Shown: positions 1 through 64,000 of the stretch, one piece after another
Position numbering within the stretch: position 1 is the first letter of the stretch
Layout of the letters: each line of letters begins with the position of its first letter
From: Minisyncoccota bacterium
Lineage (GTDB): Bacteria > Patescibacteriota > Minisyncoccia > Phycocordibacterales > UBA9973
Length of the DNA: 64,000 nt
Reading direction: 5' to 3'
NCBI GenBank assembly: GCA_036517535.1
Contig: DATDVS010000028.1
Location: 295 to 64,294 of the forward strand
Notes under the pieces: model-generated
What the model was told of the DNA's origin: nothing
The model's database searches: none
The model's input: only the letters and a program-made list of their open reading frames with translations
Made by a program: the position numbers and the translations under genes

Positions 1-8677: not shown

Positions 8678-10516
8678 ATGTGCGGAATAGTGGGATACAT
8701 AGGAAAAAGAGAAGCCTGGCCGATACTTATCAAAGGACTTGAACGTCTGGAGTATCGAGGCTATGACTCGGCCGGAGTCGCACTCCTCCAGAAAGGAGAA
8801 CTTTCAGTTTATAAAAAAGTCGGCAAGGTCAAAGAGCTTAAAAACTTCGTAAAAAATAAAAGTTTACATGAAACACTCGGCATTGCCCATACCCGCTGGG
8901 CAACCCATGGAGAGCCTTCGGACCGCAATGCTCACCCCCAAGTGTCCAATTCCGGAGATATTGCAATAGTCCACAATGGCATCATTGAAAATTATCTTGC
9001 TATAAAAAATGTACTCCTTCAAAAGGGTTACCAATTCCAGAGTGATACGGATACTGAAGTTTTATGCAACCTGATCGAAGAGGTCAAAAAAAGCGCGAAA
9101 GTTCCTGTTGATGAAGCCGTGCGACTGGCCTTGGGCAAGGTGGTGGGAGCTTATGCCATTGCCGTCATTTCCAAAGACGAGCCGAGGACTCTCATCATCG
9201 CAAGGAAAGGGTCGCCAGCGGTGGTGGGTATCGGCAAGGGTGAATTTTTTGTAGGATCAGATGCCACCCCGATCATCGAATATACAAAAAAAGTCGTGTA
9301 TCTCGAGGATGGTGAGATAGCGAGAATAAAAAATGGCAAGCTTACGGTCAAAACAATAGATAACAAAATAAAAAATCCTAAAATTAAAATTCTCGATATC
9401 AAGGTCGACGAACTGGAAAAAGGCGGGTTCCCTCATTTTATGTTGAAGGAGATATTCGAACAGCCCAGATCTATCAAGGACAGCATGCGTGGCCGCATAA
9501 ACAAAACCGGCTCGAGTGTAAAGTTGGGAGGAATCGAGGACCAGGAAACAAAAATTCTCAAAGCCAAGCGCATCATCATCCTCGCCTGCGGCACAAGCTT
9601 CCACGCCGGCCTGGAAGCGAAGTATTTTTTTGAAGAATTGGCGAAAATTCCCACCGATGTAGAATATGCCTCCGAATGGAGATATCGGGAGCCCGTAGTT
9701 TACAAAGATGATCTGGTACTAGTCATCTCTCAGTCGGGGGAGACAGCGGACACCTTGGCGGCTCTGGAGCTTGCAAAAAAGGAAGGGGCCACAGTGCTCG
9801 GAGTGTGCAATGTAGTCGGATCTTCCATTTCTCGCGCGACTCATGCTGGCATTTATACTCATGCGGGCCCGGAGATAGGAGTGGCCTCAACGAAAGCTTT
9901 CACCGCGCAGATCACCGTGCTTTTCCTTCTGTGCCTGTGGGTGGCCGCAAAAAAAGAAATATTAAATCAAAAGGAAATTAAGAAATACTTAACCGAGATT
10001 CAGAATATTCCAAACAAAGTCGAACAAGCGCTTTCAGGAAGCGAGGCAATAAAGAAAATCGCAAAGAAATTAAAAGGCCATAAAAATTTTGTCTTCCTCG
10101 GCCGCGGCTATGGATTCCCCCTAGCACTCGAAGGAGCTCTCAAGCTCAAAGAAATTTCTTACATTCATGCCGAAGGTTATGCTGCCGGGGAAATGAAGCA
10201 TGGGCCGATCGCATTGGTAGATAAAGATATGCCCGTGTTATTTATTGCAACTAAGGGCAGATCATATGAGAAGGTCATCAGCAACATGATGGAGGTAAAA
10301 GCGAGAAAGGGAATAATCGTTGCCATTATAACTGCCGGGGATAATCATGCCCGCACGCTCGCGGACTATGCCATCGAAATCCCGGAAACTCCCGATATTC
10401 TGGTACCCCTGGTTGCCTCTGTGTCGCTCCAACTCCTCGCTTATCACATGGCCTTCATACTGGGCAAAGACGTCGATAAGCCCCGCAATTTAGCTAAAAG
10501 CGTAACGGTGGAGTAA
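8678..10516 (+). CDS. glmS: glutamine--fructose-6-phosphate aminotransferase
   Basis: 612 aa. N-terminal MCGIVGY amidotransferase nucleophile, two SIS domains, C-terminal KSVTVE. Confidence 0.95.
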   Translation: MCGIVGYIGKREAWPILIKGLERLEYRGYDSAGVALLQKGELSVYKKVGKVKELKNFVKNKSLHETLGIAHTRWATHGEPSDRNAHPQVSNSGDIAIVHNGIIENYLAIKNVLLQKGYQFQSDTDTEVLCNLIEEVKKSAKVPVDEAVRLALGKVVGAYAIAVISKDEPRTLIIARKGSPAVVGIGKGEFFVGSDATPIIEYTKKVVYLEDGEIARIKNGKLTVKTIDNKIKNPKIKILDIKVDELEKGGFPHFMLKEIFEQPRSIKDSMRGRINKTGSSVKLGGIEDQETKILKAKRIIILACGTSFHAGLEAKYFFEELAKIPTDVEYASEWRYREPVVYKDDLVLVISQSGETADTLAALELAKKEGATVLGVCNVVGSSISRATHAGIYTHAGPEIGVASTKAFTAQITVLFLLCLWVAAKKEILNQKEIKKYLTEIQNIPNKVEQALSGSEAIKKIAKKLKGHKNFVFLGRGYGFPLALEGALKLKEISYIHAEGYAAGEMKHGPIALVDKDMPVLFIATKGRSYEKVISNMMEVKARKGIIVAIITAGDNHARTLADYAIEIPETPDILVPLVASVSLQLLAYHMAFILGKDVDKPRNLAKSVTVE

Positions 10517-10527
10517 TTATTGTTTAA

Positions 10528-10536
10528 TGTTATAGT
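10528..10536 (+). promoter_or_regulatory. extended -10 element (TGtTATAGT)
   Basis: Lies 6 nt upstream of the ATG at 10543. Confidence 0.4.
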
Positions 10537-10542
10537 AAATCT

Positions 10543-11277
10543 ATGGAAGAATTTAAATCGCCCGAACAAGTTTCCATAACTACTAGAGCAGCCATACTCG
10601 AAGATTTACCAATTTTGGGGAAGTTTTTAGAAAGACCGGAGATAGATTCGCTTTTTGTGCCACCTTTATCAGACCCCACCCGCGGAATAACTATCAAGGA
10701 CCGAGTGGGTAAAAAGATGGAACACGGAATGTGGATTATTGCTTTGCGGGAAGGCAAGGTAGTGGGGTGTATGGCGGTAGTGCCGGCTAAAATGGAGAAA
10801 GAACCTCATGCGCCAAAAGAAGCCAAGCATATATCATTAGGAATTTTCCTGGAGGGTTGGGATAAAGCAAAGCTTTGGGAGCTCTCGACAGTGGTAGTGG
10901 ATAAAGAACTTACGAAGAGTCTTAGAGTTAAAGGTATAGGTAAATCCCTTTTCGAAATGGCAAAAAAATGGGTGCGTGACAAAGGAGGACAACAGGGCCT
11001 TATCACTGATTCCTGGATTGGAGGAGAGATGGGTGGCTTTGTTATGGCAATGAATCGAAAAGATTACCATTTGCATCATCCAGAAAAAAAAACTGCACCG
11101 GATACTTTAATGAGAATATTTTCCGATCCTGCCAAAAGAGGAGAGGATGGCCCGCCTTCTGTTATATATGGAATTCCTTTAGACGATATTGATTGGCAAT
11201 ATTTTGAGGCCCGTCAATCATCTATAAGTGATCTAAGGCATGAATACGAGCGTTTAGAAAATGAACATAGTAAGTAA
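10543..11277 (+). CDS. hypothetical protein, GNAT-like acetyltransferase fold suspected
   Basis: 244 aa. The segment VVDKELTKSLRVKGIGKSLFEMAKKW resembles GNAT motif A. AT-rich gene. Confidence 0.4.
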   Translation: MEEFKSPEQVSITTRAAILEDLPILGKFLERPEIDSLFVPPLSDPTRGITIKDRVGKKMEHGMWIIALREGKVVGCMAVVPAKMEKEPHAPKEAKHISLGIFLEGWDKAKLWELSTVVVDKELTKSLRVKGIGKSLFEMAKKWVRDKGGQQGLITDSWIGGEMGGFVMAMNRKDYHLHHPEKKTAPDTLMRIFSDPAKRGEDGPPSVIYGIPLDDIDWQYFEARQSSISDLRHEYERLENEHSK

Positions 11278-11821
11278 ACCAATTAGCGTATCTATACCGC
11301 TAAAATTATACAACTCTGTACATATTGCGGATGCCACATCGAGAGACGGGGAGGTTTTTTATATTTTTTTAGGCCTTAATAAGGAAATGGTTACACAACT
11401 CAAAGAATATTCTTTAGATAAAAGCGACACGGATCTACAGAATAATACTTCCGACCGTAAACGTTTTGGAGAAGGGAAGTATGAAGACTGGTATAGAAAA
11501 GAAAGAACACCCTTTGCTCTAGTCCACAAGGAAACTAATAAGCTTGCGGCTTTAGTCTGGTTCGGTCCGAAACCCCTACTTTCAGATGGAAACAACTGGC
11601 AAGCCACTGCATGGCGAGCATACCCGCTTTTTCGAGGAAAAGGAATAATGAAAAACTTTACCGCCTTTGCCATGGATTTTTATAGGGAAAAGATTTCGGG
11701 CGTGAAATTTTGGGCTGTCTTAAAAAAAGAAAATACGGGTAGCGCGGGACTTGCCTCTAGTCTCGGATTTCAAATTCTTCCCGAAAAATCCGACGATGCG
11801 TCTATTGTAATGATTAAATAG
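11261..11821 (+). CDS. hypothetical protein, GNAT-like fold suspected
   Basis: 186 aa. The segment YPLFRGKGIMKNFTAFAMDFY resembles GNAT motif A. Overlaps the previous ORF by 17 nt. Confidence 0.4.
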   Translation: MNIVSKPISVSIPLKLYNSVHIADATSRDGEVFYIFLGLNKEMVTQLKEYSLDKSDTDLQNNTSDRKRFGEGKYEDWYRKERTPFALVHKETNKLAALVWFGPKPLLSDGNNWQATAWRAYPLFRGKGIMKNFTAFAMDFYREKISGVKFWAVLKKENTGSAGLASSLGFQILPEKSDDASIVMIK

Positions 11822-11866
11822 CCGTTGCTTTAAACGTTTTTCTGTACTACCATCAAGGTAAATCCT

Positions 11867-12841
11867 ATGAAAAAAATCGTAACGATCGGGGGCGGGACAG
11901 GTAGCTTCACTATTTTGTCCGGATTAAAGACTCTAGGGGACGTATCTATTTCGGCGATCGTTTCCATGGCGGACGATGGTGGGTCGACGGGGGTATTACG
12001 CGATGAATTGGGCGTCCTTCCTTCCGGAGATGTCAGGCAGTGTCTTGTGGCGTTATCTTTTCACACAGACACCGTGCGTGAACTCATAAACTATCGGTTT
12101 GGGGCGGGTGGTTTGGCGGGGCATAGTTTTGGCAATTTATTTCTTGCGGCTCTAGAGAAGGTGACGGGGAATTTCGTCAAAGGTGTAGAGGTAGCTTCGG
12201 ATATCTTAAAAGTAAGCGGCAGGGTTATACCGGTTACTGAAAATTCCGCCAAGCTCATCATCGAGCTCAAGGACGGCTCCATAATAAAGGGGGAGAATAA
12301 AATCAATCATGCGGATTTTGCTCAACGTGGAATAAAGAAAATTTATTATAAACCCGATGTCCTGCTTAATGGAAGCGCCCGAAAAGCGATCCTGGAAGCC
12401 GACTACATTATTTTAGGTCCAGGAAATTACTACTGCTCGGTAATTCCTAATTTGATTGTTAATGGTTTTAAGAATACCCTCAAAAAAAGCAGGGCAAAAA
12501 TAATCTTTCCCGTCAACTTGACTAATAAGCATGGGCACAACAAAGGCTGGACGGTAAGTCGTTATGTGGAGAATATTGAAGGATATCTGGGCAGAAAGGT
12601 GGATATAATTTTAATTAATAGTAAAAAACCAAACAAAGAGCAGATGGAAGCCTATGAGCTGGAAGAAGGAGAGGGTGTAGTGATATCCGACGATACGAAG
12701 GACAAGAGAATAATCCGGGCGGATATAATTTCCAGTAAAGTCTACAAAAGAAAGAAAGCAGATAAATTTTCTGTCGTGAGGGGTTTTATCCGTCATGACC
12801 CAAAAAAACTAGCGGATCTAATAGCTAAAATCATTAAATAA
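11867..12841 (+). CDS. YvcK / CofD-family gluconeogenesis factor-like protein
   Basis: 324 aa. IGGGTGSFTILSGLK and MADDGGSTGVLRDE...GDVRQCLVAL are typical of the family. Confidence 0.85.
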   Translation: MKKIVTIGGGTGSFTILSGLKTLGDVSISAIVSMADDGGSTGVLRDELGVLPSGDVRQCLVALSFHTDTVRELINYRFGAGGLAGHSFGNLFLAALEKVTGNFVKGVEVASDILKVSGRVIPVTENSAKLIIELKDGSIIKGENKINHADFAQRGIKKIYYKPDVLLNGSARKAILEADYIILGPGNYYCSVIPNLIVNGFKNTLKKSRAKIIFPVNLTNKHGHNKGWTVSRYVENIEGYLGRKVDIILINSKKPNKEQMEAYELEEGEGVVISDDTKDKRIIRADIISSKVYKRKKADKFSVVRGFIRHDPKKLADLIAKIIK

Positions 12842-12944
12842 GGCGAAATTAGCCCAATTGGTATTTTTAGAAATATATGTTATTATGATAATGACATTTT
12901 AAAAGGCCGCAAGGGCTTTTTTCGTCTGTAAAGAAGAAATACAT

Positions 12945-14750
12945 ATGGAAATCAGAAACATAGCAATTATAGCGCACGTGGACCACGGCAAGACGACCTT
13001 GACCGATGCGCTCATGAAGCAAAATGGAGGACTCCAGGATGAGGGGCTATCCATGGACTCAAACGCTCTGGAGAAAGAGCGGGGTATTACCATTTACTCC
13101 AAAAACACGTCGATCACCTACAAGGGCACAAAGATAAACATCGTGGATACTCCAGGGCACGCGGACTTCGGCTCCGAGGTGGAGCGGGTGCTCCGAGCCA
13201 TCGATTCAGTGCTTCTACTTGTGGACGCAGTGGAGGGGCCGATGCCGCAGACGCGTTTCGTGCTGAAAAAGTCCCTCGAGCTGGGCCTGAAGCCCATCGT
13301 AGTGATAAACAAGATCGACAAGCCGGCGGCGGATCCAGAGCGGGTGCATGATGAGGTACTGACATTATTTTTTGAACTCGGGGCAAGCGAGGAACAGGCC
13401 AATTTCGATACAGTGTATGCCATCGGCCGCGAAGGGAAGGCCTTCAAGCATCTGGGCGACGACTCCAAGGATCTGTCCCCGCTCCTCGACCTGATTTTAG
13501 AAAAAGTAAAAAATGCCGACGTGGACGAAGGCGGCAAAATGTCCGCCCAAGTATTCAATTTAGCCTATGACAATTTCCTTGGCCGCATGGCTATAGCCCG
13601 TATTTACTCTGGGAAAGTAACAAGCGGTTCGCAAGTACTGGTGAAGGGCCGAGAGGGCAACCGTACCGGTAAAATTACTAAACTTTTTACCTTCGAAGGC
13701 ATTACTCGTAAAGAAGTCGCGGAGGCCACTTCCGGCGATATCGTGCTGCTCGCCGGAATTCCCGACATCTATATCGGCGAAACTCTCTGCGCGGATGAAT
13801 CCGTGCCGGCTCTGCCTGCCATCGCCATCGACGAGCCGACCCTTTCCCTCCATTTTCTGGTCAATGATTCTCCATATGCCGGCAAAGAAGGTAAATTTGT
13901 CACTTCACGACAAATTAAGGAACGATTGGAAAAGGAACTTGAAATAAATGTAGGCCTCAAAGTGGATTTTTCTCCCGACCAGGGTGTAAATAAGTCCGGC
14001 CCCAGCTTTTTTAAAGTTTACGGCCGGGGCGAGCTCCACGTCGCAATCCTACTTGAGAACATGCGGCGCGAGGGGTTCGAGATGCAGGTATCCCAGCCGG
14101 AAGTAATCATCAAGGAGGAAGGGGGAATCAAAGTAGAGCCGTATGAAGAGCTGGTGATCGACGTGCCGATGGAATCATCCGGGGCCGTGATCGAGAAGAT
14201 CGGCAAGCGCCGCGGCATCATGAAGGATATGCTGGAGAAGAAGGGGATCGCCCGAATCATTTTCGACATTCCCACCCGGGGACTCTTGGGTTACCGGGGA
14301 GAATTTATAGTGGATACAAAGGGTGAGGGCATCATGTCTTCCCGGGTTACCGGCTTTCGGGATTTTGCCGGTGAGATTAAAAAAAGGGAATACGGCTCAA
14401 TGACCTCAATGATCTCCGGCAAGGCAGTGGCTTTCGCCCTTGCAAATTTACAAGAACGTGGTATATTATATATAGGACACGGAACGGAAGTTTATGAGGG
14501 GATGGTCATCGGCAATGTGCTCAAGGGCGAGGATATGGTGGTGAACCCCACAAAAGGGAAACAGCTCACCAATATGCGCGCTTCCGGTACGGATGAAGCC
14601 ATTTATCTGAATCCTCCTTTCACCCTGTCCATCGAGCGAGGCCTCGAGGTCATGAATGGGGATGAATACCTGGAAATTACACCGCAATCGGTCCGGCTGC
14701 GCAAAAAATATCTGACAGAAGTTGATCGCTCAAGGGCGAAGAGGAGCTAG
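12945..14750 (+). CDS. typA: translational GTPase TypA/BipA
   Basis: 601 aa. [23 protein letters not shown] and GRGELH motifs, with BipA-type C-terminal domains. Confidence 0.95.
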
Positions 14751-14774
14751 AGATCAATTACCAGGGCCTTTAAT

Positions 14775-14802
14775 TTGACAACAGTTTCAAAAAATGTACA
14801 AT
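14775..14802 (+). promoter_or_regulatory. sigma70-type promoter
   Basis: TTGACA, 16 nt, TACAAT, then 13 nt to the ATG at 14816. Confidence 0.5.
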
Positions 14803-14815
14803 TAGAACTAATTTT

Positions 14816-15844
14816 ATGCCGACGATATCATTTAAACCAAAACAAGTCACAAAGAAAATAACTTCGCATCTCCATGAACGCGCAAGCGATGTTATCATGA
14901 GCCGTTTTGGATTGAATGCAGACGGAAAAAAGAAAACTCTGGAAGAGATAGGTAAAAAATACGGCATCACCCGCGAGCGAGTGCGCCAGGTGGAGGATGC
15001 GGCCATTCACTCGATCAAAAAGTCCGAGGCCTACAAGCGCGAACACGCGGTTTTCGAAGAGTTGAAGCAGTTGATACATTCTCTCGGTGCGATCGTGGCC
15101 GAGTACCAGCTTCTCGCGCATGTTTCCAAAGACAAGGCGACCCAGAATCACATTCATTTCTATCTTGAATTGGGTGATGCTTTTAAAAAGCACCGTGAAG
15201 ACGAGCATTTTCATGCGCGCTACAGCGTGGATGATGGGGTGGCGGATAAAATCCACGACTCGCTGCGCAAGCTCTATGCCAGCCTAAGCGACGAAGACTT
15301 GATACCGGAAACGGAAATGATCAAAAAGTTTTTTGACCAGATGAAGGACGTGGCCGAAAAGTATCGCAATGAGGAGATGGCCAAGCGCTGGCTCTCTATG
15401 TCGAAGATCATAGGCAAGAATGCTCTCGGTGAATGGGGCAAAGCCACTTCGCCGAATATACACACCCGCGGGGTGAAGGATTACGCGTTCCTGGTGATGA
15501 GGAAGCACGGATCCCCGATGCATTTCCGGGAAGTGGCCGACTCCATAACTAAAACTTTCAGCAAGAAGACTCACTATGCCACCTGCCACAATGAATTGAT
15601 TAAAGACCCGAGGTTCATCCTGGTCGGCCGCGGCATGTACGCGCTCGCTGAATGGGGCTACAAGGCGGGGATTGCCCGTTCCGTGATCAAAGATATTCTA
15701 AAAAAGGAAGGTCCGCTTTCAAAAGAGGATGTGGTCAACCGCGTCATGAAGGAGCGGTATTTCAAAAAGAATACTATTCTGGTAAACCTGGCTAATCCTA
15801 AATATTTCAAAAAGAACAAGAATGGCCTATATACCGCCGCCTAG
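14816..15844 (+). CDS. sigma-70 region-4-like HTH protein with a C-terminal HARE-HTH-like domain
   Basis: 342 aa. LEEIGKKYGITRERVRQVEDAAIHSIKK matches a sigma region 4.2 HTH. C-terminal HFREVADSI...FILVGRGMYALAEWG resembles the RpoE-delta/HARE-HTH domain. Confidence 0.55.
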   Translation: MPTISFKPKQVTKKITSHLHERASDVIMSRFGLNADGKKKTLEEIGKKYGITRERVRQVEDAAIHSIKKSEAYKREHAVFEELKQLIHSLGAIVAEYQLLAHVSKDKATQNHIHFYLELGDAFKKHREDEHFHARYSVDDGVADKIHDSLRKLYASLSDEDLIPETEMIKKFFDQMKDVAEKYRNEEMAKRWLSMSKIIGKNALGEWGKATSPNIHTRGVKDYAFLVMRKHGSPMHFREVADSITKTFSKKTHYATCHNELIKDPRFILVGRGMYALAEWGYKAGIARSVIKDILKKEGPLSKEDVVNRVMKERYFKKNTILVNLANPKYFKKNKNGLYTAA

Positions 15845-17323
15845 GTGGTGTATAATGTTTCCATGGAAGAAAGAGAAGGCATAACAGCGTTTGAAAAAAT
15901 ACTGGCGGTAATCCTCATTATTCTCGGCCTGACTGTCATTTTCCCCGGCCTTGTTAATGTCCGCAATTTCGATCCGATAATTTATTTTTTCTACAAGATC
16001 CTAATCGGCCTCTTGCCCATACTCGGCACCATCGTCCTGGGCCGCATCGCCTGGAAGATGTGGGTGCACTACATACGCCAGGATTTCATTTCCGGGATCG
16101 AATTCGTCCTACTTGAAATCATACCTCCGCGCGAGGTGGAACGCAGTCCAAAAGCGATGGAGCTTTTTATAACCAATGCACTTTTTCACTGGAGTATGAA
16201 AGGAGGCAGGGAGGAATACTGGCAGGGAGCGGTGTGGTTCTGGTTTTCGCTCGAGATAGCCTCGATCGAGGGCCAGGTTCATTTCTATATTCGTACCCCT
16301 TCGCGCATCAGGGGGCTCATCGAGACGCAAATGTACGCGCAGTACCCGCAGGCACAGGTCAGGCTGGTCGAGGATTACACCCTGGCGGTGGATGAGATAA
16401 CACCACAGGGCGCCTGGAATGGATGGGGCTGTGAATTCCGACTCAATAAACCGGAAGCATATCCGCTCAAAACTTATGTAGACTTCGGACTCGACGAAGA
16501 CCCGAAAGAAGAATACAAAGTTGATCCCATCTCGCCGGTGGTAGAATTTTTCGGCTCTTTAAGTAAGGGCGAGCAGGCCTGGATGCAGATCGTTGTTACG
16601 CCATCTAAAAAGACCTGGAAAACGAAAGGCACTTGGTTTGGTAAGCACGACTGGATAAAAGAATCAGAAGTGCAAATAAGAAGGATGCTCGAACCCTACA
16701 CTCGTCTGCACGTTCGCGCCCCAGACGGACCCAAGCTGGCTGGAGGTGCTTATTCGCTGGAAATCCGCGCACCAGACTTCCTCAAAAATGTGCAAGCCGC
16801 CATGAGCGCCAAGAGCGCCAAGCTCGGATTCGAAACGGGCATTCGCGTGATGTATGTCGCCAAAAAGGAGGTATTTCATGTGGGGCGCAGAACCAATAGT
16901 TCCCGTGATATACGCCTTATTTTCCGCCAATATGCCAAGCCTGATTGTAATGAGCTTATGCGTTTTAATTCTGCGCAGGGGGATGCACTGGGCAGCTCCA
17001 TATTGGGATTATCGAAAGAGCAGGTGATGATACTCGCAAATAGAATGCTCCATGAATACCGTGAGCGGGCTTTTTATCATTTACCCCTGCGCCATCATCT
17101 TTTCCATGAACACACTTTCCTCCTAGCTTCGCACTGGACCCGCGCCTGGTATATGTTCGTGGTGAAAAAGTTCTTTCTGCCTTACATCCATCATCAAACG
17201 TATGTGCTCAATGTCGAAGAGTTGGCGACTCTCTGGCACTTCCCGGGCCAGATACTCAAAGTTCCTACACTCGAGCGCATCGAGTCCAAGGAAGCTTCGC
17301 CGCCTACCAACTTGCCTACATAA
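15845..17323 (+). CDS. hypothetical membrane protein (two N-terminal TM helices plus a large soluble domain)
   Basis: 492 aa with a GTG start (an ATG lies 6 codons later). TM helices ILAVILIILGLTVIFPGLV and ILIGLLPILGTIVLGRIAW. No family recognised. Confidence 0.5.
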   Translation: MVYNVSMEEREGITAFEKILAVILIILGLTVIFPGLVNVRNFDPIIYFFYKILIGLLPILGTIVLGRIAWKMWVHYIRQDFISGIEFVLLEIIPPREVERSPKAMELFITNALFHWSMKGGREEYWQGAVWFWFSLEIASIEGQVHFYIRTPSRIRGLIETQMYAQYPQAQVRLVEDYTLAVDEITPQGAWNGWGCEFRLNKPEAYPLKTYVDFGLDEDPKEEYKVDPISPVVEFFGSLSKGEQAWMQIVVTPSKKTWKTKGTWFGKHDWIKESEVQIRRMLEPYTRLHVRAPDGPKLAGGAYSLEIRAPDFLKNVQAAMSAKSAKLGFETGIRVMYVAKKEVFHVGRRTNSSRDIRLIFRQYAKPDCNELMRFNSAQGDALGSSILGLSKEQVMILANRMLHEYRERAFYHLPLRHHLFHEHTFLLASHWTRAWYMFVVKKFFLPYIHHQTYVLNVEELATLWHFPGQILKVPTLERIESKEASPPTNLPT

Positions 17324-17328
17324 ATATT

Positions 17329-18228
17329 ATGGAAGATGTTCCACCGCTAAAAAAGAAAAAGGTTGTCTTTCGTATTGCGAGCATCGTAGTCTTTTTCCTC
17401 TTGGTGCACCTCCTATTCCTCGCCGCGCCTAAAACCTTTCCTCTAAACAAGATCATCAGTATTGATCAGGGGGCCGGCCTAAGAAGCGTTTCTCTGAAAT
17501 TAAAAAGCGAGCGGGTGATCCGGTCGCGGATCGCATTTGAAACGTTTGTGATGTTCTACGGAGGCGAGGGCCACATAATAGCGACCGATTATCTGTTCGA
17601 AAATAGGGAGCCGGTATACATCGTTGCCCGCCGCATTGCCAGGGGCGAGTCAAATTTGGCGCCGATGAAGATCACCATCCCGGAGGGTTTCAACACAGAG
17701 GATATCGCAAACATTTTTGCATCGCGCCTGATGAATTTCAACAAAGAAGAATTTTTATTTGAAGCGAGAAGCAAAGAGGGGTACCTCTTTCCGGACACTT
17801 ATTTTTTCCTCACCACCGCCACCGAGGGGGATGTAATAAGGGTGCTCAGTGAAAACTTTGAGAAGAAATTCGCTCCGCTTCGGCCTAAAATCGCAAGTCT
17901 CAAAAAAACGGAAAAAGATATCATCATTATGGCCTCACTTCTCGAGCGGGAGGCGGAGGGCGACACCGACCGCGAATTCATTTCCGGAATTTTATGGAAA
18001 AGAGTAATGCTCGGCATGCCGCTCCAGGTGGACGCGGCGCTGGAAACTTACAAAACGAAAGGACTGCCAAAAAATCCCATTTCCAATCCCGGCCTCAAAG
18101 CTATCAATGCCGCAATTTACCCGAAAAGTTCCAACTACCTTTATTATCTCCACGACAAGGACGGCGTGGTGCATTACGCGAAGAATTTCGCCGAACACCG
18201 GGCTAATGTGGAGAAATATTTAAAGTAA
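17329..18228 (+). CDS. mltG: endolytic murein transglycosylase MltG (YceG-like)
   Basis: 299 aa. N-terminal TM helix and the YceG motifs GYLFPDTYFF and ASLLEREA. Confidence 0.85.
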   Translation: MEDVPPLKKKKVVFRIASIVVFFLLVHLLFLAAPKTFPLNKIISIDQGAGLRSVSLKLKSERVIRSRIAFETFVMFYGGEGHIIATDYLFENREPVYIVARRIARGESNLAPMKITIPEGFNTEDIANIFASRLMNFNKEEFLFEARSKEGYLFPDTYFFLTTATEGDVIRVLSENFEKKFAPLRPKIASLKKTEKDIIIMASLLEREAEGDTDREFISGILWKRVMLGMPLQVDAALETYKTKGLPKNPISNPGLKAINAAIYPKSSNYLYYLHDKDGVVHYAKNFAEHRANVEKYLK

Positions 18229-18235
18229 AAATACC

Positions 18236-18763
18236 ATGCGCGACCACAATCTAGCCTTCATCGACATAGAAGCTACCGGACTCGATGTTATCCGGCATGA
18301 AATAATCGAGATAGGCTGCGTGATTACCACGCCCGGCTTTAAAGTCATCGAAGAATTTGAGATTAAAATAAAGCCGGAGCGCATCGAGGATGCCGACCCG
18401 ACCGCACTTAAGGTAAACGGCTATGATCCGGAGAATTGGACGAAAGCCGCTGTGCTGCCTAAAGCAATCAAAAAATTTTCCGAAAAAGTCAAAGGTTGCA
18501 TCATGGTCGGGCACAATGTCGCCTTCGACGCGGCCTTCCTGGAGCATGCTTTTGCTAAGCTTGGAATGAAAAACACCCTGCATTACCACCGGCTGGATAC
18601 CGTTTCCATAGCCTGGGCCAAGCTCCACCGGGCGCCGGACCTGGAGCATTTTTCGCTGCGCGAACTTTGCGTCCGCTTTGGGATAAGCAATCCGCGGGCG
18701 CATACCGCCCTTTCCGATGCGCGGGCGACCTTCGAGCTTTACAAAAAGTTGATGAGTCTGTAA
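18236..18763 (+). CDS. DEDDh 3'-5' exonuclease (DnaQ/epsilon-like)
   Basis: 175 aa. Exo motifs FIDIEATGLD, GHNVAFDAAFL and HTALSDARAT. Confidence 0.8.
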   Translation: MRDHNLAFIDIEATGLDVIRHEIIEIGCVITTPGFKVIEEFEIKIKPERIEDADPTALKVNGYDPENWTKAAVLPKAIKKFSEKVKGCIMVGHNVAFDAAFLEHAFAKLGMKNTLHYHRLDTVSIAWAKLHRAPDLEHFSLRELCVRFGISNPRAHTALSDARATFELYKKLMSL

Positions 18764-18772
18764 ATTGATTTC

Positions 18773-19876
18773 ATGAAGAAGACTGTGTTTGTGGGTATCT
18801 CGGGAGGGGTAGATAGTGCCGTATCTGCGGCACTGCTTCAAAAAGACGGCTATGATGTCGTCGGTGTTTTTATTCGAACCTGGCACCCGGAATTTTTAAA
18901 ATGCAATGAGGAAGAGGAGCGGCGGGATGCCATGCGCGTGGCGGCCCATTTGGACATCCCCTTTCTTACTTTTGATTTGGAAGATGTGTACAAGAGGGAA
19001 GTCGGAGACTATATGATAAGAGAATACAAGTCCGGCCGTACGCCAAATCCGGACGTAATGTGCAACAAAGAAGTGAAATTTGGTGCTTTTCTCAAAAAGG
19101 CTCTGGCCATGGGCGCGGACTACATAGCAACTGGTCATTATGCTCAGAATTTCGGGTGTTGGACACCCGCGATTCGGGTGTCCAACACCCGAAAAGAGGA
19201 TTTTCAATTAACTAGGGGCAAGGACTCTTCTAAAGACCAGAGTTATTTCTTGTGGACTTTAACTCAAAAACAATTAGCTAAAATTTTATTTCCCATCGGC
19301 CACTTGCGGAAGCAAGGCGTTCGCAAGTTAGCGAAGAAGTTCAAGTTGCCGGTGGCGGAAAAGAAGGACAGCCAGGGCATCTGCTTCCTGGGGCCGGTGG
19401 ATTTGAAGGAATTTTTGAGGCACTACATAAAAGAAAAAAAAGGCAAAGTGGTGAACGAGCGCGGTGAAGTAATCGGGCACCATAACGGAGTAGAGTTTAG
19501 TACGCTAGGGGAGCGAGGCGGGTTTACGATTACTAAAAAGACTCCGACGGATAAACCTTATTATGTAGTGGAAAAAGATATGAAGAAAAATATTTTAACA
19601 GTTTCTATTAGGCAAGACCTAGCTAAAAGTCATTCCAAAGTTCTAACGAACAGTAGAATAGAAAAAACAAATTGGATTTTTGAAATTCCAAAACTCAATA
19701 AAATTTATACGGCACAGATCCGTTACCATGGCGAACTACTCAAGTGTAAAGTGGAGGGGATAAAGTCTAAAACCGCGGAGATTATTTTCGAGAAGCCTGT
19801 CTTAGTCGCACCGGGGCAATCAATTGTTCTTTACGAAAGGGACGTTTGCGTGGGGGGAGGAGTGGTGTATAATTAA
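18773..19876 (+). CDS. mnmA: tRNA 2-thiouridine(34) synthase MnmA
   Basis: 367 aa. PP-loop GISGGVDSAV, NPDVMCN and KDQSYFL motifs. Confidence 0.95.
   Translation: MKKTVFVGISGGVDSAVSAALLQKDGYDVVGVFIRTWHPEFLKCNEEEERRDAMRVAAHLDIPFLTFDLEDVYKREVGDYMIREYKSGRTPNPDVMCNKEVKFGAFLKKALAMGADYIATGHYAQNFGCWTPAIRVSNTRKEDFQLTRGKDSSKDQSYFLWTLTQKQLAKILFPIGHLRKQGVRKLAKKFKLPVAEKKDSQGICFLGPVDLKEFLRHYIKEKKGKVVNERGEVIGHHNGVEFSTLGERGGFTITKKTPTDKPYYVVEKDMKKNILTVSIRQDLAKSHSKVLTNSRIEKTNWIFEIPKLNKIYTAQIRYHGELLKCKVEGIKSKTAEIIFEKPVLVAPGQSIVLYERDVCVGGGVVYN
19151..19193. repeat. in-frame 43-bp perfect hairpin inside mnmA
   Basis: TTCGGGTGTTGGACACCCG-CGATT-CGGGTGTCCAACACCCGAA (19-bp arms, 5-nt loop). Encodes FGCWTPAIRVSNTR. 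Confidence 0.8.
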
Positions 19877-19884
19877 TGTAATTT

Positions 19885-20613
19885 ATGCCTGAACCCAAAG
19901 GACCAGGATCAAAGACAGGGAAAAGTCCTCGGGATTTATTTGAACAGGCTAAAAAGGAATTTTCTCGACCTGTGCCACAGGCATATCGTCCACTGATTGC
20001 TATTGATAAAGGAGATGGAATTAAGATTGGCAAAGAACTTTTTACTCGAAGAATTTTTAAAAACATCTCAGGAGGAACAGGATTCTCTTATATGGATCTT
20101 TTTCATTATGTCTTACCAGACAATGCACCAGAACACGACCCCAAACAAGAAATTAGAAAACTAGTCGCTAGCTTAATCAAAGGAAGAGATTTTATAGATC
20201 TGGGTTCTGGATATGATGAGCGAGGCGATACTATAGGATTTGAAACCGCCAAAAAATTTGGTGCACGGCGCTATATAGGTGTAGATTTGCAAGTTCAGGA
20301 GACTTTTCGAAATGAAAGTATTCCCCAGGTATTTTTTAAAAGTGAAGTTTTAGAATTTATCTCCAAAGTTTCGGATCCTAGAAAAGATACACCAAGTAAA
20401 TTTATTGCGATTTCAGGACTAGATCCCGACTTCCCCAGCGCGCCTCAGGCAGACCAATATTTTAAAGCTTTTTCGGATGAATTAAGAAGGATTACTAAAA
20501 AGGGGGATGTGGTATATATTGGACCCTTCTCTGAAGTATTGGAGGATATTCTTGAGCTTAAAAAAATAGGCTTTGTACGTGGCAGGGAACATTTATGGAC
20601 CCAAAATTCTTAA
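19885..20613 (+). CDS. hypothetical protein, Rossmann/class I methyltransferase-like motif
   Basis: 242 aa. FIDLGSGYDERG resembles SAM-binding motif I. AT-rich gene. Confidence 0.35.
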   Translation: MPEPKGPGSKTGKSPRDLFEQAKKEFSRPVPQAYRPLIAIDKGDGIKIGKELFTRRIFKNISGGTGFSYMDLFHYVLPDNAPEHDPKQEIRKLVASLIKGRDFIDLGSGYDERGDTIGFETAKKFGARRYIGVDLQVQETFRNESIPQVFFKSEVLEFISKVSDPRKDTPSKFIAISGLDPDFPSAPQADQYFKAFSDELRRITKKGDVVYIGPFSEVLEDILELKKIGFVRGREHLWTQNS

Positions 20614-20639
20614 ATGTTTATTATTAATAAATAATAGTA

Positions 20640-20645
20640 TATAAT
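20640..20645 (+). promoter_or_regulatory. -10 element (TATAAT)
   Basis: Lies 6 nt upstream of the ATG at 20652. Confidence 0.4.
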
Positions 20646-20651
20646 TGTTCT

Positions 20652-21122
20652 ATGATTCACTTTTTTGCGCAAAACAGCGAAATCATTATTCGTCTTTTAG
20701 TAGCGGTGGGCCTCGGGATGGTGGTCGGCGTGGAGCGTGCGCTGGTGCGTAAGGAAGCCGGCATGAAGACGCACGCGCTGGTATCCTTGGGATCGGCGCT
20801 CTTTATAATCATCTCCGAATTGATTGCGATCAAATATTCGAGTATTGGCGGTTTTGACCCTACTCGTATCGCTTCCCAGGTCATCGTCGGCATCGGCTTC
20901 CTCGGTGCTGGCTCGATTATTCTCCAGGGCAACAGGCTCCTCGGCCTCACCACCGCCGGCGGACTGTGGGTCACGGCCGGCATCGGTATGGCTGCCGGAT
21001 TCGGTTTCTACGCACTGGCTGGGATTGTCACCACACTGACTGTCCTCATACTTGTAACGGTCAATATTTTCGAAAAGCCGATACGCAAAATCTCCGGCGA
21101 GATGGAACCACCCCAAAATTAG
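20652..21122 (+). CDS. MgtC/SapB family membrane protein
   Basis: 156 aa. GLGMVVGVERALVRKEAGMKTHALVSLGSALF is typical of the MgtC N-terminal domain. Confidence 0.8.
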   Translation: MIHFFAQNSEIIIRLLVAVGLGMVVGVERALVRKEAGMKTHALVSLGSALFIIISELIAIKYSSIGGFDPTRIASQVIVGIGFLGAGSIILQGNRLLGLTTAGGLWVTAGIGMAAGFGFYALAGIVTTLTVLILVTVNIFEKPIRKISGEMEPPQN

Positions 21123-21127
21123 ATGAT

Positions 21128-22930
21128 ATGGACTCAAATGAAATCCGGCAGAAATTTCTAAAATTTTTCGAGCAAGAGTCTCATGGAGGACACAAAATAC
21201 TCCCTTCTTCTTCACTGGTGCCGGAAAATGATCCTTCCGTACTTTTTACTTCTGCTGGCATGCAGCAGTTCAAGCCGTACTATACTGCTCCGGAAAATGC
21301 AGTAAAAGATTTTGAAAATAGGAATATTGTTACGGTGCAGAAATGTATTCGCACCGGTGACATTGACGAGGTGGGGGATGACACCCATCTGACATTCTTT
21401 GAAATGCTCGGCAATTTTTCCTTTGGCGGATACGGCAGGCGCGAAGCTATCACTTATGCGCATGAATTCATCACTAAAGAATTGGGACTCGAGATTTCTT
21501 ACGTGACTTTTTATAAAGGCGAGGGTGTAGTTGATCGAGACGAGGAGTCCAAAGACATCTGGGCGCTACTCGGCGTCAAAGACATCCGCGCCGAAGGCGC
21601 GGATGTCTTCTGGGGGCCGACCGGGGACTCGGGGCCTTGCGGGCCAACGACAGAAATATATTGTAAGAATGCCAACGGCGACGATGTGGAAATTTGGAAT
21701 ATAGTTTTCAACGAATATTTTTGCAACGGGTCCCGTGAACAGCTCGACCGTGGCGAAGCAAAATTAAAAAAGCTTGAGACACTAGGCGTAGATACGGGAA
21801 TGGGTTTCGAGAGATTACTCGCTACTGTACAAAAGAAGAAAAGTGTTTACGAGACGGATGTATTCTCTTTACTCATGGGGAATATTAAAGAACGGTCTCC
21901 AAATTTCAATGATAGAAATGCACGGGTAGTGGTAGATCATTTACGCGGCGCTATGTTTATAATGTTTGACGGTGTTACACCTTCAAACACGGGTCGAGGC
22001 TATATACTTCGCCGCTTGCTACGCAGAGCCTTCACTAGAGCATCTCTAATAGAATTGCAAAATGACTTTTACGAAGAACTTATAGGTCTTATATCAAAAA
22101 TTTATTCTGTAACCTATCCGGAAATACAGGGAAAATTAGATCAAATCTACTCAGTTATATCGGAAGAACAAAAAGCATTTGAAAAACCGCTGGATGGAAT
22201 TGAAACCTACCGCCTTGATTTAGAGGCAGCTAGGCTAGGTGTCAATAAAAAAATGGGCGATGAGTTTATTTTGAAAGATAAAAATACCGCATCAGGAAGA
22301 TATATTTACACCAGTTTTGAAACCTTCGGAAATCCTATTGACCTTAGTATCGCTGCTGCCAAACAATTAGGATACGAAGTAGATGAGGCCGCGATAGAAC
22401 AGGCCAAAAAAGAGCATCAAGAAAAATCTCGCACTGCTTCTGCCGGTATGTTTAAAGGCGGATTAGCCAATTACGATCCGAAAACGATCAAACTTCACAC
22501 CGCACACCATTTACTCTTGGCTGGTCTTCAAGCGATTTTAGGTAAAAGCGTAAAACAAAAAGGCAGCAATATAAATGAAGAGAGGTTGCGCATTGATTTT
22601 CTTTTTGACAGGAAAATGACCGATGAGGAAAGGAAAAAAGTGGAAGATTGGGTAAATAATAAAATAAAACAGGAATTAGAGGTGACAAAGAGAGAATTAC
22701 CGCTTCATTTGGCTGAAAAAATAGGCGCCGAAATGGAATTTGGCGCTAAATATCCCGAAACAGTATCAGTTTATTTTATTGGTCCCGGTAACGCTCCGTA
22801 CGAGGCTATATCCAAGGAATTCTGTGGGGGGCCGCATGCGTCCAACACCCGTGAACTCGGGGTGTTTAAGATTCAGAAAGAAGAAGCAGTAGCGCAAGGT
22901 ATTAGACGCATCAAGGCTTTACTTACATAA
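21128..22930 (+). CDS. alaS: alanine--tRNA ligase, short form
   Basis: Start taken at Met 55 of ORF 20966-22930 (MDSNEIRQKFLKFFE). Contains FTSAGMQQFKPYY, WGPTGDSGPCGPTTEIY, the editing-site HTAHHLL and CGGPHASNT. About 600 aa, with no C-Ala domain. Confidence 0.9.
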   Translation: MDSNEIRQKFLKFFEQESHGGHKILPSSSLVPENDPSVLFTSAGMQQFKPYYTAPENAVKDFENRNIVTVQKCIRTGDIDEVGDDTHLTFFEMLGNFSFGGYGRREAITYAHEFITKELGLEISYVTFYKGEGVVDRDEESKDIWALLGVKDIRAEGADVFWGPTGDSGPCGPTTEIYCKNANGDDVEIWNIVFNEYFCNGSREQLDRGEAKLKKLETLGVDTGMGFERLLATVQKKKSVYETDVFSLLMGNIKERSPNFNDRNARVVVDHLRGAMFIMFDGVTPSNTGRGYILRRLLRRAFTRASLIELQNDFYEELIGLISKIYSVTYPEIQGKLDQIYSVISEEQKAFEKPLDGIETYRLDLEAARLGVNKKMGDEFILKDKNTASGRYIYTSFETFGNPIDLSIAAAKQLGYEVDEAAIEQAKKEHQEKSRTASAGMFKGGLANYDPKTIKLHTAHHLLLAGLQAILGKSVKQKGSNINEERLRIDFLFDRKMTDEERKKVEDWVNNKIKQELEVTKRELPLHLAEKIGAEMEFGAKYPETVSVYFIGPGNAPYEAISKEFCGGPHASNTRELGVFKIQKEEAVAQGIRRIKALLT

Positions 22931-22931
22931 A

Positions 22932-24530
22932 ATGGAAAAAACCCCTGGAAAAGCATTAGACCCATTGGATTTAGATAAGGTTGCACAAGAAATCAAGACA
23001 ATTGATCCTAATGTGGAGGAATTAAAAAGCCTAGTTGACACTCCAGAATTTCAAGCCAATTTTTTAGTGGTCCAAACTAGGGCAGAAATTGCGAACAGAA
23101 ACAAGTTATTAAATACGCCGAAAAGAAGAGGTAGCACAGCAAAATTAACTGAGGCTGAAGAAGCCATTGCTCGAGCGACAGCGTTCCAAACGCAAAAATT
23201 AAACCAATTAAAAGAAGAATTAAAGCACCCTAATCCAAAACTAGTGGAAGCTTTAAATGCTTGGGGGAGGTCAAGAAACCTTAAAAAAGAATCAGGTCCG
23301 GAACGAAAAGGTTTTAACGCTGGGATAGTTCATTACTTTGAATATCGAACACATCTTCGTAAAAATAAAAAGCGTTATAAAACAGAACACACAGTAAGTA
23401 TAGACGGATTTATAATATACACTGAAAGATATAGTAGCTTTATCAAAAATCAGAACCCCATAACTAATCCTGAAATTGAAACAGCTAGGTTGTTTGAAGA
23501 TCCTAACGGAAATCGTCGTTTGTATGTGTTAACAAAAGAAAAAGAGTTCGTTGTGGGTTTCCAGAGAGCTGGACAAGAAATGAAAATTCTTTCGGTTTAT
23601 TTAGGGCAAAATGAAACTATGCTAAATAGAACCGCAGATGCAGAATTAAACTCTACAGAACAAGCAAGAGCTAGATTTAATCATTTAGAAAGTCCTGTAA
23701 AAGAAATTGCACTGAGTGGTGGTATCGAAGGACAAGCTTCATATGAATTGGTGTCAAATTCGGACTATTTAGGTTTTCAGAACGTTGAGGTGACAGAGGT
23801 TGACGAAACCAAGCCTTGGAAACTTGCAACCAAAGTTAAAGTAACCAAAAAAGATGGAAAAGTTGTAGAAATTGATGCTCAAACTCCGTTCTTTATCCTC
23901 CGAAATAGAGATGGAAAAGAACTGTCGGTGTCAGCTGTAGTAGCTGGGCATATCGATAGTTTACATATTAAAGGAACTGATGCGGGAAGTCTTTTTAATG
24001 AACCTTCACTTCAAGCCCTCATGGAAGATGCAGCCAGAAAAATTCCTAATGATGTGCCGTCAATACCTGGAATTTCTTTATTTGATATGGAAATGGGAAA
24101 GAATATGGGCAAAGAAGGTATAGCCAGCCTAAAAGAATTGCAAGAATCAGGAGTACTTTCAGCCGAAGACGTGCAAAAGGCATTATCTTTTAAAGAGGAG
24201 GCAGTAAAACTTAATCGATCTGGGACAAAACTCGAAAAAGAAGCCTTTATAAAAACTCACTCCGATGAAAAAGTTAACTTTAGACTAATACGAGGTGAGA
24301 TACTTGTTCCCGTCGTCGATACACCCAAAAGACCCACTACAAAATTGTTTATGGTTTTTGAACCGGTTGAGGGCGACACTAGAAAAACATTATATACAGC
24401 TGCACCTGGGCGCAAAATGCCCTTACACCCCAATCCTACATACCATATTAGAGATGGCATGGTTGATGAAATTGCTTTCAGGGAATCCGCAGAGGCTTGG
24501 TTCGATACTGTTATGCTGGCCGGGGCATAA
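22932..24530 (+). CDS. hypothetical protein (orphan)
   Basis: 532-aa uninterrupted ORF starting 1 nt after the alaS stop. No motif recognised, no TM helix or signal peptide. Confidence 0.5.
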   Translation: MEKTPGKALDPLDLDKVAQEIKTIDPNVEELKSLVDTPEFQANFLVVQTRAEIANRNKLLNTPKRRGSTAKLTEAEEAIARATAFQTQKLNQLKEELKHPNPKLVEALNAWGRSRNLKKESGPERKGFNAGIVHYFEYRTHLRKNKKRYKTEHTVSIDGFIIYTERYSSFIKNQNPITNPEIETARLFEDPNGNRRLYVLTKEKEFVVGFQRAGQEMKILSVYLGQNETMLNRTADAELNSTEQARARFNHLESPVKEIALSGGIEGQASYELVSNSDYLGFQNVEVTEVDETKPWKLATKVKVTKKDGKVVEIDAQTPFFILRNRDGKELSVSAVVAGHIDSLHIKGTDAGSLFNEPSLQALMEDAARKIPNDVPSIPGISLFDMEMGKNMGKEGIASLKELQESGVLSAEDVQKALSFKEEAVKLNRSGTKLEKEAFIKTHSDEKVNFRLIRGEILVPVVDTPKRPTTKLFMVFEPVEGDTRKTLYTAAPGRKMPLHPNPTYHIRDGMVDEIAFRESAEAWFDTVMLAGA

Positions 24531-24556
24531 ATTCTCTTGTATGTTATAATTCAAGC

Positions 24557-25735
24557 ATGGTATCGTTTTTTTCACGGCCAAAGCGTATAGACGAGCTAGC
24601 TCTGGTTTTCGACATAGGTTCTTCCTCGGTCGGTGGAGCCATTTTTCTAACTCGGCCGAAAGCCCCACCAAAGATAATCTGCTCTTTCCGCGAGCCGATC
24701 TTGGCGGAAAAAAAGCTCAGCTTCGATCGGTTCTTTGCCCTGACTTTGAAATCACTCGACACCGTGGCGCTCGAGATCCTCAAAATGGGCCGTGGAGCGC
24801 CTGCGCGCATTTTCTGTGTTCTGTCATCTCCATGGTATATATCCCAACCGCGGACCATACGGCTGGAGAAAAATACTCCTTTTGTATTTAATTCCAAACT
24901 TGCTGACGGCCTGATTCAGAAGGAGATCGCCCTCTTTAGGGAAGAGCACGCGCAAATGAATCAGGGTTCGGAAGAAAAATGGAAGCCGATCGAGTTTAAG
25001 AATTTGAAAACAGTGCTGAACGGATATCCGACTGCGAATCCGTATAATCAGAAAACCAAAGAGCTCGAAATGACGATGTTCATCTCCATGAGCCCGGAGG
25101 CTGTGTTGAAAAAAATAGAAGAGACCATCGCCAAGCATTTTCATTTCAAGGAAATAAGATTTTCTTCATTTGTGATCGCTTCCTTCGCGGTGGTGCGGGA
25201 TATGTTCGTCCACCAAGAAGAGTTCTTGTTGATCGACATAGGCGGAGAAGTGACCGACATATCTTTGGTAAAGGAGAATACTTTAGGCCAGTCGATTTCT
25301 TTCCCGTTGGGCCCGAATTTTTTGCTACGCTCTCTCGCGGAGGAAACGGGGTGCACGCTAAGCGAGGCCGCTTCGATAATATCTCTGTATAAAGACGGCC
25401 ACGCCGAAAGCGGAAGCTTAAAGAAACTCGACCCGATGATGAATAAATTAAAGACCCGCTGGCTTTCCAAGTTCCAGGAGTCGCTCGCCAACCTCTCCAG
25501 TGATATTTCTATCCCCTCCACCATTTTTATTGCGGTCGATAAAGAATTTGCGAGTTTTTTTAGGGAGATTATTCAGAGTGAACAGTTTAACCAGTACACC
25601 CTGACCCAGTCGAAGTTCCAGATAATTTTTCTAGACGCGGGGGTCTTTCATAACGCGGCGTTTTTTAACGAAGAGGCGGTACGCGATCCGTTCCTTATTA
25701 TCGAGGCGATTTATATTAATAGATTTTTATACTAA
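24557..25735 (+). CDS. actin-like ATPase (FtsA/PilM-like)
   Basis: Start taken at Met 21 of the ORF. Phosphate-binding-like motifs LVFDIGSSSVGGAIF and LLIDIGGEVTDISLV. Confidence 0.55.
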   Translation: MVSFFSRPKRIDELALVFDIGSSSVGGAIFLTRPKAPPKIICSFREPILAEKKLSFDRFFALTLKSLDTVALEILKMGRGAPARIFCVLSSPWYISQPRTIRLEKNTPFVFNSKLADGLIQKEIALFREEHAQMNQGSEEKWKPIEFKNLKTVLNGYPTANPYNQKTKELEMTMFISMSPEAVLKKIEETIAKHFHFKEIRFSSFVIASFAVVRDMFVHQEEFLLIDIGGEVTDISLVKENTLGQSISFPLGPNFLLRSLAEETGCTLSEAASIISLYKDGHAESGSLKKLDPMMNKLKTRWLSKFQESLANLSSDISIPSTIFIAVDKEFASFFREIIQSEQFNQYTLTQSKFQIIFLDAGVFHNAAFFNEEAVRDPFLIIEAIYINRFLY

Positions 25736-25737
25736 AT

Positions 25738-27015
25738 ATGCCCAAAATAGTACAAGATATGATAAAAACAAGGCCCACTCCGGAGGAGTTCTTCGAGCGC
25801 GCCCGCCAGCGGAAGGAAGAGCGGCTCGGTCCTAAAATTCCGCCGAATATAAAGAGACCAAAGGACCCGGCGGCAACAAAACGCCGTGGCCGCAGATGGG
25901 GGCTTTGGTTTATTGCGGTAGCCGCTATAATATTTTTCCTTTTTGCCCTGTCCTTTCTTTTTTCCAAGGCGGTCATCACTATAACGCCTAAATCAGTCGA
26001 GGTGGTTTTAAATGAAAATTTATCCGCAAACAAGGATACGAGTTCCGGACCCCTGTCTTTTGACCTGGCGGTGATTTCCGGAGAGGAAGTCAAAGAAATA
26101 GACGCGGCGCTCGAAAAAGAAGTTTCCACAAAAGCGACCGGCCGGGTGATAATTTATAATGCTTTCAGCGCCGCGTCGCAAATCCTCTCTATCGACACTC
26201 GGCTCGAAGGTTCAAACGGCAAAATTTACAAAACCGATAAGCGCATAATCGTGCCGGGCATGGCCAAAAATGGAACACCCGGGAAAATCGAGGTTGGAAT
26301 ATATGGCAGTGTGGGGGGGACGGAGTACAACAGCGCTCCCCTTGATTTTAAAATTTTAGGCTTCAAAGGCACAGCCAAATACGAGAAGATCTACGCCCGC
26401 TCCAAGGGGGAAATTACCGGGGGGTTTAAGGGCTTTGTCGCGGAAGTGTCGGAGGAAGAGAAGTCCGGCACAATAAGCGCCCTTAAAACCGCCCTAAAAG
26501 CCAAGCTCCTAAAAAAGATAACAGATCAGACGCCCGGCGGGTTCATTTTGTTCAAGGACGCCGTATTTCTGGAGAGCGATGAAGGGTCGGTCGGCGCTTC
26601 CAGTGGCGGCAAGGCCCCGATAACCGTGAAGGGAACGCTCTACGCGCTCCTCTTCGACGAAGCCAAGCTCGCCAAGAAAATTGCCACAATCAAAATCGCG
26701 GACTACGACGGTAGTGATGTATTCCTGCCCCACATGCAGGACCTCAAATTTATCCTGGCTAACAAGGAAAATATTTCCTTTGCCGAGGCCAAAAGCATAG
26801 ATTTCAATTTATCGGGAAAAGATAAAATAGTTTATAAATTCGACCGGGATAAATTCATCGCGGAGATAGCGGGTAAACAAAAGAAAGATTTTAACATGAC
26901 TTTATCAAAATATAAAAACGTGCAATCGGCAAGCTCGGTGATCCGGCCATTCTGGCGGGCGTCTTTCCCGAGCAAAATTGAAAATATCGAAGTTGTCGTT
27001 AATTACCCGCAGTAA
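25738..27015 (+). CDS. hypothetical single-pass membrane protein
   Basis: 425 aa. Basic N-terminus, one TM helix (WGLWFIAVAAIIFFLFALSFLF), and a beta-rich extracytoplasmic part. Starts 2 nt after the actin-like gene. Confidence 0.5.
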   Translation: MPKIVQDMIKTRPTPEEFFERARQRKEERLGPKIPPNIKRPKDPAATKRRGRRWGLWFIAVAAIIFFLFALSFLFSKAVITITPKSVEVVLNENLSANKDTSSGPLSFDLAVISGEEVKEIDAALEKEVSTKATGRVIIYNAFSAASQILSIDTRLEGSNGKIYKTDKRIIVPGMAKNGTPGKIEVGIYGSVGGTEYNSAPLDFKILGFKGTAKYEKIYARSKGEITGGFKGFVAEVSEEEKSGTISALKTALKAKLLKKITDQTPGGFILFKDAVFLESDEGSVGASSGGKAPITVKGTLYALLFDEAKLAKKIATIKIADYDGSDVFLPHMQDLKFILANKENISFAEAKSIDFNLSGKDKIVYKFDRDKFIAEIAGKQKKDFNMTLSKYKNVQSASSVIRPFWRASFPSKIENIEVVVNYPQ

Positions 27016-27028
27016 TATGATCCTTCCC

Positions 27029-27057
27029 TTGACGCACTCTCTCATGTTTGTTATATT
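27029..27057 (+). promoter_or_regulatory. infA promoter
   Basis: TTGACG followed by TGtTATATT, with 17 nt between the hexamers. 12 nt to the ATG at 27070. Confidence 0.55.
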
Positions 27058-27069
27058 TATTTCATACAA

Positions 27070-27303
27070 ATGAGCGGCTCCAACAAAGAAATATTACCGA
27101 TTGCCAGAGGTGTAGTGACCGAGGCGCTTCCGTCTACATTATTTAGAGTCAAACTCGAGGACCAAGGAGACGATCAGCCAGAAATACTCGCGTACCTGGG
27201 GGGCAAGATGCGGATGCACCGGATCAAAGTTTTAATAGGGGACAAGGTCGAAGTCGTACTCGATCCCTACGGAGGAAAGGGAAGGATAGTTAAAAGGTCG
27301 TAA
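27070..27303 (+). CDS. infA: translation initiation factor IF-1
   Basis: 77 aa, S1-like IF-1 sequence (GKMRMHRIKVLIGDKVEVVLDPY). Confidence 0.95.
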   Translation: MSGSNKEILPIARGVVTEALPSTLFRVKLEDQGDDQPEILAYLGGKMRMHRIKVLIGDKVEVVLDPYGGKGRIVKRS

Positions 27304-27371
27304 AAGGGTTGTAATTTTATTTGGAATAGTGTATCATTGTAAGTGCGGTTAGTAAAAGTGAAAAGACATTG

Positions 27372-27398
27372 AAAAATAAGGGTTTTTCCCTTGTTTTT
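27372..27398 (+). terminator. hairpin with T tract after infA
   Basis: AAAAATAAGGG-TTTTT-CCCTTGTTTTT. Confidence 0.45.
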
Positions 27399-27427
27399 GT
27401 CTTACTTTGGGCAACTTGTAAAATTTT

Positions 27428-27538
27428 ATGAAAATCAAAGCATCGGTGAAAAAAATTTGTGATAATTGCAAGCTAGTAAGGCGAGCTAGGCATCTGCGGG
27501 TGATTTGTTCCAATCCTAAGCACAAACAAAAACAATAA
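27428..27538 (+). CDS. rpmJ: 50S ribosomal protein L36
   Basis: 36-aa ORF absent from the ORF track: [36 protein letters not shown]. Ends 2 nt before rpsM. Confidence 0.9.
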
Positions 27539-27540
27539 TT

Positions 27541-27921
27541 ATGAGAATTCTTGGAATTACGGTCCCAAATGAAAAGCGGCTGGAGATTGGCTTGACCTGT
27601 TTTTATGGTATTGGCATCTCCAGTGCTCAGAGAATCTTAGACCAGGTAAGCATCGACAGGGGCAAAAAAGCCAAGGACCTGACAGCAGACGAAGAAAATA
27701 AAATCCGCGCTATTATCGAGGCGATGACCATCGAAGGAAACTTGAAAAGAGAGATCTCAGCCAACATCAAGAGGCTGAAGGATATCAAAACTTACCGGGG
27801 CATCCGCCACATCAAGAGGCTGCCAGTTCGTGGACAGCGTACAAAAACGAACTCGAGGACGGTACGCGGAAATGTCCGCAAGACCATGGCCTCCGGTAAA
27901 CGTAAGGAATCCAAGACCTAG
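27541..27921 (+). CDS. rpsM: 30S ribosomal protein S13
   Basis: 126 aa with a typical S13 sequence, in infA-rpmJ-rpsM-rpsK-rpsD-rpoA-rplQ order. Confidence 0.95.
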   Translation: MRILGITVPNEKRLEIGLTCFYGIGISSAQRILDQVSIDRGKKAKDLTADEENKIRAIIEAMTIEGNLKREISANIKRLKDIKTYRGIRHIKRLPVRGQRTKTNSRTVRGNVRKTMASGKRKESKT

Positions 27922-27931
27922 CAGAGTGAAA

Positions 27932-27956
27932 AGTAGAAAGTTATAAAGTTATAAAG
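27932..27956. repeat. intergenic AGTAGAAAGTTATAAAGT motif block
   Basis: AGTAGAAAGTTATAAAGTTATAAAG, between rpsM and rpsK. Confidence 0.7.
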
Positions 27957-27994
27957 AAAATACAAATACTTTAAAAACTTTATGAACTAAATTT

Positions 27995-28450
27995 ATGGTA
28001 AAATCAAAAATTACAACCGAAGAGAAAGTGGTCCCGACCGAAGTCGGGATCCCGACAGAGGTCGGGAAAGAAAAAGAAGCTGGCCCCAAAATTCCGAAAA
28101 AGAAAATTACTTCCGGCGTTGTCCACGTTGAGGCCACTTTCAACAACACAAAAGTTCTTTTCTCCGACAAGGCAGGCAACACGCTCTTCTGGTCCACAGC
28201 CGGAGCACTTGGTTTTCGCGGGGCGAAAAAAGGTACGCCGTTTGCGGCCTCGAAAGTGGGGGATATCATCGGCGGCAAGGCTTCCGCGCTCGGAGTAAAG
28301 GATTCGGATGTGGTCGTCTTAGGCGTGGGTTCAGGCCGCGAGCCGGCTATCCGGGCATTTATGGCACACGGCATAGAGATCACTTCGATCAAGGATGCTA
28401 CACCGGTACCGCACAACGGGCCGAAGGCGAAGAAGCCAAGACGAGTGTAA
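27995..28450 (+). CDS. rpsK: 30S ribosomal protein S11 with an N-terminal extension
   Basis: 151 aa with an S11 core (GVVHVEATFNNTKVLFSD...). Confidence 0.95.
   Translation: MVKSKITTEEKVVPTEVGIPTEVGKEKEAGPKIPKKKITSGVVHVEATFNNTKVLFSDKAGNTLFWSTAGALGFRGAKKGTPFAASKVGDIIGGKASALGVKDSDVVVLGVGSGREPAIRAFMAHGIEITSIKDATPVPHNGPKAKKPRRV
28032..28067. repeat. in-frame double-hairpin element, family B, in the rpsK 5' region
   Basis: TCCCGAC-CGAA-GTCGGGA followed directly by TCCCGAC-AGAG-GTCGGGA. Encodes PTEVGIPTEVG. Confidence 0.75.
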
Positions 28451-28477
28451 AGTAGAAAGTTATAAAGTTCATAAAGT
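28451..28477. repeat. intergenic AGTAGAAAGTTATAAAGT motif block
   Basis: AGTAGAAAGTTATAAAGTTCATAAAGT, immediately after the rpsK stop. Confidence 0.7.
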
Positions 28478-28486
28478 AAAAACAAA

Positions 28487-29089
28487 ATGCTTTCAAAACC
28501 AAAATTTAAAATTTGCCGAAGATTAGGATCAGGGGTCTATGACAAATGTCAGACCACCAAGTTTTCGACTTCCAGTAAAGGCGGCATGGCCTCTGGCAAG
28601 CGCCCAAAGGCTCCGAGCGAATACGGAGCCCAGCTTATCGAGAAGCAGAAAATCCGATTTTCATACGGTATCAGCGAGCGACAGCTTTCCAATTACGTGA
28701 AGAAAGCCTCACATATAAAGGGCGCGGGTACGGCGGAGAAATTTTATGAAGAGCTTGAATCCCGTCTCGATAACGCCGTTTACCGGATGGGCCTCGCTTC
28801 CAGCCGCCGCGGAGCTCGGCAGATGGTTTCCCACGGCCACTTCACAGTAAACGACCATAAAGTCACCATTCCATCCTATGAGCTCAAAGTCGGGGACATC
28901 ATCAAGATCCGCGAAGGGTCCAAGAGCAAGAAACTTTTCGACAATTTGGGGGAGCGGCTGAAAGATTACAATCCTCCCGCATGGCTGCGCTTCGATGCCG
29001 GCCGGATGGAAGGCAAAATGGAGGATAAGCCGAAAAACATCGAAACCTTCCTGGACCTGAACGCCGTGCTCGAATTTTATAGCCGTTAA
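28487..29089 (+). CDS. rpsD: 30S ribosomal protein S4
   Basis: 200 aa with an S4 domain (RLDNAVYRMGLASSRRGARQMVSHGHFTVN). Confidence 0.95.
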   Translation: MLSKPKFKICRRLGSGVYDKCQTTKFSTSSKGGMASGKRPKAPSEYGAQLIEKQKIRFSYGISERQLSNYVKKASHIKGAGTAEKFYEELESRLDNAVYRMGLASSRRGARQMVSHGHFTVNDHKVTIPSYELKVGDIIKIREGSKSKKLFDNLGERLKDYNPPAWLRFDAGRMEGKMEDKPKNIETFLDLNAVLEFYSR

Positions 29090-29090
29090 T

Positions 29091-29126
29091 TTTATAACTT
29101 TATAAACATTATTAACTTTATAACTT
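29091..29126. repeat. intergenic motif block, reverse orientation (ACTTTATAAC)
   Basis: TTTATAACTTTATAAAC...AACTTTATAACTT, between rpsD and rpoA. Confidence 0.7.
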
Positions 29127-29135
29127 AAATAAATT

Positions 29136-30119
29136 ATGCCCGAATATAAAATCATCATGCCTTCCAAGCCTCGCATCGTGCTAGAGGAAGGGAACAAAGG
29201 AGTATTTGAAATAGACGGCCTTTACCCCGGGTACGGCCATACTCTCGGCAACAGCCTCCGCCGAATTATCCTGTCATCCTTGCCGGGCGCCAGCATCACC
29301 TCTATCAAGATAGACGGCATTTCCCACGAGTTCTCCACTATGGAAGGTATAAAGGAAGACGTGATTGTGATAATCCTCAATTTAAAAAAGGTGCGCTTTA
29401 AAATGCTCTCTGATGAACCGCAGACAGTCACCCTTTCCGTCAAGGGCCCGAAAGAAGTTCTGGCATCGGAGATCAAGACTGGCGGCCAGGTAGAGATCCT
29501 AAACGGCGACCAGCATATAGTGGAAGTCACCGGCAAGGTCAATTTAAATATCGAAATGAATATTGAGAAGGGCCTGGGTTTTATTCCCAAGGAGATGCAC
29601 CAGAAGGAGAAAGTCGACATCGGCACTATCGCGGTCGACGCCATCTTCACCCCTATCCGCCGGGTCTCTTACGAAGTGGAGAACATGCGGGTCGGCGACA
29701 AGACCAACCACAACCGCCTACGCATTTCGATCGAAACCGACGGCACGCTCTCTCCCCGCGAAGCGCTCTCGCAATCTATCGAAATAATGATCAATCAGCT
29801 GAAAGCGATAATCGACTTCAAGGAGCCCGAGGAAGAGGTTCGACCAGAGTCGGACTCCGACACTGGGTCGGAGAAAAAGGCGGAAGATAAAGACATCAAG
29901 AGGGCCGATGATTTTACCGATGTGCTGAAGACCCGTACCGATAGCCTCGACCTTTCCACCCGGACCTTGAACGCTCTGACCGCGGCCAATATCCGAACCT
30001 TGGGCGGTCTGGCCCGCAAGAAAAGGGAAGATCTGCTCGAAGTAGAGGGCATCGGCGAGAAGGGAATTTCCGAGATCAAGAAAGTGCTCGGCAAGTTCGG
30101 ACTTAATCTTAAAGAATAA
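29136..30119 (+). CDS. rpoA: DNA-directed RNA polymerase subunit alpha
   Basis: 327 aa. Alpha NTD plus a C-terminal HhH domain (LDLSTRTLNALTAANIRTLGGL). Confidence 0.95.
   Translation: MPEYKIIMPSKPRIVLEEGNKGVFEIDGLYPGYGHTLGNSLRRIILSSLPGASITSIKIDGISHEFSTMEGIKEDVIVIILNLKKVRFKMLSDEPQTVTLSVKGPKEVLASEIKTGGQVEILNGDQHIVEVTGKVNLNIEMNIEKGLGFIPKEMHQKEKVDIGTIAVDAIFTPIRRVSYEVENMRVGDKTNHNRLRISIETDGTLSPREALSQSIEIMINQLKAIIDFKEPEEEVRPESDSDTGSEKKAEDKDIKRADDFTDVLKTRTDSLDLSTRTLNALTAANIRTLGGLARKKREDLLEVEGIGEKGISEIKKVLGKFGLNLKE
29838..29873. repeat. in-frame double-hairpin element, family B, in the rpoA NTD-CTD linker
   Basis: GTTCGAC-CAGA-GTCGGAC then (C)TCCGAC-ACTGG-GTCGGA(G). Encodes VRPESDSDTGSE. Confidence 0.75.
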
Positions 30120-30130
30120 CTTTATAACTT
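30118..30130. repeat. intergenic motif, reverse orientation
   Basis: AACTTTATAACTT, overlapping the rpoA stop and 2 nt before the rplQ ATG. Confidence 0.6.
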
Positions 30131-30132
30131 AA

Positions 30133-30489
30133 ATGCGCCACCACAATACAAAAAGAAAATTCGGCAGAACAAAAAATCAACGCAACGCGCTGATGAATTC
30201 CCTAGCGCTCAATTTGATCGTGCGTGAGAAGATCCAGACGACCGAACCCAAGGCTAAAGAACTCCGCCCTTTTATCGAAAAACTCGTGACAACTGCCAAG
30301 AAAAATAATGTCGCTACTCGTAAACTTATTACCGCCAGGCTTGTAAACAGAAGGAAAGAGGTTAAAAAGCTTTTTGACGTGATCGCTCCGAAATACGCCG
30401 ATCGTTCCGGAGGGTATACGCGAGTTTTGAAACTGGGTGCGCGAAAGTCGGATGGTGCTAAAATGGCCATAATCGAGTTTATAAAGTAG
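30133..30489 (+). CDS. rplQ: 50S ribosomal protein L17
   Basis: 118 aa with a typical L17 sequence (MRHHNTKRKFGRTKNQRNALM...). Confidence 0.95.
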   Translation: MRHHNTKRKFGRTKNQRNALMNSLALNLIVREKIQTTEPKAKELRPFIEKLVTTAKKNNVATRKLITARLVNRRKEVKKLFDVIAPKYADRSGGYTRVLKLGARKSDGAKMAIIEFIK

Positions 30490-30509
30490 AAAGTTGAAAG
30501 TTATAAAGT
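30485..30509. repeat. intergenic AGTAGAAAGTT...ATAAAGT motif block
   Basis: AGTAGAAAGTTGAAAGTTATAAAGT, spanning the rplQ stop up to the rplM ATG. Confidence 0.7.
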
Positions 30510-30510
30510 A

Positions 30511-30891
30511 ATGAAAAAATCACAGATTAAAAGAGAAGAGACCAGAGAAACTAAAATGGTGGATGCATCCGGCCGGACCTTGGGGCGGGTGGCAAGCGAG
30601 GTCGCGACGAAGCTCATGGGCAAGACCAGCGCTTCTTTTGAGCGCCACACCTACTCCGGATTCCCAGTCAAGGTGGTCAATGCTTCGAAGATCCGAATAA
30701 CGCCGAAGAAGCTCGCGGAGATCTATCATACCCGATACTCCGGTATCCCAGGAGGCTTGAGGATCATCCACGGTACGGAAACGAAGAAAAAGGAGGGCAT
30801 GAGTGAGCTGGTTCGCTTGGCGACGTACCAGATGCTCCCATCCAACAAACTGCGCCGAGAAATGATGAAGAATTTAACAGTAATAGAATAA
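30511..30891 (+). CDS. rplM: 50S ribosomal protein L13
   Basis: 126 aa with an L13-like sequence (VDASGRTLGRVASEVATKLMGK...). Confidence 0.9.
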   Translation: MKKSQIKREETRETKMVDASGRTLGRVASEVATKLMGKTSASFERHTYSGFPVKVVNASKIRITPKKLAEIYHTRYSGIPGGLRIIHGTETKKKEGMSELVRLATYQMLPSNKLRREMMKNLTVIE

Positions 30892-30910
30892 TCTGCGAAG
30901 AATAATACCA

Positions 30911-31318
30911 ATGACTGAAACAAAAACAAAAAAATATACTGAAGCAGTAGGGCGAAGGAAAACTTCAACCGCCCGGGTGCGCATACATGAAGCTGCCAAA
31001 GTGTCATTCATAGTGAACGGCAAGGATGCTCGCGAATATTTCCAAACAGAAGAATCCCGCCGGCTCGTCTTGGGACCCACCGTAAATTTAGGAACTACCA
31101 CCAAGTGGCACATTGAGGCTAAAGTTTCCGGCGGCGGCCCTCATTCGCAAGCGGAGGCCGTGCGTCACGGGCTCGCTCGTGCGCTCTCCGCGAACAACAT
31201 TGAATTCCGGCCAAAAATGAAATCCTTGGGTTACCTCAGGCGCGACCCTCGCGCCAAAGAGCGCCGCAAATTCGGACTCAAAAAAGCCCGCAAGGCACCG
31301 CAATGGAGTAAAAGATAA
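30911..31318 (+). CDS. rpsI: 30S ribosomal protein S9
   Basis: 135 aa with an S9 C-terminus (RDPRAKERRKFGLKKARKAPQWSKR). Confidence 0.95.
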   Translation: MTETKTKKYTEAVGRRKTSTARVRIHEAAKVSFIVNGKDAREYFQTEESRRLVLGPTVNLGTTTKWHIEAKVSGGGPHSQAEAVRHGLARALSANNIEFRPKMKSLGYLRRDPRAKERRKFGLKKARKAPQWSKR

Positions 31319-31425
31319 CTGCTTATCTTTTACTCCGGTTGCGTGCAAGAGCAAATTTCCGTTGCGAGCTTGCGAGCCGGAAATAGGAGGGGATACGTTC
31401 ACTGACCTAGACCAGACTTGGAAGA

Positions 31426-31451
31426 AAGAGCCCTTGAAAAAGGGGCTTTTT
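31426..31451 (+). terminator. rho-independent terminator after the rplM-rpsI unit
   Basis: AAGAGCCCT-TGAAAAA-GGGGCTTTTT. Confidence 0.6.
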
Positions 31452-31452
31452 A

Positions 31453-31461
31453 TGTTAAAAT
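31453..31461 (+). promoter_or_regulatory. extended -10 element (TGtTAAAAT)
   Basis: Lies 6 nt upstream of the grpE ATG at 31468. Confidence 0.45.
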
Positions 31462-31467
31462 CGGATT

Positions 31468-32070
31468 ATGTCTGACGAGGAAGCTAAAAAAGAAGTCCGA
31501 CCAGAGTCGGACCCCGACACGGAGGTCGGGGACGACGTTGTCGAGTTCGAATTCAATGAAGACGGCGAGGAGGACCTAAAAAAGACCTTAAAGAAGCTAC
31601 GGGCTGACCTAAAGGCTGCAAAAGCGGAAAAGGAGGAATACCTGACCGGCTGGCAGAAGGAGCGAGCGGATTTCGCCAATTATAAAAAAGAGGAAGAAAA
31701 TCGAAAGGCAATGTTTTCCGAGGCCGTGCGGGAGCGGATCTTGACCCGCTTTTTAACCGTGCTTGATAGTTTCAACTTGGCTTTTGCGAACAGGGAAGCC
31801 TGGGAGAAGGTGGATCCGAACTGGCGCAAGGGCGTGGAATACATCTATTCGCAGATGAACGATATTTTCAAGGAATATGGTGTTATGCCAGTGGGCGAAG
31901 TAGGGGAGAGTTTTGATCCGAACATTCATCAATCCATAGACATGGTGGCCACAAACAAGAGGGAGCAAGATCACAAAATTGCCGTTGTGGTGCAGAGGGG
32001 CTACAAGCTGGGCGGGCGCATCATCCGCCCGGCACGAGTGAATGTTTGGGAGTATAAGACCTTTCCCTAA
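31468..32070 (+). CDS. grpE: nucleotide exchange factor GrpE
   Basis: 200 aa. Long helix followed by a GrpE C-terminal beta domain (FDPNIHQSI...GYKLGGRIIRPARV). Confidence 0.9.
   Translation: MSDEEAKKEVRPESDPDTEVGDDVVEFEFNEDGEEDLKKTLKKLRADLKAAKAEKEEYLTGWQKERADFANYKKEEENRKAMFSEAVRERILTRFLTVLDSFNLAFANREAWEKVDPNWRKGVEYIYSQMNDIFKEYGVMPVGEVGESFDPNIHQSIDMVATNKREQDHKIAVVVQRGYKLGGRIIRPARVNVWEYKTFP
31495..31531. repeat. in-frame double-hairpin element, family B, in the grpE 5' region
   Basis: GTCCGAC-CAGA-GTCGGAC then (C)CCCGAC-ACGGAG-GTCGGGG. Encodes VRPESDPDTEVG. Near-identical to the rpoA copy. Confidence 0.75.
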
Positions 32071-32119
32071 CCCTCTCCTTGCCAAGGAGAGGGGAAAAGC
32101 AAAGGGGTGAGGTGAATTT
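32058..32119 (+). repeat. hairpin-plus-RBS repeat, copy A
   Basis: GACCTTTCCCTAA-CCCTCTCCTT-GCC-AAGGAGAGGG-GAAAAGCAAAGGGGTGAGGTGAATTT, followed by the ATG at 32120. Confidence 0.8.
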
Positions 32120-33778
32120 ATGAATTCTATCACTAAAATCTGTGCTGATTGCAGACAAGAATTCATAATAGATGAGGGGGATTTAAAGTTATACGAAAAA
32201 ATCGGACTCAAGCTTCCGACTAAATGTTTTGACTGCCGAATGAAGCAGTATTTTATATTTTCTATTTTTGGAAAGTTCCGCAAAGGGGTGTCTGACTTAT
32301 CAGGAGAGAGTTTGATTACTGTGCTGCCAAACAAGCCCAGATTCCCGATTTATCATTCTCATGAGTGGTGGGGTGATAGCTGGGATTCCATGTCCTACGG
32401 CCAAGATTATGATCCTGGGCGCTCATTTTTTGACCAGCTGAAAGAACTTCAAGAGAAAGTGCCTCGCCCGCACCAGATAGGACAAAATAATTTAAATTGT
32501 GATTGGTGTGATGATGCCTGGAACTGTAAAAATTGCTACCTTTCTCGCTCAATGGATAAATGTGAGAATTTGAGCTATGCCTACCGGGCAATTGATAGCA
32601 AGGACTCATTTGACATATTTTATAGCTTTAACCTCCAGAATTCTTATGACTGCTTGTTTTGTCACGACTCTTTCAATCTAAATTTTTCAGAAAATTCTCG
32701 GGATTGTATAGATTCATATTTCCTCTTTGACTGCCGTAACTGTCAGAATTGCTTTATGAGCTGGAATTTAAGGAATAAACATTATTGCATAAGGAATAAA
32801 CAATACACAAAAGAAGAATATGAAAAAGAATTAAATAAAATCAAACTTGACTCGTACGAGAATATAAAAAAATTAAGAACTGAATTTGAAGAAATATTGA
32901 GAAAAGAGGGAGTGCATAGGGAGAATTTCAACATCCGGTCGACTGGTTCCGTGGGGAACTATATGACTGATTGCGATAAATGCGTAAATGTTTTCTCATG
33001 GGAGGAATCACAAAATTGTCGCAACTGTATGCGCGGACTACGCTCGAAAGATTGCATTGATATGGGATTTTCCTGGAACCTGGAACTCTCCGGCAACAAC
33101 GGTGTGGTGGATGGCGGCTATCAGATCAAGCATTCGGGCGGGTCTTCTACTGGCAGATTCTCTGAATATGTGGATTTGTGTAAAGAAGTCGAGTATTGCT
33201 TTGGCTGTATCGGCCTTCGCAAAAAGAAATATTGTATTTTAAATAAAGAATACACGAAAGAAGAATATGAGAAACTAAAAGTACAAATCATAGCTGATAT
33301 GGAGAAGCGAGGAGAGTATGGCGAGTATCTCCCGTATTCGATGGGCACAGGGGATTATAATTTATCAAATGGGATAGTTTATTTCCCCAATATGACCAGA
33401 GAGGAAGTTTTAAGAAATGGTGGATACTGGTCTGACGAGGATTTGTCGCAGACAGACGGCGTTCCGTCTTCAGAATTACCTGATAGTATTTTAGATACCA
33501 CCCCCGAAGTTTCTTCCAAGGCACTTATTTGTCCGGAAAGTCATTATAGATTCAACATTGCTCAGACAGAATACGAATTTCATAAAAGGAAAAATTTTGC
33601 TTTACCACGGATTCACTTCGATAAAAGAATTATGGATAGAATGCGCAAAATGTCCATTATGAAAAACTACCCCTACCAATGTTTTTACTGTAAAGCTGAT
33701 ATAATGGCTTATTATCCGCCGGAATGGGGATACCAGAAGATTGCCTGCGAGGAATGTTATAAGCAGAACATAGCATGA
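32120..33778 (+). CDS. Cys-rich multi-zinc-ribbon protein, family member 1 (most divergent)
   Basis: 552 aa, paralog of members 2-6. Keeps the N-terminal CxxC...CxxC and both YC(I)xNKxYTKEEYEK caps. Several C-terminal module cysteines are replaced. Confidence 0.8.
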   Translation: MNSITKICADCRQEFIIDEGDLKLYEKIGLKLPTKCFDCRMKQYFIFSIFGKFRKGVSDLSGESLITVLPNKPRFPIYHSHEWWGDSWDSMSYGQDYDPGRSFFDQLKELQEKVPRPHQIGQNNLNCDWCDDAWNCKNCYLSRSMDKCENLSYAYRAIDSKDSFDIFYSFNLQNSYDCLFCHDSFNLNFSENSRDCIDSYFLFDCRNCQNCFMSWNLRNKHYCIRNKQYTKEEYEKELNKIKLDSYENIKKLRTEFEEILRKEGVHRENFNIRSTGSVGNYMTDCDKCVNVFSWEESQNCRNCMRGLRSKDCIDMGFSWNLELSGNNGVVDGGYQIKHSGGSSTGRFSEYVDLCKEVEYCFGCIGLRKKKYCILNKEYTKEEYEKLKVQIIADMEKRGEYGEYLPYSMGTGDYNLSNGIVYFPNMTREEVLRNGGYWSDEDLSQTDGVPSSELPDSILDTTPEVSSKALICPESHYRFNIAQTEYEFHKRKNFALPRIHFDKRIMDRMRKMSIMKNYPYQCFYCKADIMAYYPPEWGYQKIACEECYKQNIA

Positions 33779-33838
33779 CCTCTCCCTAGCCCTCTCCTTG
33801 GCAAGGAGAGGGGAAAAGCAAGGGGTGAGGTGAATTTT
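33777..33838 (+). repeat. hairpin-plus-RBS repeat, copy B
   Basis: GACCTCTCCCTAG-CCCTCTCCTT-GGC-AAGGAGAGGG-GAAAAGCAAGGGGTGAGGTGAATTTT, followed by the ATG at 33839. Confidence 0.8.
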
Positions 33839-35536
33839 ATGAATCCACAAACCAAAAATTGTCCGAATTGTAAAAAGGACTTTACTATAGAAAGTGAAGA
33901 TTTTAATTTCTATGAGAAAGTAAAAGTCCCTCCGCCGACTTGGTGCCCGCTGTGCCGCCAGCAAAGGCGCTATGCCTGGCGCAACGAGCGCACGCTGTAC
34001 CGCAGAAATTGCGATCTATGCGGCAAATCGACGGTGACCATTTACTCTCCGAATAAACCACACAAGATGTATTGCCAATCCTGCTGGTGGGGTGACGGCT
34101 GGGATCCGGCTTCTTTCGGAGTTGATTTTGACTTTTCCCGCCCATTTTTTGACCAATTTCATGAACTCCAGCTCCGGGTGCCGCGCATGGCCCTTTTGAG
34201 TAAAAACAGCGTAAATTCTGAATACACCAATCACTCCGGAGACGACAAAAATGTTTATCTTTCCTTCGCGGCCTGGTCGGCGGAAGATGTCCTATACAGC
34301 ACCTGGGTTATGAAGTCTCGGGATTGCATGGATTGCAGTTTCATATACGACAAGGGCGAACGCTTGTATGAAGTAATCGACTCCCGCACTTCTTACGAAT
34401 GCCAATACAGTATTTTCCTGAAGGACTGCTCTTCTTGTTATTACTGCTATGATTGCCACGGCTGCAATGAATGCTTTATGTCCTACAATTTACGCAATAA
34501 AAGTTATGTCTGGCGAGGTCAGCAACTAAGCCGGGAAGAATATATGAAAAAGAAGAAAGAGCTTGAGATGACTTCTTTTACAGAACGCCAAGGGCTTTTA
34601 CAAGAGTTCCAAGATACGATAGAGCAAAGTGCCATTCATCGATATGTGGTCTCCGAGCGCAATGTAAACTCTGTCGGCTCTCTTATTTTTGATTGCAAAA
34701 ATGTCAAACAATCCTTTGAGGTGAACGGTGCCGAGGATTGTAAATATATTTACGGGGGCCTGGATATGAAAGATTGCATGGATATATACCATGTCGGCTG
34801 GCATACTACCGAGCTTTGCTATGAACTGCATGGCTGTACACGGGTAGCCAATTGTAAATTCTGCCATCTTTGTTATGACAACAACAGTGTGTCCTACTCT
34901 GACAGTTGCCAGAACAGCCAGAATCTTTTCGGTTGCGTGAGCATTAAAAAAGGCGAATATATGATTTTCAATAAAAAATACAGCAAGGAAGATTACCTGG
35001 CGCTCAAGGAGAAAATTATCGAGCATATGAAGAAAACCGGGGAATACGGGGAATTCTTCCCGCCTGCCATTGCGCCGGTATACTACAACGAAACGCAGGG
35101 TATTCTGTATGATCCATTGACTAAAGAGGAAGTTCTGTCCAAAGGCTGGCATTGGGAGGATAATGTGCCGGGGACAAAAGGCAAAGAAACGATCAGCAAT
35201 AAAGACATCCCGGATAAGATTGAAGATGTGCCCGATACATTCTTGAAAGAAGTTTTTGCCTGCGATGCTTGCTCGAAGAATTACAACATCACCCAAAACG
35301 AGCTTCTGTTTTACCAAAAAGAAAAAATTCCTTTGCCGCGCAAATGCCCGAACTGCAGATACAAAAGGCGTTTTGATCTGCGCCCGCTCCGCAAGCTCTG
35401 GCACAGGGGGTGTATGTGTGACAAATCCGGCCATGACCACGCGGGAATCTGTAAAAATGAATTTGAGACTTCCTACGCTCCGGAGAGGAAAGAGAAAGTC
35501 TACTGCGAGTCCTGCTATAACAAAGAAGTGTATTAA
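33839..35536 (+). CDS. Cys-rich multi-zinc-ribbon protein, family member 2
   Basis: 565 aa from the ATG that follows the shared GGTGAGGTGA RBS; the ORF track begins 9 nt earlier at a GTG. Full complement of N- and C-terminal ribbons. Confidence 0.85.
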   Translation: MNPQTKNCPNCKKDFTIESEDFNFYEKVKVPPPTWCPLCRQQRRYAWRNERTLYRRNCDLCGKSTVTIYSPNKPHKMYCQSCWWGDGWDPASFGVDFDFSRPFFDQFHELQLRVPRMALLSKNSVNSEYTNHSGDDKNVYLSFAAWSAEDVLYSTWVMKSRDCMDCSFIYDKGERLYEVIDSRTSYECQYSIFLKDCSSCYYCYDCHGCNECFMSYNLRNKSYVWRGQQLSREEYMKKKKELEMTSFTERQGLLQEFQDTIEQSAIHRYVVSERNVNSVGSLIFDCKNVKQSFEVNGAEDCKYIYGGLDMKDCMDIYHVGWHTTELCYELHGCTRVANCKFCHLCYDNNSVSYSDSCQNSQNLFGCVSIKKGEYMIFNKKYSKEDYLALKEKIIEHMKKTGEYGEFFPPAIAPVYYNETQGILYDPLTKEEVLSKGWHWEDNVPGTKGKETISNKDIPDKIEDVPDTFLKEVFACDACSKNYNITQNELLFYQKEKIPLPRKCPNCRYKRRFDLRPLRKLWHRGCMCDKSGHDHAGICKNEFETSYAPERKEKVYCESCYNKEVY

Positions 35537-35538
35537 TA

Positions 35539-35599
35539 AGTTATAAAGTAGAAAGTTCATAAAGTTATAAAGTAAATAAAATGAACTCTGAAACTAAAA
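35539..35599 (+). repeat. 61-bp perfect direct repeat, copy 1 (intergenic motif block plus first 6 codons of member 3)
   Basis: Identical to 37326-37386: AGTTATAAAGTAGAAAGTTCATAAAGTTATAAAGTAAATAAAATGAACTCTGAAACTAAAA. Confidence 0.9.
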
Positions 35600-37323
35600 C
35601 ACATTCGAATATCTCAGTGTCTACGACTTGCCAGAATTGTAAAAAAGATTTCACCATCGAGCCAGATGATTTCTCTTTTTACGAGAAAATAAAGGTCCCG
35701 CCACCGACCTTCTGTCCGGAATGCCGAAGGCAGAGACGGCTTGTTTGGCGGAACGAGCGAACGCTCTATAAAAGGAAGTGCGATTTATGCCAGAAAAACG
35801 TCATTGCGATGTACCATGAATCTGTACCATTTCCGGTGTATTGCCGGGAATGCTGGTATGGCGACGGCTGGGATCCAAAATCATACGCCCGGGAGTACAA
35901 CATGAATAAATCGTTTTTCGAACAATATCACGAATTATCTAATGTTGTCCCTAAACTCGCCCTTTGGCAGAGAAACTCCATAAACTCCGATTACTCGAAC
36001 TATGTTGGTGAGTCCAAAAATGTTTATCTCTCGGCTTCGGTGGTAAAAAATTCGGAAAACATTTTTTATTCAAAATCCATAGATGGATGCAGAGATATTG
36101 TAGATTGCTTTAATATTATCAATGGTTCAGAAAGTTTGTATGAAAATGTTGAAGCGCAAGGGAATTATGATTCGCAATATCTCCTGCTTTGCCGAAGTTG
36201 CCTAGATTCTTATTATTCGGTTGATTGTATAAATTGCAGCAATTGTTTTCTATCTCATAATTTACGCAATAAGAAATTTTGTATCCGCAATAAACAATAC
36301 ACCAAAGAAGATTATTTTAAAGAACTGGAAAAATTTAATTTAAAGAGTCGGACTTCGCGTCAAATTTTACTAAAAGAATTTGAAAAAATAAAAAAGCAGG
36401 CCATTTATCGTTTCGGTAACATAACCAAATGCGTGAATGTTACCGGAAATAATTTGTTAAATGTAAAGAATTCAAAAGATTGTTTTGAAATATACGATAC
36501 TGAAAATTCTAAGTATGGCTACAGAGCCTTTTCACTGAAGGATTGTATGGATTTTGATTACGGGGGTTGGTCCGAGCTTCTTTATGAATACACGACAGGC
36601 GCGCTCAATCACTACAATGTTCATTTTACTTATTCTGCTATGGAGTCGGTCAGAAATGCCGACTATACGGAGTGGTGCAGAAATTGTAGCAATATTTTCG
36701 GTTGCATTTCGCTTAACAATGCCAAGTATATGATTTTAAACAAAGTTTATCCGAAAGAAGAATACATGAAATTAAGAGAACAAATTATCAAACAAATGAG
36801 CGCCACTCTTTTTAAGGATAAAAAAGGGAGGGTTTATAAGTATGGTGAATTTTTCCCGATTGAGCTCTCTCCCTGGGCATACAATGAAACCTTGGCGCAG
36901 GAATTTCACCCCACAACGAAACAGAAGGCGGAAGAAAACGGTTATTCATGGCGAGAGCCAAGTAAAAAAAATTTTGAAATCACAACCCCAGCGGATAAAA
37001 TCCCAGACGACATAGATGATGTAGCTGAAGAAATTATGAGCAAAGTGCTGGGCTGCGCTCACTCGGGAAATTGCAATCATCAATGCACTTCCGCTTTCCG
37101 TATCACGGATTATGAATTGAAATTCTACAAGAAACATGATATTCCCTTGCCGGATAAATGCCCAAATTGCAGATACTATGAAAGAGTGGCAGTTATGCCT
37201 GGATTAAAGTTGTACAAAAGGGTTTGCATGAAATGCAAAGTAGTAGAATTTGAAACTGCGTATGCTCCAGACCGGCCAGAAAAGATTTACTGTGAATCTT
37301 GTTATAATAAAGAAATATACTGA
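35581..37323 (+). CDS. Cys-rich multi-zinc-ribbon protein, family member 3
   Basis: 580 aa paralog with intact second N-terminal ribbon (CDLCQK...VYCRECWYGDGWDP). Confidence 0.85.
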   Translation: MNSETKTHSNISVSTTCQNCKKDFTIEPDDFSFYEKIKVPPPTFCPECRRQRRLVWRNERTLYKRKCDLCQKNVIAMYHESVPFPVYCRECWYGDGWDPKSYAREYNMNKSFFEQYHELSNVVPKLALWQRNSINSDYSNYVGESKNVYLSASVVKNSENIFYSKSIDGCRDIVDCFNIINGSESLYENVEAQGNYDSQYLLLCRSCLDSYYSVDCINCSNCFLSHNLRNKKFCIRNKQYTKEDYFKELEKFNLKSRTSRQILLKEFEKIKKQAIYRFGNITKCVNVTGNNLLNVKNSKDCFEIYDTENSKYGYRAFSLKDCMDFDYGGWSELLYEYTTGALNHYNVHFTYSAMESVRNADYTEWCRNCSNIFGCISLNNAKYMILNKVYPKEEYMKLREQIIKQMSATLFKDKKGRVYKYGEFFPIELSPWAYNETLAQEFHPTTKQKAEENGYSWREPSKKNFEITTPADKIPDDIDDVAEEIMSKVLGCAHSGNCNHQCTSAFRITDYELKFYKKHDIPLPDKCPNCRYYERVAVMPGLKLYKRVCMKCKVVEFETAYAPDRPEKIYCESCYNKEIY

Positions 37324-37325
37324 TT

Positions 37326-37386
37326 AGTTATAAAGTAGAAAGTTCATAAAGTTATAAAGTAAATAAAATGAACTCTGAAACTAAAA
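37326..37386 (+). repeat. 61-bp perfect direct repeat, copy 2
   Basis: Identical to 35539-35599. Confidence 0.9.
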
Positions 37387-39059
37387 AATGTGAAAGCTGC
37401 AGTAAAGATTTCGTCATCGAACCAGACGATTTTGGGTTCTATGAGCAGATGAAGGTTCCGCCGCCAGTATGGTGTCCAGACTGTCGGAGACTGCGCCGCA
37501 TGGCTTGGTACGGTTATAGAATTTTATACAAGCGCAAGTGCGATTTTACCGGAGAAAATATAATCACATTTTATCATCCGGATTTGCCTTATAAAGTTTA
37601 CAAGCAGGACGTCTGGTGGAGTGATAAATGGGACCCAAAAAGCTATGGGAGGGAGTATGATTTTTCTCGGCCATTTTTCGAGCAATATAAAGAATTAATG
37701 GATGAAGTGCCCAAAGCATCACTCCACACGGAATATACCACTATGATCAATAGTGAATATTGCAATGCGGCCAGCTTTCAGAAAAACGGGTATCTTTGCT
37801 TTAAACATATTAAAGGCGAAGACGCTGCATATACCAATGTTGTTTTGAATATAACAAATTGTTTAGACGTGGCGTACTCGGTTGATCTAGATCTTTGTTA
37901 TGAAACGGTTGATGTAGGACATTGTTTCCAATCTTTTTTCGTGCAAGATTGTCATACCTCTCAAAATCTTTATTTTTGCCGAGATTTGGTGAATTGTAGT
38001 AATTGTATAGGTTGTACTTCTTTGCGTAATAAAAGTTATTGTATTTTTAATGAGCAGTTCACTAAAGAAGAATATGAAAAGAAAATGAAGGAATTCGATT
38101 TTGGGTCCATGGCAAATTTACAGAAATTCAAAACAAAAGCATACGAGTTTTCTTTAAAATTTCCGCGGCGAGCGTTAAGGGGCGTAAATAATGTAAATAC
38201 TTCCGGTGAATATGTATATAATTCAAAAAATACGCGTGATGTATACTATGTTTCCGATTCCGAGAATGTGCGGTATGCCCAATTGTTTATTAAAGGCGGG
38301 GCTCATAATTGCCATGATTTTACCGCCTTTGGAACGAGCTCAGAGTGGGTGTATGAAGCAACATGGACTGGATACAATACTTCAAATGTGAAATTTAGCG
38401 TCTGGAATTATCGCAACCACGACACCGAATATACTTTTGGCTGCCACGGTTCTGAATACTTATTTGGCTGCGTCGGATTAAACAAGGGTTCCTATTGTAT
38501 TTTCAATAAGCAATACACCAAGGAGGAATATTTCCCTATGGTAGAAAAAATAAAAAAACAAATGGCTGAAATGCCGTTCGTAGACAGGAGGGGACTGAAG
38601 CACGGCTACGGCAGTCAAATCCCCATTGACTTATGCCCTTGGGCTTATAATGAAACTACCGCTTATGAATTTTTCCCGATAACTAAGGCAGAAGCCCTCT
38701 CCAAAGGCTTTACTTGGCGCGATGCAGACGAAAAAGAATATCTGCCTGCTAGTATGCTAGTACCAGATCATATCAAAGACGTGACGGACGAGGTACTGAA
38801 AGCCGTTTTGAAATGCGAGGCTTGCGGCAAAAATTATCAGATTATCCAAAAAGAACTACAATTCTTACGCCGGTCTAATCTGCCTATCCCGCGACATTGC
38901 CCGCTCTGCCGCGACCGTGCCCGCATCAAGCAAATGAATCCGATGGAGATGTATGACCGCAATTGTGATAAATGCAAAGCCAAAATTCAAACTTCTTACG
39001 CCCCGGACCGCCCGGAGATTGTGTATTGCGAAGATTGCTATAAACAGGAAGTGTACTAG
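37368..39059 (+). CDS. Cys-rich multi-zinc-ribbon protein, family member 4
   Basis: 563 aa paralog. Ends ...RPEIVYCEDCYKQEVY. Confidence 0.85.
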   Translation: MNSETKKCESCSKDFVIEPDDFGFYEQMKVPPPVWCPDCRRLRRMAWYGYRILYKRKCDFTGENIITFYHPDLPYKVYKQDVWWSDKWDPKSYGREYDFSRPFFEQYKELMDEVPKASLHTEYTTMINSEYCNAASFQKNGYLCFKHIKGEDAAYTNVVLNITNCLDVAYSVDLDLCYETVDVGHCFQSFFVQDCHTSQNLYFCRDLVNCSNCIGCTSLRNKSYCIFNEQFTKEEYEKKMKEFDFGSMANLQKFKTKAYEFSLKFPRRALRGVNNVNTSGEYVYNSKNTRDVYYVSDSENVRYAQLFIKGGAHNCHDFTAFGTSSEWVYEATWTGYNTSNVKFSVWNYRNHDTEYTFGCHGSEYLFGCVGLNKGSYCIFNKQYTKEEYFPMVEKIKKQMAEMPFVDRRGLKHGYGSQIPIDLCPWAYNETTAYEFFPITKAEALSKGFTWRDADEKEYLPASMLVPDHIKDVTDEVLKAVLKCEACGKNYQIIQKELQFLRRSNLPIPRHCPLCRDRARIKQMNPMEMYDRNCDKCKAKIQTSYAPDRPEIVYCEDCYKQEVY

Positions 39060-39103
39060 ATCAAGGTGTATAACTTTCTAGCATATGCTGAAATCTTATA
39101 CAC

Positions 39104-39628
39104 CTAGACCTTCATCGCTTTCAGAAACGAAAATTTTGTCTCTTCGTCGAGTTTGTCGGTAACGATGATCATGAGCTCGGTGGCGAGGCCGAGGTCTTTT
39201 TTGATATTAATGAAAAGGTTCTCATAAGGGAGAGGGGAGATCCAGACGGTATTTTTTATACAGACAAAATTTGCTTTCTTCAGGAGGTAGCGCAGGCTCT
39301 CACGCTCGGCTTTGCGCTCTTCCGGCAGATCCAAAATAATTATTCGCCACTGGCCGTCCCAAGAAGTATTTACGAGAGTGGTGTCGTTATCTAACTGCAA
39401 ACTATGCACTTTTTTCCTACCTTCTTTCGTCAGTCGAGCATACTGATTTTGTGTCGTGGAAATTTGTTCAATGAGCCCTGCTTCCCGCAGGCCTTTTAGA
39501 GAGCGAGTTACTGCGTATTTGTCATTCAATACAGAGGCAACGCCTCCGTATAGCTCCGGCAGGGAAATAGCTTTTTTTTGGTCTAGAATCTTTAATATTT
39601 TTCTAGAATAGTCCTTTTTGCTTGACAT
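39104..39628 (-). CDS. winged-helix regulator with a PaaX-C/Cas2-like C-terminal domain
   Basis: 174 aa. N-terminal wHTH-like region. C-terminal WDGQWRIIILDLPEERKAERESLRYLLKKANFVCIKNTVWISP matches the PaaX C-terminal / Cas2-fold pattern. Confidence 0.55.
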   Translation of the reverse strand: MSSKKDYSRKILKILDQKKAISLPELYGGVASVLNDKYAVTRSLKGLREAGLIEQISTTQNQYARLTKEGRKKVHSLQLDNDTTLVNTSWDGQWRIIILDLPEERKAERESLRYLLKKANFVCIKNTVWISPLPYENLFINIKKDLGLATELMIIVTDKLDEETKFSFLKAMKV

Positions 39629-39665
39629 ACTTATAGCCTATCATATATACTGATTTATACAAGTT

Positions 39666-39681
39666 TTTCGCGACCGCGAAA
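39666..39681. promoter_or_regulatory. inverted repeat in the regulator/dnaK divergent intergenic region
   Basis: TTTCGCG-AC-CGCGAAA, followed by ATGCAT. Confidence 0.35.
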
Positions 39682-39699
39682 TGCATGTAAAACAGGTCT

Positions 39700-39734
39700 A
39701 ACTTTATAAACTTTATAACTTTTAACTTTATAAC
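39700..39734. repeat. intergenic motif block, reverse orientation, directly upstream of dnaK
   Basis: AACTTTATAAACTTTATAACTTTTAACTTTATAAC, then the ATG. Confidence 0.7.
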
Positions 39735-41642
39735 ATGAGTAAGATAATTGGTATAGATTTGGGGACAACAAACTCGGCAATAGCTGTCATTGAAGGTGGT
39801 GCACCGAAGATTATTGAAAATTCAGAAGGTGCCCGCACCACGCCTTCAGTCGTGGCTGTGGCGAAAAATGGCGACCGCCTGGTGGGCTTGCTCGCCAAGA
39901 GGCAGGCAGTCACTAATCCGGAGAATACTATTTACGGCATCAAGCGCTTCATGGGTCACAATTTTGACGATCCGGAAGTGCAGAAGGATTTAAAGACTGC
40001 ATCTTTCAAGGTGCAAAAAGCAGCGAATGGCGGAGTAGAAGTAAAGATTGGCGATAAATGGATGCGCCCGGAAGAAATTTCCGCGATGATCCTGTCTAAA
40101 ATAAAAGCAGATGTGGAAGCCAAGCTGGGAGAAAAGATTACCGAAGCGGTCATCACCGTGCCGGCATATTTCAACGATGCGCAAAGAAAAGCGACAAAGG
40201 ACGCGGGGCAGATCGCGGGCCTGGATGTAAAGCGAATTATCAACGAGCCGACAGCTGCCGCTTTGGCATACGGATTTAATAAAAAGAAAAATGAAAAGAT
40301 TGTGGTCTACGATTTCGGTGGTGGAACTTTCGATGTGTCCGTGCTCGAGATAGGGGATGATGTCATCGAGGTGAAGTCTACAGATGGCGACAGCCACTTG
40401 GGCGGACGCGATATCGACCAGAAGATCATGAACTGGATCGCCGAGGAATACAAGAAGACTTCCGGGGTGGATGTGCGTTCCGATAAATTGGCCCTCCAGC
40501 GCTTGGATGAGGCGGCTGAGAAAGCCAAAATAGAGCTCTCTACCGCGGTAGAGACAGAGATCAATATTCCATTTATTACCTCTACAGCCGAGGGCCCTCA
40601 GCACCTCCTGCTAAAAATGACCCGCGCTCAATTGGAATCACTGGCAGATGAGTACATTACTCGCTCCATAGACATCGCCAAGCGCGCGATGGCGGCCTCC
40701 GGTTTCAAAATCGAAGATATGCATGAGGTTGTGATGGTGGGCGGACAGACGCGCATGCCGAAGATTGTGGAGGAAGTGAAGAAGTTTTTTGGCAAGACTC
40801 CGAACTTGAGTATTAATCCAGATGAAGTGGTAGCTCTCGGCGCTGCGGTGCAGGCCGGAGTATTGCAGGGGGACGTACGCGACGTATTACTCCTCGACGT
40901 TATCCCGCTTTCGCTCGGTATCGAGACCTTGGGCGGGGTGGCTACTAAATTGATCGAGAGAAACACGACTATCCCTTCTAACAAATCCCAAGTATTCTCT
41001 ACTGCGGCGGACAATCAAACCTCGGTGGAAATTCATATCGTCCAGGGTGAGCGCCCGATGGCCTCCGACAATAAGTCTCTGGGCCGATTTATCCTCGACG
41101 GCATCCCACCATCACCGCGTGGTATGCCCCAGGTGGAAGTGTCCTTCGATGTGGATGCCAATGGGATACTCAACGTGACAGCGAAAGATAAAGCTTCCGG
41201 CAAGACTCAATCCATCAAGATTGAAGCAAGCTCGGGCCTCAAAGAAGATGAAATAAAGAAAATGCAGCAAGATGCGGAAATTCACGCGGAGGAAGATAAA
41301 AAAAAGAAGGATACAGTTGAAGTTAGAAATACTGCTGAAATGATAATTTATACGGCTGAAAAGGGGCTCAAAGACGCGGGTGATAAAGTCCCGGCCGAGG
41401 TGAAGAGCGGAGTGGAAGCGAAAATTTCCGCCCTTAGAGCTCTAAAGGACGGCACGGATGTGGACGCGATCAAAAAAGCAACCGAGGAACTCTCAAACGA
41501 AATGTCGAAAATTGGGGAGGCGATGAGTAAGGCCGGTCCTTCGTCGAGCTCAGGATCTACGACGCCCGAAGAGCAGCCTGCGGAAGTTACAGACGTAGAA
41601 CACGAAGAAAAGCCAAAAGAGAAAGGAGAGGAGGAGAAATAA
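39735..41642 (+). CDS. dnaK: molecular chaperone DnaK (Hsp70)
   Basis: 635 aa. [18 protein letters not shown] and the canonical substrate-binding domain. Confidence 0.97.
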
Positions 41643-41728
41643 TTTTCCACAGGTTTGCTTGTGAGCGAATTAAAATAATATTAAGATTGATAGATGGCCG
41701 ATATTAGTAATTAATAATTATTATAATT

Positions 41729-41908
41729 ATGGATAACAATAATTCTTCAGGTACAAACACCATCCTTATCGTAGTTGTTCTCGTCATCATTGTTGGTTTG
41801 GCAGTCTGGTGGTTTACTGCTAGAAACAATACTAATGACACATCAGGCGTCGATGTAAATGTTACCCTGCCAACAGGAGATGATTCTTCTGGAGGCGCAA
41901 CTCAGTAG
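41729..41908 (+). CDS. small membrane protein (59 aa)
   Basis: Not in the ORF track. MDNNNSSGTNTILIVVVLVIIVGLAVWWFTARNN... has one TM helix. A strong terminator follows. Confidence 0.45.
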   Translation: MDNNNSSGTNTILIVVVLVIIVGLAVWWFTARNNTNDTSGVDVNVTLPTGDDSSGGATQ

Positions 41909-41930
41909 AATTTGAATTAAATAGAAAATA

Positions 41931-41966
41931 AGCAAAAAAGCCCTTGCAATATAGGGCTTTTTTGCT
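41931..41966. terminator. bidirectional rho-independent terminator
   Basis: AGCAAAAAAGCCCT-TGCAATAT-AGGGCTTTTTTGCT, a perfect 14-bp stem. Confidence 0.75.
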
Positions 41967-41994
41967 TGACTTTTACATAAAAATGTGATACACT
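41966..41994 (+). promoter_or_regulatory. sigma70-type promoter with an extended -10
   Basis: TTGACT, 17 nt between hexamers, TGaTACACT. Confidence 0.55.
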
Positions 41995-42070
41995 TGCATT
42001 GTTATCAGGATTGAACCCCTGGTAATCTCTACGAAAAGTTTCGTGGAGTTTGTACATCGAAGGAAGCCAC

Positions 42071-42274
42071 ATGGAAGTCAAGCGACAGGGTGAAATCGCC
42101 TTCTTGCTTTTGAAACATCGCATTCGAAGGGAAGGAGCGACGATCTCGCAGAACGACGCGCGAGAGCTGGGAGACACCGCAAAAGCAATTGGTGTTCCAT
42201 TAGAGGAGCTCAAAGAGTTCGTCAGGCCCCTGCTGCACGACCTCGTCGATGAGTTCCTGTCCACCAAGAAGTAA
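42071..42274 (+). CDS. small hypothetical protein (67 aa)
   Basis: Start taken at Met 8 of ORF 42050-42274, preceded by AAGGAAG 5 nt upstream. Helical-looking sequence with no motif recognised. Confidence 0.45.
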   Translation: MEVKRQGEIAFLLLKHRIRREGATISQNDARELGDTAKAIGVPLEELKEFVRPLLHDLVDEFLSTKK

Positions 42275-42276
42275 TC

Positions 42277-42374
42277 TTGGAAAACTAGGGTGGAGCTTCG
42301 GCTCCCTAAAAGGGTAATTGCATCCCTCGCTTCGGCGAACAGATGCAGAACAAGAACCTAACCCCGTTTTCCAA
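42277..42374 (+). ncRNA. candidate structured RNA (three-way junction), class unknown
   Basis: Closing helix TTGGAAAAC/GTTTTCCAA plus GGGT/ACCC. Hairpin GGAGC-UUCG-GCUCC. Hairpin TGCATC..TCGC-UUCG-GCGA..GATGCA. Confidence 0.4.
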
Positions 42375-42381
42375 AACACAC

Positions 42382-42424
42382 CGGACTGGTTCAGCGCTTG
42401 CGCTGGGCCGGTCCGTTTCTACTT
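42382..42424 (+). terminator. GC-rich hairpin plus T-rich tail
   Basis: CGGACTGG-tt-CAGCG-CTTG-CGCTG-gg-CCGGTCCG, followed by TTTCTACTTTT. Confidence 0.6.
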
Positions 42425-42448
42425 TTACTTCAAAAATTTATAAATAAA

Positions 42449-42457
42449 TGATACAAT
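42449..42457 (+). promoter_or_regulatory. extended -10 element (TGaTACAAT)
   Basis: Lies 9 nt upstream of the ATG at 42467. Confidence 0.45.
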
Positions 42458-42466
42458 ACTACAAAT

Positions 42467-44491
42467 ATGGAGCTCCCGGCATTGCCTATAAATAGGGATA
42501 TTACTTACCTCGGTTTTACCACTTACCGCGACAAGAACCAGCTTTTCGGCATAAAGCGCAAGGATAGGCGCCAGCATGTTTATATTCTCGGAAAGTCCGG
42601 TACCGGTAAATCCGTCCTGATGTTCAACATGATTATCCAGAATATCCTGAACGGCGAGGGCGTGTGCGTGGTGGACCCGCACGGCGAGCTCGTCGAGGGC
42701 GTGCTCTCTGCTATCCCGCCGCATCGCATGAAGGACGTGATTTATTTCAATCCAGCCGATACGGAATACCACATCGGCTTTAACGTCCTCGAATTGATCG
42801 ACCCGAAGTACAAGCACCTGGTGGCCTCGGGGCTCATGGGCATATTTACGAAAATTTGGGCCAACGCCTGGTCGGCCCGTATGGAATATATTTTAAATAA
42901 CTGCATTCTCGCCCTCCTCGACACCCCAGGCACCACGCTCCTCGGCATCCCCCGCATGCTGGTGGACAAGGATTACCGCCAGAAAATAATTTCTAATTTA
43001 AAAGACCCGGTGATCAAGGCTTTCTGGGTCCACGAGTACGAGGCCTGGCAGGATAAATTCAGAAACGAAGCCATCGCGCCGATTCAAAACAAGGTCGGGC
43101 AATTCCTTTCTACCTCAATCATCCGCAACGTCGTTGGCCAGTCGAAAAGCACCATCAACATTTTTGACATAATGAACGAGGGCAAGATTTTCCTCATAAA
43201 CGTTTCCAAAGGACGCATCGGCGAGGACAACTCGGCCCTACTCGGAGGCATGATCATTACCAAGATCCAGCTTGCCGCCATGGAGCGCGTGCGCATACCG
43301 GAGGAGGACCGTCGGGACTTTTATTTATACGTCGACGAATTCCAAAACTTCGTTACCGATGCCTTCGCTGGCATCCTCTCGGAGGCCCGAAAATATCGCC
43401 TGAACCTCACCGTGGCGCACCAGTATACTGCTCAGCTTGTCTCGGACAAGAGCTCGGCCGTGCGCGATGCCGTATTCGGCAACGTGGGTACGATGATCGT
43501 TTTTCGCGTAGGCGCGGACGACGCTGATTTCCTAGAAAAAGAATTTGAACCGGAGTTTACTCCGCAGGACATCGTGAACCTGCCGAACTACAAGATATAC
43601 CTGAAGCTCATGATCGACGGAGTGACCTCGCGGCCTTTTTCCGCCAAGACTTTGCCGCCGATACTAAAGCCGAACGAAAAACACATCGAAGAAGAAGTCA
43701 TCCGTTCTTCTCGGGCGCTCTACTGTAAATCCAAAGAAGTAGCCGAGCGGGAGATCAACGACTGGAGCGGGATGTCGCTCGGCGAGGATAATGCCGTCGG
43801 CAATATTGAGAGATTCGATGCGATATGTTCGGTTTGCCGCAAGCCGACCACGGTGCCTTTCAAGCCCGAGCCCGGCCGGCCGGTGTATTGCAAGGACTGC
43901 ATAGCCAAGATGAAGTCCGGCGAGATAAAGCCGATAGAAGGCTCCATGAATCAAATCAAGCGCGATGAAACTAAATTTTACAAGCCGCTTGCCGATCTGG
44001 GCATCGAATTTCAGCAAAAAGCGCCGGAGAGGGAAGGCGAGAATAGAAAGGCTTTCAAGCCCAGAGAAAACAGAGAGAATTTCGCCTTAAAAGAAGTTCT
44101 CAAAAAAACTCTCGGCACGGCCTCTGTTCCCGTGGAGCCAGTTGCCCCCACCCCGCCTCCCGCAATTTCACTTGATTCGCTTAAATCTAAAATGAATCCT
44201 TCGCAAAGCTCAGGACCAAAGGACCGCGGAGCCAGCCATGCGGACATGGATAAGCTGAAGAATTTTATTGAAGAGAAAGTTATCGAACCCGAGAAAGCTA
44301 CGCCGGAGCAGCAAAATTCCTCGCGCTTTACCCGTCAAAATCCGCCGGGCTCCGACGCGACTCAGAATTCTGCTGCTCCGGCTCCGCGACCCGATTCACC
44401 ACCCAAGCCTAACCCTTCGACAGACTCAGGGTCTTCGGCTAATAAGCCTCGGGAAGTTCCGGAGGACGTGCTAAGAAAAATTCTAGAATAA
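42467..44491 (+). CDS. TraD/TrwB/VirD4-like (type IV coupling-protein-type) P-loop NTPase, no TM segment, C-terminal zinc ribbon and Pro-rich tail
   Basis: 674 aa. Walker A ILGKSGTGKS, VVDPHGE, Walker [12 protein letters not shown], and AHQY. Ribbon CSVCRKPTTVPFKPEPGRPVYCKDC at nt 43826-43900. Confidence 0.75.
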   Translation: MELPALPINRDITYLGFTTYRDKNQLFGIKRKDRRQHVYILGKSGTGKSVLMFNMIIQNILNGEGVCVVDPHGELVEGVLSAIPPHRMKDVIYFNPADTEYHIGFNVLELIDPKYKHLVASGLMGIFTKIWANAWSARMEYILNNCILALLDTPGTTLLGIPRMLVDKDYRQKIISNLKDPVIKAFWVHEYEAWQDKFRNEAIAPIQNKVGQFLSTSIIRNVVGQSKSTINIFDIMNEGKIFLINVSKGRIGEDNSALLGGMIITKIQLAAMERVRIPEEDRRDFYLYVDEFQNFVTDAFAGILSEARKYRLNLTVAHQYTAQLVSDKSSAVRDAVFGNVGTMIVFRVGADDADFLEKEFEPEFTPQDIVNLPNYKIYLKLMIDGVTSRPFSAKTLPPILKPNEKHIEEEVIRSSRALYCKSKEVAEREINDWSGMSLGEDNAVGNIERFDAICSVCRKPTTVPFKPEPGRPVYCKDCIAKMKSGEIKPIEGSMNQIKRDETKFYKPLADLGIEFQQKAPEREGENRKAFKPRENRENFALKEVLKKTLGTASVPVEPVAPTPPPAISLDSLKSKMNPSQSSGPKDRGASHADMDKLKNFIEEKVIEPEKATPEQQNSSRFTRQNPPGSDATQNSAAPAPRPDSPPKPNPSTDSGSSANKPREVPEDVLRKILE

Positions 44492-44492
44492 A

Positions 44493-46253
44493 ATGCAGTC
44501 CGAAACTAAAATCTGCCAAAATTGCAAGAAAGATTTTACGATAGACTCGGAGGATTTTAATTTCTATGAAAAGATCAAGGTCCCTCCACCGACTTTTTGT
44601 AATCTTTGCCGAGCGCAGAGGCGGCTATCATTCAGAAATGAAAGAAAACTTTTCAAAATAAAGGACGCCTTAACAGGCAAGGAAATTTTTTCTACCTATC
44701 CAGCTGAAAGCGGCAGGAAGATAATTACTCGCGATGCGTGGCTCAGTGACAATTGGGATCCCATGGATTATGAACAGGATTATGATTTCTCTCGCTCGTT
44801 TTGGGAGCAACAGCAAGAGCTCGAGAAGAAAGTTTACATGTACAACTTTAATGTCATAAGGATGGTAAATAGTCCTTATGCATTTAATGCCACAGCGCTT
44901 AAAAACAGCTACCTAGTCGTTAATTCAAGCTATTCCGAGGATTGTATGTACGGCAATGCGATTGATCGCTCTAAGGACTGCGTAGACAATTCGCATATCA
45001 ATGAATCTGAACGCTGCTATGAATGCTTCTGGTTGCGTAAATGCTACCAATGCTATTTCACTATAATGTCAGCTGATTGTCGCAATATGTGGTTTTCTAG
45101 GGATTGCCTGGGTTGCAATGACTGCTTTGGTTGTGTCAATTTGCGTAAAAAATCATATTGTATTTTCAATAAGCAATACACTAAAGGTGAGTATGAAAAG
45201 GAAATTTATAGAATGAAGCTCCATACAAATTCTGGGTTAAAAGAAGCCAGGGAAAAAGCCAGAGAATTTTGGGCGACGCAAATCACCCGGCACCAACAAG
45301 GCGTAAGAAATTTAAATTCAACTGGGTCTTATGTTACTGACTGCAAAAATGTGAATGATAGTTATTTAATTAGGGAAAGTGAGAACATGCGCTACTGTCA
45401 GTATTTGCAGGTGCCCGGGAACAAAGACAATTATGATGTCAGTAATTGGGGTGAAGATACGGAGCTGTGTTATGAATGCATAGAATGCGGTCAGAGTTCG
45501 TATAACAATAAATTTTCTAGGAACTGCTGGCCAGCGTGCCGGAATCTAGAATATTGCGTGCATCTTTTTAGCTCCTCTGACTGCTTTGGTTGTGTTGGGC
45601 TCAAAAAAGCCCAATATTGCATTTTTAACAAGCAATACACAAAAGAAGAATATAAGAAGTTGGTAGAAAAAATTAAAAAACACATGGATGAGATGCCCCA
45701 TATAGATTCCCAAGGATTAGTCTATAAATACGGAGAGCTTTTCCCCATGGAATTTTCACCATTCGGATACAATAATACTTTAGCCGCACAGCATTTTCTT
45801 TTGTCCAAAGCAGAAGCGGAAGCAAAAAATTACCAGTGGATAGAAACCGAGAGAGGGGAGTATAAAACCACCATAAAGGCCGGAGAGTTGCCCGAAGAAA
45901 TAGAAAATACCGCCAATAATATTTTGAAAGAAGTGATAGAGTGCGAATCCTGCAATAACCCTTACCGGATCTTAGAAAACGAGTTAATTTTCTTAAAACG
46001 GGAAAAGATCCCTGTTCCCCGTATCTGCAGTGAATGCAGGCATGAACGCAGAATAAATGATCGACTGAAACTATTTCTATATGAACGTACATGTAAATGT
46101 GCCGGGGTTTCCGACGAAACAGGGAAATATAAAAATACGGTAGCTCATCATCACAAAGATGCTCCATGTGGAGAGGTTTTTAAAACCGGCTACTCACCCG
46201 ACTCACCGCAGATAGTCTATTGCGAAAAGTGTTATCAGGCGGAAGTATACTAG
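44493..46253 (+). CDS. Cys-rich multi-zinc-ribbon protein, family member 5
   Basis: 586 aa paralog. The ATG lies 1 nt after the ATPase stop. Confidence 0.85.
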   Translation: MQSETKICQNCKKDFTIDSEDFNFYEKIKVPPPTFCNLCRAQRRLSFRNERKLFKIKDALTGKEIFSTYPAESGRKIITRDAWLSDNWDPMDYEQDYDFSRSFWEQQQELEKKVYMYNFNVIRMVNSPYAFNATALKNSYLVVNSSYSEDCMYGNAIDRSKDCVDNSHINESERCYECFWLRKCYQCYFTIMSADCRNMWFSRDCLGCNDCFGCVNLRKKSYCIFNKQYTKGEYEKEIYRMKLHTNSGLKEAREKAREFWATQITRHQQGVRNLNSTGSYVTDCKNVNDSYLIRESENMRYCQYLQVPGNKDNYDVSNWGEDTELCYECIECGQSSYNNKFSRNCWPACRNLEYCVHLFSSSDCFGCVGLKKAQYCIFNKQYTKEEYKKLVEKIKKHMDEMPHIDSQGLVYKYGELFPMEFSPFGYNNTLAAQHFLLSKAEAEAKNYQWIETERGEYKTTIKAGELPEEIENTANNILKEVIECESCNNPYRILENELIFLKREKIPVPRICSECRHERRINDRLKLFLYERTCKCAGVSDETGKYKNTVAHHHKDAPCGEVFKTGYSPDSPQIVYCEKCYQAEVY

Positions 46254-46287
46254 GTATAACAGATTTGAACGGCCGTCTAAAAGTGTT

Positions 46288-48033
46288 ATGAATCAAGAAA
46301 CTAAAAACTGCCAGAATTGCAAAAAGGATTTCACGATCGAGCCGGAGGATTTTAATTTCTATGAAAAGATCAAAGTTCCACCGCCGACGTTTTGTCCGGA
46401 ATGTCGGGCGATTCGGCGATTGATTTGGCGTAATGAAAGATCGTTATATCATAATATCTGTGCTTTTTCGGGTAAGAAAATAATCTCAATGTTCTCTCCG
46501 GAAACAAATCTAGTAGTATACGACCGTGATATCTGGTGGAGCGATAAATGGGACCCCACATCCTATGGCCAGGAGTATGATTTTTCCAAACCATTTTTCA
46601 CGCAATTTCAAGAATTGATGTCGAAAGTCCCTCTTGCTAATTTAGGTAATACCAACAGCCCAAAAAGTGAATATGGCAACCATAATGCAGACTGCAAAAA
46701 TTGTTATTTGGTATATGCATCGTTTAGCAACGAAAACTGCTCTTATTCGAATGGCTTGGTCAATACAAAAGATTCATTAGACTTATACAAAGTTACTAAA
46801 TCCGAGCAATGCTACAACAGCACTCTGTGTGCAAGCTGCTACAACACTCATTTTTCCTATGACAGCGATGAATGCATCGATTCGATGTTTTTGACGTCGT
46901 GTCTAGGATTGCATAATTGCCTAGGATGCATTAATTTACGCCATAAACGCTATTGTATTTTCAATGAGCAATATACCCAAGAAGAATACGAAAGAAGGGC
47001 GGCCAGCTATAATCTGGGTAGTTATGAAGGCCTAAAAAGATTTGAGGAAGAATATAAGAATTTCATAAAAGATCAGTTCCGGCGCTTTGCATTTATTTTT
47101 AAATCTATAAATGTCACAGGGGATAATATTATGTTCGCTAAAAATAGTAGAATGCTTTTCGACAGCTATGGAGATGTGGAAAACTGCAGTTATATTACCC
47201 ACGCAGTCAATATTAAAGACAGCCAGGATGCTTATGGTACCGGCGCTAAAATGGAATTGTTGTACGAAGGCGTGGATTGCGGGATTAATGCTTACAATAT
47301 GCATTTCTGCGTTTTAGCTCATAGTTGTGTCGATGTGGATTATACATATATGTGTTTTGGTTCAAGCAAGCTATTTGGCTGTATCGGCTTGCGCAATCAG
47401 GAATATTGTATTTTAAACAAGAAATATTCAAAAGAAGAGTATGAAAAATTACGAGCAAAGATCATCAAACACATGAATACTATGCCGTATGTAGACAAAC
47501 AGAGCAGAGTATATAAATACGGAGAATTCTTTCCGGCCGAACTCTCGCCCTTTGCATACAGTGAAACTATCGTGGAAGAGTATTATCCTCTCAATAAGAA
47601 AAAAGCTTTAGATTATGGGCTCAAAATAAAAGAAAAAGTGTCCAGAGACTATAAAATAGATTTAGCAACAGAAGAATTACCCGACCATATAAAAGATACC
47701 AATGAGAGCATAGCAGGAAAGGTAGTTGAATGCATGCATAAAGGTACTTGCAAGGAACAATGCACTGAGGCATTTAAGATTACTGCCGAAGAATTACAAT
47801 TTTATAAAAAAATAAATATAGCCCTACCTCGGCTATGCCCGAACTGCCGGCACTTCCAGAGGCTTGCGAAACGCAATCCCCTGAAGCTCTGGCACAGGGC
47901 GTGTATGTGTGAGAAGGAAGGCCATGACCATGACAAGGTTAAACCTTGTCCAAATGAATTTGAAACCAGCTATGCGCCGGAGAGGCCGGAGATAATTTAC
48001 TGTGAGAAATGCTATCAGAAGGAAGTTTACTGA
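46288..48033 (+). CDS. Cys-rich multi-zinc-ribbon protein, family member 6
   Basis: 581 aa paralog. Ends ...RPEIIYCEKCYQKEVY. Confidence 0.85.
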   Translation: MNQETKNCQNCKKDFTIEPEDFNFYEKIKVPPPTFCPECRAIRRLIWRNERSLYHNICAFSGKKIISMFSPETNLVVYDRDIWWSDKWDPTSYGQEYDFSKPFFTQFQELMSKVPLANLGNTNSPKSEYGNHNADCKNCYLVYASFSNENCSYSNGLVNTKDSLDLYKVTKSEQCYNSTLCASCYNTHFSYDSDECIDSMFLTSCLGLHNCLGCINLRHKRYCIFNEQYTQEEYERRAASYNLGSYEGLKRFEEEYKNFIKDQFRRFAFIFKSINVTGDNIMFAKNSRMLFDSYGDVENCSYITHAVNIKDSQDAYGTGAKMELLYEGVDCGINAYNMHFCVLAHSCVDVDYTYMCFGSSKLFGCIGLRNQEYCILNKKYSKEEYEKLRAKIIKHMNTMPYVDKQSRVYKYGEFFPAELSPFAYSETIVEEYYPLNKKKALDYGLKIKEKVSRDYKIDLATEELPDHIKDTNESIAGKVVECMHKGTCKEQCTEAFKITAEELQFYKKINIALPRLCPNCRHFQRLAKRNPLKLWHRACMCEKEGHDHDKVKPCPNEFETSYAPERPEIIYCEKCYQKEVY

Positions 48034-48090
48034 CCTCTCCCTAACCCTCTCCTTGGCAAGGAGAGGGGAAAGAAAGGGGTGAGGTGAATT
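48032..48090 (+). repeat. hairpin repeat, copy C (no downstream + strand gene)
   Basis: GACCTCTCCCTAA-CCCTCTCCTT-GGC-AAGGAGAGGG-GAAAGAAAGGGGTGAGGTGAATT. Lies between convergent member 6 and rsmE. Confidence 0.8.
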
Positions 48091-48742
48091 AAAGAGAATT
48101 TACGGCTAGATAAGTCCCCACAATGGCGGCGGTTTCACCGCGGAGAGTAAGGTCGCCGAGCGAGGCACCTACGTAAAGGCCGGTGCGAGCTTCGTCGATT
48201 TCTCGCTCGGTGAAACCGCCTTCGGGGCCGACAAAAATGCTTACTGACTTTGCAGTTTTCTTAGGAGAATAAATAATATGACCGGGGTGAAAAATAATTT
48301 TTTCTTCTGCGGCGGAGCCGAAGGCGAGGGCGGGAGAGAAGTTTAAAATAGGGGAGAGTACAGGCAGAAAGCTCCGGCCGGATTGCTCAGTGGCCTCTTT
48401 AATGATTTTATTCAAACGCGCTACGTTAAGCCCGGTTTTAATTGTTCTCTCTGTTATAACCGGTGTAATGCTGGTCACCCCGCATTCGACTGCTTTCTGT
48501 ACGGCTAGCTCGAAATTTTCTTTCTTTAGGATCGCAAGGTATAGATGCACTTTGCGATCTGCACCCACAGGCTCCAGAGTTTTGATGGCCTCAAAACCTC
48601 CATCAGTGATTTCATAGAGAGTATCGTGGCCGTTGCCGTCTCCAAAAATTACCTGTTCCCCAGGGATTAATTTGAGTACTTTATGGATCTGTTTAGTTAT
48701 TTCCGGGTCCTCCGGGCGCCCGATAAAACGATGAATTTTCAT
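48089..48742 (-). CDS. rsmE: 16S rRNA (uracil1498-N3)-methyltransferase RsmE
   Basis: Start taken at Met 107 of ORF 48089-49060 (MKIHRFIG...). C-terminal FVGPEGGFTEREI and LGDLTLRGETAA are typical of RsmE. Confidence 0.8.
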   Translation of the reverse strand: MKIHRFIGRPEDPEITKQIHKVLKLIPGEQVIFGDGNGHDTLYEITDGGFEAIKTLEPVGADRKVHLYLAILKKENFELAVQKAVECGVTSITPVITERTIKTGLNVARLNKIIKEATEQSGRSFLPVLSPILNFSPALAFGSAAEEKIIFHPGHIIYSPKKTAKSVSIFVGPEGGFTEREIDEARTGLYVGASLGDLTLRGETAAIVGTYLAVNSL

Positions 48743-48750
48743 GGTATCTA

Positions 48751-48759
48751 TGATATAAT
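48751..48759 (+). promoter_or_regulatory. extended -10 element (TGaTATAAT)
   Basis: Lies 19 nt upstream of the ATG at 48779. Confidence 0.4.
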
Positions 48760-48778
48760 CAAACCATAAATATTCCAA

Positions 48779-50254
48779 ATGCCCAAGCCTAATCGAGTGC
48801 AGATAATCAAATACGGGCCGCCGCCGCCGGAACTGCCTGTCTTCGGTAAGGTAAAGCCGGAAGACGCGTCTTTCATTGGGCGTACCAACTATGTGGCCGC
48901 TCTTGAAGAGAAGAAATTTATTTTCGGCATCAAGCGCGTCGATCGTCGCCGGCACCTGTACATCATCGGCAAGTCGGGGGTAGGGAAGTCCAAGCTGCTC
49001 GAGCTCCTCATCCGGCAGGATATCCAGTATGGGCATGGGCTGTGCCTGATCGACCCGCACGGCGATGAATTCAAAAATATTCTGGATTTTGTACCCAAGG
49101 AGCGTATTGAGGATGTCTGTGTTATTGATCCGACCGATGTGGACTTTCCGGCCTCTTTTAATCCTCTGGCCAATGTGGACCCGGCATTTAAATTTATCTT
49201 GACCCAGGGGCTAATCGAAGTTTTCCAGAAACAGTTCGGAGCAAATTGGACGCCGCGCCTCGAGCACGTTTTCAGATTTACCTGTTTGGCGCTCCTGGAC
49301 TATCCGCATGCCACCATGCGCGGGATGATCTCGATGCTGACCGACCGAAATTACAGGCAGAAAGTGGTGGAGTATATTACCGACGACATGGTCAAACGCT
49401 TCTTCGCTATCGAATTCGCCGACTGGTCGGAGAAATTTGACACTGATGCCATCATCCCGCTGGTCAACAAGCTCGGCCAGTTTCTCTCCGATCCGCTTCT
49501 GCGCAATATCTTCGGCCAGAAAGAAAACAAAATAGATGTCAGTAAACTCATGAATGAGAAGAAGATAATTCTCATCAATATCTCCAAGGGGCGACTCGGT
49601 GAAGAAAACTCCTCATTTCTAGGATCCATCTTTCTGACTAAAATCAAACAGGCGGGGATGGAGCGCGCTGGCATGCCGGAGAGCGCCCGGACCGACTTTT
49701 ACCTATACGTGGACGAGTTCCAGAACGTGGTGACCCAAACATTTGAAAATATTTTATCGGAAGCGAGAAAGTATGCCCTTAACTTAACCATAGCTCATCA
49801 ATATGTGGGCCAGATCATCACTAAAGTACATCAGGCTGTGCTCGGTAACTGCGGATCGATTATTACCTTCCGTATCGGCGGCGAGGATGCGGTGAAAATG
49901 AAGCCGGAATTCGCTCCACTTTTCGATGTGAAAGATATGATCAACCTGGCGATGACGGAGTTTTATATCAAGATGACCATCGACGGGGAGTCCTACGATC
50001 CGTTTTCCGCCGAGACTCTGAGAGTTCTGCCGCCTACCCACCCTTCCTATCAAGAGGAAATAATCGCCGCTTCGCACCGGAAATATACGATACCGAAAGA
50101 TGCCGCGGCAAAACTTATCGCCGAAGAGGAGGCGACCATCATTCGCAGTGCGGAAGAAAAAGCCATAATAGAGGGTCGGGCAAAACGCCTATCTAAAGGG
50201 CGGGGCGAAGGCGAAGAGGCAAAATCTTCACAAGAAGCGGAACCTATGATATAG
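48779..50254 (+). CDS. TraD/TrwB/VirD4-like P-loop NTPase, second paralog, no TM segment and no zinc ribbon
   Basis: 491 aa. Walker [18 protein letters not shown], Walker [12 protein letters not shown], and AHQY. Collinear with 42467-44491 over the ATPase core. Confidence 0.75.
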
Positions 50255-50294
50255 TGCAGAAAAATTATCAATTTTCAATTTAAAATTTAAAAAA

Positions 50295-51389
50295 ATGTCA
50301 AAAGACTACTACAATATATTGGGCGTAGATAAAAAGGCCTCCAAAGACGAAATAAAAAAGGCGTTCTATAAAATGGCGCACAAGTATCACCCTGATAAAA
50401 AAGAAGGGGACGAGGCTAAGTTCAAGGAGGTGAACGAAGCTTATCAGGTGCTCTCAGATGACTCAAAGAGAAACCAGTATGATCAATTTGGCAGCGCCTA
50501 TGCCGGGGGCAACGGCTATTCGCAGCAGGGCGGATTCGAAGGCTTCGACTTCAGTAATATGGGAGGTTTTCAGAACGGCGCAGAATTCGACTTCGGAAAC
50601 CTTAATGATATTTTCAGCGACTTTTTCGGTGGAGGTATGGGGGGCAGAGCCCAGGCTCGCCGCGGGCGCGATATCTCGACCGAAATTCAGATTTCCTTCG
50701 CCGATGCCGTTTTCGGCGTAAGCAGAAAAATTTTAATTACTAAAACTTCAAACTGCCTCACTTGCAAAGGCAGTGGCGCCAAAGCGGGCACTAAAATGGA
50801 AACTTGCAAGAAATGCAACGGGCAGGGCAAGATCAGAGAGGCTAAGAGAACAATACTGGGGACAATTTCAAGCACAAAAATATGCGAGACCTGCCTAGGC
50901 GCAGGCGAAGTGCCAAAAGAAGTTTGCGAGACCTGTAAAGGCAAAGGCGTACTTCGCCGCGAGGAAGAAATATCCATTGCAGTGCCGGCCGGCATTCGTG
51001 ACGGCGAGATGATCCGCATGACTAGCATGGGCGAAGCTGCCGCCCGCGGCACTCCGGGCGATCTGTATATAAAAATAAACGTGACCTCGCATCCGGTCTT
51101 TAAGCGCGACGGCAACGACCTGGTGATGACGCTTAATCTCAAACTCTCCGACGCGCTCCTCGGCCTGAAGCACCCGATCGAAACCCTTGATGGAGAGATA
51201 GAGGTTACCATTCCGGAAGGCGTATCCGTAAATGAAATTCTTAGAGTCAAAGGCAAGGGCGTGCCCCTAGGAAGTCAGACCAAAGGCAAGCGGGGCGATC
51301 TATTGATCAAGCTCAACATTAAGCTCCCGCACAAACTCTCGCGCAAATCCCGCGAGCTCATTGAAAAGCTCAAAGAAGAGGGAATATAA
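50295..51389 (+). CDS. dnaJ: molecular chaperone DnaJ
   Basis: 364 aa. J domain (HPD), G/F region, and four CxxCxGxG repeats. Confidence 0.95.
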
Positions 51390-52058
51390 ATGAAAATAAT
51401 TGATCTCACTCATAGATTGTTGCCTGAAATCCCTACTTGGGATGGAAATGTTGGATTTGAATTATCCACTGAAGTGGATTATAAAGATTGTACTCCTCCT
51501 GATTTATTTCGTATCCAAAAAATAAAATGCGGTCTAAGTATGGGTACTCACATAGATGCACCGTCTCATGTTATACCAGAAGGAAGAACGATAGATAAAT
51601 TAAGTCTGGAGGAATTAATGACTGACTGTGTTGTGATAGATGTTAGTGCTGAAGCGGATGCAAAATACATAATTATGCCATCGGTCATAGAAAATTTTGA
51701 AAAAGTATACGGAGAAATACAATCTCATAGTTTTATTATTTTTTATACCGGGTGGGATAAGCGCTGGGGAAACAGGGATAAATATCATAATAACCATAAG
51801 TTTCCAAGTGTGCATGAAAATACAGCTAAACTTTTATTACAACGAAACATAACTGGTATAGGAATAGATACGTTTTCTGCAGACACTGGGGCTGAAGGCT
51901 ATCCAGTGCACAAGGCTATTCTTGGTGCAGACAAGTATTTAGTTGAAAATATTGTAAATGCAAAAAAGCTTCCAGCTAAAGGAGCAAAAGTTTTTATCTT
52001 GCCTATAAAAATAAAAAATGGAACCGAGGCCCCAGTAAGAATGGTGGCGCTAGTTTAA
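51390..52058 (+). CDS. cyclase-family protein (kynurenine formamidase-like)
   Basis: 222 aa with an MGTHIDAPSH motif. AT-rich gene. Confidence 0.65.
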   Translation: MKIIDLTHRLLPEIPTWDGNVGFELSTEVDYKDCTPPDLFRIQKIKCGLSMGTHIDAPSHVIPEGRTIDKLSLEELMTDCVVIDVSAEADAKYIIMPSVIENFEKVYGEIQSHSFIIFYTGWDKRWGNRDKYHNNHKFPSVHENTAKLLLQRNITGIGIDTFSADTGAEGYPVHKAILGADKYLVENIVNAKKLPAKGAKVFILPIKIKNGTEAPVRMVALV

Positions 52059-52931
52059 TTTTTTAGAAAACTTATTCGCAATGATAGTGTAGGCTAGCTG
52101 GGCGGCGCTGTATTCAGTGATGACTGTTTCTTTTTGCGGGGAGACTTCCACGATGTCCGCGGAAATTAGCTCGCTTTTGGCTATCGCTCGCTCGATGAGG
52201 TCTACTCCGTAATACCAGGAGAGCCCGCCCGGCACCGGCGTGCCGGTGCCGGGCATGTATGCGGGATCAAAACCATCTACATCGATGGTGATGTAGAGGT
52301 ATTTGGTTTTAATCGATTCTATTATTTTCTCTACCGGTACTGCATCTTTATTCCATTCGAAAACTGTCACGTTATTTTTCGGGTCGTTAAAGTAATTATA
52401 TTCGTCGGTAGAGAAGCTTCTGATCCCTACTTGCGCCAGGTTATATCCGAGCTCGCTTGCATGGCGCATCACCGTAGAATGGGCGAGGTTTGAAGGCTTC
52501 TCGTTGTAATCGCTGTCATCGCGTCGTAGGTCGCAATGCGCGTCGATTTGGAGGATTGTGACATCTTTAGGGCTATATTTTTTAGCCAGTGCCTGGAACA
52601 GGCCGATAGAAACAGAGTGTTCACCGCCCAAAAGGAATACAAATTTATTCTGGGCCACCAACTTCTCGCAGTTTTCGCGTATTGTTTTCAAATTATCTTC
52701 CGGGGGAAGGTTTTGCACGTCGAGTTGCACATGCGCTGTCTTTACAAAATCAATCACTTCCTTTTTAAATTTACGATCAAAAAACTCAATTTGATTCTCG
52801 AGCATGTCGACTACCTTCGCGGGTCCCGCGGCGGTGCCTTTGTGGGAAGAGGCTGTTTTCTCATATGGCGCAGAAACTATTACCACATCCGCTTCTGCAG
52901 TATTTTCGGCATTAATGATACTTTTTATCAT
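52050..52931 (-). CDS. speB: agmatinase / ureohydrolase family
   Basis: 293 aa. GGEHS, IDAHCDLR and DVDGFDPAYMPGTGTP Mn-binding motifs. Confidence 0.8.
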   Translation of the reverse strand: MIKSIINAENTAEADVVIVSAPYEKTASSHKGTAAGPAKVVDMLENQIEFFDRKFKKEVIDFVKTAHVQLDVQNLPPEDNLKTIRENCEKLVAQNKFVFLLGGEHSVSIGLFQALAKKYSPKDVTILQIDAHCDLRRDDSDYNEKPSNLAHSTVMRHASELGYNLAQVGIRSFSTDEYNYFNDPKNNVTVFEWNKDAVPVEKIIESIKTKYLYITIDVDGFDPAYMPGTGTPVPGGLSWYYGVDLIERAIAKSELISADIVEVSPQKETVITEYSAAQLAYTIIANKFSKKLN

Positions 52932-52961
52932 ATATAACAGAGTATCATTTTAAATAAAAAA

Positions 52962-52970
52962 TGCTATACT
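52962..52970 (+). promoter_or_regulatory. extended -10 element (TGcTATACT)
   Basis: Lies 11 nt upstream of the metK ATG at 52982. Confidence 0.45.
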
Positions 52971-52981
52971 GGCTTTAATTT

Positions 52982-53935
52982 ATGATTAAGACATGTGAAT
53001 TTGTAAGTCCCGGGCATCCAGACAAAGTGTGCGACTTCATAGCTGACTCAATTTTAGATGCTTACCTCGCAGGAGATAAAGCGAGCCGAGTGGCAGTAGA
53101 GGTTATGGGGGGACACAATTTAATTAGCATCAATGGCGAGGTTACAAGCAAGAGTCATCCGGACATTGAATCTATTGTCAAAAAAATCGTGGGACAGGAT
53201 TTCAATGTGGCAGTGAATTTAAGTAAGCAAAGTCCGAGCATTGCCGCCGGGGTAGACACTGGCGGGGCGGGGGATCAAGGCATAATGAAGGGCTACGCCA
53301 CGGCGGATACCGCAAGCCTGATGCCGCGGGAATATGAATTGGCTCGAGATTTATGTAAAAAAGTTTACGAGAAATACCCATACGACGGGAAAGTACAGGT
53401 GACCACAGAAGTTGAAAGTGGAAAGTTAAAAGTGAAAAGTGTGGTTGCTAGCTTTCAGAATTCTAAAAACTCAGACCTTCTGCCACTTGTAAAAAGTATT
53501 ATCGAGGCAGAAGAATATTTAATCAATCCTGCAGGCGAGTGGACTCTTGGTGGGTTTGATGCGGACACAGGCCTCTCGGGCCGCAAACTTGTGATAGATA
53601 ACTACGGTCCTGAAATACCGATAGGTGGAGGATCTTTCTCTGGGAAGGACTACACAAAAGTGGATCGGAGTGGTGCATATATCGCGCGTAAGATTGCCGT
53701 GGATTTTGTGAAATCCAGCAAGGCCAAAGAAGTTTTTGTGAAGCTTGCGTATGCCATAGGCAAGCCCGAGCCGGTGATGGCGGTGGCCGCACTAGATGGC
53801 AAAGAGGTAAAAATAGAAGGGTATGATTTAACTCCAGCTGGAATAAAAAAGCTGCTTAATCTAGAAAATGTAAAATTCGCCGACACCGCCCAATGGGGCC
53901 ACTTCGGCCGAGCAGAGTTTCCCTGGGAGAATTAA
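52982..53935 (+). CDS. metK: S-adenosylmethionine synthetase, short form
   Basis: 317 aa. GHPDKVCDFIADSILDA, GAGDQGIMKGYA and GGGSFSGKDYTKVDRSGAY motifs. Confidence 0.85.
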   Translation: MIKTCEFVSPGHPDKVCDFIADSILDAYLAGDKASRVAVEVMGGHNLISINGEVTSKSHPDIESIVKKIVGQDFNVAVNLSKQSPSIAAGVDTGGAGDQGIMKGYATADTASLMPREYELARDLCKKVYEKYPYDGKVQVTTEVESGKLKVKSVVASFQNSKNSDLLPLVKSIIEAEEYLINPAGEWTLGGFDADTGLSGRKLVIDNYGPEIPIGGGSFSGKDYTKVDRSGAYIARKIAVDFVKSSKAKEVFVKLAYAIGKPEPVMAVAALDGKEVKIEGYDLTPAGIKKLLNLENVKFADTAQWGHFGRAEFPWEN

Positions 53936-53951
53936 ATGGTAATATAATTAT

Positions 53952-54683
53952 ATGGATGAAGGAAGATTAGGAAGAATGCCTCAAATTCCAGAGTTTCCAC
54001 CTCTAAAACAAGAGGACATGAAAGAAATTTTTAATTTATATATTTCATTAATGGGAAAATTTTCTGTGGAAACAATAAAAGCTACCGCTCCAGGGTTTAA
54101 AGCATACACAGGAATAGACGAAGATGTGGGTAATGATTGGAATAAAGAAGTGCCATTTTATAACACTGGCATAACTTTTTCACAACTTTTATACACTTTA
54201 GCTATGACTAGGCATCCTTTAGTTAAAGGAATTACTGATTCCGAGTTTGATGATTCGAAGTTTGACGCAAAGGAATTAATCGAACAGAAAATTATGAAGG
54301 GAATGAAAATTTTAGATTTAGGATCTGGCCCAAGACCAGTTTTTGCCAGATGTTGTCGCGCTATGGGAGCTGACGTCTGGACTGTTGATAAGCCACCAAG
54401 ATTATTCGGTACTTATGAGTTTAGGACAAACAGAAAACTTCTTAGTAAGGAGCAATGTGAATTAGAAGATAAGAGGCACATAGAAATTGACTTAACAAGT
54501 AAAAAAGCCACAGATGTTATTAAAGAAAAATCTCGTGGGGAATTTAACCTAGTGACTGAAGCTAATCTTATAGGTCCTGGATTGCATACAGATGAACAAA
54601 AGAGGAGTGTTGCTATGCCTCTACTAAAGAAAGGAGGAGTTTATTATAGTGTAAGTAATTTCAGACCAGAATTAAAAGAATAA
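53952..54683 (+). CDS. hypothetical protein, class I methyltransferase-like motif
   Basis: 243 aa. ILDLGSGPRP resembles SAM-binding motif I. AT-rich gene. Confidence 0.35.
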   Translation: MDEGRLGRMPQIPEFPPLKQEDMKEIFNLYISLMGKFSVETIKATAPGFKAYTGIDEDVGNDWNKEVPFYNTGITFSQLLYTLAMTRHPLVKGITDSEFDDSKFDAKELIEQKIMKGMKILDLGSGPRPVFARCCRAMGADVWTVDKPPRLFGTYEFRTNRKLLSKEQCELEDKRHIEIDLTSKKATDVIKEKSRGEFNLVTEANLIGPGLHTDEQKRSVAMPLLKKGGVYYSVSNFRPELKE

Positions 54684-54684
54684 A

Positions 54685-56079
54685 CTAAAGCCTTGAAACC
54701 TTTTGGCCTTCGGGGACGTCTTTGACTTCGTAGCCGAGAGTGTTTATTTTCTCTCGTAGCTCGTCTGACTTTTCAAAATTTTTATCTTTACGGGCGCGCT
54801 CGCGCTCTTTCAAAAGCTCGATAATTTCTTCCGGTAGTATTTCCTCCTTTATATGTTCGAAACCAAGGCCAAGGACTTTGTCGAAGTCGAGCAGGGTGGC
54901 TTTCTTGTCTGCGTTACTCATATTCTCGTCCTTAATCATGTCCCAAACCAAGGAGAGCGCCCGCGGGGTGTCCAGGTCGTCATTTAAGTACTGCTGGAAC
55001 TTATTTCTGTATTCTTCGTGTACTTCACCCACCTCCTCGCCAAGGTCCAAATAGAGCCTATATAGGCGTTTTAGGGCCGTTTCCGAGCCCTCCAGGGCTT
55101 CCCAGACGAAGTTTACTCTGGTACGGTAGTTGGCCATCAGGAGCCAGAATCGGTAGGAGAGGGGGTTGATGCCTTTGGCAATTATATCCCGCAAGGTATA
55201 AAAATTATTGAAAGACTTTGACATCTTTTTCTGATCCACGAGCACCCATTCATTGTGTAGCCAGTATTTCACAAAGTGCTTACCAGTAGCACCTTCGGAT
55301 TGCGCTATTTCGTTTTCGTGGTGAGGGAAGATGTTGTCTACTCCGCCTGTATGTATATCGAGCTCTTCACCGAGGCTCTTCATTGACATGGCTGAGCATT
55401 CTATGTGCCAGCCGGGACGGCCTTTGCCCAAGGAGGTATCCCAGAATACATCCCCATCCTTTTCATCCCAAGCCTTCCAAAGAGCGAAGTCCTGTGCGTT
55501 GTCTTTGTCATATTCATCCGTCTTGATTCGCCCCGAAGCATTTTCTTTCTGATTTTCTATTATTAAATGTGAGAGCTTGCCGTAATTTTTAAATTTTCTA
55601 ATATCATAGTATACGCTCCCATCCGGGCTCTTGTAAGCGAGCCCCTTTTCGAGAAGCTTCTCGATTATTTTTACCATCTCATCTATATAATCCGTGGCCT
55701 TGATGAATTTAGCGGGGGGTAGAATATTTAAAGACTTTATATCTTTATAAAATTCTTCCGTATAAAATTCGGTGAAGTCTTTTAGAGTTTTGCTTTTTTT
55801 TTGTGATTCGCGAATAGTTTTATCGTCAATATCGGTGAGGTTCATGATGTGCTTGACCTTGTAGCCGTTGTAGAGGAGTACTCGCTTCAAAACATCGGCG
55901 AAAACATATGCACGGTAATTGCCAATGTGTGCGTAGTTGTATACCGTCGGCCCACAGGAATACATGCGCACCTCCTTCGGGTTTATGGGTATGAATTCTT
56001 CTTTCTCCCGCGAGAGGGTATTATGCAGTAATATTTTTTTGTGAGTTTTCACTGAATTCATTTCTATAAATCGAGACAA
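54685..56079 (-). CDS. cysS: cysteine--tRNA ligase
   Basis: 464 aa. CGPTVYNYAHIGNYR (HIGH) and KMSKS motifs. The true start may be Met 7 or Val 10, because the ORF 5' end overlaps the upstream transporter gene. Confidence 0.9.
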   Translation of the reverse strand: MSRFIEMNSVKTHKKILLHNTLSREKEEFIPINPKEVRMYSCGPTVYNYAHIGNYRAYVFADVLKRVLLYNGYKVKHIMNLTDIDDKTIRESQKKSKTLKDFTEFYTEEFYKDIKSLNILPPAKFIKATDYIDEMVKIIEKLLEKGLAYKSPDGSVYYDIRKFKNYGKLSHLIIENQKENASGRIKTDEYDKDNAQDFALWKAWDEKDGDVFWDTSLGKGRPGWHIECSAMSMKSLGEELDIHTGGVDNIFPHHENEIAQSEGATGKHFVKYWLHNEWVLVDQKKMSKSFNNFYTLRDIIAKGINPLSYRFWLLMANYRTRVNFVWEALEGSETALKRLYRLYLDLGEEVGEVHEEYRNKFQQYLNDDLDTPRALSLVWDMIKDENMSNADKKATLLDFDKVLGLGFEHIKEEILPEEIIELLKERERARKDKNFEKSDELREKINTLGYEVKDVPEGQKVSRL

Positions 56080-57082
56080 GAGTATAAAGGAGGCTGACGC
56101 ACAAGGGTCCGATCAGGAGCCCCACCGGACCCAGGAATGATATTCCGCCGAGTACCGCAAAGAGAATGAGTAGAGGGGGAATTTTAATCGAACGGCCTAT
56201 CACCATCGGACTCAAGAAATTATCGATCATGCCTACCGCTACCACTGACCAAACGAGAAGCCCGATCGAGGCCGGTATGTGGCCTGTCGCGTAGAGGAAT
56301 ATGATCGCCGGTACGGACACTAGCGCTGTGCCGATGGTGGGCAGGAGGGAGGCTACTGCCGCTACCACTCCCCAGAGCGCCGGGTTGGGAACATGAAAGA
56401 TCCAAAGCCCGACACCCATCAATATTCCCTGGATTAAGGCTATCAGGAGCGATCCTTTTATCACGGTGTTTACGGATTGGGCCAGCCGGCCTATTATTTT
56501 CTCATCGTGAATATCTGAAAGCGGGGAAAGCACGACGACGGCATTCCGCCACCGCTCCCCGTCCTTAAGGAAGTAAAAAATAATTAAAAGCATTAACAGG
56601 AATGAAAAGAAGGCGGAGATGACAGAGGTAAATATATTAGCAACATGAGAAGATAAGAAGGACACGAATTCCCGAGTCTTTTCTTTAACGTTGATCTGAA
56701 TGCCTTCCGGCAGGACCCGGTTTACTGTTTCATCCAGGGATTCCAGGAAGGGCTCGATACTATTGCCATCCACCACTTCGCGATAGAGGTCCTGGCTTTG
56801 ATTGAAAACCATCGTCCCCACAATCAAAAGCGGACCGCAAAGCACTATCGTGAACATAAGGACGGTCATAAGTGCCGCCAGCCAGTTGGAGAACCTTATC
56901 GTCTTCCAGCCTTGGTAGATGGGATAAAGCACAATTGAAAAAGATATGCCTAAAACCAAAACTACCCAAAATGGGCGAAAGATCAAAAAAGTGAAAATAA
57001 GAGTGGCAAGGAGAAGTCCAAAAAAGAAATATCTTTCTATCGATTTTGAATGCATAAGATAAAGTATAGCAAAATCTTGCAT
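56021..57082 (-). CDS. AI-2E family transporter (PerM/UPF0118)
   Basis: 353 aa polytopic membrane protein with a PerM-like sequence. Confidence 0.75.
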   Translation of the reverse strand: MQDFAILYLMHSKSIERYFFFGLLLATLIFTFLIFRPFWVVLVLGISFSIVLYPIYQGWKTIRFSNWLAALMTVLMFTIVLCGPLLIVGTMVFNQSQDLYREVVDGNSIEPFLESLDETVNRVLPEGIQINVKEKTREFVSFLSSHVANIFTSVISAFFSFLLMLLIIFYFLKDGERWRNAVVVLSPLSDIHDEKIIGRLAQSVNTVIKGSLLIALIQGILMGVGLWIFHVPNPALWGVVAAVASLLPTIGTALVSVPAIIFLYATGHIPASIGLLVWSVVAVGMIDNFLSPMVIGRSIKIPPLLILFAVLGGISFLGPVGLLIGPLCVSLLYTLVSIYRNEFSENSQKNITA

Positions 57083-57105
57083 ATTTCCACAATATCGGCT
57101 AATAT
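57077..57105 (+). promoter_or_regulatory. rplU promoter
   Basis: TTGCAT, 17 nt, TAATAT, then 8 nt to the ATG at 57114. Confidence 0.45.
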
Positions 57106-57113
57106 AGGCCCAT

Positions 57114-57440
57114 ATGAAAAAGGAGGAATTTGCGGTTATTCATACCGGTGGCAAGCAATACAAGGTCTCGGAAGGAGGCATTGTTTCTATTGAAAAAATA
57201 AAAGGAGAATACGCCAAAGGGGACAAATTGTCCTTCGACAAAGTGCTCCTGGTGGACGACGGCAAGGACACGACCATCGGCACGCCCTACATCTCTGGCG
57301 CGAAAGTAGACGCGGAAATCGTAGAAATCGGCCGGGCCCGCAAGGTGATGGTAGTGAAATACAAGCAAAAATCCCGCTATCTAAAGCGCAACGGCCACCG
57401 CCAGCCGTTTTTCAAAGTGAAGATTGTTTCAATAAAATAA
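57114..57440 (+). CDS. rplU: 50S ribosomal protein L21
   Basis: 108 aa with a typical L21 sequence (FAVIHTGGKQYKV...). Confidence 0.9.
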   Translation: MKKEEFAVIHTGGKQYKVSEGGIVSIEKIKGEYAKGDKLSFDKVLLVDDGKDTTIGTPYISGAKVDAEIVEIGRARKVMVVKYKQKSRYLKRNGHRQPFFKVKIVSIK

Positions 57441-57448
57441 AGTTTATT

Positions 57449-58051
57449 TTATTGCCGATTTTTTAATGCGTTTTTGAGCGTGTCGTTGTCGGAGTATTCC
57501 AGCTCGGTGCCGGTGGAGAGACCTTTGCCAAGAGAAGAAATTTTTATATTTGGAAAAGATTGTAGCTCTGTACGCACATAGGCATCGGTGTGGTCGCCTT
57601 GAGGGGATATGGCGAAGGCTATAATTACCTCTTTCAGATCCGTATCTTTTTTTATTTTATTTTTTAATTCTTCGATCCGCACTCGGCTTTTGGTACTTTT
57701 CTCCACTATCGGCACCAGGCCGCCCAGGACAAAATATTTTCCCTGGTAAGTCCGGCTTTTACGGACACTTTCCAAATCTGAATCTTTCTCCACCACCATA
57801 AGGAGCGAGGCATCCGTATTGGGGCTGGCGCAAATATCACAGGCACCTTTCTTGTTTTTAGAAGCGAGGAAGAACCTGAAACATTCCCGGCATTGCGCGA
57901 TGTCTTTTTTTAATTCCAAAACCAAGGAGGATAGGTTGGCGGAGTATGCCGGTGTCCTGCCCATCAGGAAATACACAAATCTTTTTGCCTGCCTTTCACC
58001 TATGCCGGGAAATTCCTTGAATATTTCAGTCAATTTGTCGACAGTATCCAT
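57449..58051 (-). CDS. recR: recombination protein RecR
   Basis: 200 aa. HhH (FPGIGERQAKRF), a C4 zinc finger and a Toprim domain. Confidence 0.9.
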   Translation of the reverse strand: MDTVDKLTEIFKEFPGIGERQAKRFVYFLMGRTPAYSANLSSLVLELKKDIAQCRECFRFFLASKNKKGACDICASPNTDASLLMVVEKDSDLESVRKSRTYQGKYFVLGGLVPIVEKSTKSRVRIEELKNKIKKDTDLKEVIIAFAISPQGDHTDAYVRTELQSFPNIKISSLGKGLSTGTELEYSDNDTLKNALKNRQ

Positions 58052-58081
58052 AAGATATAGTATATCTTATTCCATCAAACT

Positions 58082-59470
58082 CTAGAACTCATCCAAATCA
58101 CTTGCAGCTTTTGCCGATGTGAACTCGCTCAAGTTGCTTTTTTCCAGGTTCAGGAAGGTGGTGGTTTTCTCGTCGAAGTAAAGGTCCACTTTGCCGGTCG
58201 GACCATTGCGGTGTTTTTCGATCAAGATCTCGGCAATGTTCGTTTTCTCGGATTCATCCTTGCCTTTATCCTCGCGATGAATGAACATCACGACGTCCGC
58301 ATCCTGCTCGATGGATCCGGAATCTCGGAGGTCGGAGAGTCGGGGCTTGCCCCCGCGGGATTCTACCGCGCGAGAGAGCTGGGAAAGGGCGAGTACCGGC
58401 ACATCGAGCTCCTTGGCGAGCGATTTGAGCGAGCGGGAAATTTCCGTGACCTGGTTGACCATCGAGTCGTAATTCTTGGAAGTGGTCATGAGCTGGAGAT
58501 AGTCGACGACGATGAGGTCCACGCCTTTTTCGACTTTCAGCCGGCGAGCCAGAGCTTTCATCCGCACGATGGAGTTGCCGGGCTGGTCGTCGATGTAAAT
58601 TTTTGCCTTGGCGAGCTTGTCCAGGGAATCGCGAAGTAGGGAGAATTCACGATCCGAGGAAAGGCGGCCGGTACGCAGGTTCCAGGCATTCACGCGGGAC
58701 TGCGCTGAGAGCATGCGGTCCACCAGCTGCTGGGAGGACATTTCCAGGGAAAATATCACCACTGATTTGTCGTGGTTGATGGCCGTCATCCGGGCGATGT
58801 CGAGGGCGAGCGTGGTCTTACCCATAGAAGGCCGGGCGGCCAGGATCACCAGGTCGGACTTCTGAAAGCCGGAGAGCATGGTATCGAGGTCCTTGAATCC
58901 GGTCGGCAGTCCGCGTAGCATGCCCTTGTTCTCATGAAGTCTTTCCAATCTCTCATAAGCTTCCGGCAGAGCGTCCTTCAGAGCAACGTATTTTTGATTC
59001 TTCGGGGAAGAGATAACATGAAAAACTTTTTTCTCCGCCATATCGAGGATGTCATCCATGTGGTCATCACCTTCTTCAAAAGCAAGCTCGGACACATAGT
59101 CGGCCGCTTCGATCAGGCTGCGCAGAACGTATTTTTTTTGCACGATTTCTGCATAATGCTTTACATTAGTGGAGGAGGGGACAGTATTTATTATTTCCGC
59201 CAGGTAGGAACTTCCTCCCATTCGGTCGAGGAGTTTCTGCTCGGTGAGCTTGGTCGAGAGTGAAAGCATGTCGATCGGCTCGTTTCTGAGCGAAAGGTCG
59301 AGCATTGCCTTGTAGATCATTTTGTGTTTCTCGGAATAAAAAGAATCAGGGCTCAGTATGTCTTCCACTTCGTGGATGGCGTCTTTGCGGAGCATGATAG
59401 AGCCCAAGACCGCCTGCTCGGATTCAAGGCTTTGCGGAGGGATGCGCACACTGGAGGGCTTTTTTACCAT
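58082..59470 (-). CDS. dnaB: replicative DNA helicase DnaB
   Basis: 462 aa. IPPQSLESEQAVLGSIM at the N-terminus and Walker A ARPSMGKT. Confidence 0.95.
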   Translation of the reverse strand: MVKKPSSVRIPPQSLESEQAVLGSIMLRKDAIHEVEDILSPDSFYSEKHKMIYKAMLDLSLRNEPIDMLSLSTKLTEQKLLDRMGGSSYLAEIINTVPSSTNVKHYAEIVQKKYVLRSLIEAADYVSELAFEEGDDHMDDILDMAEKKVFHVISSPKNQKYVALKDALPEAYERLERLHENKGMLRGLPTGFKDLDTMLSGFQKSDLVILAARPSMGKTTLALDIARMTAINHDKSVVIFSLEMSSQQLVDRMLSAQSRVNAWNLRTGRLSSDREFSLLRDSLDKLAKAKIYIDDQPGNSIVRMKALARRLKVEKGVDLIVVDYLQLMTTSKNYDSMVNQVTEISRSLKSLAKELDVPVLALSQLSRAVESRGGKPRLSDLRDSGSIEQDADVVMFIHREDKGKDESEKTNIAEILIEKHRNGPTGKVDLYFDEKTTTFLNLEKSNLSEFTSAKAASDLDEF

Positions 59471-59581
59471 TTCCGAATTCTAGCATGAAAGGATTTTTGT
59501 CAAAGCTTTAAAGTGAGCAAAGGTGTTATTAAAATGGGGACATCCTCCAAAGGCGGACAAGAATATGCTAATATATTGGAT

Positions 59582-60535
59582 ATGTCTAAAAAGGTAGCAT
59601 TGTCAGGCATCCAGCCTTCCGGTAAGCCTCATATAGGCAATTATTTTGCCATGATGAAGCAGATGGTGGACCTCCAGGATGAGTATCAGGTTTACGCTTT
59701 TATTGTGGATTATCATGCTCTCAAATCCGTACAAAATCCGAAGGAAATGCGTGAGAATATCATAAGTGTACTTCTCGACTTTCTGGCTATCGGCCTCGAT
59801 CCCAAGAAAGCCTTAATTTATAAACAATCCGATATTTCAGAACACACCGAGCTTGCTTGGATTTTTGATACGATTACCACTATGCCGTATTTAATGCGCG
59901 CACACGCCTTCAAGGACGCGGAGGCGAAGAATAAGGAAATAGACGTGGGTACTTTCAACTACCCGATACTGATGGCGGCGGACATCCTGCTTTATGATGC
60001 CGATGTCATCCCCGTTGGTGCCGACCAGAAACAACATGTCGAAATTGCGCGCGATGTCGCGGAAAAGTTTAATCGTATTTATGGCGAAACTTTTAAATTA
60101 CCCGAAGCAAAAATTTTGAAAGAAGTGGCAGTAATACCTGGTACTGATGGCCGGAAAATGAGCAAGAGTTATGGCAACACTATTCCGCTTTTCGCCGAGT
60201 ACGAGGAGATAAAAAAAGCTGTGATGAGTATTGTCACAGATTCAAGCGAGGGGATTCCGAAGAATGTGTACGCAATACACAATCTCTTCCGTCCGGCTTC
60301 CGAGCTCCTGCCACTGTATGAGTCAAAAGTCGGCAAATACAAGGAACTCAAAGAAATCTTGATCGAAGACATCGAAAAGTTCATCGCCCCGATGCGGGAG
60401 AAAAGGAAAAAATTGGAAAAAGACATAAAGGGCGCACTAAAAATCCTGAAAGAAGGCGGACAGCGAGCCAAGAAGATTGCGGCTAAGAAAATGGAAGAAG
60501 TGCGAGAGAAAATAGGCGTGGACGTGTATAATTAG
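59582..60535 (+). CDS. trpS: tryptophan--tRNA ligase
   Basis: Start taken at Met 24 of ORF 59513-60535 (MSKKVALSGIQPSGKPHIGNY). KMSKS is present. A TGcTAATAT element lies 7 nt upstream. Confidence 0.9.
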   Translation: MSKKVALSGIQPSGKPHIGNYFAMMKQMVDLQDEYQVYAFIVDYHALKSVQNPKEMRENIISVLLDFLAIGLDPKKALIYKQSDISEHTELAWIFDTITTMPYLMRAHAFKDAEAKNKEIDVGTFNYPILMAADILLYDADVIPVGADQKQHVEIARDVAEKFNRIYGETFKLPEAKILKEVAVIPGTDGRKMSKSYGNTIPLFAEYEEIKKAVMSIVTDSSEGIPKNVYAIHNLFRPASELLPLYESKVGKYKELKEILIEDIEKFIAPMREKRKKLEKDIKGALKILKEGGQRAKKIAAKKMEEVREKIGVDVYN

Positions 60536-60550
60536 TATATAATTAAGCAA

Positions 60551-62860
60551 ATGCCCAAGATCAAACTTTTTGTTGCACTGGCTCTCGCACTTGCCGTGTT
60601 TATTTCTCCAGATTCGGTTCGGGCGGCCATCATCGATCTTGACGTTTCTATTTCCGGTAATACTTTGCTTATCAATTCCTGCGGGTCCCAACTCCGGCCT
60701 TATATAGGGTATAAAGGATATGTAAATGATGTGGAGGTAATGACCACAGGCTTTTATGGCGGTCTGCCCTGCTACAACGGCGACGTCTTTATTCAGGACC
60801 TGACTCAATTCTTGCGGTCTTACGGGGACGTTAAAACCATTCGATATGACTTTTATATCGCAACCGATTTCTCCTCTCCGCTCTATGCGACCTTTACTGT
60901 TTATTATTATGGCTCCAGTTTTACTCTCACCCCGCCGCCACCCGCGCCAGAATGCACGGTGAATTGCTTTTCAAACGTTTTGTTTCTTCCTGGGATAAAA
61001 GGCAGCGTGCTACAGACATCAAATGACGTTCTCTGGCCACCAACCACTTCCTGGAGTAATGATATCCCCCAACTTGCCCTCAATGATGCCGGGGAGAGTG
61101 TGAATGCTGTTTATGTGAACGGTGTGCTAAACGAATTTTACGGTACAGATGTTTATCTGCCGTTTTCGGAATTCATGGATGGTCTAGTGTCCGAGGGTCT
61201 GATCCAGGAATGGCTGCCGCTGGCTTACGACTGGCGCTATTCGCCGGAGAAAATATTGGCGGATGGAATCAAAACAGAGCACTCGACTCTCGACGTGCTC
61301 GACGAAATACAGAAACTTGCGGAGCATTCCCGCACTGGCAAAGTGAGCATCGTTGCACACTCCATGGGCGGCTTACTGGGGAAAACGATTATCAAGAAGC
61401 TCGAAGAGGAAGGTAAAAGTAATTTGATTGAATCTTTTATAATGGTCGGTACGCCCCAGCTGGGTACCCCGCAAGCTGCGGCCGTGTTTCTACACGGTGA
61501 CCACGAAGGAATTCTCGGCGGCTTTATTGTGGATGCGTCCGAGATGCGTGCTATCGGCAGAAATATGCCTGGAGCCTATAATCTTTTGCCTTCGCCTCGG
61601 TATTTCAACGAAGTTGCCGACAAGGTAATTGAGTTTGACCCGACTGCTTCCTTTACCGATACCTGGCGCGTGCTCTGGGGCGAGACCATCGACAACTTTA
61701 CCGAATTTACGTCCTTTCTCGCCGCCGAGGGTGCACCTCGCGATAGGCCGGCTGAAAATATTCTGACTAGTCCTGAAGTTCTTCGCCGCGACCTCCTTGA
61801 CGGCGCCTATGCTTTTCACAATACCTATGACCACTACCAAATTCCAGTCGATATTCGCGTTGTCCAAATCGCTGGTTGGGGGATGCCGACCGTAAAGGGA
61901 GTTAAATATAAACTAATGCACCAGACACCGAGCTATGAGGTGGAATATACAGTTGAGGGAGATAAGACAGTTGTGTACCCATCCGCCGTTTCATCGATGA
62001 CAGACGAGACGTATTATTTTGATCTTGCTGTGTATAATGCACTTGAAAATTTCCCCGATTCTCAACATAGGAGTTTGCTTAATACTTTTCCTATGCAAAG
62101 TGTAGTTAAAAAAATTATAGAACAAGGCGAGATTTCTAACAATTCAATAATAAACGATACAAAGCCAGATCCAGGGAGCATTTATGATAAATTAATTATT
62201 AGCATCCACTCCCCAGTTATTCTTGGTGCCTATGACCAACTTGGTAATTTCACCGGTGTTGAACAAAACCAGGATTTATCAGCCGATATATGGTCAGTTA
62301 AAGAAAACATACCCGGCAGTTCTTTCTTGCAAACAGCCGAAGGTCAATATATCTTTGTTCCAAAGGAGGGGACATACAATTTCGTATATCGAGGCATTGG
62401 CGACGGGCCCACAACCGTCAGAATCGATAATTTTTCCATAGATGTGATGACTACGCTTGCCGAGTATTCGGATATTTCGACCACCATAGATACCAGAACC
62501 GCCTTTTCAGTATCAGCTACCCAACCCGAAGAAACAATTCTTCAAATTGACTACAATACTGACGGGAAAATAGATGATTCCCTGTATGCCGATGACTACC
62601 AATTTACTCTCGCTCAGCTTCTTGAAATTCTTAAGAATAAAGTAAGTTCATTAGACGCTAAAGATCAGGTCAAAAAGCAACTACTTAAGAAAGTTGAAAA
62701 TCTGGAAAAGAAAATTAACTCAAATAAGACAAAAAAGCTTGATAAAAAATTATCTAAACTTATTAAAGATATCATCAAAAAAGGCAAAAAGGGCAAGCTC
62801 GATAGCCAATCCACCGAAAAGCTTATCAATCTCATTGAGCAAATTGAGGGTGTGATATAA
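60551..62860 (+). CDS. secreted alpha/beta-hydrolase, LCAT/PGAP1-like lipase or acyltransferase, with large extra domains and a Lys-rich C-terminal coiled coil
   Basis: 769 aa. Signal peptide MPKIKLFVALALALAVFISPDSVRA. Nucleophile elbow VSIVAHSMGG. Confidence 0.6.
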   Translation: MPKIKLFVALALALAVFISPDSVRAAIIDLDVSISGNTLLINSCGSQLRPYIGYKGYVNDVEVMTTGFYGGLPCYNGDVFIQDLTQFLRSYGDVKTIRYDFYIATDFSSPLYATFTVYYYGSSFTLTPPPPAPECTVNCFSNVLFLPGIKGSVLQTSNDVLWPPTTSWSNDIPQLALNDAGESVNAVYVNGVLNEFYGTDVYLPFSEFMDGLVSEGLIQEWLPLAYDWRYSPEKILADGIKTEHSTLDVLDEIQKLAEHSRTGKVSIVAHSMGGLLGKTIIKKLEEEGKSNLIESFIMVGTPQLGTPQAAAVFLHGDHEGILGGFIVDASEMRAIGRNMPGAYNLLPSPRYFNEVADKVIEFDPTASFTDTWRVLWGETIDNFTEFTSFLAAEGAPRDRPAENILTSPEVLRRDLLDGAYAFHNTYDHYQIPVDIRVVQIAGWGMPTVKGVKYKLMHQTPSYEVEYTVEGDKTVVYPSAVSSMTDETYYFDLAVYNALENFPDSQHRSLLNTFPMQSVVKKIIEQGEISNNSIINDTKPDPGSIYDKLIISIHSPVILGAYDQLGNFTGVEQNQDLSADIWSVKENIPGSSFLQTAEGQYIFVPKEGTYNFVYRGIGDGPTTVRIDNFSIDVMTTLAEYSDISTTIDTRTAFSVSATQPEETILQIDYNTDGKIDDSLYADDYQFTLAQLLEILKNKVSSLDAKDQVKKQLLKKVENLEKKINSNKTKKLDKKLSKLIKDIIKKGKKGKLDSQSTEKLINLIEQIEGVI

Positions 62861-62867
62861 TCTAAAC

Positions 62868-64000: not shown

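Follow-up and report, generated by a model that had tools for sequence, protein, structure and literature searches.

Three genes in a stretch of bacterial DNA of 64,000 nucleotides (here called the window) each carry, in frame, a pair of adjacent short hairpins, and the question arises what kind of element this is and how it came to lie within the coding sequences of ribosomal protein S11, the RNA polymerase alpha subunit and GrpE. The RpoA protein of the window shows 100% identity with a protein of a 'Candidatus Paceibacterota' MAG. An earlier note on this DNA had reported one copy in each of the three genes, and both the coordinates and the in-frame placement proved exact for all three. The features, in positions of the window, are:

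27995 to 28450, plus strand: host gene rpsK (ribosomal protein S11); Pfam PF00411, residues 41-150
28032 to 28067, plus strand: rpsK element; arms TCCCGAC/GTCGGGA in both hairpins; in frame, codons 13-25; encodes VPTEVGIPTEVG
29136 to 30119, plus strand: host gene rpoA (RNA polymerase alpha subunit); Pfam PF01000, PF01193, PF03118
29838 to 29873, plus strand: rpoA element; canonical family, 36 nt, degenerate arm 1 GTTCGAC; in frame, NTD-CTD linker; encodes VRPESDSDTGSE
31434 to 31461, plus strand: promoter-like site of grpE; TTGAAA, 16 nt, TG-TAAAAT; agrees with the consensus at 10 of 12 positions, by pattern matching alone
31468 to 32070, plus strand: host gene grpE; Pfam PF01025, residues 32-193
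31495 to 31531, plus strand: grpE element; 37 nt, canonical hairpin 1 and compensated hairpin 2 (CCCCGAC/GTCGGGG, 6-nt loop); in frame, N-terminal tail; encodes VRPESDPDTEVG

The two rpsK hairpins (TCCCGAC-CGAA-GTCGGGA, then TCCCGAC-AGAG-GTCGGGA) both have perfect stems of 7 bp, as many as are formed in each of the grpE hairpins (GTCCGAC-CAGA-GTCGGAC, then CCCCGAC-ACGGAG-GTCGGGG). The first rpoA hairpin (GTTCGAC-CAGA-GTCGGAC) forms seven pairs, one of them T.G, and shares one C with the second, (C)TCCGAC-ACTGG-GTCGGA(G), likewise of 7 bp. Read frame-wise, the elements are VVPTEVGIPTEVGK in rpsK, EVRPESDSDTGSE in rpoA and EVRPESDPDTEVG in grpE. Pfam places all three outside conserved domains, in agreement with the suggestion that the S11 N-terminal extension, the alpha linker and the GrpE N-terminal tail tolerate extra residues: the rpsK and grpE elements lie N-terminal of the S11 domain (from residue 41) and the GrpE domain (from residue 32), and the alpha-subunit element occupies residues 235-246, between NTD domains that end at residue 225 and a CTD that begins at residue 261. 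The pattern CCGAC-N3-8-GTCGG has five matches in the window against 0.20 expected, a number that none of 100 shuffles reached, and a 23-nt core common to rpoA and grpE has two matches against none expected. These two genes read the final arm in differing frames, GTCGG being split G/TCG/G in rpoA and GTC/GG in grpE; their similarity is thus one of nucleotides and not of peptides, which bears out the earlier description of a discrete double hairpin rather than a conserved protein segment. As RNA, the rpsK element has a minimum free energy of -24.8 kcal/mol (z = -4.9) and the grpE element folds into two tandem hairpins at -22.4 kcal/mol. Each window copy could alternatively form a single long hairpin with arm 1 paired to arm 4; covariation is seen at the outer pairs of the stems (GT/AC, CT/AG, TC/GA, CC/GG) and favours the two local hairpins.

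The element is not peculiar to this locus. A search for the pattern, as the earlier note had proposed, yielded at least 123 non-redundant copies in other Patescibacteria from genome and metagenome scans. The genome scan gave at least 32 canonical copies in low-GC loci, chiefly of Patescibacteria MAGs, with up to 4 per MAG among the matches listed, and the metagenome scan at least 120 loci. The family consensus is GTCCGACC-NNN-GTCGGAC followed by TCCGAC-NNNN-GGTCGGAG; it is about 65% G+C by direct count, against 45% for the window, and the elements measure 35-37 nt. The rpoA copy is one substitution off this consensus. The kinship of the three window copies, which had been described as one family, is real, but the rpsK copy belongs to a separate subfamily (arms TCCCGAC/GTCGGGA) that had been overlooked and that recurs 5' of a GIY-YIG gene in a related locus (L239). 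Throughout the family the arms stay constant and the loops drift: arm 1 reads GTCCGAC in 113 of 120 pooled copies and arm 4 GTCGGAG in 116 of 120, an invariance not built in by the query, as the outer two bases of arm 1 and the whole of arm 4 lay outside the metagenome search pattern. The commonest 36-mer is present at 11 independent sites, identical across species and genes. No description of this repeat was found in the literature searched.

Copies have landed in unrelated genes, tRNA remnants and spacers. Inside ORFs of at least 150 aa lie 41 of the 123, their hosts including GyrB, PolA, SecA, FtsK, NusA, RecA, DnaB and the CCA enzyme (all confirmed by Pfam); a further 61 are non-coding, many of them in the D-loop of tRNA remnants, which is also the context of the TAG that follows about a third of copies. 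The relative position within ORFs ranges from 0.0 to 0.95, mid-gene or C-terminal in most hosts, and the insertion points fall between Pfam domains or at domain edges, such that in coding DNA the element persists as an open segment of about 12 codons where essential proteins have a linker, a tail or a surface loop. These open frames suggest that it is translated together with the host protein. The coding copies cover six combinations of frame and orientation, 35 of 41 being in the sense orientation; 27 of 41 encode the hydrophilic peptide VRPxSDSDxxSE, and the same nucleotides in other frames or on the opposite strand give KSDQSRTPTQGRR, LRPQSESDRRVGP and GPTSVGLRLGGRS. Lengths of 36 and 35 nt are found in a ratio of 26:9 among coding copies versus 24:36 among non-coding ones (p = 0.0015). 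The flank profiles show a purine at -1 and an A-rich downstream side, with no conserved GTAG or CGTC end tag. Decayed and antisense copies exist.

Comparison of related genomes shows that the element has been gained and lost at the level of the DNA. Orthologues without the segment exist, as do filled and empty versions of one PolA site; with the further copies described above, both checks that the earlier note had named come out in its favour. In one close relative (L117) all three genes are without it; in another (L116) the rpsK variant of the window, identical at 38 of 39 nt, sits in the rpoA linker and rpsK itself has none, and grpE is likewise without it in L116, L117 and L118. Among the best 120 RpoA homologues, the rpoA copy of the window is present only in four (P0001-P0004) that are 99-100% identical; the other RpoA orthologues listed, at 83-88% identity, do not have it, and two (P0020 and P0066) have the rpsK-type variant in its place. 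The linker of the window's rpoA is no longer than in relatives without the element, which implies replacement or compensated insertion and not simple addition. About 115 of 120 PolA orthologues read NL-GG-TREEAQ at the site where three carry the element, with net gains of +36, +36 and +33 nt; neither a target-site duplication nor a clean excision footprint was seen at these filled and empty sites. No transposition event was directly observed.

Outside the window, copies keep company with a particular gene and with tRNA genes, a link that was beyond the reach of the earlier note. In 25 loci a copy is followed, at a distance of 7-60 nt, by the start of an ORF of about 90 aa that encodes a GIY-YIG protein (PF01541, E = 2.8e-16); the orientation is the same in 22 of them. 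The reciprocal search, from the protein, gave 4 loci, and in all 4 the ATG is preceded at 10-15 nt by a double hairpin, the rpsK-type variant included. The nearest solved relatives of the protein, at weak E-values, are UPF0213 proteins and SLX1 structure-specific nucleases. The ORF runs into the opening bases of an intact tRNA gene in several loci (e.g. L099, L233, L126) and stops a few nucleotides short of one elsewhere; the cassettes adjoin this intact tRNA, and a duplicated 5' remnant of the tRNA is left behind. There is no GIY-YIG gene within the 64-kb window, so that any link between the nuclease and the three window copies is indirect.

We consider it probable that each of the three window sequences represents a lone copy of a dispersed repeat, small, GC-rich and four-armed, which is restricted to Patescibacteria and behaves like a selfish mobile element. 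Copies would spread by a DNA process that depends on the hairpins or on a cruciform, either through break-induced copying or through strand-specific insertion at purine^purine junctions. Insertion followed by a compensating change of one nucleotide, plus or minus, would account for the dominance of 36 nt in genes and 35 nt outside them. The stand-alone GIY-YIG nuclease of about 90 aa is the probable driver; a copy regularly stands ahead of its gene, beside tRNA genes. Element and nuclease gene together would form the autonomous unit, and the solitary window copies would be non-autonomous and related to that unit in the way that REPs are related to RAYT genes. The window copies themselves most likely have no regulatory role. 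Selfish insertion alone offers no obvious explanation for the sense-strand bias of 35 of 41.

This bias is among the observations that would suit a host cis-acting RNA signal under selection, a site bound or processed by an RNA-binding protein or RNase or else a stabilising stem-loop, present in mRNAs and in the tRNA/GIY-YIG transcripts. Orientation follows transcription in the GIY-linked loci too (22 of 25), the arms are invariant over class-level lineages while the loops vary, and the GGAG of the last arm, 8-20 nt ahead of the GIY-YIG start codon, might mask the ribosome-binding site. The GyrB orthologues weigh in the same direction: the element occupies the same codon with 36 of 36 nt identical, even though third-position identity is 0.30-0.47 and synonymous sites are saturated, and since decay would be expected of an old insertion that is merely carried along, the arms are under some constraint or re-conversion. 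Such constraint could reflect a host function. Against it, the same genes lack the element in sister genomes, its position within ORFs is arbitrary, antisense and decayed copies occur, and Rfam holds no family that matches it. Furthermore, the outcome of a single arm substitution is more often an A.C mismatch than a G.U pair (about 9 versus about 5, a small sample, on our reading of the copies listed). On balance we regard an RNA signal as unlikely.

A host signal acting at the DNA level, be it for competence uptake, for priming or recombination or for binding a nucleoid protein, appears improbable. Patescibacteria depend on competence machinery, and the uptake sequences of Neisseria (DUS) and Haemophilus (USS) are tolerated inside genes in benign frames, much as here; one sequence in different species and genes would also fit, and the orientation bias could track replication, given that GC skew is monotonic, nearly all window genes lie on one strand and all three copies share one orientation. 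However, genomes with uptake sequences have about one per kb and such known signals span 8-12 nt, whereas this element needs 35 nt and four arms and is present at only 3 copies in 64 kb. Its constituent 7-mers are not enriched outside elements, syntenic stretches of 9 kb in two relatives contain none, and a tight link to a nuclease gene would be unexpected.

Regulation of rpsK and grpE by their start-proximal copies, through translation initiation or mRNA stability and possibly as a heat-shock thermometer of grpE, had been suggested in the earlier note; we find it very improbable. In its favour, the hairpins do begin within about 40 nt of the start codons, at +37 nt in rpsK and +27 nt in grpE, and are stable (-22 to -25 kcal/mol). 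The suggestion of a leaderless grpE mRNA is a plausible guess, too: the promoter-like match stops 7 nt short of the ATG and is compatible with one, although it lies outside the element and is mere context to it. An initiating ribosome, however, reaches to roughly +15 to +19, and hairpins at +27 and +37 lie past this footprint, which counts against a role in initiation. In the modelled 5' regions (-25 to +85 for rpsK, -7 to +93 for grpE) the element folds upon itself and does not sequester the AUG, which stays outside it; this speaks against the thermometer. Nor does a regulatory role sit well with the wider family, in which copies are found anywhere in ORFs, mid-gene or C-terminal in most hosts, in either orientation and outside coding DNA as well, or with close relatives whose grpE and rpsK have no element. 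The CIRCE heat-shock operator has the consensus TTAGCACTC-N9-GAGTGCTAA, and on direct reading the grpE element bears no resemblance to it.

A conserved or convergent low-complexity acidic linker peptide with the hairpins as a by-product is barely credible: the recurrent VRPxSDSDxxSE would fit it, as would the fact that the loops of the two rpsK hairpins differ at two places and both changes are synonymous, but it is refuted by the non-coding copies (about half) and those in other frames or on the opposite strand, and it leaves the frozen synonymous third positions of the arms and the differing frames of the rpoA and grpE arm unaccounted for.

Returning to a selfish repeat, the closest likeness in form is to mitochondrial GC-rich hairpins. 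Those of Allomyces (DHEs), yeast (GC42) and sponges (repetitive hairpin elements) are sporadic between close relatives and occupy spacers, sites beside tRNA genes, variable regions of rRNA and, from time to time, a protein gene (PMC4478555, PMC2800124); their stems change more slowly than synonymous sites do and their loops are free (PMC4478555, PMC2800124), and in the yeast GC42 clusters the stems are conserved, the loops free and exchange between species takes place (PMC4478555). The Patescibacteria element similarly consists of adjacent GC-rich hairpins with frozen stems and free loops in an AT-richer, compact genome, and varies between relatives. Unlike these organellar elements it is bacterial (Paceibacterota MAG), and the AG/ACT flanking repeats of yeast GC clusters have no counterpart in a flanking duplication at the PolA sites. 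No nuclease gene is known to accompany these mitochondrial elements.

Among bacterial repeats, the Rickettsia RPEs are palindromic, lie in frame in many unrelated and often essential genes and are translated at tolerated sites (PMC10969869). The reduced-genome host and the in-frame segments in unrelated protein genes (the three window hosts and another 38 ORF copies elsewhere) recall them, but RPEs are about 150 bp long (families of about 100-150 bp) and alpha-proteobacterial, in contrast to an element of 35-37 nt with four short arms, about half of whose copies are non-coding and which is linked to a GIY-YIG gene; the two are set apart here by description and not by sequence. In small size and doublet form the element resembles REPs and REPINs, palindromes of 20-40 nt, often doublets, of which many copies are non-autonomous and a few flank the gene of a presumed mobilising enzyme (background in PMC3733652). 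REPs, however, are extragenic, whereas a third of the copies collected here (41 of 123) lie in ORFs; they bear an end tag, GTAG or CGTC, and they go with a Y1 HUH transposase (RAYT) where these copies adjoin a GIY-YIG gene. MITEs have terminal inverted repeats that match those of a parent IS, together with a target-site duplication; here the whole element is palindromic, no parent IS was seen and the PolA sites show no target-site duplication. Phage T4 SegB is a free-standing GIY-YIG gene among tRNA genes (PMC2330249). The related loci, not the window, likewise encode a GIY-YIG catalytic domain beside tRNA, but Seg and I-TevI enzymes have a DNA-binding domain and the protein of about 90 aa is a bare catalytic domain, closest to the UPF0213/SLX1 type. 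No hairpin repeat is known to accompany Seg genes.

We add a tentative proposal, which we put forward as possible and short of an even chance: the double hairpin would be the cis site of an undescribed mobile system of Patescibacteria, in which a bare, structure-specific GIY-YIG nuclease of SLX1/UPF0213 type plays the part of RAYT, with autonomous units at tRNA genes and solitary pairs seeded genome-wide. If so, this system would have seeded 12-residue inserts in RpoA, GyrB, PolA, SecA, RecA and DnaB across the phylum. A single Y1_Tnp gene was met in one of the related loci (L241), 600 nt from the GIY-YIG unit and without flanking hairpins.

Three copies of a GC-rich element composed of two tandem hairpins, with four arms in all, were described in the window in an earlier note, and direct reading of the sequence confirmed where they lie:

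28032-28067, in rpsK: TCCCGAC-CGAA-GTCGGGA then TCCCGAC-AGAG-GTCGGGA, two perfect 7-bp hairpins with identical arms
29838-29873, in rpoA: GTTCGAC-CAGA-GTCGGAC (one T.G pair) then CTCCGAC-ACTGG-GTCGGAG
31495-31531, in grpE: GTCCGAC-CAGA-GTCGGAC then CCCCGAC-ACGGAG-GTCGGGG

All three are in frame, as had been claimed, and none overlaps a Pfam domain of S11, the alpha subunit or GrpE, in keeping with the proposal that they occupy regions where extra residues are tolerated. The pattern CCGAC-N3-8-GTCGG has five matches in the window against 0.2 expected, every one of them within these copies. The rpoA and grpE copies are canonical, being 1 and 2 substitutions away from the family consensus, respectively; the rpsK copy represents a second subfamily with TCCCGAC arms that recurs in three of the related loci (L116, L126 and L239). 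If translated, the element is predicted to yield peptides such as EEEVRPESDSDTGSEK. Put most simply, rpsK, rpoA and grpE are each host to a passenger that is tolerated.

The copies have RNA folding energies of -18 to -25 kcal/mol and can form two tandem hairpins or, since the four arms have a common core, one long hairpin. The two local hairpins drawn in the earlier note are supported by covariation of the outer two stem base pairs (GT/AC, CT/AG, TC/GA and CC/GG), which are complementary within every hairpin; this is a direct tally of pairs, since the rpsK-type arms were out of register in the MAFFT alignment A1. Hairpin 2 has a loop of 4 nt in rpsK, 5 nt in rpoA and 6 nt in grpE, and owing to these differences rpoA reads the 3' arm as G|TCG|G and grpE reads it as GTC|GG. 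A conserved peptide motif is ruled out by copies in other frames and by non-coding copies, and what is conserved is a nucleotide-level element.

A search of genomes for further copies, which had been suggested as a check, was amply rewarded. A loose-pattern scan of one genome per species, in which high-GC organisms gave many chance matches, returned at least 32 copies in low-GC loci, mostly of Patescibacteria MAGs (Nomurabacteria, Paceibacterota, Saccharibacteria, Colwellbacteria and Doudnabacteria); all 32 fit the canonical consensus, GTCCGACC-NNN-GTCGGAC|TCCGAC-NNNN(N)-GGTCGGAG, far more tightly than the scan pattern. Scanning metagenomes for the 22 central nt added at least 120 loci, and the pooled scans hold at least 123 non-redundant copies. 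The same 22-nt core had no match in the viral contig collection, and hence nothing points to a phage origin. Among the pooled copies listed, 113 of 120 have GTCCGAC as arm 1 and 116 of 120 have GTCGGAG as arm 4, although the metagenome search pattern did not include arm 4 or the two outermost bases of arm 1; the loops are free to vary. The element is nearly its own reverse complement, its orientation being set by three positions, and about 15% of copies carry 1-3 substitutions, so decay does occur. A CRISPR-like array can be dismissed, as copies are solitary or irregular and the sole tandem case consists of three overlapping units (L143:1140-1210). At L097:6486-6560 (the same as L192) the last arm is partially duplicated together with D-loop sequence, CTCAGTTGCGGTCGGAG occurring twice; these two cases suggest arm slippage or template switching. 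Rfam searches of the window and 18 related loci returned nothing at the element, only tRNA, rRNA and one group I intron. The literature searched (the motif, CPR tRNA insertions, Patescibacteria palindromes and GIY-YIG/tRNA associations) contained no description of it; this coverage is incomplete and novelty is unproven.

The family is variably present even among close relatives. Synteny around rpoA is kept in three related loci (L116, L117 and L118), and the orthologues lacking the segment that had been sought were found in L117 and L118, which have no copy in rpsK, rpoA or grpE. L116 has rpsK and grpE genes without the element, and its rpoA linker contains GTCCCGACCGAAGTCGGGATCCCGACAAAGGTCGGGAAA, identical to the window's rpsK copy at 38 of 39 positions. 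Among the best 120 RpoA homologues the window's rpoA copy is confined to four proteins (P0001-P0004) that are 99-100% identical; the window RpoA matches a 'Candidatus Paceibacterota' MAG protein at 100% identity, which assigns the window to a Patescibacteria (CPR) genome. The rpsK-type peptide VPTEVGIPT.VGK occurs in the linker of two more, P0020 and P0066 (the L116 protein), and the remainder have an ordinary K/E-rich linker of similar length. Several RpoA linkers, including those of P0024, P0075 and P0107, show unusual segments (PARNASHSDIGG, PVRNVSRSNTEEG and INSPAGGEKK), and the DNA at the linker in L118:4001-4996, CCTGCCCGCAATGCTTCGCATAGCGATATAGGCGGG, is partly self-complementary; the linker may be open to other hairpin families too.

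DNA polymerase I provides an empty site for comparison. Some 115 of 120 PolA orthologues read ...ALRKNL-GG-TREEAQ..., and three of the 120 carry the element inside this conserved motif. The empty site reads CTC GGG GGT ACT and the filled one CTC G[TCCGACC...GGTCGGAG]GCAGTA ACG, with net gains of +36, +36 and +33 nt. Insertion is at a G^G junction, like that of the tRNA D-loop cases (AGTG^GTAGA), and no target-site duplication was found at the PolA sites or in flank profiles. The PolA gene of one further homologue (P0140, locus L244) has a different 21-nt insert, GSHAEGRAG (GGC AGC CAC GCC GAA GGA CGG GCA GGT), at the same codon that carries the element in its closest relatives, such as L021; it could be a remnant of the element or a second insertion at a hot spot.

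Among the pooled copies (at least 123), 41 fall within ORFs of 150 aa or more, and a further 61 are non-coding. Hosts identified by Pfam include the following:

GyrB: between the Toprim and C-terminal domains
PolA: DNA polymerase I
SecA: C-terminal tail
CCA-adding enzyme: element on the antisense strand
FtsK: linker, in three genomes
NusA: two sites
RecA: N-terminal tail
DnaB: N-terminus

The element is open in all frames and, as judged from the sequence, is translated through in tolerant protein regions. Among the matches listed, the canonical strand is the coding strand in 35 of the 41 coding copies, 27 of which use the frame that gives VRPxSDSDxxSE (p ~1e-7 for frame). Lengths of 36 and 35 nt occur in a ratio of 26:9 in genes as opposed to 24:36 outside them (p = 0.0015), a split that fits insertion of about 35 nt with survival of the gene only once a multiple of three has been restored.

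The main rival explanation is that the element has a function for its host, and GyrB offers evidence in its favour. Orthologues with saturated synonymous sites (third-position identity of 0.30-0.47 over the 180 nt after the element) keep it at the same codon with 36/36 bases identical; one genome differs, in loop 2 only. For the ten third-codon positions in the arms the neutral probability of joint conservation is ~1e-5 to 1e-4 per pair, so that the arms must be constrained or repeatedly corrected. This pattern does not fit passive insertion. The same conserved-stem pattern in the GC42 clusters of yeast mitochondria has been interpreted as constraint that serves the activity of the element itself (PMC4478555), and self-templated correction among the four near-identical arms is a further possibility.

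A more specific host role, in which the rpsK and grpE hairpins act on translation initiation, mRNA stability or the response to temperature, is not supported. Folding of the 5' regions leaves both start codons unsequestered by the element, the hairpins lie past the ribosome initiation footprint, and relatives do without them. The proposal that grpE is leaderless may well hold, independently of the element.

For many non-coding copies the site is the D-loop of a tRNA-like 5' remnant, ...TAGCTCAGTG[element]TAGAGC.... A reading as functional tRNAs with an insert is rejected: after the element had been removed in silico in three ways ARAGORN found no tRNA across the junction, and Rfam gave only a sub-threshold partial match, which identifies them as remnants. 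In at least 25 loci a GIY-YIG ORF of about 90 aa (PF01541) starts 7-60 nt after the element, in the same orientation in 22 of 25, and stops at the edge of an intact tRNA gene (Ile, Val, Ala, Thr, Gly or Phe) or overlaps it by a few bases; a second element sometimes follows. The resulting cassette has the following order:

tRNA 5' remnant with the hairpins in its D-loop
GIY-YIG ORF
intact tRNA gene, overlapped by the ORF in several loci

It occurs at L063:3380-4000 and also in L099, L080, L048, L161, L162 and L239-L242. Reciprocally, when the search began from GIY-YIG protein homologues, a double hairpin preceded the start codon by 10-15 nt in each of the four loci whose DNA was available (one canonical, one rpsK-type, one CCCCGAC variant and one split). 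Non-coding, 'master-like' copies are thus physically tied to this gene, of which the 64-kb window itself has none. The protein, of which a 92-aa example is encoded at L099:4318-4593, is a bare catalytic domain; among solved structures, UPF0213 proteins and SLX1 structure-specific endonucleases are closest to it, with weak E-values. About 600 nt from one hairpin-GIY-YIG unit and beside tRNA-Gly, a 221-aa Y1_Tnp gene (PF01797; L241:2396-3061) has no flanking hairpin copies.

In a possible and more novel reading, the GIY-YIG nuclease drives a REP-like system. The element would spread via hairpin or cruciform DNA at purine-purine junctions, following a break or nick made by a nuclease of the structure-specific type, and +/-1 changes would restore the frame. 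The orientation bias could result from strand-specific insertion, from recombination between purine-rich K/E-linker flanks or from selection on the peptide. The element resembles the Rickettsia RPEs, which are in-frame palindromic inserts (PMC10969869), and the double-hairpin or GC-cluster elements of mitochondria (PMC4478555; PMC2800124), and its architecture is reminiscent of REP/RAYT; membership in any of these families is rejected, for it differs in size, host, absent tag, intragenic siting and attached enzyme.

Patescibacteria genomes are among the smallest and most streamlined in bacteria and are usually called poor in repeats and mobile DNA. A phylum-wide 36-nt repeat places the same 12 residues in RNA polymerase, gyrase, DNA polymerase I, SecA and RecA, and also in DnaB, NusA, FtsK, S11 and GrpE, which would give part of the odd 'CPR-specific inserts' in conserved proteins a simple DNA-level origin. 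To the Rickettsia RPEs and mitochondrial GC clusters it would add a new example of protein sequence shaped by selfish DNA, and it would be a practical marker for binning and strain tracking. The way in which elements of this kind move has lacked an explanation ever since the first mitochondrial examples came to light; a causal GIY-YIG link would define a new route for mobilising hairpin repeats, in a tractable system of a 90-aa enzyme and a 36-nt substrate.

Other palindromes and repeats were observed. In mnmA (18773-19876) a perfect 45-nt palindrome with a 20-bp stem (19150-19194), in frame and encoding NFGCWTPAIRVSNTRK, comprises the sub-hairpins CGGGTGT-TGG-ACACCCG and CGGGTGT-CCA-ACACCCG; it resembles another double-hairpin insert, unrelated to the first, and has no copy in any fetched locus. 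Perfect palindromes also lie inside alaS (21579-21609, 14-bp stem) and an arginase-family gene (52227-52254, 12-bp stem). The ClpB and arginase-family palindromes, ordinary conserved coding sequence with no copies in any fetched locus, were treated as unrelated to the element. In an Anaerolineales MAG (CAZLBQ01, G+C 0.67; L009, L053, L078 and L081) five copies of a separate repeat, TGTAGCGCCGAC-N4-GTCGGC.GCCGAC-N4-GTCGGCGCTAC, bear a GTAG tag and so look like a classical REP/REPIN family, one that shares the CCGAC/GTCGG core by coincidence.

A terminator-like family of 40-nt repeats, GACCTCTCCCTA.CCCTCTCCTTG.CAAGGAGAGGGGAAA, with a 10-bp stem (32058-32097, 33777-33816 and 48032-48071), sits at the stop codons of grpE and two Cys-rich paralogues. 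The latter belong to six tandem, Cys-rich paralogous ORFs of 550-590 aa with weak treble-clef zinc-finger matches (32120-39059 and 44493-48033), located between grpE and dnaK (39735-41642) and after a TraG/VirD4-like gene (42467-44491). An AT-rich intergenic motif, AAAGTAGAAAGTTATAAAGTT, immediately upstream of rpsK, rpsD, rplM and Cys-rich paralogues (27925-27967, 28444-28486, 30485-30527, 35544-35600 and 37331-37387), could serve this genome as a promoter or translation signal. The window's only tRNA (Tyr, GTA; 7797-7880, minus strand) overlaps the start of a predicted plus-strand ORF (7795-8643, TTG start), a start that is probably called too far upstream.

Follow-up and report, generated by a model that had tools for sequence, protein, structure and literature searches.

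In Firmicutes such as Bacillus subtilis, the genes of the Hsp70 system form the heat-shock operon hrcA-grpE-dnaK-dnaJ(-prmA-rsmE), which is controlled by HrcA and CIRCE. The 64-kb window, as we call the whole stretch of DNA analysed here, comes from a tiny-genome bacterium of the Paceibacterota (Nomurabacteria-like CPR) and likewise contains grpE, dnaK and dnaJ in this order on a single strand, with rsmE close by, a repressor-like gene alongside and a candidate inverted-repeat operator between the promoter and the first gene that it would regulate. Unlike in the Firmicutes operon, these genes are never contiguous in this clade, and the locus also encloses two ATPases plus as many as nine extra genes. 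No hrcA gene was found, and CIRCE has 0 matches even with 3 mismatches allowed. Instead, the gene divergent from dnaK encodes a truncated PaaX-like wHTH protein, and a different palindrome of ~40 bp occurs at dnaK only. The ATPases point to a second described group, the VirD4-type coupling protein homologues of Patescibacteria. In the available portions of Quinonero-Coronel et al. 2025 (PMC12102498), these number about two per genome (5,713 in 2,918 genomes), and their exaptation is raised as a possibility.

The window holds a conserved super-locus of the core chromosome that runs from a ribosomal-protein operon through grpE, four Cys-rich paralogs (M1-M4), the PaaX-like regulator, the candidate operator, dnaK, ATP1, M5-M6, rsmE and ATP2 to dnaJ (Table 1). 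The original prediction had described a grpE/dnaK/dnaJ locus split open by a Cys-rich gene family and two coupling-protein-like ATPases. This observation is correct, and the interpretation placed on it is only partly supported. Pfam matches bear out the identities and coordinates of the three chaperone genes, with gaps of 7,664 nt between grpE and dnaK and 8,652 nt between dnaK and dnaJ. The six Cys-rich paralogs are real (all-vs-all tblastn E 1e-61 to 1e-156, 31-45% identity), and the ATPases are paralogs of each other (44% identical, E 4e-134); no additional copy of either family occurs elsewhere within the window. The divergent regulator and both small ORFs are present as well, and only the regulator and rsmE depart from the plus strand. 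For the structured-RNA candidate, positions 42275-42466 fold far better than shuffles (MFE -65.2 kcal/mol, z = -5.9), and it has no Rfam match and no blastn match in relatives.

Table 1. Features of the Hsp70 locus, numbered from the first nucleotide of the window
Feature	Position	Strand	Description
rpsI	30911..31318	+	Pfam Ribosomal_S9 E 8.8e-38; ends ribosomal-protein/rpoA operon
grpE promoter-like site	31434..31461	+	TTGAAA-16-TAAAAT with TG; 10/12 match; consensus match only; 7 nt upstream of ATG
grpE	31468..32070	+	Pfam GrpE E 4.5e-37
GC-rich hairpin CCCTCTCCTTGNCAAGGAGAGGGG, copy 1	32071..32094		Directly 3' of grpE
M1	32120..33778	+	552 aa, 30 Cys; most divergent Cys-rich paralog
GC-rich hairpin CCCTCTCCTTGNCAAGGAGAGGGG, copy 2	33790..33813		3' of M1
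M2	33839..35536	+	565 aa from ATG 33839; zf_Tbcl_2 at aa 54-86
M3	35581..37323	+	580 aa
M4	37368..39059	+	563 aa; C-terminal zf_Tbcl_2 / CxxC-x17-CxxC at aa 527-560
PaaX-like wHTH regulator	39104..39628	-	174 aa; Pfam PaaX_M E 2.7e-18; divergent from dnaK
dnaK promoter-like site	39622..39651	+	TTGACA-18-TATACT; 11/12 sigma-70-type match
Candidate operator, palindrome core	39657..39690		Consensus ACAAGTaTTTCGtGacCaCgAAAaAcTTG; ~40-bp imperfect palindrome
dnaK	39735..41642	+	Pfam HSP70 E 2.5e-247
Small ORF, 59 aa	41729..41908	+	One hydrophobic segment; strain-specific
Bidirectional terminator-like hairpin	41929..41968		A-run, stem, T-run
Small ORF, 67 aa	42071..42274	+	From ATG 42071; without family
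Structured RNA candidate	42277..42415	+	Branched fold, then 15-bp terminator-like hairpin
ATP1	42467..44491	+	VirD4/TrwB-like P-loop ATPase; zinc ribbon; long low-complexity tail
M5	44493..46253	+	586 aa
M6	46288..48033	+	581 aa
GC-rich hairpin CCCTCTCCTTGNCAAGGAGAGGGG, copy 3	48045..48068		3' of M6
rsmE	48089..48742	-	16S rRNA methyltransferase; Pfam Methyltrans_RNA E 6.8e-35
ATP2	48779..50254	+	VirD4/TrwB-like ATPase without zinc ribbon
dnaJ	50295..51389	+	Pfam DnaJ, DnaJ_CXXCXGXG, DnaJ_C

M2 most likely starts at its ATG rather than at the listed ORF start, GTG 33830. The start of rsmE is most likely at 48742 (217 aa, MKIHRF), and the gene therefore does not overlap the divergent ATP2, whose start codon is 36 nt away. 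The ATG of M5 lies 1 nt past the ATP1 stop codon. The GC-rich hairpin occurs at three sites versus 0 expected and nowhere else in the window, each time without a following T-run. Of the small ORFs, the 59-aa frame is seen only in contigs of the same organism, and the 67-aa frame was not seen in relatives.

The M proteins are ~570 aa long, with 29-36 Cys each versus none in DnaK and GrpE, 10-15 His each and up to ~six predicted C4 sites. An AF2 model of M6 (pLDDT 82.8, pTM 0.84) begins with a Zn module, continues with two homologous repeats and a mid domain, and ends in a second Zn module; hhalign matches the N-module to the C-module at 98.5% and repeat 1 to repeat 2 at 99.8%. Conserved Cys lie in the ribbon or treble-clef modules, and the central Cys are poorly conserved. 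Identity among the paralogs is likewise 49-56% in the termini and helices and 21-30% in the repeat bodies, where the model reaches pLDDT 60-70 only. The termini match PF23477/TIGR04272 below the cut-off, and the same CxxC-x17-CxxC module forms the zinc ribbon of ATP1 (aa 448-483). M6 has more than 7,393 homologs, every one unnamed. No fold relative was found in the PDB, there is weak similarity to Cys-rich beta-helix proteins, and neither a TM segment nor a Sec signal was found. GC3 is 0.40-0.43 in the M genes (0.53 in M2) versus 0.56-0.64 in the chaperone and ATPase genes, and GC content is lower across the M arrays.

Both ATPases derive from type IV coupling proteins (T4CPs) but are soluble and TM-less; they are fixed, housekeeping-like members of the locus. 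The pair matches the Pfam families TrwB_AAD_bind, T4SS-DNA_transf, DUF87 and TraG-D_C, with ATP1 scoring 42.5 bits for TrwB_AAD_bind, 47.2 bits for zf_Tbcl_2 and 47.7 bits for TIGR04272. No TM segment or membrane anchor was found in either protein, and their match to solved T4CP structures (TrwB 1e9r, 1gl6) is confined to the surroundings of the P-loop. Their GC3 of 0.61-0.64 resembles that of the r-protein genes and dnaK. ATP2 is the most conserved gene of the locus, with a median identity of 85.5% versus 82.6% for dnaK in a sample of relatives picked by ATP2 similarity.

We compared the window with 173 related loci, which are MAG or metagenome contigs picked for their similarity to M1, ATP2 or the regulator. 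The frequencies below thus apply to a single clade, and the genes of these relatives were called by tblastn. The GrpE protein is 100% identical to that of one Paceibacterota MAG. The ribosomal-protein/rpoA operon always lies upstream of grpE, and the order rplM-rpsI-grpE is kept. Within the clade grpE, dnaK and dnaJ are never contiguous, and the split layout is therefore real and lineage-typical. dnaK and ATP1 are adjacent in 34 of 36 loci, and ATP2 directly precedes dnaJ in 46 of 48 ATP2-anchored loci and in 50 of 53 dereplicated loci (median gap 34.5 nt). Ten of 42 loci have rsmE between the two ATPases. In L153, dnaK comes close to adjoining dnaJ, with the ATPase-M array at a distance of 5.7 kb, behind secDF.

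The M family is accessory and consists of old paralogs in a set order, whose copy number shifts quickly between relatives. Between ATP1 and ATP2, dereplicated loci carry 0, 1, 2, 3 or 4 copies (12, 16, 10, 3 and 2 loci, respectively), and between grpE and the regulator there are 0-5 copies. Two relatives (L084, L085) have the order rpsI-grpE-regulator-dnaK-ATP1-ATP2-dnaJ with no M gene at all, so M genes do not always accompany the chaperone genes. The copies that are present have position-specific orthologs: M1-type genes follow grpE (54-71% identity, in many relatives), M3-type genes precede the regulator, M5-type genes follow ATP1 and M6-type genes precede ATP2. Because M-free loci are scattered across the DnaK tree and orthologs keep their positions, the occupancy is old, with repeated loss and expansion. 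The original prediction had suggested that one family colonised the locus twice. For the M genes this fits the lack of copies at one or both sites in four relatives (L084, L085, L104, L145), except that they are not recent arrivals, and it does not extend to the ATPases, which are fixed. The same junctions also hold unrelated genes, including a ceramidase, a glucosamine-6-P isomerase-like gene, rsmE and strain-specific small ORFs.

Outside this clade the association proposed between M and chaperone genes is often missing, with 48 of 66 M-anchored loci of other CPR lineages lacking a chaperone gene within 10 kb. In seventeen of these 48, among them loci of Peregrini-, Peri-, Gracili- and Abawacabacteria, an ATPase with ~50-77% identity to ATP2 is present. 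Since M arrays in distant CPR classes adjoin the same type of ATPase, often with no chaperone gene, the constant partner of M is the ATPase, and its link to the chaperones is clade-specific, by way of the ATPases. What recurs is a cassette of the form [ATPase]-(M)n-[ATPase], arranged in a sister group as ATP2-(CutA)-M..M-ATP1. In relatives it often includes CutA1-like genes (17 loci), ArsR/SmtB-like regulators (8 loci) or MsbA/HlyB-like ABC exporters (14 of ~170 loci), also where chaperone genes are not near; these matches are all under NCBIfam cut-offs and belong to generic families, and none of the three occurs in the window. Only in the present clade is the cassette found between dnaK and dnaJ, with a second M array after grpE.

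In 34 of 35 loci the PaaX-like regulator lies immediately upstream of dnaK in divergent orientation. The dnaK promoter-like site is the best sigma-70-type match in the 20-kb region, its -35 hexamer overlaps the regulator start codon, and TTGACAT is conserved here among aligned relatives. The candidate operator scores 44 bits and is unique in the window, where every other sequence stays below 12 bits. Across 2.5 Mb of related loci the palindrome occurs 37 times: 34 sites lie between a called regulator and dnaK, two more lie at this position on cut contigs, and one weak site precedes a displaced dnaJ. It is absent from the M arrays of the window and of the related loci. The regulator and its putative operator take the place of HrcA/CIRCE.

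We favour, with modest confidence, an explanation in which this is a conserved ATPase-pair locus co-expressed with Hsp70. The ATP1/ATP2 pair would be an exapted hexameric motor, and the M proteins, with constant double zinc-ribbon modules at their ends and variable repeat bodies, would serve as interchangeable adaptors or cargo that may dock through the CxxC-x17-CxxC module common to ATP1. Placement by grpE, dnaK and dnaJ would provide co-expression with Hsp70 and probably hand-over to or from it, with dnaK under the separate control of a PaaX-like repressor at its own operator. As the central repeats of M are modelled at low pLDDT, "adaptor" is a guess based on architecture; the lack of a PDB fold relative for M and the limited likeness of the ATPases to T4CP structures are further weak points of the molecular picture. 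Several features weigh against the Hsp70 tie itself, namely the lack of the dnaK operator at the M arrays, an M GC3 below that of all chaperone and ATPase genes, the strong bidirectional terminator between dnaK and ATP1 in the window, the chaperone-free arrays of most other CPR lineages, the M-free relatives, the unrelated genes in the same junctions and the L153 arrangement. Most of these would be expected if the M genes and ATPases were independent of Hsp70 and the grpE/regulator, dnaK/ATP1 and ATP1/ATP2 junctions were no more than permissive boundaries between operons, set in a stable core region on the leading strand where tandemly duplicating accessory genes pile up. Copy numbers of 0 to 5 and losses scattered over the tree fit such neutral hitch-hiking, which we nevertheless regard as unlikely: it leaves unexplained the near-invariant dnaK-ATP1 and ATP2-dnaJ adjacencies, ATPases as conserved as DnaK, and "insertions" that are nearly always of one family in a conserved paralog order.

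The functional tie of the original prediction can be widened to a combined heat, metal and oxidative-stress island in which the M proteins are zinc buffers, sensors or Hsp70/DnaJ-dependent clients. Their Cys and His content, the predicted C4 sites, the zinc bound by a CxxC-x17-CxxC domain in Methanosarcina small proteins (PMC12704099) and, weakly, the CutA1-, ArsR- and ABC-type genes within M arrays all point this way. We consider it improbable, because the conserved Cys are typical of structural zinc, those accompanying genes are sub-cut-off, generic and missing from the window, the chaperone link is confined to one clade, the M genes differ from dnaK in operator and codon usage, and a hexameric translocase-type ATPase has no obvious role in metal buffering. 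Less probable still is that the ATPases, with an ABC exporter or a distant T4SS, export the M proteins as surface or effector proteins of an episymbiont while DnaK, DnaJ and GrpE hold them unfolded. ATP2 shares 30% identity with the cytoplasmic half of a bona fide actinobacterial T4CP from a PrgI/VirB4/relaxase cluster, and constant ends with variable bodies in variable arrays, the lack of a Sec signal (as expected for T4SS or T1SS substrates), the beta-helix similarity and the MsbA/HlyB-like genes would suit this role. However, the ATPases lack a membrane anchor, no VirB4, VirB6 or relaxase gene occurs in any locus examined, multi-zinc-ribbon proteins are typically intracellular, and the ABC gene is present in few loci; in the available portions of PMC12102498, moreover, only 148 of the 5,713 T4CP homologues have virB4 in their vicinity, and the T4CP proved dispensable where the T4SS was essential. 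An integrated element or anti-phage system inside the chaperone locus is very improbable. The ATPases have weak PADLOC matches (mad8 E 2e-14, and HerA) and match phrog_5156 (E 1e-62), and GC is lower in the M arrays. Against this, the neighbours are housekeeping genes, and there is no sign of an integrase, a transposase or repeat borders; M is absent from plasmids, with one marginal match in 2.9 M viral contigs, no PADLOC match and, in PHROG, a single marginal match at most (M1, E 4e-4); ATP2 is highly conserved and syntenic clade-wide, unlike defence genes; and M orthologs are inherited at fixed positions.

With respect to known proteins, ATP1 and ATP2 share with VirD4, TrwB and TraD a P-loop NTPase core with an all-alpha-domain region. 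They differ in lacking an N-terminal anchor and nearby relaxase, VirB4 and channel genes, in forming a conserved paralog pair of which one member has a C-terminal zinc ribbon, and in their housekeeping-like character and chromosomal setting, embedded as they are between dnaK and dnaJ. Most likely they belong to the orphan VirD4-type T4CP homologues of Patescibacteria (Quinonero-Coronel et al. 2025, PMC12102498). The available portions of that article contain no occurrence of dnaK or zinc; the dnaK/dnaJ embedding of these homologues, their pairing around M arrays and their zinc ribbon are described here. The regulator (AF2 model pLDDT 79) has its best PDB fold match in E. coli PaaX (8a39, E 1.7e-6), followed by MarR-family proteins, and shares the winged-helix N-domain and Cas2-like PaaX_M middle domain. 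With only 174 aa it lacks the C-terminal domain of PaaX (305 aa), and it differs further in scoring 30 bits against a PaaX equivalog cut-off of 264.55 bits and in its context of dnaK rather than phenylacetate catabolism.

The small Methanosarcina CxxC-x17-CxxC proteins, for which zinc binding was measured by ICP-MS (PMC12704099), share their ribbon module (TIGR04272 / zf_Tbcl_2) with ATP1, where it is above the cut-off, and with the M ends, where it is below. Unlike in those proteins, the module here is part of an ATPase and of ~570-aa M proteins, which combine four ribbon units with two large repeats. ClpB is a ring ATPase that works with DnaK, and the zinc-binding domain of ClpX serves in substrate or adaptor recognition. 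ATP1 and ATP2 would similarly represent a ring ATPase encoded with DnaK and DnaJ, and the zinc module of ATP1 could recognise adaptors or substrates. ATP1/ATP2 are of the FtsK/HerA/T4CP lineage rather than AAA+, and this likeness suggests an analogy in how they might work, not membership.

Between grpE and dnaJ lies a novel form of the Hsp70 locus, which includes a so far uncharacterised module that occurs across the CPR. Pfam and NCBIfam assignments of the chaperones, rsmE and the ATPase cores are unambiguous. These identities, together with alignments of the six Cys-rich paralogs of about 570 aa that are predicted to be zinc proteins (M1 to M6), confirm the coordinates, distances and strands of the original prediction apart from two start codons. 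The start of rsmE is most likely at 48742 and that of M2 most likely at the ATG at 33839. The surroundings are core chromosome, with an r-protein/rpoA operon upstream and arginase-family, metK, cysS, dnaB, recR and trpS/tyrS-type genes downstream. The GrpE of a Candidatus Paceibacterota MAG matches this one at 100% identity, and several samples have yielded assemblies of the same locus.

Genes and small elements of the chaperone locus and its surroundings (ATP1 and ATP2, VirD4/TrwB-like ATPases)
Feature	Coordinates	Strand	Remark
Three consecutive ORFs	22932-27015		532, 412 and 425 aa
11-mer copies	27940-30510, 35540-35574, 37327-37361, 39700-39734
Promoter-like site, grpE	31434-31461		Consensus match only
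grpE	31468-32070	+	Pfam
GC-rich hairpins	32071-32094, 33790-33813, 48045-48068		After grpE, M1 and M6
M1 to M4	32120-39059	+	Cys-rich paralogs
M2-M3 and M3-M4 spacers	35537-35580, 37324-37367		44 nt
Regulator	39104-39628	-	PaaX_M domain, 174 aa
Palindrome, matrix site	39657-39690		34 nt
dnaK	39735-41642	+	Pfam
Terminator	41929-41968		Strong, bidirectional
dnaK-ATP1 gap			0.8 kb; two small ORFs and hairpins
Predicted RNA fold	42275-42466		Helices 42277-42415
Promoter-like site, ATP1	42429-42457		Consensus match only
ATP1	42467-44491	+
C-terminal motif of ATP1	~44440-44488
M5 and M6	44493-48033	+
rsmE	48089-48742	-
ATP2	48779-50254	+
dnaJ	50295-51389	+	Pfam
Cyclase-family gene	51390-52058		Directly after dnaJ
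metK	52982-53935		317 aa

Several neighbouring genes have features of their own. The cyclase-family gene has a GC3 of 0.25, compared with 0.40-0.67 in its neighbours, and it stands where 35 related loci have a conserved membrane ORF of 196 aa. It is probably a recent replacement. The product of metK is only 317 aa long, and all three S-AdoMet synthetase domains are present in shortened form. Three consecutive ORFs between alaS and the infA/r-protein genes have no Pfam matches or faint ones (Ppx-GppA or FtsA-like), and their position is kept in relatives.

Related loci were collected with three anchors independent of one another: the M profile (79 loci of species-representative genomes), the ATPase profile (80 metagenome loci), and GrpE or the regulator (ten loci, with DNA of nine). 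Genes were placed in them by tblastn with the window proteins, and clade membership was defined as an ATP2 at least 80% identical. All are MAG or metagenome contigs picked by similarity, and the frequencies describe one clade and count contigs rather than independent species. The clade has the backbone rplM-rpsI-grpE-...-regulator(-)-dnaK-ATP1-...-ATP2-dnaJ. Its divergent regulator is the upstream neighbour of dnaK in 34 of 35 loci, and on the other side of dnaK the first recognised gene is ATP1 in 34 of 36. ATP2 is followed by dnaJ in 46 of the 48 ATP2-anchored loci (50 of 53 after dereplication at 97% nucleotide identity), with a median gap of 34.5 nt. The median identity of ATP2 among relatives, 85.5% against 82.6% for dnaK, is inflated because the loci were selected on ATP2. 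No clade member has grpE, dnaK and dnaJ contiguous, and in the window they are 7.7 kb and 8.7 kb apart. This gene order is conserved and typical of the clade; the ATPases are core to it, and the M genes are accessory and variable.

M genes do not always sit at this locus: in L084 and L085 all of them are missing, and the order is simply grpE-regulator-dnaK-ATP1-ATP2-dnaJ. Between ATP1 and ATP2, zero, one, two, three and four M copies occur in 12, 16, 10, 3 and 2 dereplicated loci, respectively. Between grpE and the regulator there are 0-5 copies, with zero in five of the nine loci not chosen through M. Orthologs of M1 (54-71% identity) directly follow grpE in both main branches of the clade, and M3-type genes before the regulator, M5-type genes after ATP1 and M6-type genes before ATP2 are likewise position-specific. 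The M genes have thus not arisen by recent duplication. M-free loci are interspersed with M-rich ones in a DnaK neighbour-joining tree, which is rough and carries no support values. The simplest reading is that M genes have long occupied both sites and have since been lost and expanded repeatedly. The suggestion that a heat-shock locus has been colonised therefore holds for the M family, with its variable copy number, and fails for the ATPases, which are part of the conserved backbone. We propose that a functional tie to Hsp70, if there is one, would involve the ATPases more plausibly than the Cys-rich proteins. Codon usage also sets the M genes apart from the rest of the locus: their GC3 is 0.40-0.43 (0.53 in M2), compared with 0.56-0.64 in the chaperones and ATPases and 0.52-0.67 in the r-protein/rpoA genes.

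The six M proteins align over their full length with 31-45% identity, and each has 29-36 Cys. Homologs of M6 number more than 7,393 in a large protein collection, all of them unnamed and with no precomputed Pfam domain, and they come from Paceibacterota, Nomurabacteria and other Patescibacteria. A profile of the six paralogs retrieves 2,335 cluster representatives at E <= 1e-30. Profile-profile comparison (hhalign) reveals duplication within the proteins. The double zinc-ribbon modules at the N-terminus (residues ~9-81) and the C-terminus (~490-574) are homologous (98.5% probability), and so are two repeats of ~110 residues (130-241 and 278-392; 99.8%). Each repeat ends in an invariant NKxY(T/S)KEEY helix. 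Identity among the paralogs is 49-56% in the modules and helices and only 21-30% in the repeat bodies. The terminal modules retain a CxxC...CxxC pattern; the zf_Tbcl_2/CxxC-x17-CxxC profile scores 21-23.6 bits on M1, M2 and M4, under the cut-offs of 24-27, and has no match in M3, M5 or M6. A hydrophobic segment is absent from every M protein of the window. The AlphaFold model of M6 is confident (pLDDT 82.8, pTM 0.84) apart from two weaker central stretches (60-70). A PDB fold search with this model gives nothing below E = 1, with left-handed beta-helix proteins as weak top matches, and viral structures give similarity at the level of zinc ribbons only (best E 9e-3). The M profile against PDB sequences gives a beetle antifreeze beta-helix at a nonsignificant E of 0.2.

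Both ATPases have a P-loop NTPase domain with Walker A and B motifs of the FtsK/HerA/T4CP lineage. GKSGTGKS, GKSGVGKS and LYVDEF are readable in their sequences, and the pair scores 35.5 and 20.4 bits against Pfam T4SS-DNA_transf (cut-off 20.1) and 34 and 32.7 bits against DUF87 (cut-off 23.2). TrwB_AAD_bind, the profile for the all-alpha domain region, matches ATP1 at 42.5 bits over profile positions 12-311 of 387 and ATP2 at 16.5 bits, under its cut-off of 20.5. The match to solved structures is limited to the P-loop region of TrwB (E 6e-7). ATP1 and ATP2 are 44% identical to each other. A genuine T4CP encoded in an actinobacterial PrgI/VirB4/relaxase cluster shares 30% identity with ATP2 over its cytoplasmic half. 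An N-terminal transmembrane anchor is absent (maximum 19-residue Kyte-Doolittle mean 1.29 in ATP1 and 1.06 in ATP2), and Walker A begins at residue ~42 and ~64, respectively. There are no relaxase or T4SS channel genes (VirB4, VirB6 and others) in the window or in the loci of ten gene-called relatives. ATP1 also contains a CxxC-x17-CxxC zinc ribbon above curated cut-offs (PF23477, 47.2 bits, cut-off 27; TIGR04272, 47.7 bits, cut-off 36). It is the only protein here to exceed them, and the M termini match the same module below the cut-offs. This domain binds zinc in small proteins of Methanosarcina (PMC12704099).

There are two side observations on these ATPases. ATP1 (E 1e-62) and ATP2 (E 1e-53) match phrog_5156, a family of 824 positions with no assigned function. 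Since just the C-terminal half of this family is covered, there must be a longer relative, viral or ICE-borne, with an extra ~380 N-terminal residues. At the C-terminus, ATP1 orthologs have a conserved EVPEDVLRKxLE motif after a long low-complexity tail, which could be a docking peptide.

The association of M genes with chaperones is confined to part of their range. Of the M-anchored loci, 66 span 10 kb or more, and a chaperone gene is present in 18 of these, all of them Paceibacterota or Nomurabacteria-like. The 48 chaperone-free loci include Peregrini-, Peri-, Gracili-, Abawaca-, Lipton-, Harrison- and Staskawiczbacteria and have up to ten consecutive M copies; an ATPase ~50-77% identical to ATP2 is present in 17 of the 48. 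A sister group (ATP2 75-79% identical) has the order ATP2-(CutA1)-M...M-ATP1 without chaperones. Because the ATPase-M pairing occurs elsewhere without chaperones, the unit is an ATPase-bracketed M cassette, and the ATPase is the constant partner of M across the CPR. Among the loci compared, insertion of the cassette between dnaK and dnaJ marks one clade. In L153, dnaK-x-dnaJ is nearly contiguous and an ATPase-M array lies 5.7 kb downstream, behind secDF. We dropped this locus as a dnaK-dnaJ-ATPase adjacency in a second lineage because secDF and three other genes intervene.

Three further genes recur within M arrays whether or not chaperones are near: a CutA1-like gene in 17 related loci (including L012, L017, L060, L078, L084, L095, L101, L104, L117, L123, L153-L156, L160 and L170), an MsbA-like ABC half-transporter (exporter) in 14 (including L005, L006, L015, L086, L090, L092, L094, L135, L145, L154-156 and L172), and a 90-aa ArsR/SmtB-like regulator in eight (including L028, L086, L094, L104, L105, L135 and L173). 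None of the three is present in the window. Their recurrence hints that the module is larger and may be concerned with metals, thiols or export.

On the reading that we consider most likely, the ATP1 and ATP2 pair would be an exapted coupling-protein motor for which the M proteins, with constant zinc-ribbon ends and variable repeat bodies, would be interchangeable adaptors or cargo that dock through the zinc-ribbon module they have in common with ATP1. Co-location with grpE, dnaK and dnaJ would then provide co-expression and perhaps substrate hand-over. A survey of Patescibacteria (Quinonero-Coronel et al., PMC12102498) places 148 of 5,713 T4CP homologues near virB4, gives about two VirD4-like genes per genome that do not adjoin secretion systems, and leaves their role open; the exapted-motor picture fits this census. 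We infer that the two genes per genome are the ATP1/ATP2 pair. Literature searches on Cys-rich arrays, T4CP-like ATPases and PaaX-like regulators at CPR dnaK gave no description of the locus, and the T4CP census was the sole relevant text. Taken furthest, the proposal would be a previously undescribed CPR-wide machine, made of a soluble exapted T4CP pair with interchangeable multi-zinc adaptors or cargo, to which CutA1, the ABC exporter and the ArsR-type regulator could be added. In Paceibacterota it would be wired to Hsp70, for example as a partner of DnaK and DnaJ in substrate delivery or remodelling. We offer this tentatively, as it is probably not correct in full.

Among the rivals of the favoured reading, neutral accumulation of genes at permissive operon junctions is the likeliest, though its probability is low. 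If the module does not act with Hsp70, the locus would still be a clean example of an essential operon in which accessory genes come and go repeatedly. A metal or thiol role of the M proteins, at which CutA1 and the ArsR-like gene hint, is doubtful, and export of the M proteins is more improbable still. A mobile or defence island is unlikely. The M proteins have no plasmid match, one marginal viral-contig match and one marginal match to PHROGs (M1, E 4e-4), and the neighbours in the window are tRNA synthetase, dnaB, recR and r-protein genes. PADLOC gives no meaningful match to M or the regulator and assigns the ATPases only to generic mad8/HerA models at no more than 52 bits.

A large part of bacterial diversity belongs to the CPR, whose members have genomes of ~1 Mb and still spend 1-2% of their DNA on the unnamed M family. 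With this locus, the question of the orphan T4CPs can be put in the form of specific experiments. Its ATPases are conserved between dnaK and dnaJ and bracket arrays of a CPR-specific Cys-rich family, with the ATPase-M pairing in deep CPR classes, and this gives the question a concrete, testable context. If the CPR-wide machine exists, it would explain what the roughly two orphan T4CPs of each Patescibacteria genome are for; should the module act together with Hsp70, chaperones would have a partner of a new kind.

Several short elements recur between the genes. The M2-M3 and M3-M4 spacers are identical except for one base, and the proteins encoded on either side are only ~40-47% identical; such near-identity points to a conserved element or to local gene conversion. 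An 11-mer, AACTTTATAAC with its complement AGTTATAAAGT, occurs in 16 copies versus 1.35 expected. Whatever their orientation, nearly all copies lie in short spacers just before a start codon, namely those of r-protein genes, M3, M4 and dnaK. It is also found in the closest genome relative, L001, and otherwise in only one of the first 79 loci, and it might act in translation or processing as a signal specific to the lineage. A GC-rich hairpin, CCCTCTCCTTGNCAAGGAGAGGGG then AAAGCAAGGGGTGAGGTGAA, has just three copies in the whole window. It is not followed by a T-run, and its tail provides M1 and M2 with a strong Shine-Dalgarno-like sequence. Upstream of ATP1, a strong predicted fold (z = -5.9) is branched and then continues into a 15-bp hairpin with a T-run; neither an Rfam family nor a sequence in relatives matches it. 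Rfam detects one tRNA only in the whole window and sub-threshold terminator-like matches only in the dnaK-ATP1 gap. The small ORFs and structured RNA of this gap were rejected as parts of the conserved locus, as they are not conserved in relatives.

A strong bidirectional terminator follows dnaK, and the ATG of M5 comes 1 nt after the ATP1 stop. Judged by consensus promoters and gaps only, the likely transcription units are grpE-M1..M4, dnaK, ATP1-M5-M6 and ATP2-dnaJ. The promoter-like sites of grpE and ATP1 end 7-10 nt before the ATG, and from this spacing both mRNAs would be leaderless or nearly so. Upstream of dnaK, the spacer to the regulator is strikingly conserved in about 35 related loci and has a promoter close to consensus. 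A TTGACA -35 box overlaps the regulator start codon, a -10 box is next, and a ~40-bp imperfect palindrome (consensus tTTtnACAAGTaTTTCGtGacCaCgAAAaAcTTGttAAAa) lies 42-50 nt after the -35 box, mostly 47-48. A 34-nt weight matrix finds a single site in the window at 44 bits, with all else below 12 bits and no site at the M arrays, grpE, ATP1 or dnaJ. Across 2.5 Mb of related loci it finds 37 sites, of which 34 lie between a called regulator and dnaK, two have the same position on contigs that end there, and one weak site is 63 nt before a dnaJ parted from ATP2 by an M gene. The short palindrome TTTCGCG-N2-CGCGAAA alone is not enriched and was discarded as a signal; only the extended matrix is specific. 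We infer that regulator and palindrome may form a dedicated dnaK repressor-operator pair with autoregulation. An RNA-level role of the palindrome, as transcribed, is possible.

The regulator has the wHTH and the Cas2-like PaaX_M domain (66.2 bits, cut-off 24) of the PaaX family, and its model fold best matches E. coli PaaX (8a39; 177 aligned columns), with MarR-type repressors next. It differs from full-length PaaX (TIGR02277) in that its 174 aa face 279 profile positions, it scores 30.1 bits against a cut-off of 264.55, and the C-terminal domain is missing. In the HrcA/CIRCE system the genes of the hrcA-grpE-dnaK-dnaJ operon are contiguous, whereas here they are separated, rpsI rather than hrcA lies upstream of grpE, and the CIRCE inverted repeat TTAGCACTC-N9-GAGTGCTAA has 0 matches in 64 kb at up to three mismatches. 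The truncated PaaX-like protein with its 40-bp palindrome is a candidate replacement for HrcA/CIRCE control of dnaK and looks like a CPR substitute for that system.

Follow-up and report, generated by a model that had tools for sequence, protein, structure and literature searches.

A Paceibacteria protein family with zinc modules at both ends and a duplicated repeat core, arrayed in tandem and recurrently encoded beside VirD4-like ATPases

Six genes in the window (the whole stretch of DNA analysed, 64,000 nt) are ancient paralogs of a very large, previously undescribed family of the ultra-small Paceibacteria (Parcubacteria-type Patescibacteria). Each protein is pseudo-symmetric, with a basic treble-clef zinc module and a CxxC-x17-CxxC-type ribbon at either end of a repetitive core. 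The descriptive part of this account, comprising the family itself, its architecture, Cys4 sites and repeat, its distribution and arrays and its adjacency to ATPases, is close to certain.

The first-pass annotation had listed six plus-strand open reading frames as paralogs occupying a large share of the window. All six were found where it had placed them (Table 1); they encode 552–586 residues and together cover 16% of the window. BLASTP matched them to one another over their full length at 31–45% pairwise identity (E 3e-72 to 6e-171), and tblastn of the whole window gave no seventh copy. Member 1, deposited in GenBank as a 'hypothetical protein' (HEY4494163.1), starts 49 bp after grpE, has a degenerate C-terminal ribbon and lacks the EVY tail. 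For member 2, ATG 33839 was preferred over the upstream GTG 33830 because it matches both the MN(S/Q)ETK start of the paralogs and the deposited 565-aa protein.

Table 1. Positions of the family genes, the domains of member 6 and the associated genes in the window
Feature	Coordinates	Strand	Size or residues	Remarks
c11	14816..15844	+	342 aa	sigma-70 region 4 and HARE-HTH domains; conserved upstream partner of A3
A3	15845..17323	+	492 aa	membrane protein without Walker motifs
Member 1	32120..33778	+	552 aa	most divergent copy
Member 2	33839..35536	+	565 aa	extra N-terminal CxxC-x17-CxxC ribbon intact; four Cys4 sites
Member 3	35581..37323	+	580 aa	extra N-terminal CxxC-x17-CxxC ribbon intact
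Member 4	37368..39059	+	563 aa	C-terminal ribbon with exact CxxC-x17-CxxC spacing
ATPase A1	42467..44491	+	674 aa	soluble VirD4/TraD/HerA-like P-loop ATPase
Member 5	44493..46253	+	586 aa	starts 1 nt past the A1 stop codon
Member 6	46288..48033	+	581 aa	reference for residue numbering
Member 6, N-terminal zf_Tbcl-like treble-clef module	46288..46455	+	residues 1–56	Cys4 site C8, C11, C36, C39
Member 6, core repeat domain M1	46648..46971	+	residues 121–228	about nine 12-residue repeats; cap 1 (NLRxKxYCIxN) at end
Member 6, core repeat domain M2	47074..47421	+	residues 263–378	duplicate of M1; cap 2 (LFGCIGLRxxxYCILNK) at end
Member 6, acidic linker domain	47482..47721	+	residues 399–478	motifs YGEFFP...SPFxYNET and LPDxIxD
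Member 6, C-terminal module	47722..48030	+	residues 479–581	zf_Tbcl and ribbon; ends in EVY
ATPase A2	48779..50254	+	491 aa	soluble VirD4/TraD/HerA-like; closes the A1–family–A2 cassette

The domain order is a zf_Tbcl module with a CxxC-x17-CxxC-like ribbon, M1, M2, the acidic linker domain and a second zf_Tbcl module with a CxxC-x17-CxxC ribbon. Duplicated middle segments and a C-terminal module repeating the N-terminal one had both been read from the letters, and both proved significant by profile self-comparison, the core duplication aligning residues 103–241 with 252–392 (probability 99.5%, E 2e-23) and the end-module duplication residues 8–82 with 482–575 (probability 98%, E 1e-13). Both caps and the (L/I)P(D/E)xIxD linker were likewise as described, as was an E-(V/I)-Y end in five of the six copies, and the second N-terminal ribbon is indeed confined to members 2 and 3, the only two in which CxxC-x17-CxxC was seen there.

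Although each protein contains 23–41 cysteines, only 12 are invariant (148 sequences), corresponding to three Cys4 sites, with a fourth site in members 2 and 3. In the N-terminal zf_Tbcl module C8, C11, C36 and C39 are invariant across the 148 sequences, and in its C-terminal counterpart C482, C492, C517 and C520 are at least 99% conserved; the C-terminal CxxC-x17-CxxC-type ribbon is formed by C539, C554, C572 and C575. In the core cysteine columns, by contrast, Cys makes up 15–90% and the remainder is S, L, V, T or I. Since core cysteines exchange with Ser, Leu, Val or Thr, they serve in packing rather than as metal ligands, and a metal-studded core was rejected. The earlier description of a multi-zinc-ribbon protein therefore stands for three sites (four in members 2 and 3) and falls for the core.

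The first-pass annotation could assign the proteins to no named family, and searches bore this out: Pfam and NCBIfam returned only sub-threshold matches to the terminal ribbons (zf_Tbcl, zf_Tbcl_2/TIGR04272). No match covering the protein was found in Pfam, NCBIfam, PADLOC, PDB sequences or Foldseek, PDB sequence searches and Foldseek against PDB and BFVD gave nothing significant, and a confident near-full-length match to a characterized family, sought with profiles, PDB and Foldseek, did not appear. The zf_Tbcl profile (PF13451) scored 14.8–21.0 bits in the window copies (gathering threshold 24), with no match in member 5; across 82 diverse family members it matched 31 at E<=0.1 (best E 8.5e-8). 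The arrangement that characterizes zf_Tbcl, a single Cys4 site built by two CxxC pairs about an aromatic-rich helix, is present. For zf_Tbcl_2 (PF23477) the best scores were 23.2–23.6 bits (cut-off 27) and for the NCBIfam model 15.6–18.5 bits (cut-off 36). Exact CxxC-x17-CxxC spacing is kept C-terminally in member 4 and N-terminally in members 2 and 3; a His-rich insertion splits the first C-terminal knuckle in members 2, 5 and 6, and the N-terminal copy has lost cysteines in members 1, 4, 5 and 6. Zinc binding by two proteins with CxxC-x17-CxxC domains has been measured by ICP-MS (PMC12704099). The terminal modules share a two-CxxC treble-clef pattern with zf_Tbcl and zf_Tbcl_2/TIGR04272, which include small zinc-binding Methanosarcina mazei proteins. 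Those are short domains of ∼40–50 residues, however, unlike family proteins of ∼580 residues, in which zf_Tbcl-type domains account for ∼190 residues and the 350-residue core and linker are matched by nothing known.

The core repeats with a period of 12 residues, made of two 6-residue half-turns, rather than the 15–20 residues first estimated. Cys–Cys spacings in M1 are multiples of three only, roughly nine M1 rows of 12 align as x-x-x-[S/C]-x-[N/D]-[C/S]-x-[Y/F], and the member 5 model has one beta-bridge per six residues. The solenoid-like character originally noticed is consistent with this strict repeat, with the 6-residue spacing of beta-bridges and with the beta-helix flavour of the weak Foldseek tail. 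The end modules thus enclose a narrow beta-solenoid-like core of 12-residue repeats, duplicated and capped, and after it the acidic linker domain. AlphaFold2 models of member 5 (pLDDT 88.4, pTM 0.89) and member 6 (pLDDT 86.1, pTM 0.88) were confident overall; M1 itself was modelled with only moderate confidence (pLDDT 66–88 in member 5 and 52–68 in member 6).

Beta-solenoid proteins and the family core have in common a short, strict period (6 and 12 residues) in which small residues or Cys recur in register; each family solenoid, however, exists in duplicate and carries a conserved strand–helix motif as its cap. Left-handed beta-helices (acyltransferases, gamma-carbonic anhydrases) were the only Foldseek matches to the models, all weak (best E 0.017 and 0.031, TM-score <=0.21, rmsd >10 Å), and none of 82 family members matched a hexapeptide Pfam model. 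The Tenebrio antifreeze protein (TmAFP, 1EZG) is a 12-residue Cys-rich beta-helix, and M1 has 12-residue repeats with Cys in register, but its profile matched at chance level (E 1.1). Unlike TmAFP, the family has neither signal peptide nor hydrophobic segment and its core cysteines vary; it is not secreted or disulfide-bonded.

The absence of signal peptides and transmembrane helices from the six proteins, already remarked on, was upheld: no 19-residue window was hydrophobic enough for a transmembrane helix (maximum Kyte–Doolittle mean 1.22). Mean net charge is +3.9 for the N-terminal and +5.9 for the C-terminal zf_Tbcl module, and −4.1 for M1 and −6.3 for the linker. In an alignment of 156 diverse members the 30 positions conserved in at least 95% of sequences are nearly all C, F, Y, P, G or N, with no catalytic-looking His/Ser/Lys/acid cluster among conserved positions. 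Family proteins are cytoplasmic and probably non-enzymatic.

Clustering at 50% identity gave 2,335 family clusters (E<=1e-30), confined, a few doubtful labels aside, to records named Patescibacteria or Paceibacteria and always annotated 'hypothetical protein'. No match was found in phage, plasmid or IMG/VR collections. Homologues elsewhere did not turn out to be generally single-copy and without conserved linkage: tandem arrays reach nine family genes, and linkage to ATPases recurs. Orthologs of individual paralogs are up to 81–82% identical. In 7 of 81 loci an array contains or adjoins the gene for the divalent-ion tolerance protein CutA1.

In both ATPases of the window Walker A and B motifs are present and transmembrane segments absent, and both proteins match TrwB_AAD_bind, T4SS-DNA_transf and TraG-D_C, although their NCBIfam scores (47–52 bits) lie far under the 366-bit equivalog cut-off. 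A1 has a long low-complexity tail and a canonical C-terminal CxxC-x17-CxxC zinc finger scoring above cut-offs (47.2 bits in Pfam, 47.7 bits in NCBIfam), a finger type that it shares with the family C-terminus. Across species these ATPases are 65–90% identical. An ATPase lies within two genes of 42 of 105 arrays (32 of the 77 uncut by a contig end), and a family gene directly follows 25 of 68 ATPases with a median gap of 19 bp, 7 bp or less in 10 of the 25, and 1 nt in the window. As the first set of loci was picked by similarity to member 6, the neighbour of A2, these linkage estimates are inflated, and many of the loci are related by descent. The cassette A1–family(n)–A2 exists in either order, and its surroundings are of two unrelated kinds, DnaK...DnaJ and SecDF–c11–A3. 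In a reciprocal test on ATPase-anchored metagenome loci, family genes were present in 20 of 30 loci whose ATPase was at least 60% identical (adjacent in 15), and in 3 of 21 whose ATPases were 50–60% identical to A1/A2, where c11 and A3 were usually kept. The latter count shows that the family is not a core part of the ATPase module. Over half of arrays and most single family genes have no ATPase nearby, their neighbours being unrelated housekeeping genes. Of the system postulated in the first-pass annotation, then, the ATPase linkage recurs in different contexts and with very short gaps, yet it is not obligatory and fades in distant lineages.

These partial associations bear on whether the proteins could act on their own, as structural or scaffold proteins or as zinc/thiol buffers, and sit beside ATPases through inherited gene order with no link in function. 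Conserved positions are mostly structural, capped solenoid cores are typical scaffolds, 58% of arrays have no ATPase neighbour, and the CutA1 genes together with 23–41 cysteines per protein would suit a buffer. Against this, ATPase–family adjacency outlasts rearrangement (both orders, two contexts) with operon-like gaps, metal capacity per 570 residues is low because only 12 cysteines are conserved, and the caps speak against end-to-end polymerization. We consider this explanation rather unlikely.

A1 and A2 share domains and Walker motifs with the type IV coupling proteins VirD4, TraD and TrwB but lack their N-terminal membrane domain, which is apparently supplied by A3. In other genomes A3 is directly upstream of an A1/A2-type ATPase, and among 34 ATPase-anchored loci with A3 it precedes the ATPase in 32; in one locus (L080) an A3 homologue is fused to the ATPase, and a single 824-position phage family profile, phrog_5156, spans both. 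A3 is thus likely to be the membrane half of a split coupling-protein-like unit, and the c11–A3–ATPase module resembles a type IV coupling protein that has been split and exapted. A survey of 2,918 Patescibacteria genomes found 5,713 VirD4-like homologues, about two per genome and mostly distant from virB4 (only 148 near it), and held exaptation possible (PMC12102498). No VirB4/T4SS channel or relaxase genes occur in the window or in recurrent neighbour clusters. Some coupling proteins have recruiting partners, as in TraM–TraD. The family genes come immediately after those of A1/A2, as the genes of a partner or substrate would, but the proteins resemble neither TraM nor relaxases nor any known effector.

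From sequence and gene order, we tentatively suggest that the family proteins could be non-enzymatic adaptors or cargo of the A1/A2 ATPases that bind a polyanion through their basic zinc modules. The two modules, spaced by a rigid acidic core, would hold either a polyanionic ligand, with nucleic acid the likeliest, or a partner protein; basic zinc ribbons are common protein–protein interaction modules too. Family proteins would act as specificity adaptors, or as cargo, for A1/A2, which with membrane protein A3 and the DNA-binding-type c11 would form the exapted split coupling protein. Differences in specificity would come from the conserved paralogs, each of which has orthologs of its own. That they are clients, whether adaptors or cargo, of a Paceibacteria-specific translocation machine independent of the VirB4 T4SS is an unlikely extension of this proposal. 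The parts of such a machine would be A3, soluble A1 and A2, c11 with its sigma-r4 and HARE-HTH domains and, in some cases, c24, which is a small membrane protein; if it exists, the zinc-ribbon/solenoid proteins may bring nucleic acid to it, or be its load, in exchange with the host cell.

The same tight adjacency to VirD4-like ATPases, their membrane partner A3 (fused in L080), the multi-paralog arrays and the conserved C-terminus would also fit effectors or surface proteins exported hostward by A3–A1/A2 via the Arg-rich C-terminal module and EVY tail, in bacteria that are host-dependent and have a T4SS without conjugation components (PMC12102498). Export of this kind seems improbable to us, given that VirB4 and channel genes are absent from the window and arrays, that the family proteins lack signal peptides and that their C-terminus is a folded zinc knuckle in the models rather than a disordered signal. 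Moreover, zinc sites of the invariant Cys4 kind typically belong to proteins that stay inside the cell, and ancient paralogs with conserved orthologs are unlike fast-evolving effectors. Tandem paralogs adjoining HerA/FtsK-superfamily ATPases, and weak PADLOC matches of A1 and A2 to mad8 and HerA models, could point to a polymorphic HerA-associated anti-phage system or to immunity proteins within the cassettes. This is highly improbable: PADLOC gave no match to the family, none of the phage, plasmid and IMG/VR collections contains it, the genes lie within conserved core-gene synteny, and the identity of the ATPases across species is housekeeping-like rather than that of a mobile island. A position and copy number that are stable in close strains and unlinked to phage exposure would count against defence, and this is in part observed.

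The adaptor or cargo proposal leaves the GrpE/DnaK/DnaJ genes around the window copies to be accounted for. Members 1–4 follow grpE at gaps of 44–60 bp, prediction placed no strong terminator between these genes, dnaJ starts 40 bp after A2 and follows A2-type ATPases in 16 of 68 ATPase genes (81 related loci plus the window; gaps 7–81 bp), and GrpE/DnaK/DnaJ with family genes form a gene order found in many loci. Zinc centres function in DnaJ and Hsp33. The family proteins might use zinc to act as holdases, co-chaperones or redox sensors, expressed together with GrpE–DnaK–DnaJ, with the ATPases as unfoldases. We regard such a heat-shock role as doubtful. The DnaJ CXXCXGXG domain and Hsp33 are also cysteine/zinc proteins, but their centres are of a different module type with no sequence or profile similarity to the family, and J domain, CXXCXGXG repeat and Hsp33-like match are all absent from the six copies and 82 relatives. 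A CIRCE element was sought and none was found. Just upstream of A1 lie a strong terminator and a promoter-like site of its own, and between dnaK and A1 there are two strong terminators. The chaperone half of the postulated system does not hold: the linkage occurs in part of the loci only, is missing from the SecDF–c11–A3 context and from single-gene loci, and falls inside a longer conserved gene-order block (arginase, CysS and others). Lone family genes elsewhere adjoin uvrABC, pur genes (purL/purQ) or L9. The chaperone linkage is therefore most simply inherited, and looks like lineage synteny.

The first-pass annotation had described six plus-strand paralogs, and all six ORFs are present at the coordinates listed in the table. 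Their paralogy is borne out by full-length BLASTP alignments at 31-45% identity (E 3e-72 to 6e-171). Searching the window by tblastn with each of the six found no seventh copy. Together they occupy 10.3 kb (16% of the window), and exact look-up showed that all are deposited as 'hypothetical protein' (HEY4494163-66, -72, -73). The deposited form of member 2 has 565 aa, which favours a start at the ATG at 33839 over the GTG lying upstream at 33830. The paralogs are ancient and individually conserved: each of members 2-6 has orthologs in other genomes at 70-82% identity, compared with 31-45% between paralogs within the window. A read-archive assembly contains a protein of 1,147 aa (P0352) that clusters with members 5 and 6; a fusion of these two adjacent genes by read-through or frameshift is consistent with its length.

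An alignment of 148 family sequences was compared with itself using hhalign, which recovered two internal duplications: residues 103-241 align with 252-392 (probability 99.5%, E 2e-23) and residues 8-82 with 482-575 (probability 98%, E 1e-13). The earlier layout of related terminal modules flanking a duplicated core, M1 and M2, which is pseudo-symmetric, is thus correct and the earlier description largely right. Only 12 cysteines are invariant or nearly so across the 148 sequences. The term 'cysteine-rich multi-zinc-ribbon' holds for the terminal Cys4 sites, of which three are conserved (four in members 2 and 3), but not for the core cysteines as ligands: core columns are 15-90% Cys, the remainder being Ser, Leu, Val, Thr or Ile, and therefore look like small buried packing positions. 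A metal cluster at the CxxCxxCxxC stretch before cap 1 was likewise rejected, its columns being only 52-95% Cys and exchanging with Ser and Leu. Judged from their motifs, the Cys4 sites are predicted to bind zinc; binding has been measured for two small archaeal CxxC-x17-CxxC domain proteins (PMC12704099).

Positions of features in the window (nucleotides) and of modules in the family protein (residues of member 6)
Feature	Position	Strand	Description
tRNA-Tyr (GTA)	7797-7880	-	sole RNA gene detected in the window
c11	14816-15844	+	342 aa; sigma-70 region 4 and HARE-HTH domain
A3	15845-17323	+	492-aa membrane protein
532-aa ORF	22932-24530	+	upstream of ribosomal-protein block
425-aa ORF	25738-27015	+	upstream of ribosomal-protein block
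Member 1	32120-33778	+	family paralog
Member 2	33839-35536	+	family paralog
Member 3	35581-37323	+	family paralog
Member 4	37368-39059	+	family paralog
PaaX_M gene	39104-39628	-	PaaX_M (Cas2-like) domain protein, divergent from dnaK
dnaK-A1 spacer	41643-42466		825 bp
Spacer ORF	41729-41908		59 aa, one TM helix
Hairpin	41929-41968		strong terminator-like, bidirectional
Spacer ORF	42050-42274		74 aa, no Pfam match
Hairpin	42382-42415		strong terminator-like, 15 bp, 10 GC
A1	42467-44491	+	soluble VirD4/TraD/HerA-like ATPase
Member 5	44493-46253	+	family paralog
Member 6	46288-48033	+	family paralog
RsmE-like ORF	48089-49060	-	GTG start, called mechanically
A2	48779-50254	+	soluble VirD4/TraD/HerA-like ATPase
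N-terminal module			zf_Tbcl-like ribbon and second ribbon, the second keeping its Cys in members 2 and 3 only
M1	after N-terminal module		core repeat domain with cap 1
Hairpin, helical	between M1 and M2		
M2	after helical hairpin		core repeat domain with cap 2, then long helix
Acidic linker domain	after long helix		conserved motifs YGEFFP...SPFxYNET and LPDxIxD
C-terminal module			zf_Tbcl and CxxC-x17-CxxC-type ribbon; ends in EVY
Conserved Cys4 sets	C8/C11/C36/C39; C482/C492/C517/C520; C539/C554/C572/C575		

The period of 15-20 residues originally proposed for the core must be replaced by one of 12, as Cys spacing, row alignment and the model of member 5 all indicate. Cys-Cys spacings in M1 fall only on multiples of three, where they are enriched 2-3.5-fold, and are close to zero elsewhere out to lag 36. 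Written in rows of 12, M1 and M2 resolve in every paralog into roughly nine units with the pattern x-x-x-[S/C]-x-[N/D]-[C/S]-x-[Y/F]-x-x-x. AlphaFold2 models of members 5 (pLDDT 88.4, pTM 0.89) and 6 (pLDDT 86.1, pTM 0.88) are confident except in M1, through which the member 5 model places beta-bridges every six residues. Foldseek searches with the models (two against the PDB, one against BFVD) gave no match at E<1e-3, and the weak tail consisted almost entirely of left-handed beta-helix proteins (TM-score <=0.21) and small phage zinc-ribbon proteins. The repeat, the models and the Foldseek results are therefore consistent with the solenoid-like core that had been suggested, but place it outside any solved solenoid class. 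If a solved structure confirms it, the core would be a new class of cytoplasmic 12-residue solenoid.

The earlier judgement that the proteins are not assignable to a named family stands. Resemblance is limited to the terminal ribbons, which recall two Pfam domains described as 'probable treble clef' and themselves uncharacterised. Searches of the six copies and 82 diverse relatives against Pfam, NCBIfam, PADLOC and PHROGs returned no assignment beyond sub-threshold ribbon matches to zf_Tbcl (PF13451) and zf_Tbcl_2/TIGR04272, the sole recurrent matches among the relatives (31 and 34 members, respectively). PADLOC gave no family match, and the only PHROGs match was a weak one between M1 of member 1 and phrog_15341 (unknown function). 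A Med15_N match on the cap helix was spurious, and profile searches of the PDB produced chance-level matches to LIM, RdRp and antifreeze proteins only. The literature on the domain names, CPR protein families and T4SS yielded no description of the family. It is genuine and fits no known family, with neither a name, a core domain model nor a structural relative.

A word-indexed search brought up over 7,000 relatives, every one either unnamed or 'hypothetical'. When 1.84 billion cluster representatives were searched exhaustively with a profile, 5,528 clusters matched at E<=1e-3; 2,335 of these remained at E<=1e-30, and the top 150 were all full length (523-612 aa). The family has a size of at least 2,335 clusters (50% identity), and 5-10 copies are often present in a genome of ~0.6-0.8 Mb. 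Scanning one genome per GTDB species confirmed at least 565 stretches; record names among the best 80 of these include Nomura-, Staskawicz-, Giovannoni-, Jorgensen-, Kaiser-, Wolfe-, Niyogi- and Sungiibacteria, Minisyncoccia, Paceibacterota, Patescibacteria group, or non-specific terms such as 'uncultured bacterium'. The scan also includes records with 'Saccharibacteria' as an automatic label and one record under 'Burkholderiales'. The locus L064 (JAMPXW010000002.1), deposited as a Burkholderiales MAG, has the window-like Paceibacteria-type order family, A1, family x2, A2, DnaJ, arginase, and many loci labelled 'uncultured Candidatus Saccharibacteria' share it; such labels are probably binning or naming errors. 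A mobile-element origin was rejected, there being zero family matches in phage records, plasmid records and IMG/VR contigs. The family is ancient, very large and confined to Patescibacteria-type genomes. That its arrays are defence cassettes is highly unlikely, because they sit in a core-genome setting and the family is absent from mobile elements.

Among 156 sequences at 32-52% identity to member 6, 30 positions are conserved at >=95%: C8, F15, P33, C36, F103, Q106, P115, Y140, D165, N226, G278, Y352, F363, C365 and N377, together with Y380, G412, P416, Y424, N425, C482, E502, P514, R521, R525, C539, C554, C572, C575 and Y576. The make-up of these positions is that of a structural and binding pattern rather than a recognisable catalytic set; the conservation pattern looks non-catalytic, and an enzyme was rejected as unlikely on this composition. 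By mean net charge, both zf_Tbcl modules are basic (+3.9 and +5.9); M1 and the linker domain, at -4.1 and -6.3, are acidic. The family proteins contain no TM or signal-like segment, as first noted.

We grouped ORFs into clusters across the window and 81 related loci, which had been selected for their similarity to member 6. These 82 loci hold 105 family arrays, each of 1-9 genes, and the sole neighbour family recurring across contexts is a VirD4/TraD/HerA-like ATPase (38/82 loci). The ATPase lies within two genes of 42 of the 105 arrays (32/77 among arrays uncut by a contig end), and a family gene directly follows 25 of 68 ATPase genes, with a median gap of 19 bp and ten gaps of <=7 bp; in the window, A1 and member 5 are 1 nt apart. 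A1 is preceded by a promoter-like site and two strong terminators, which separate it from dnaK. Both orders of the cassette A1 - family(n) - A2 are found, and it appears in two unrelated settings, DnaK...DnaJ and SecD/F - c11 - A3 - ATPase. Because the first loci had been picked by similarity to member 6, we ran the reciprocal test on 80 ATPase-anchored metagenome loci, 35 of which carry family genes. At ATPase identity >=60% with downstream sequence of >=2 kb, family genes were found in 20/30 loci (adjacent in 15), as against only 3/21 at 50-60% identity. The association with soluble VirD4-like ATPases is recurrent, operon-tight and non-obligatory, and is the most useful new lead on the family. 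Across loci the ATPases are 65-90% identical, against ~40-55% for family genes in the same loci. That the family proteins are stand-alone scaffolds whose gene order is simply inherited seems unlikely. Family/ATPase arrays repeatedly contain or adjoin a ~101-aa gene for CutA1, a divalent-ion tolerance protein (L019, L029, L033, L041, L045, L053, L073 and others).

A1 and A2 possess Walker A and B motifs and are devoid of TM segments. In its C-terminal third, A1 has a canonical CxxC-x17-CxxC finger (residues 448-483, 47 bits) of the type shared with the family C-terminus, followed by a Pro/Ser/Lys-rich low-complexity tail of ~190 residues; the finger, though small, has given the whole protein its name in the deposited record. 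A3 has no Walker motifs, no BLAST similarity to A2 and no Pfam or NCBIfam match, and was rejected as an ATPase paralog; it was grouped with the ATPases only because of a 790-aa protein in L080, in which an A3-like N-terminal part is fused to the ATPase domain. Both parts are also spanned by one 824-position phage family profile, phrog_5156. In the window the c11-A3 pair lies 25 kb from the ATPases, and in many other genomes it immediately precedes an A1/A2-type ATPase. Conservation reaches deeper for the unit c11 - A3 - (c24) - ATPase: A3 occurs in 34 loci, in 32 of which the ATPase follows it. The recurrent c24 is a small membrane protein of ~174 aa with no Pfam match (L083, L090, L093 and L095 are further loci for CutA1 or c24). 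A3 and the ATPase look like a split coupling protein. Of such a split, exapted type IV coupling protein, the c11-A3 pair appears to be the membrane half.

A 2025 survey counted 5,713 VirD4-like homologues in 2,918 Patescibacteria genomes, about two per genome, of which only 148 are near virB4; its authors hold exaptation for other functions possible and leave the role open (PMC12102498). The window contains no VirB4 or other channel genes, and we consider it improbable that the family proteins are exported cargo. Our preferred reading, offered tentatively, is that nucleic acid or a partner is the ligand of the basic zinc modules at either end, and that the family proteins might serve as specificity adaptors, or cargo, of an A1/A2/A3 machine. 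By their recurrent position behind orphan VirD4-like ATPases, they offer a concrete and testable way into the role of exapted coupling proteins. Paceibacteria rank among the most abundant bacteria and among those least understood. The family is one of their larger gene families, and bears also on what fills so much of the coding capacity of a minimal genome.

The linkage to ATPase and chaperone genes raised in the first-pass annotation is borne out across contexts for the ATPases only. Members 1-4 lie close behind grpE with no strong terminator between, and of the 68 ATPase genes, 16 are A2 followed by dnaJ. However, this grpE/dnaJ arrangement belongs to a longer conserved block including arginase, CysS and others, it is absent from the SecDF-c11-A3 context, and single family genes elsewhere adjoin uvrABC, purL/purQ/purF/purN or ribosomal protein L9. 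We therefore treat the chaperone linkage as synteny permitting co-expression and as no evidence of chaperone function; that the proteins are chaperone-network factors is unlikely. Heat-shock control found no backing, no CIRCE element being found, and no hrcA was identified among the annotated window ORFs, so the PaaX_M protein may regulate the local dnaK. Its gene lies ahead of dnaK in 12 of the 82 loci, and the protein has weak PADLOC matches to CARF-type models.

Elsewhere in the window, the 532-aa and 425-aa ORFs have no Pfam match at E<=1e-5. The RsmE-like ORF overlaps the start of A2 by ~280 bp; its Pfam match begins only at residue 125 (a weak PUA match), followed by the methyltransferase domain at 170-314, so the ORF probably starts further downstream in reality and its overlap with A2 is an ORF-calling artefact.

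What the first reader, a model, noticed from the sequence alone, without database searches (positions are those of the whole stretch)
42277..42424. UUCG-capped three-way-junction RNA candidate plus strong terminator, between a small ORF and ATPase 1
A 9-bp long-range helix (TTGGAAAAC 42277-42285 with GTTTTCCAA 42366-42374, extendable by GGGT/ACCC) starts right after the stop of the 67-aa ORF. It encloses two hairpins that both end in C(UUCG)G tetraloops: GGAGC-UUCG-GCUCC (42292-42305) and TGCATC-cc-TCGC-UUCG-GCGA-aca-GATGCA (42319-42347). A bipartite GC-rich hairpin with a CUUG loop (42382-42415) and a T-rich tail follow. Two UUCG loops and one CUUG loop within 150 nt, plus a closing helix, are more typical of a functional RNA than of random intergenic sequence. 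This stretch is also noticeably more GC-rich than its surroundings. It could be a stable 3' UTR or sRNA, or an aptamer-plus-terminator riboswitch ahead of ATPase 1 (ATG 42467). I could not match it to a class from memory.
Basis: seen in the sequence. Interest (0 to 1): 0.6.

Follow-up and report, generated by a model that had tools for sequence, protein, structure and literature searches.

The report
New conserved RNA behind small gene
The folded stretch is real: it is one copy of an undescribed, strongly conserved three-armed RNA that sits at the tail of a small protein gene in a self-contained mini-cassette, found patchily in more than 100 ultra-small (Patescibacteria/CPR) bacteria, and it does not control the ATPase gene next to it.

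Summary
Bases 42277-42374 fold as described (z = -5.75), and a terminator follows at 42382-42415.

The element is a functional RNA, but it is not a riboswitch for the ATPase.

- **Family size.** The same RNA occurs in at least 118 species-level genomes, nearly all Patescibacteria.
- **Architecture.** It has a closing helix P1/P1b, a hairpin P2, and an arm P3 with an internal loop. The strands UAAA-NGG-RUAAUU and AGAAYAAGAA-CC are near-invariant.
- **Covariation.** All seven helices covary: 91% of cells are paired against 62% in shuffles, 0/500 shuffles reach the observed score, and the top 26 mutual-information pairs are almost all (24) model pairs.
- **Databases.** No Rfam family matches.
- **Position.** In 109 of 121 loci the RNA begins a few bases after the stop codon of a homologous 65-90-aa three-helix protein that matches no Pfam or PDB entry, or it overlaps that stop. 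A terminator usually follows.
- **Downstream gene.** It varies between loci and lies on the opposite strand in 56% of them.
- **Distribution.** The promoter-ORF-RNA-terminator unit is patchy: 1.5% of phylum genomes and 3 of 41 congeners. It is absent from the orthologous site in seven sister species. A divergent subtype replaces it in one.
- **Separability.** RNA-only and protein-only derivatives both exist.

Function is unknown. My best guess is a compact partner-binding ncRNA domain of a dual-function transcript.

The parts
41966..41994 (+). Sigma-70-like promoter of the cassette (TTGACT-17-TACACT, with TG before the -10 hexamer). It starts right after the upstream bidirectional terminator (41929-41968).
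   Evidence: Promoter scan. A promoter-like site lies within 250 nt upstream of the homologous ORF in 79 of 98 loci, against 25 control regions.
42059..42066 (+). Shine-Dalgarno-like GAAGGAAG, 4 nt before the ATG. It ends a 5' UTR of about 70 nt.
   Evidence: Sequence. An SD-like site is present in 71 of 98 homologous loci.
42071..42274 (+). Small ORF of 67 aa (MEVKRQGEIAFLLLKH...), stop codon TAA at 42272-42274. It belongs to an unannotated family of three-helix proteins.
   Evidence: ORF list. An HMM of the family hits directly upstream of the RNA in 109 of 121 loci. There are 1407 cluster representatives at E <= 1e-3. The AF2 model has helices 3-21, 29-40 and 44-64, with pLDDT 86.7. There are no Pfam, NCBIfam, PHROGs, PADLOC or PDB matches.
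42277..42285 (+). P1, 5' strand (UUGGAAAAC). It begins 2 nt after the stop codon.
   Evidence: All 8 modelled P1 pairs covary.
42288..42290 (+). P1b, 5' strand (GGG), followed by the near-invariant U42291.
   Evidence: Pair types AU:60 and GC:31 at the outer pair. The U is present in 98% of members.
42292..42305 (+). P2 hairpin, GGAGC-UUCG-GCUCC.
   Evidence: Its 5 pairs all covary; the loop is variable across the family.
42306..42310 (+). Junction strand J2/3, C-UAAA.
   Evidence: UAAA was part of the retrieval pattern. It is kept in 7 of 8 hits retrieved by the covariance model instead.
42311..42313 (+). P3a, 5' strand (AGG). It pairs with CCU 42357-42359.
   Evidence: The outer pair covaries as AU:58, CG:19, GC:18.
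42314..42319 (+). Internal-loop strand GUAAUU, conserved.
42320..42346 (+). P3b/P3c distal arm: GCAUC-CC-UCGC-UUCG-GCGA-ACA-GAUGC.
   Evidence: It covaries and varies in length (19-69 nt). A long 'type B' form exists.
42347..42356 (+). Internal-loop strand AGAACAAGAA, conserved.
42357..42365 (+). P3a 3' strand CCU, junction AA, P1b 3' strand CCC, and bulged C.
   Evidence: the C-C-Y-C run is 93-97% conserved.
42366..42374 (+). P1, 3' strand (GUUUUCCAA).
42382..42428 (+). Intrinsic terminator of the cassette: a 15-bp hairpin (42382-42415) and a U-rich tail.
   Evidence: Terminator scan. A hairpin followed by a U-run lies within 120 nt after the RNA in 104 of 122 loci, mostly ending 23-46 nt after P1.

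Best explanation
**What it is (shown).** Bases 42277-42374 are one copy of an undescribed, conserved RNA of about 100 nt that folds as a three-way junction. It is the 3' end of the mRNA of the 67-aa ORF at 42071-42274. Promoter, SD, ORF, RNA and terminator (41966-42428, about 0.46 kb) form one self-contained transcription unit. That unit is an accessory cassette. It is scattered patchily through Patescibacteria, it is missing from the same site in sister species, and protein and RNA subtype are inherited together.

**How it works (inferred).**
- The RNA is a selected, compactly folded ncRNA domain of a dual-function transcript.
- Its invariant A-rich junction (UAAA) and internal loop (RUAAUU / AGAAYAAGAA) would organise the three arms into a specific binding surface. 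The partner is most likely the co-encoded three-helix protein, or otherwise another cellular factor.
- The stop codon lies 0-15 nt before P1, or inside the 5' half of the RNA in about a quarter of loci. A ribosome finishing the ORF must therefore melt P1/P1b, so the RNA folds only on untranslated or already-translated copies.
- The downstream hairpin only ends the transcript. The element does not regulate the ATPase.

**My own odds.**
- Real conserved RNA that belongs to the small-ORF transcript: about 0.95.
- Accessory, laterally exchanged cassette: about 0.7.
- The RNA works through binding its own protein: about 0.3.
For: **Conservation**
- A covariance model recovers 98 of 100 searched sources at 24-117 bits.

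**Structure**
- 91.2% of cells are paired against 62.0% in shuffles.
- The covariation score is 0.697 against 0.206 in shuffles (0/500 reach it) and 0.07-0.12 with slid partners.
- All 7 helices covary.
- The 26 highest APC-corrected mutual-information pairs are almost all (24) model pairs.
- Single-sequence folding, which does not use the alignment, recovers P1, P1b, P2 and distal P3 in about 70% of members.

**Link to the ORF**
- A family HMM hits directly upstream of the RNA in 109 of 121 loci.
- The gap from stop codon to RNA has a median of about 7 nt.
- A terminator follows in 104 of 122 loci.
- A promoter-like site is present in 79 of 98 loci and an SD-like site in 71 of 98.

**Co-inheritance**
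- RNA type B maps to one protein clade, with support 99/92.

**Accessory nature**
- The RNA occurs in 6 of 401 phylum genomes and the protein in 10 of 401.
- It occurs in 3 of 41 congeners.
- At the orthologous dnaK-ATPase site, seven congeners have no cassette, G605 has type A, and G158 has the divergent type B although its ATPase is 94% identical. G143 and G030 carry the cassette elsewhere.

**Strand**
- The RNA lies on the ORF's strand and a U-tail follows.
- The + strand folds better.
- G-U pairs (106) outnumber A-C pairs (69).
Against: - Transcription, 3' end and processing are therefore inferred from promoter and terminator motifs.
- Direct protein-RNA binding is untested.
- The protein is not basic: median net charge is 0, about +3.6 in the N-terminal 40 residues and -2.8 in the rest. 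It resembles no RNA-binding fold; Foldseek gives no hit with E < 1.
- RNA and protein are separable. Four genomes keep an intact-looking RNA but encode no detectable homologue of the protein (L109, L116, L087, L133). Protein homologues without the RNA also exist (L138, L142-L144).
- The junction 'invariance' is inflated, because most members were retrieved with a pattern that required it.
- The alignment used for the pair counts was fitted to the model.
Confidence: 0.45

Rival explanations
1. An independent trans-acting ncRNA or 3'UTR-derived sRNA. The three-way junction is the functional product and acts on other targets; for example its C-C-U-C pyrimidine strand could pair with purine-rich ribosome-binding sites, or the fold could sequester a host factor. 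The small ORF would merely share the transcript.
For: - RNA-only loci keep promoter, SD and a high-scoring RNA while the ORF is reduced to 7 or 28 codons or is gone (L109 89 bits, L116 59 bits, L087 63 bits).
- Those genomes encode no homologue of the protein anywhere.
- The P1/P1b 3' strand is pyrimidine-rich, with C-C-Y-C 93-97% conserved, and the 5' strand is 75% purine.
Against: - In about 90% of loci the RNA is glued to the ORF's stop codon, and it co-diversifies with the protein clade.
- No target or seed region can be named.
- The conserved nucleotides lie in the junction and internal loop, not in an accessible single strand.
Confidence: 0.25
2. A protein-independent cis element of the small-ORF mRNA. 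It could be a 3' structure that sets mRNA stability (a block to exonucleases), or one that senses a ligand or condition and so tunes the output of the upstream ORF.
For: - The position is fixed at the 3' end, between stop codon and terminator.
- The fold is very stable.
- A conserved junction with variable loops is typical of ligand pockets.
Against: - A plain stabiliser does not need about 25 invariant unpaired nucleotides.
- RNA-only loci have no protein output left to tune.
- No alternative pairing with the terminator or the 5' UTR was found; the mutual-information analysis shows model pairs only.
Confidence: 0.15
3. A self-cleaving or otherwise catalytic RNA that processes the transcript, for example to separate the ORF from the ncRNA.
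For: - A three-way junction with a strongly conserved core and a patchy, cassette-like distribution resembles how small ribozyme classes are distributed (general knowledge).
- No other function is assigned.
Against: - No match to any Rfam ribozyme family, even at E <= 10.
- The hammerhead core sequences (CUGANGA, GAAA) are absent.
- No conserved cleavage dinucleotide is evident.
Confidence: 0.05
4. One reading: an aptamer plus terminator that forms a riboswitch or attenuator for the downstream ATPase gene.
For: In this window a terminator follows the fold and the ATPase starts 50 nt later.
Against: - Downstream genes differ between loci, and the nearest one lies on the opposite strand in 60 of 108 cases.
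- Seven congeners have the ATPase without the RNA.
- The ATPase has its own promoter-like site at 42429-42457.
- P1 and the terminator do not overlap.
Confidence: 0.02
5. A DNA-level element: a folded single-stranded recombination site, like an integron attC, that moves the cassette.
For: - The cassette comes and goes at the same intergenic site, and no recombinase gene is nearby.
- The structured element lies at the 3' end of an ORF, as attC does.
Against: - The cassette carries its own promoter.
- The base of P1 has no conserved core sequence.
- The conserved bases are unpaired and A-rich.
- G-U pairs are common on the transcribed strand.
- No flanking repeats were seen.
Confidence: 0.03

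Closest known systems
Orphan structured ncRNA motifs found by comparative genomics (for example raiA motif RNA and other Breaker/Weinberg motifs now in Rfam)
   Same: A multi-helix fold defined by covariation, a highly conserved junction or loop core, variable peripheral loops, a lineage-restricted distribution, and unknown function.
   Different: It matches none of the 4227 Rfam models. It lies at the 3' end of a specific small ORF rather than in a 5' UTR or as a free-standing gene. It travels with that ORF as an accessory cassette.
Dual-function RNAs that encode a small protein (SgrS/SgrT, RNAIII/hld, SR1/SR1P)
   Same: One short transcript carries both a small ORF and a structured RNA domain that is under its own selection.
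   Different: In those RNAs the RNA part works through defined base-pairing seeds. Here the conserved part is a folded junction, no target is known, and there is no sequence relationship.
Autoregulatory protein-binding mRNA structures (for example the S15-binding three-way junction and other ribosomal-protein leaders)
   Same: A small protein encoded next to a conserved junction RNA that could be its binding site. RNA subtype and protein clade co-vary.
   Different: Those elements lie in the 5' UTR and mimic rRNA. This one is in the 3' UTR, the protein is not ribosomal and not basic, and the RNA survives in genomes that lack the protein.
3' elements of small-gene cassettes that control their own mRNA (the hok mRNA fbi element; the icaR 3' UTR anti-SD)
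   Same: A structured 3' end of a short mRNA in an autonomous or mobile unit. It has a C-C-U-C-rich strand that could in principle pair with an SD.
   Different: No covarying 5'-3' pairing was found. The protein is soluble and helical, not a membrane toxin. No antisense RNA is evident.
Type III toxin-antitoxin pairs (ToxIN)
   Same: A genetically linked protein plus structured RNA, patchily distributed.
   Different: There the RNA is a tandem-repeat array upstream of a roughly 170-aa endoribonuclease. Here a single non-repeated junction lies downstream of a 65-aa three-helix protein. There is no PADLOC hit.

Membership tests
Any Rfam 15 family | Covariance-model match at or above the gathering score (or at least a consistent sub-threshold match). 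| tested here: not met
   At gathering threshold the window has only a tRNA elsewhere. For 41900-42500 at E <= 10, nothing falls on 42277-42374 except a 14-nt CrcZ fragment hit at 9.8 bits. For 20 diverse family members at E <= 0.1, no family falls on the motif.
Riboswitch controlling the downstream gene | The element lies in the 5' leader of the regulated gene, on the same strand, in most members. | tested here: not met
   The nearest downstream ORF is on the opposite strand in 60 of 108 loci. The element always follows an ORF's stop codon.
Riboswitch controlling the downstream gene | Recurrent association with functionally related downstream genes. | tested here: not met
   Clustering the neighbouring ORFs finds no recurrent family other than the upstream small ORF. 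The ATPase lies downstream only in three congeners.
Riboswitch controlling the downstream gene | An expression platform whose terminator or SD competes with the aptamer's P1. | tested here: not met
   The terminator starts 0-10 nt after P1 and does not overlap it. No alternative covarying pairs were found.
Riboswitch (any) | Specific ligand binding by the aptamer. | not testable with these tools
   Needs in-line probing or ITC.
Hammerhead and other small self-cleaving ribozymes | A conserved catalytic core (hammerhead: CUGANGA, GAAA and a UH cleavage site around a three-way junction), or a match to the Rfam ribozyme models. | tested here: not met
   The junction strands are U, C-UAAA and NN; the cores are absent. 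There are no Rfam ribozyme hits. Cleavage itself was not testable.
Type III toxin-antitoxin (ToxIN-like) | A tandem-repeat antitoxin RNA upstream of a ToxN/AbiQ-fold endoribonuclease. | tested here: not met
   The RNA is single-copy, non-repeated, and downstream of the ORF. The protein is a 67-aa three-helix bundle with no PADLOC or Pfam hit.
Integron attC recombination site | Imperfect inverted repeats with conserved core sites (RYYYAAC / GTTRRRY) at the base, and a promoterless cassette. | tested here: not met
   P1 base positions show no conserved sequence. The cassette carries its own promoter in 79 of 98 loci.
Housekeeping RNAs (SRP RNA, RNase P RNA, 6S, tmRNA) | Near-universal presence in the lineage. 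| tested here: not met
   Present in 6 of 401 phylum genomes and 3 of 41 congeners.
UAA/GAN internal-loop 3D motif (recalled from memory as a lead for the conserved loop) | Opposed 5'-UAA-3' and 5'-GAN-3' strands next to a helix, forming a cross-strand A stack. | tested here: inconclusive
   UAA (42315-42317) and GAA (42354-42356) face each other next to P3a and are conserved. The 3D geometry cannot be tested here.

The most novel reading that the evidence does not exclude
The junction RNA is a new functional RNA class, either a specific sensor or binder or a catalytic RNA. It is carried together with a new small-protein family on a laterally exchanged mini-cassette of about 0.45 kb. It would give ultra-small symbiotic bacteria a portable ribonucleoprotein or RNA-only function, and the ribosome finishing the ORF would gate when the RNA can fold.
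Probability: 0.2. Interest if true: 0.85.

Novelty: categorically new. Interest (0 to 1): 0.72.

Why it matters
Patescibacteria (CPR) make up a large share of bacterial diversity, yet almost nothing is known about their non-coding RNAs. This is a well-supported new RNA family: more than 100 members, every helix covarying, and about 25 near-invariant unpaired bases. It is tied to an unannotated small-protein family. The two together behave as a tiny accessory cassette with no recognisable mobility gene.

A core this conserved usually means a specific ligand, protein or catalytic function. The pair is small enough (about 100 nt plus 67 aa) to make, probe, bind and crystallise directly.

It would also be a rare bacterial case of a conserved structured domain at the 3' end of an mRNA, directly abutting the stop codon.

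I call it new because neither the RNA nor the protein fits a described family. Its functional category is still open, and it may turn out to be a known kind, for example a protein-binding regulatory element.

Tried and rejected
- **MAFFT-only alignments.** A1 and A2 misaligned P1/P2, and RNAalifold found only 7 pairs. I therefore built a seed of 7 co-linear members with a hand-written structure and iterated.
- **Adjacent variable gaps in the DNA search.** An H placed between the two gaps solved it.
- **The search for related loci with the protein alignment.** It failed because no block was conserved enough.
- **Viral contigs.** 0 pattern hits.
- **Protein annotation.**
  - Pfam, NCBIfam, PHROGs and PADLOC gave nothing significant.
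  - A PDB profile search found only designed helical repeats that share a generic helix-G-helix word.
  - Foldseek against the PDB gave no hit with E < 1, only weak HTH-like resemblances.
- **Literature.** Four full-text searches found no description of the motif. The supplements of the 224-motif paper are not held.
- **Housekeeping RNA idea (SRP, 6S).** Rejected because of the patchy distribution.
- **Archaeal (DPANN) carriers.**
  - Rejected for the Nanoarchaeota-labelled contig, which carries TrmD and bS16, and the Bathyarchaeia-labelled one, which carries a type I signal peptidase.
  - The Woesearchaeota-labelled contig (L032) gave no informative neighbour.
  - Oddly labelled bins are 0.6-1.0 Mb, except one 3.2-Mb bin where the hit sits on a 4-kb contig.
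- **Pseudoknots or 5'-3' pairing.** The mutual-information analysis gave none.
- **DUF805b-like 5' UTR motif as a general part of the cassette.** Found in only 3 of 103 loci by pattern (L032, L100, L125), with Rfam hits in L032 and L148.

Full report
**1. The observation**

RNAfold of 42270-42430 gives P1 (42277-85 with 42366-74), a GGG(U)/(A)CCC extension, two UUCG-capped hairpins, and a separate 15-bp terminator hairpin (42382-42415) with a U-rich tail. The energy is -65.2 kcal/mol, with z = -5.75 against dinucleotide shuffles. The reverse strand gives z = -4.19. The terminator scan also reports the hairpin. The stretch is not more GC-rich than the neighbouring genes; it only exceeds the AT-rich spacers.

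**2. Not in Rfam, single copy**

- The window has no Rfam match here at gathering score.
- At E <= 10 over 41900-42500, the only hit inside 42277-42374 is a 14-nt fragment match of 9.8 bits.
- The element occurs once in the 605-kb genome.

**3. Homologues**

- A search of 201 family genomes with the 67-aa ORF and with the DNA gave a few weak hits. These hits coincided: an 18-nt identical DNA word lay about 150 nt downstream of an ORF homologue.
- Reading those loci showed the same arrangement each time: ORF, then ...AGGU-[hairpin]-C-UAAA-NGG-GUAAUU-[hairpin]-AGAAYAAGAA-CCN-..CCU.., then a terminator.
- The downstream genes differed: the ATPase, infC, or genes on the other strand.
- By record title these are Parcubacteria/Paceibacterota, Moran-, Falkow-, Kerfeld-, Komeili-, Wildermuth-, Yonath-, Taylor-, Nealson-, Colwell-, Campbell- and Portnoybacteria, and many generically labelled CPR bins.
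- One hit (L035) is a chance match.
- Contigs labelled as archaea carry bacterial genes: TrmD and bS16 on the Nanoarchaeota-labelled contig, a type I signal peptidase on the Bathyarchaeia-labelled one.
- Oddly labelled bins are 0.6-1.0 Mb genomes, except one 3.2-Mb bin where the hit sits on a 4-kb contig.
- No viral contig has the pattern.

**4. Structure and covariation**

- I built a model from 7 co-linear members with a hand-written structure. It found 98 matches in 100 sources.
- On that alignment 91.2% of cells form standard pairs, against 62.0% after shuffling.
- The covariation score is 0.697, against 0.206 in shuffles (0 of 500 reach it) and 0.07-0.12 when partners are slid by 1-3 columns.
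- All seven helices have pairs changed on both sides. Examples are P1b AU:60/GC:31, the outer pair of P3a AU:58/CG:19/GC:18, and the central P2 pair GC:41/AU:24/CG:21/UA:7.
- The 26 highest APC-corrected mutual-information pairs are almost all (24) model pairs, and no pseudoknot appears.
- Single-sequence MFE folding does not depend on the alignment. It recovers P1, P1b, P2 and distal P3 in about 70% of members. The 3-bp P3a rests on covariation only.
- Loops are free to vary, and UUCG is not a family trait.
- Conserved outside the retrieval pattern are U after P1b (98%), A before P1b (85%) and the C-C-Y-C run on the 3' side (93-97%).
- Caveat: the pattern forced the invariance of UAAA.GG.UAAUU and AGAA.AAGAACC. 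Of 8 hits retrieved by the model instead, 7 keep it and one (L133) has AAAAAGGGUAAGU.
- There are two subtypes. Type A has a short P3 arm, as in this window. Type B has an arm of about 54 nt with its own conserved sequence.

**5. The RNA belongs to the upstream ORF**

- An HMM of the ORF family hits directly upstream of the RNA in 109 of 121 loci.
In about a quarter of loci the ORF runs into P1, P1b or even the P2 loop.
- A hairpin followed by a U-run follows within 120 nt in 104 of 122 loci, mostly ending 23-46 nt after P1.
- A sigma-70-like promoter precedes the ORF in 79 of 98 loci, against 25 control regions. An SD-like site is present in 71 of 98.
- In the window these are TTGACT-17-TACACT at 41966-41994 and GAAGGAAG at 42059-42066.
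- The nearest downstream ORF is on the opposite strand in 60 of 108 loci.
- No neighbouring family recurs.

This rules out a leader or riboswitch for the ATPase.

**6. The protein**

- The consensus is M..ER.GEIAL..LK..L...G..L.P..KRE.GN.AK..GI..EEL.EF...I..EL..E.F.
- Tandem two- and three-domain forms exist.
- There are 1407 cluster representatives at E <= 1e-3 among 1.84 billion proteins.
- AlphaFold2 gives a three-helix bundle with pLDDT 86.7.
- Nothing significant turns up in Pfam, NCBIfam, PHROGs, PADLOC, PDB sequences or PDB folds.
- Net charge is about 0.

**7. Distribution and mobility**

- In an even sample of 401 genomes of the phylum, the RNA is in 6 and the protein in 10.
- Among 41 congeners the RNA is in 3.
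- I compared the orthologous site upstream of the ATPase in 12 congeners:

| Genomes | State of the site |
|---|---|
| Seven congeners | dnaK-terminator-promoter-ATPase with nothing in between |
| G605 | Type A cassette, as in the window |
| G158 | Divergent type B cassette, although its ATPase is 94% identical |
| G143, G030 | Cassette elsewhere in the genome |

- In the protein tree, type B forms one clade (support 99/92). The window's protein groups with copies from bins labelled Moran- and Colwellbacteria, not with its congener.

I conclude that this is an accessory unit that is gained, lost and replaced. No mobility gene or flanking repeat was seen.

**8. Separability**

- Protein homologues without the RNA exist. 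L138 is followed directly by another gene. L142-L144 form a divergent subfamily followed by a plain terminator.
- RNA-only derivatives also exist. L109 keeps promoter, SD, a 7-codon mini-ORF and an 89-bit RNA. L116 keeps a 28-codon remnant. L087 has no ORF. L133 has no ORF and a degenerate junction.
- The genomes with RNA-only loci encode no detectable homologue of the protein anywhere.
- One genome has two cassettes, one of them with a pseudogenised ORF.

This weakens a purely autoregulatory role and raises the odds that the RNA acts on its own.

**9. Mechanism**

Shown:
- a conserved junction fold;
- its position as the 3' domain of a short, autonomous small-ORF unit (inferred from conserved promoter-like and terminator motifs, not from transcript data);
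- co-inheritance with the protein;
- an accessory distribution.

Inferred:
- The invariant A-rich junction and internal loop make a specific binding surface or pocket. An opposed UAA/GAA arrangement resembles the UAA/GAN loop motif; that is a lead from memory only.
- The partner is the co-encoded protein (about 0.3), or another factor or target.
- A ribosome terminating 0-15 nt upstream must unfold P1, so folding and translation of the ORF's end exclude each other.

The rivals and their tests are listed in their own sections.

**10. Limits**

- No transcript data were available.
- Most members were retrieved with a sequence pattern.
- The pair counts come from a model-fitted alignment.
- Organism labels of many bins are unreliable.
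- The literature library is incomplete. Four searches found no prior description.

Noticed in passing
window 42429-42469: The ATPase's promoter-like site (TTCAAA-17-TACAAT) ends only 9 nt before its ATG (42467), and no SD lies between them. The mRNA may be leaderless or nearly so, or the true start may lie further downstream.
   Followed up: no
L032:444-478(-), L148:1177-1211(+); also L125, L100: In a few cassettes the 5' UTR of the small ORF carries a match to Rfam DUF805b RNA (RF02914; 47.5 bits in L032, above its gathering score). The window's 5' UTR (about 42034-42058, UAC-GAAAAGUUUCGUGGAGUUU-GUA) looks like a degenerate version but gives no Rfam hit. The pattern is found in only 3 of 103 loci.
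   Followed up: partly
L023 (JAGVNG010000018.1), L025 (DATGZC010000052.1), L032: Contigs in bins labelled Nanoarchaeota and Bathyarchaeia carry bacterial genes next to the cassette: TrmD and ribosomal protein bS16 in L023, a type I signal peptidase in L025. The labels or the binning are probably wrong. The Woesearchaeota-labelled L032 gave no informative neighbour. Several 'Gammaproteobacteria' and 'Bdellovibrionales' bins with the motif are 0.6-1.0 Mb.
   Followed up: partly
window 41729-41908 and orthologous sites (L149-L160): The spacer between dnaK and the ATPase is a variable spot in this genus. It is empty in seven congeners. It holds a 59-aa membrane-like ORF plus the cassette here, a 92-aa ORF plus a type-B cassette in G158, and Cys-rich family genes or other genes in G143, G102 and G061.
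   Followed up: partly
L008:1755-1822, L010 (-) 1353-1431 and other type-B members: The long P3 arm of type-B RNAs contains two copies of a GCCGAUCCGC-like word (UAGCCGAUCCGC..GCCGAUCCGC) that are conserved across members. Its fold was not worked out.
   Followed up: no
L070/L073 (JAAZAU010000008.1); L173/L174 (G634): Two genomes carry two cassettes each. In each pair one copy is degraded: L070 keeps only the last 17 codons plus the RNA, and L173 has two in-frame stops. The RNA stays high-scoring in both.
   Followed up: partly
L004:305-696: In G137 a tmRNA gene (137.6 bits) lies just upstream of the cassette. tRNA genes flank the cassette in several other loci (L124, L032, L136, L091, L134, L092, L109, L116).
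   Followed up: no
L002:958-1461, L059:4231-4647, L111:2974-3423: Some cassettes encode two tandem copies of the 65-aa domain (L004 has three HMM-matched stretches) followed by a single RNA. This hints that the single-domain protein works as a dimer.
   Followed up: no
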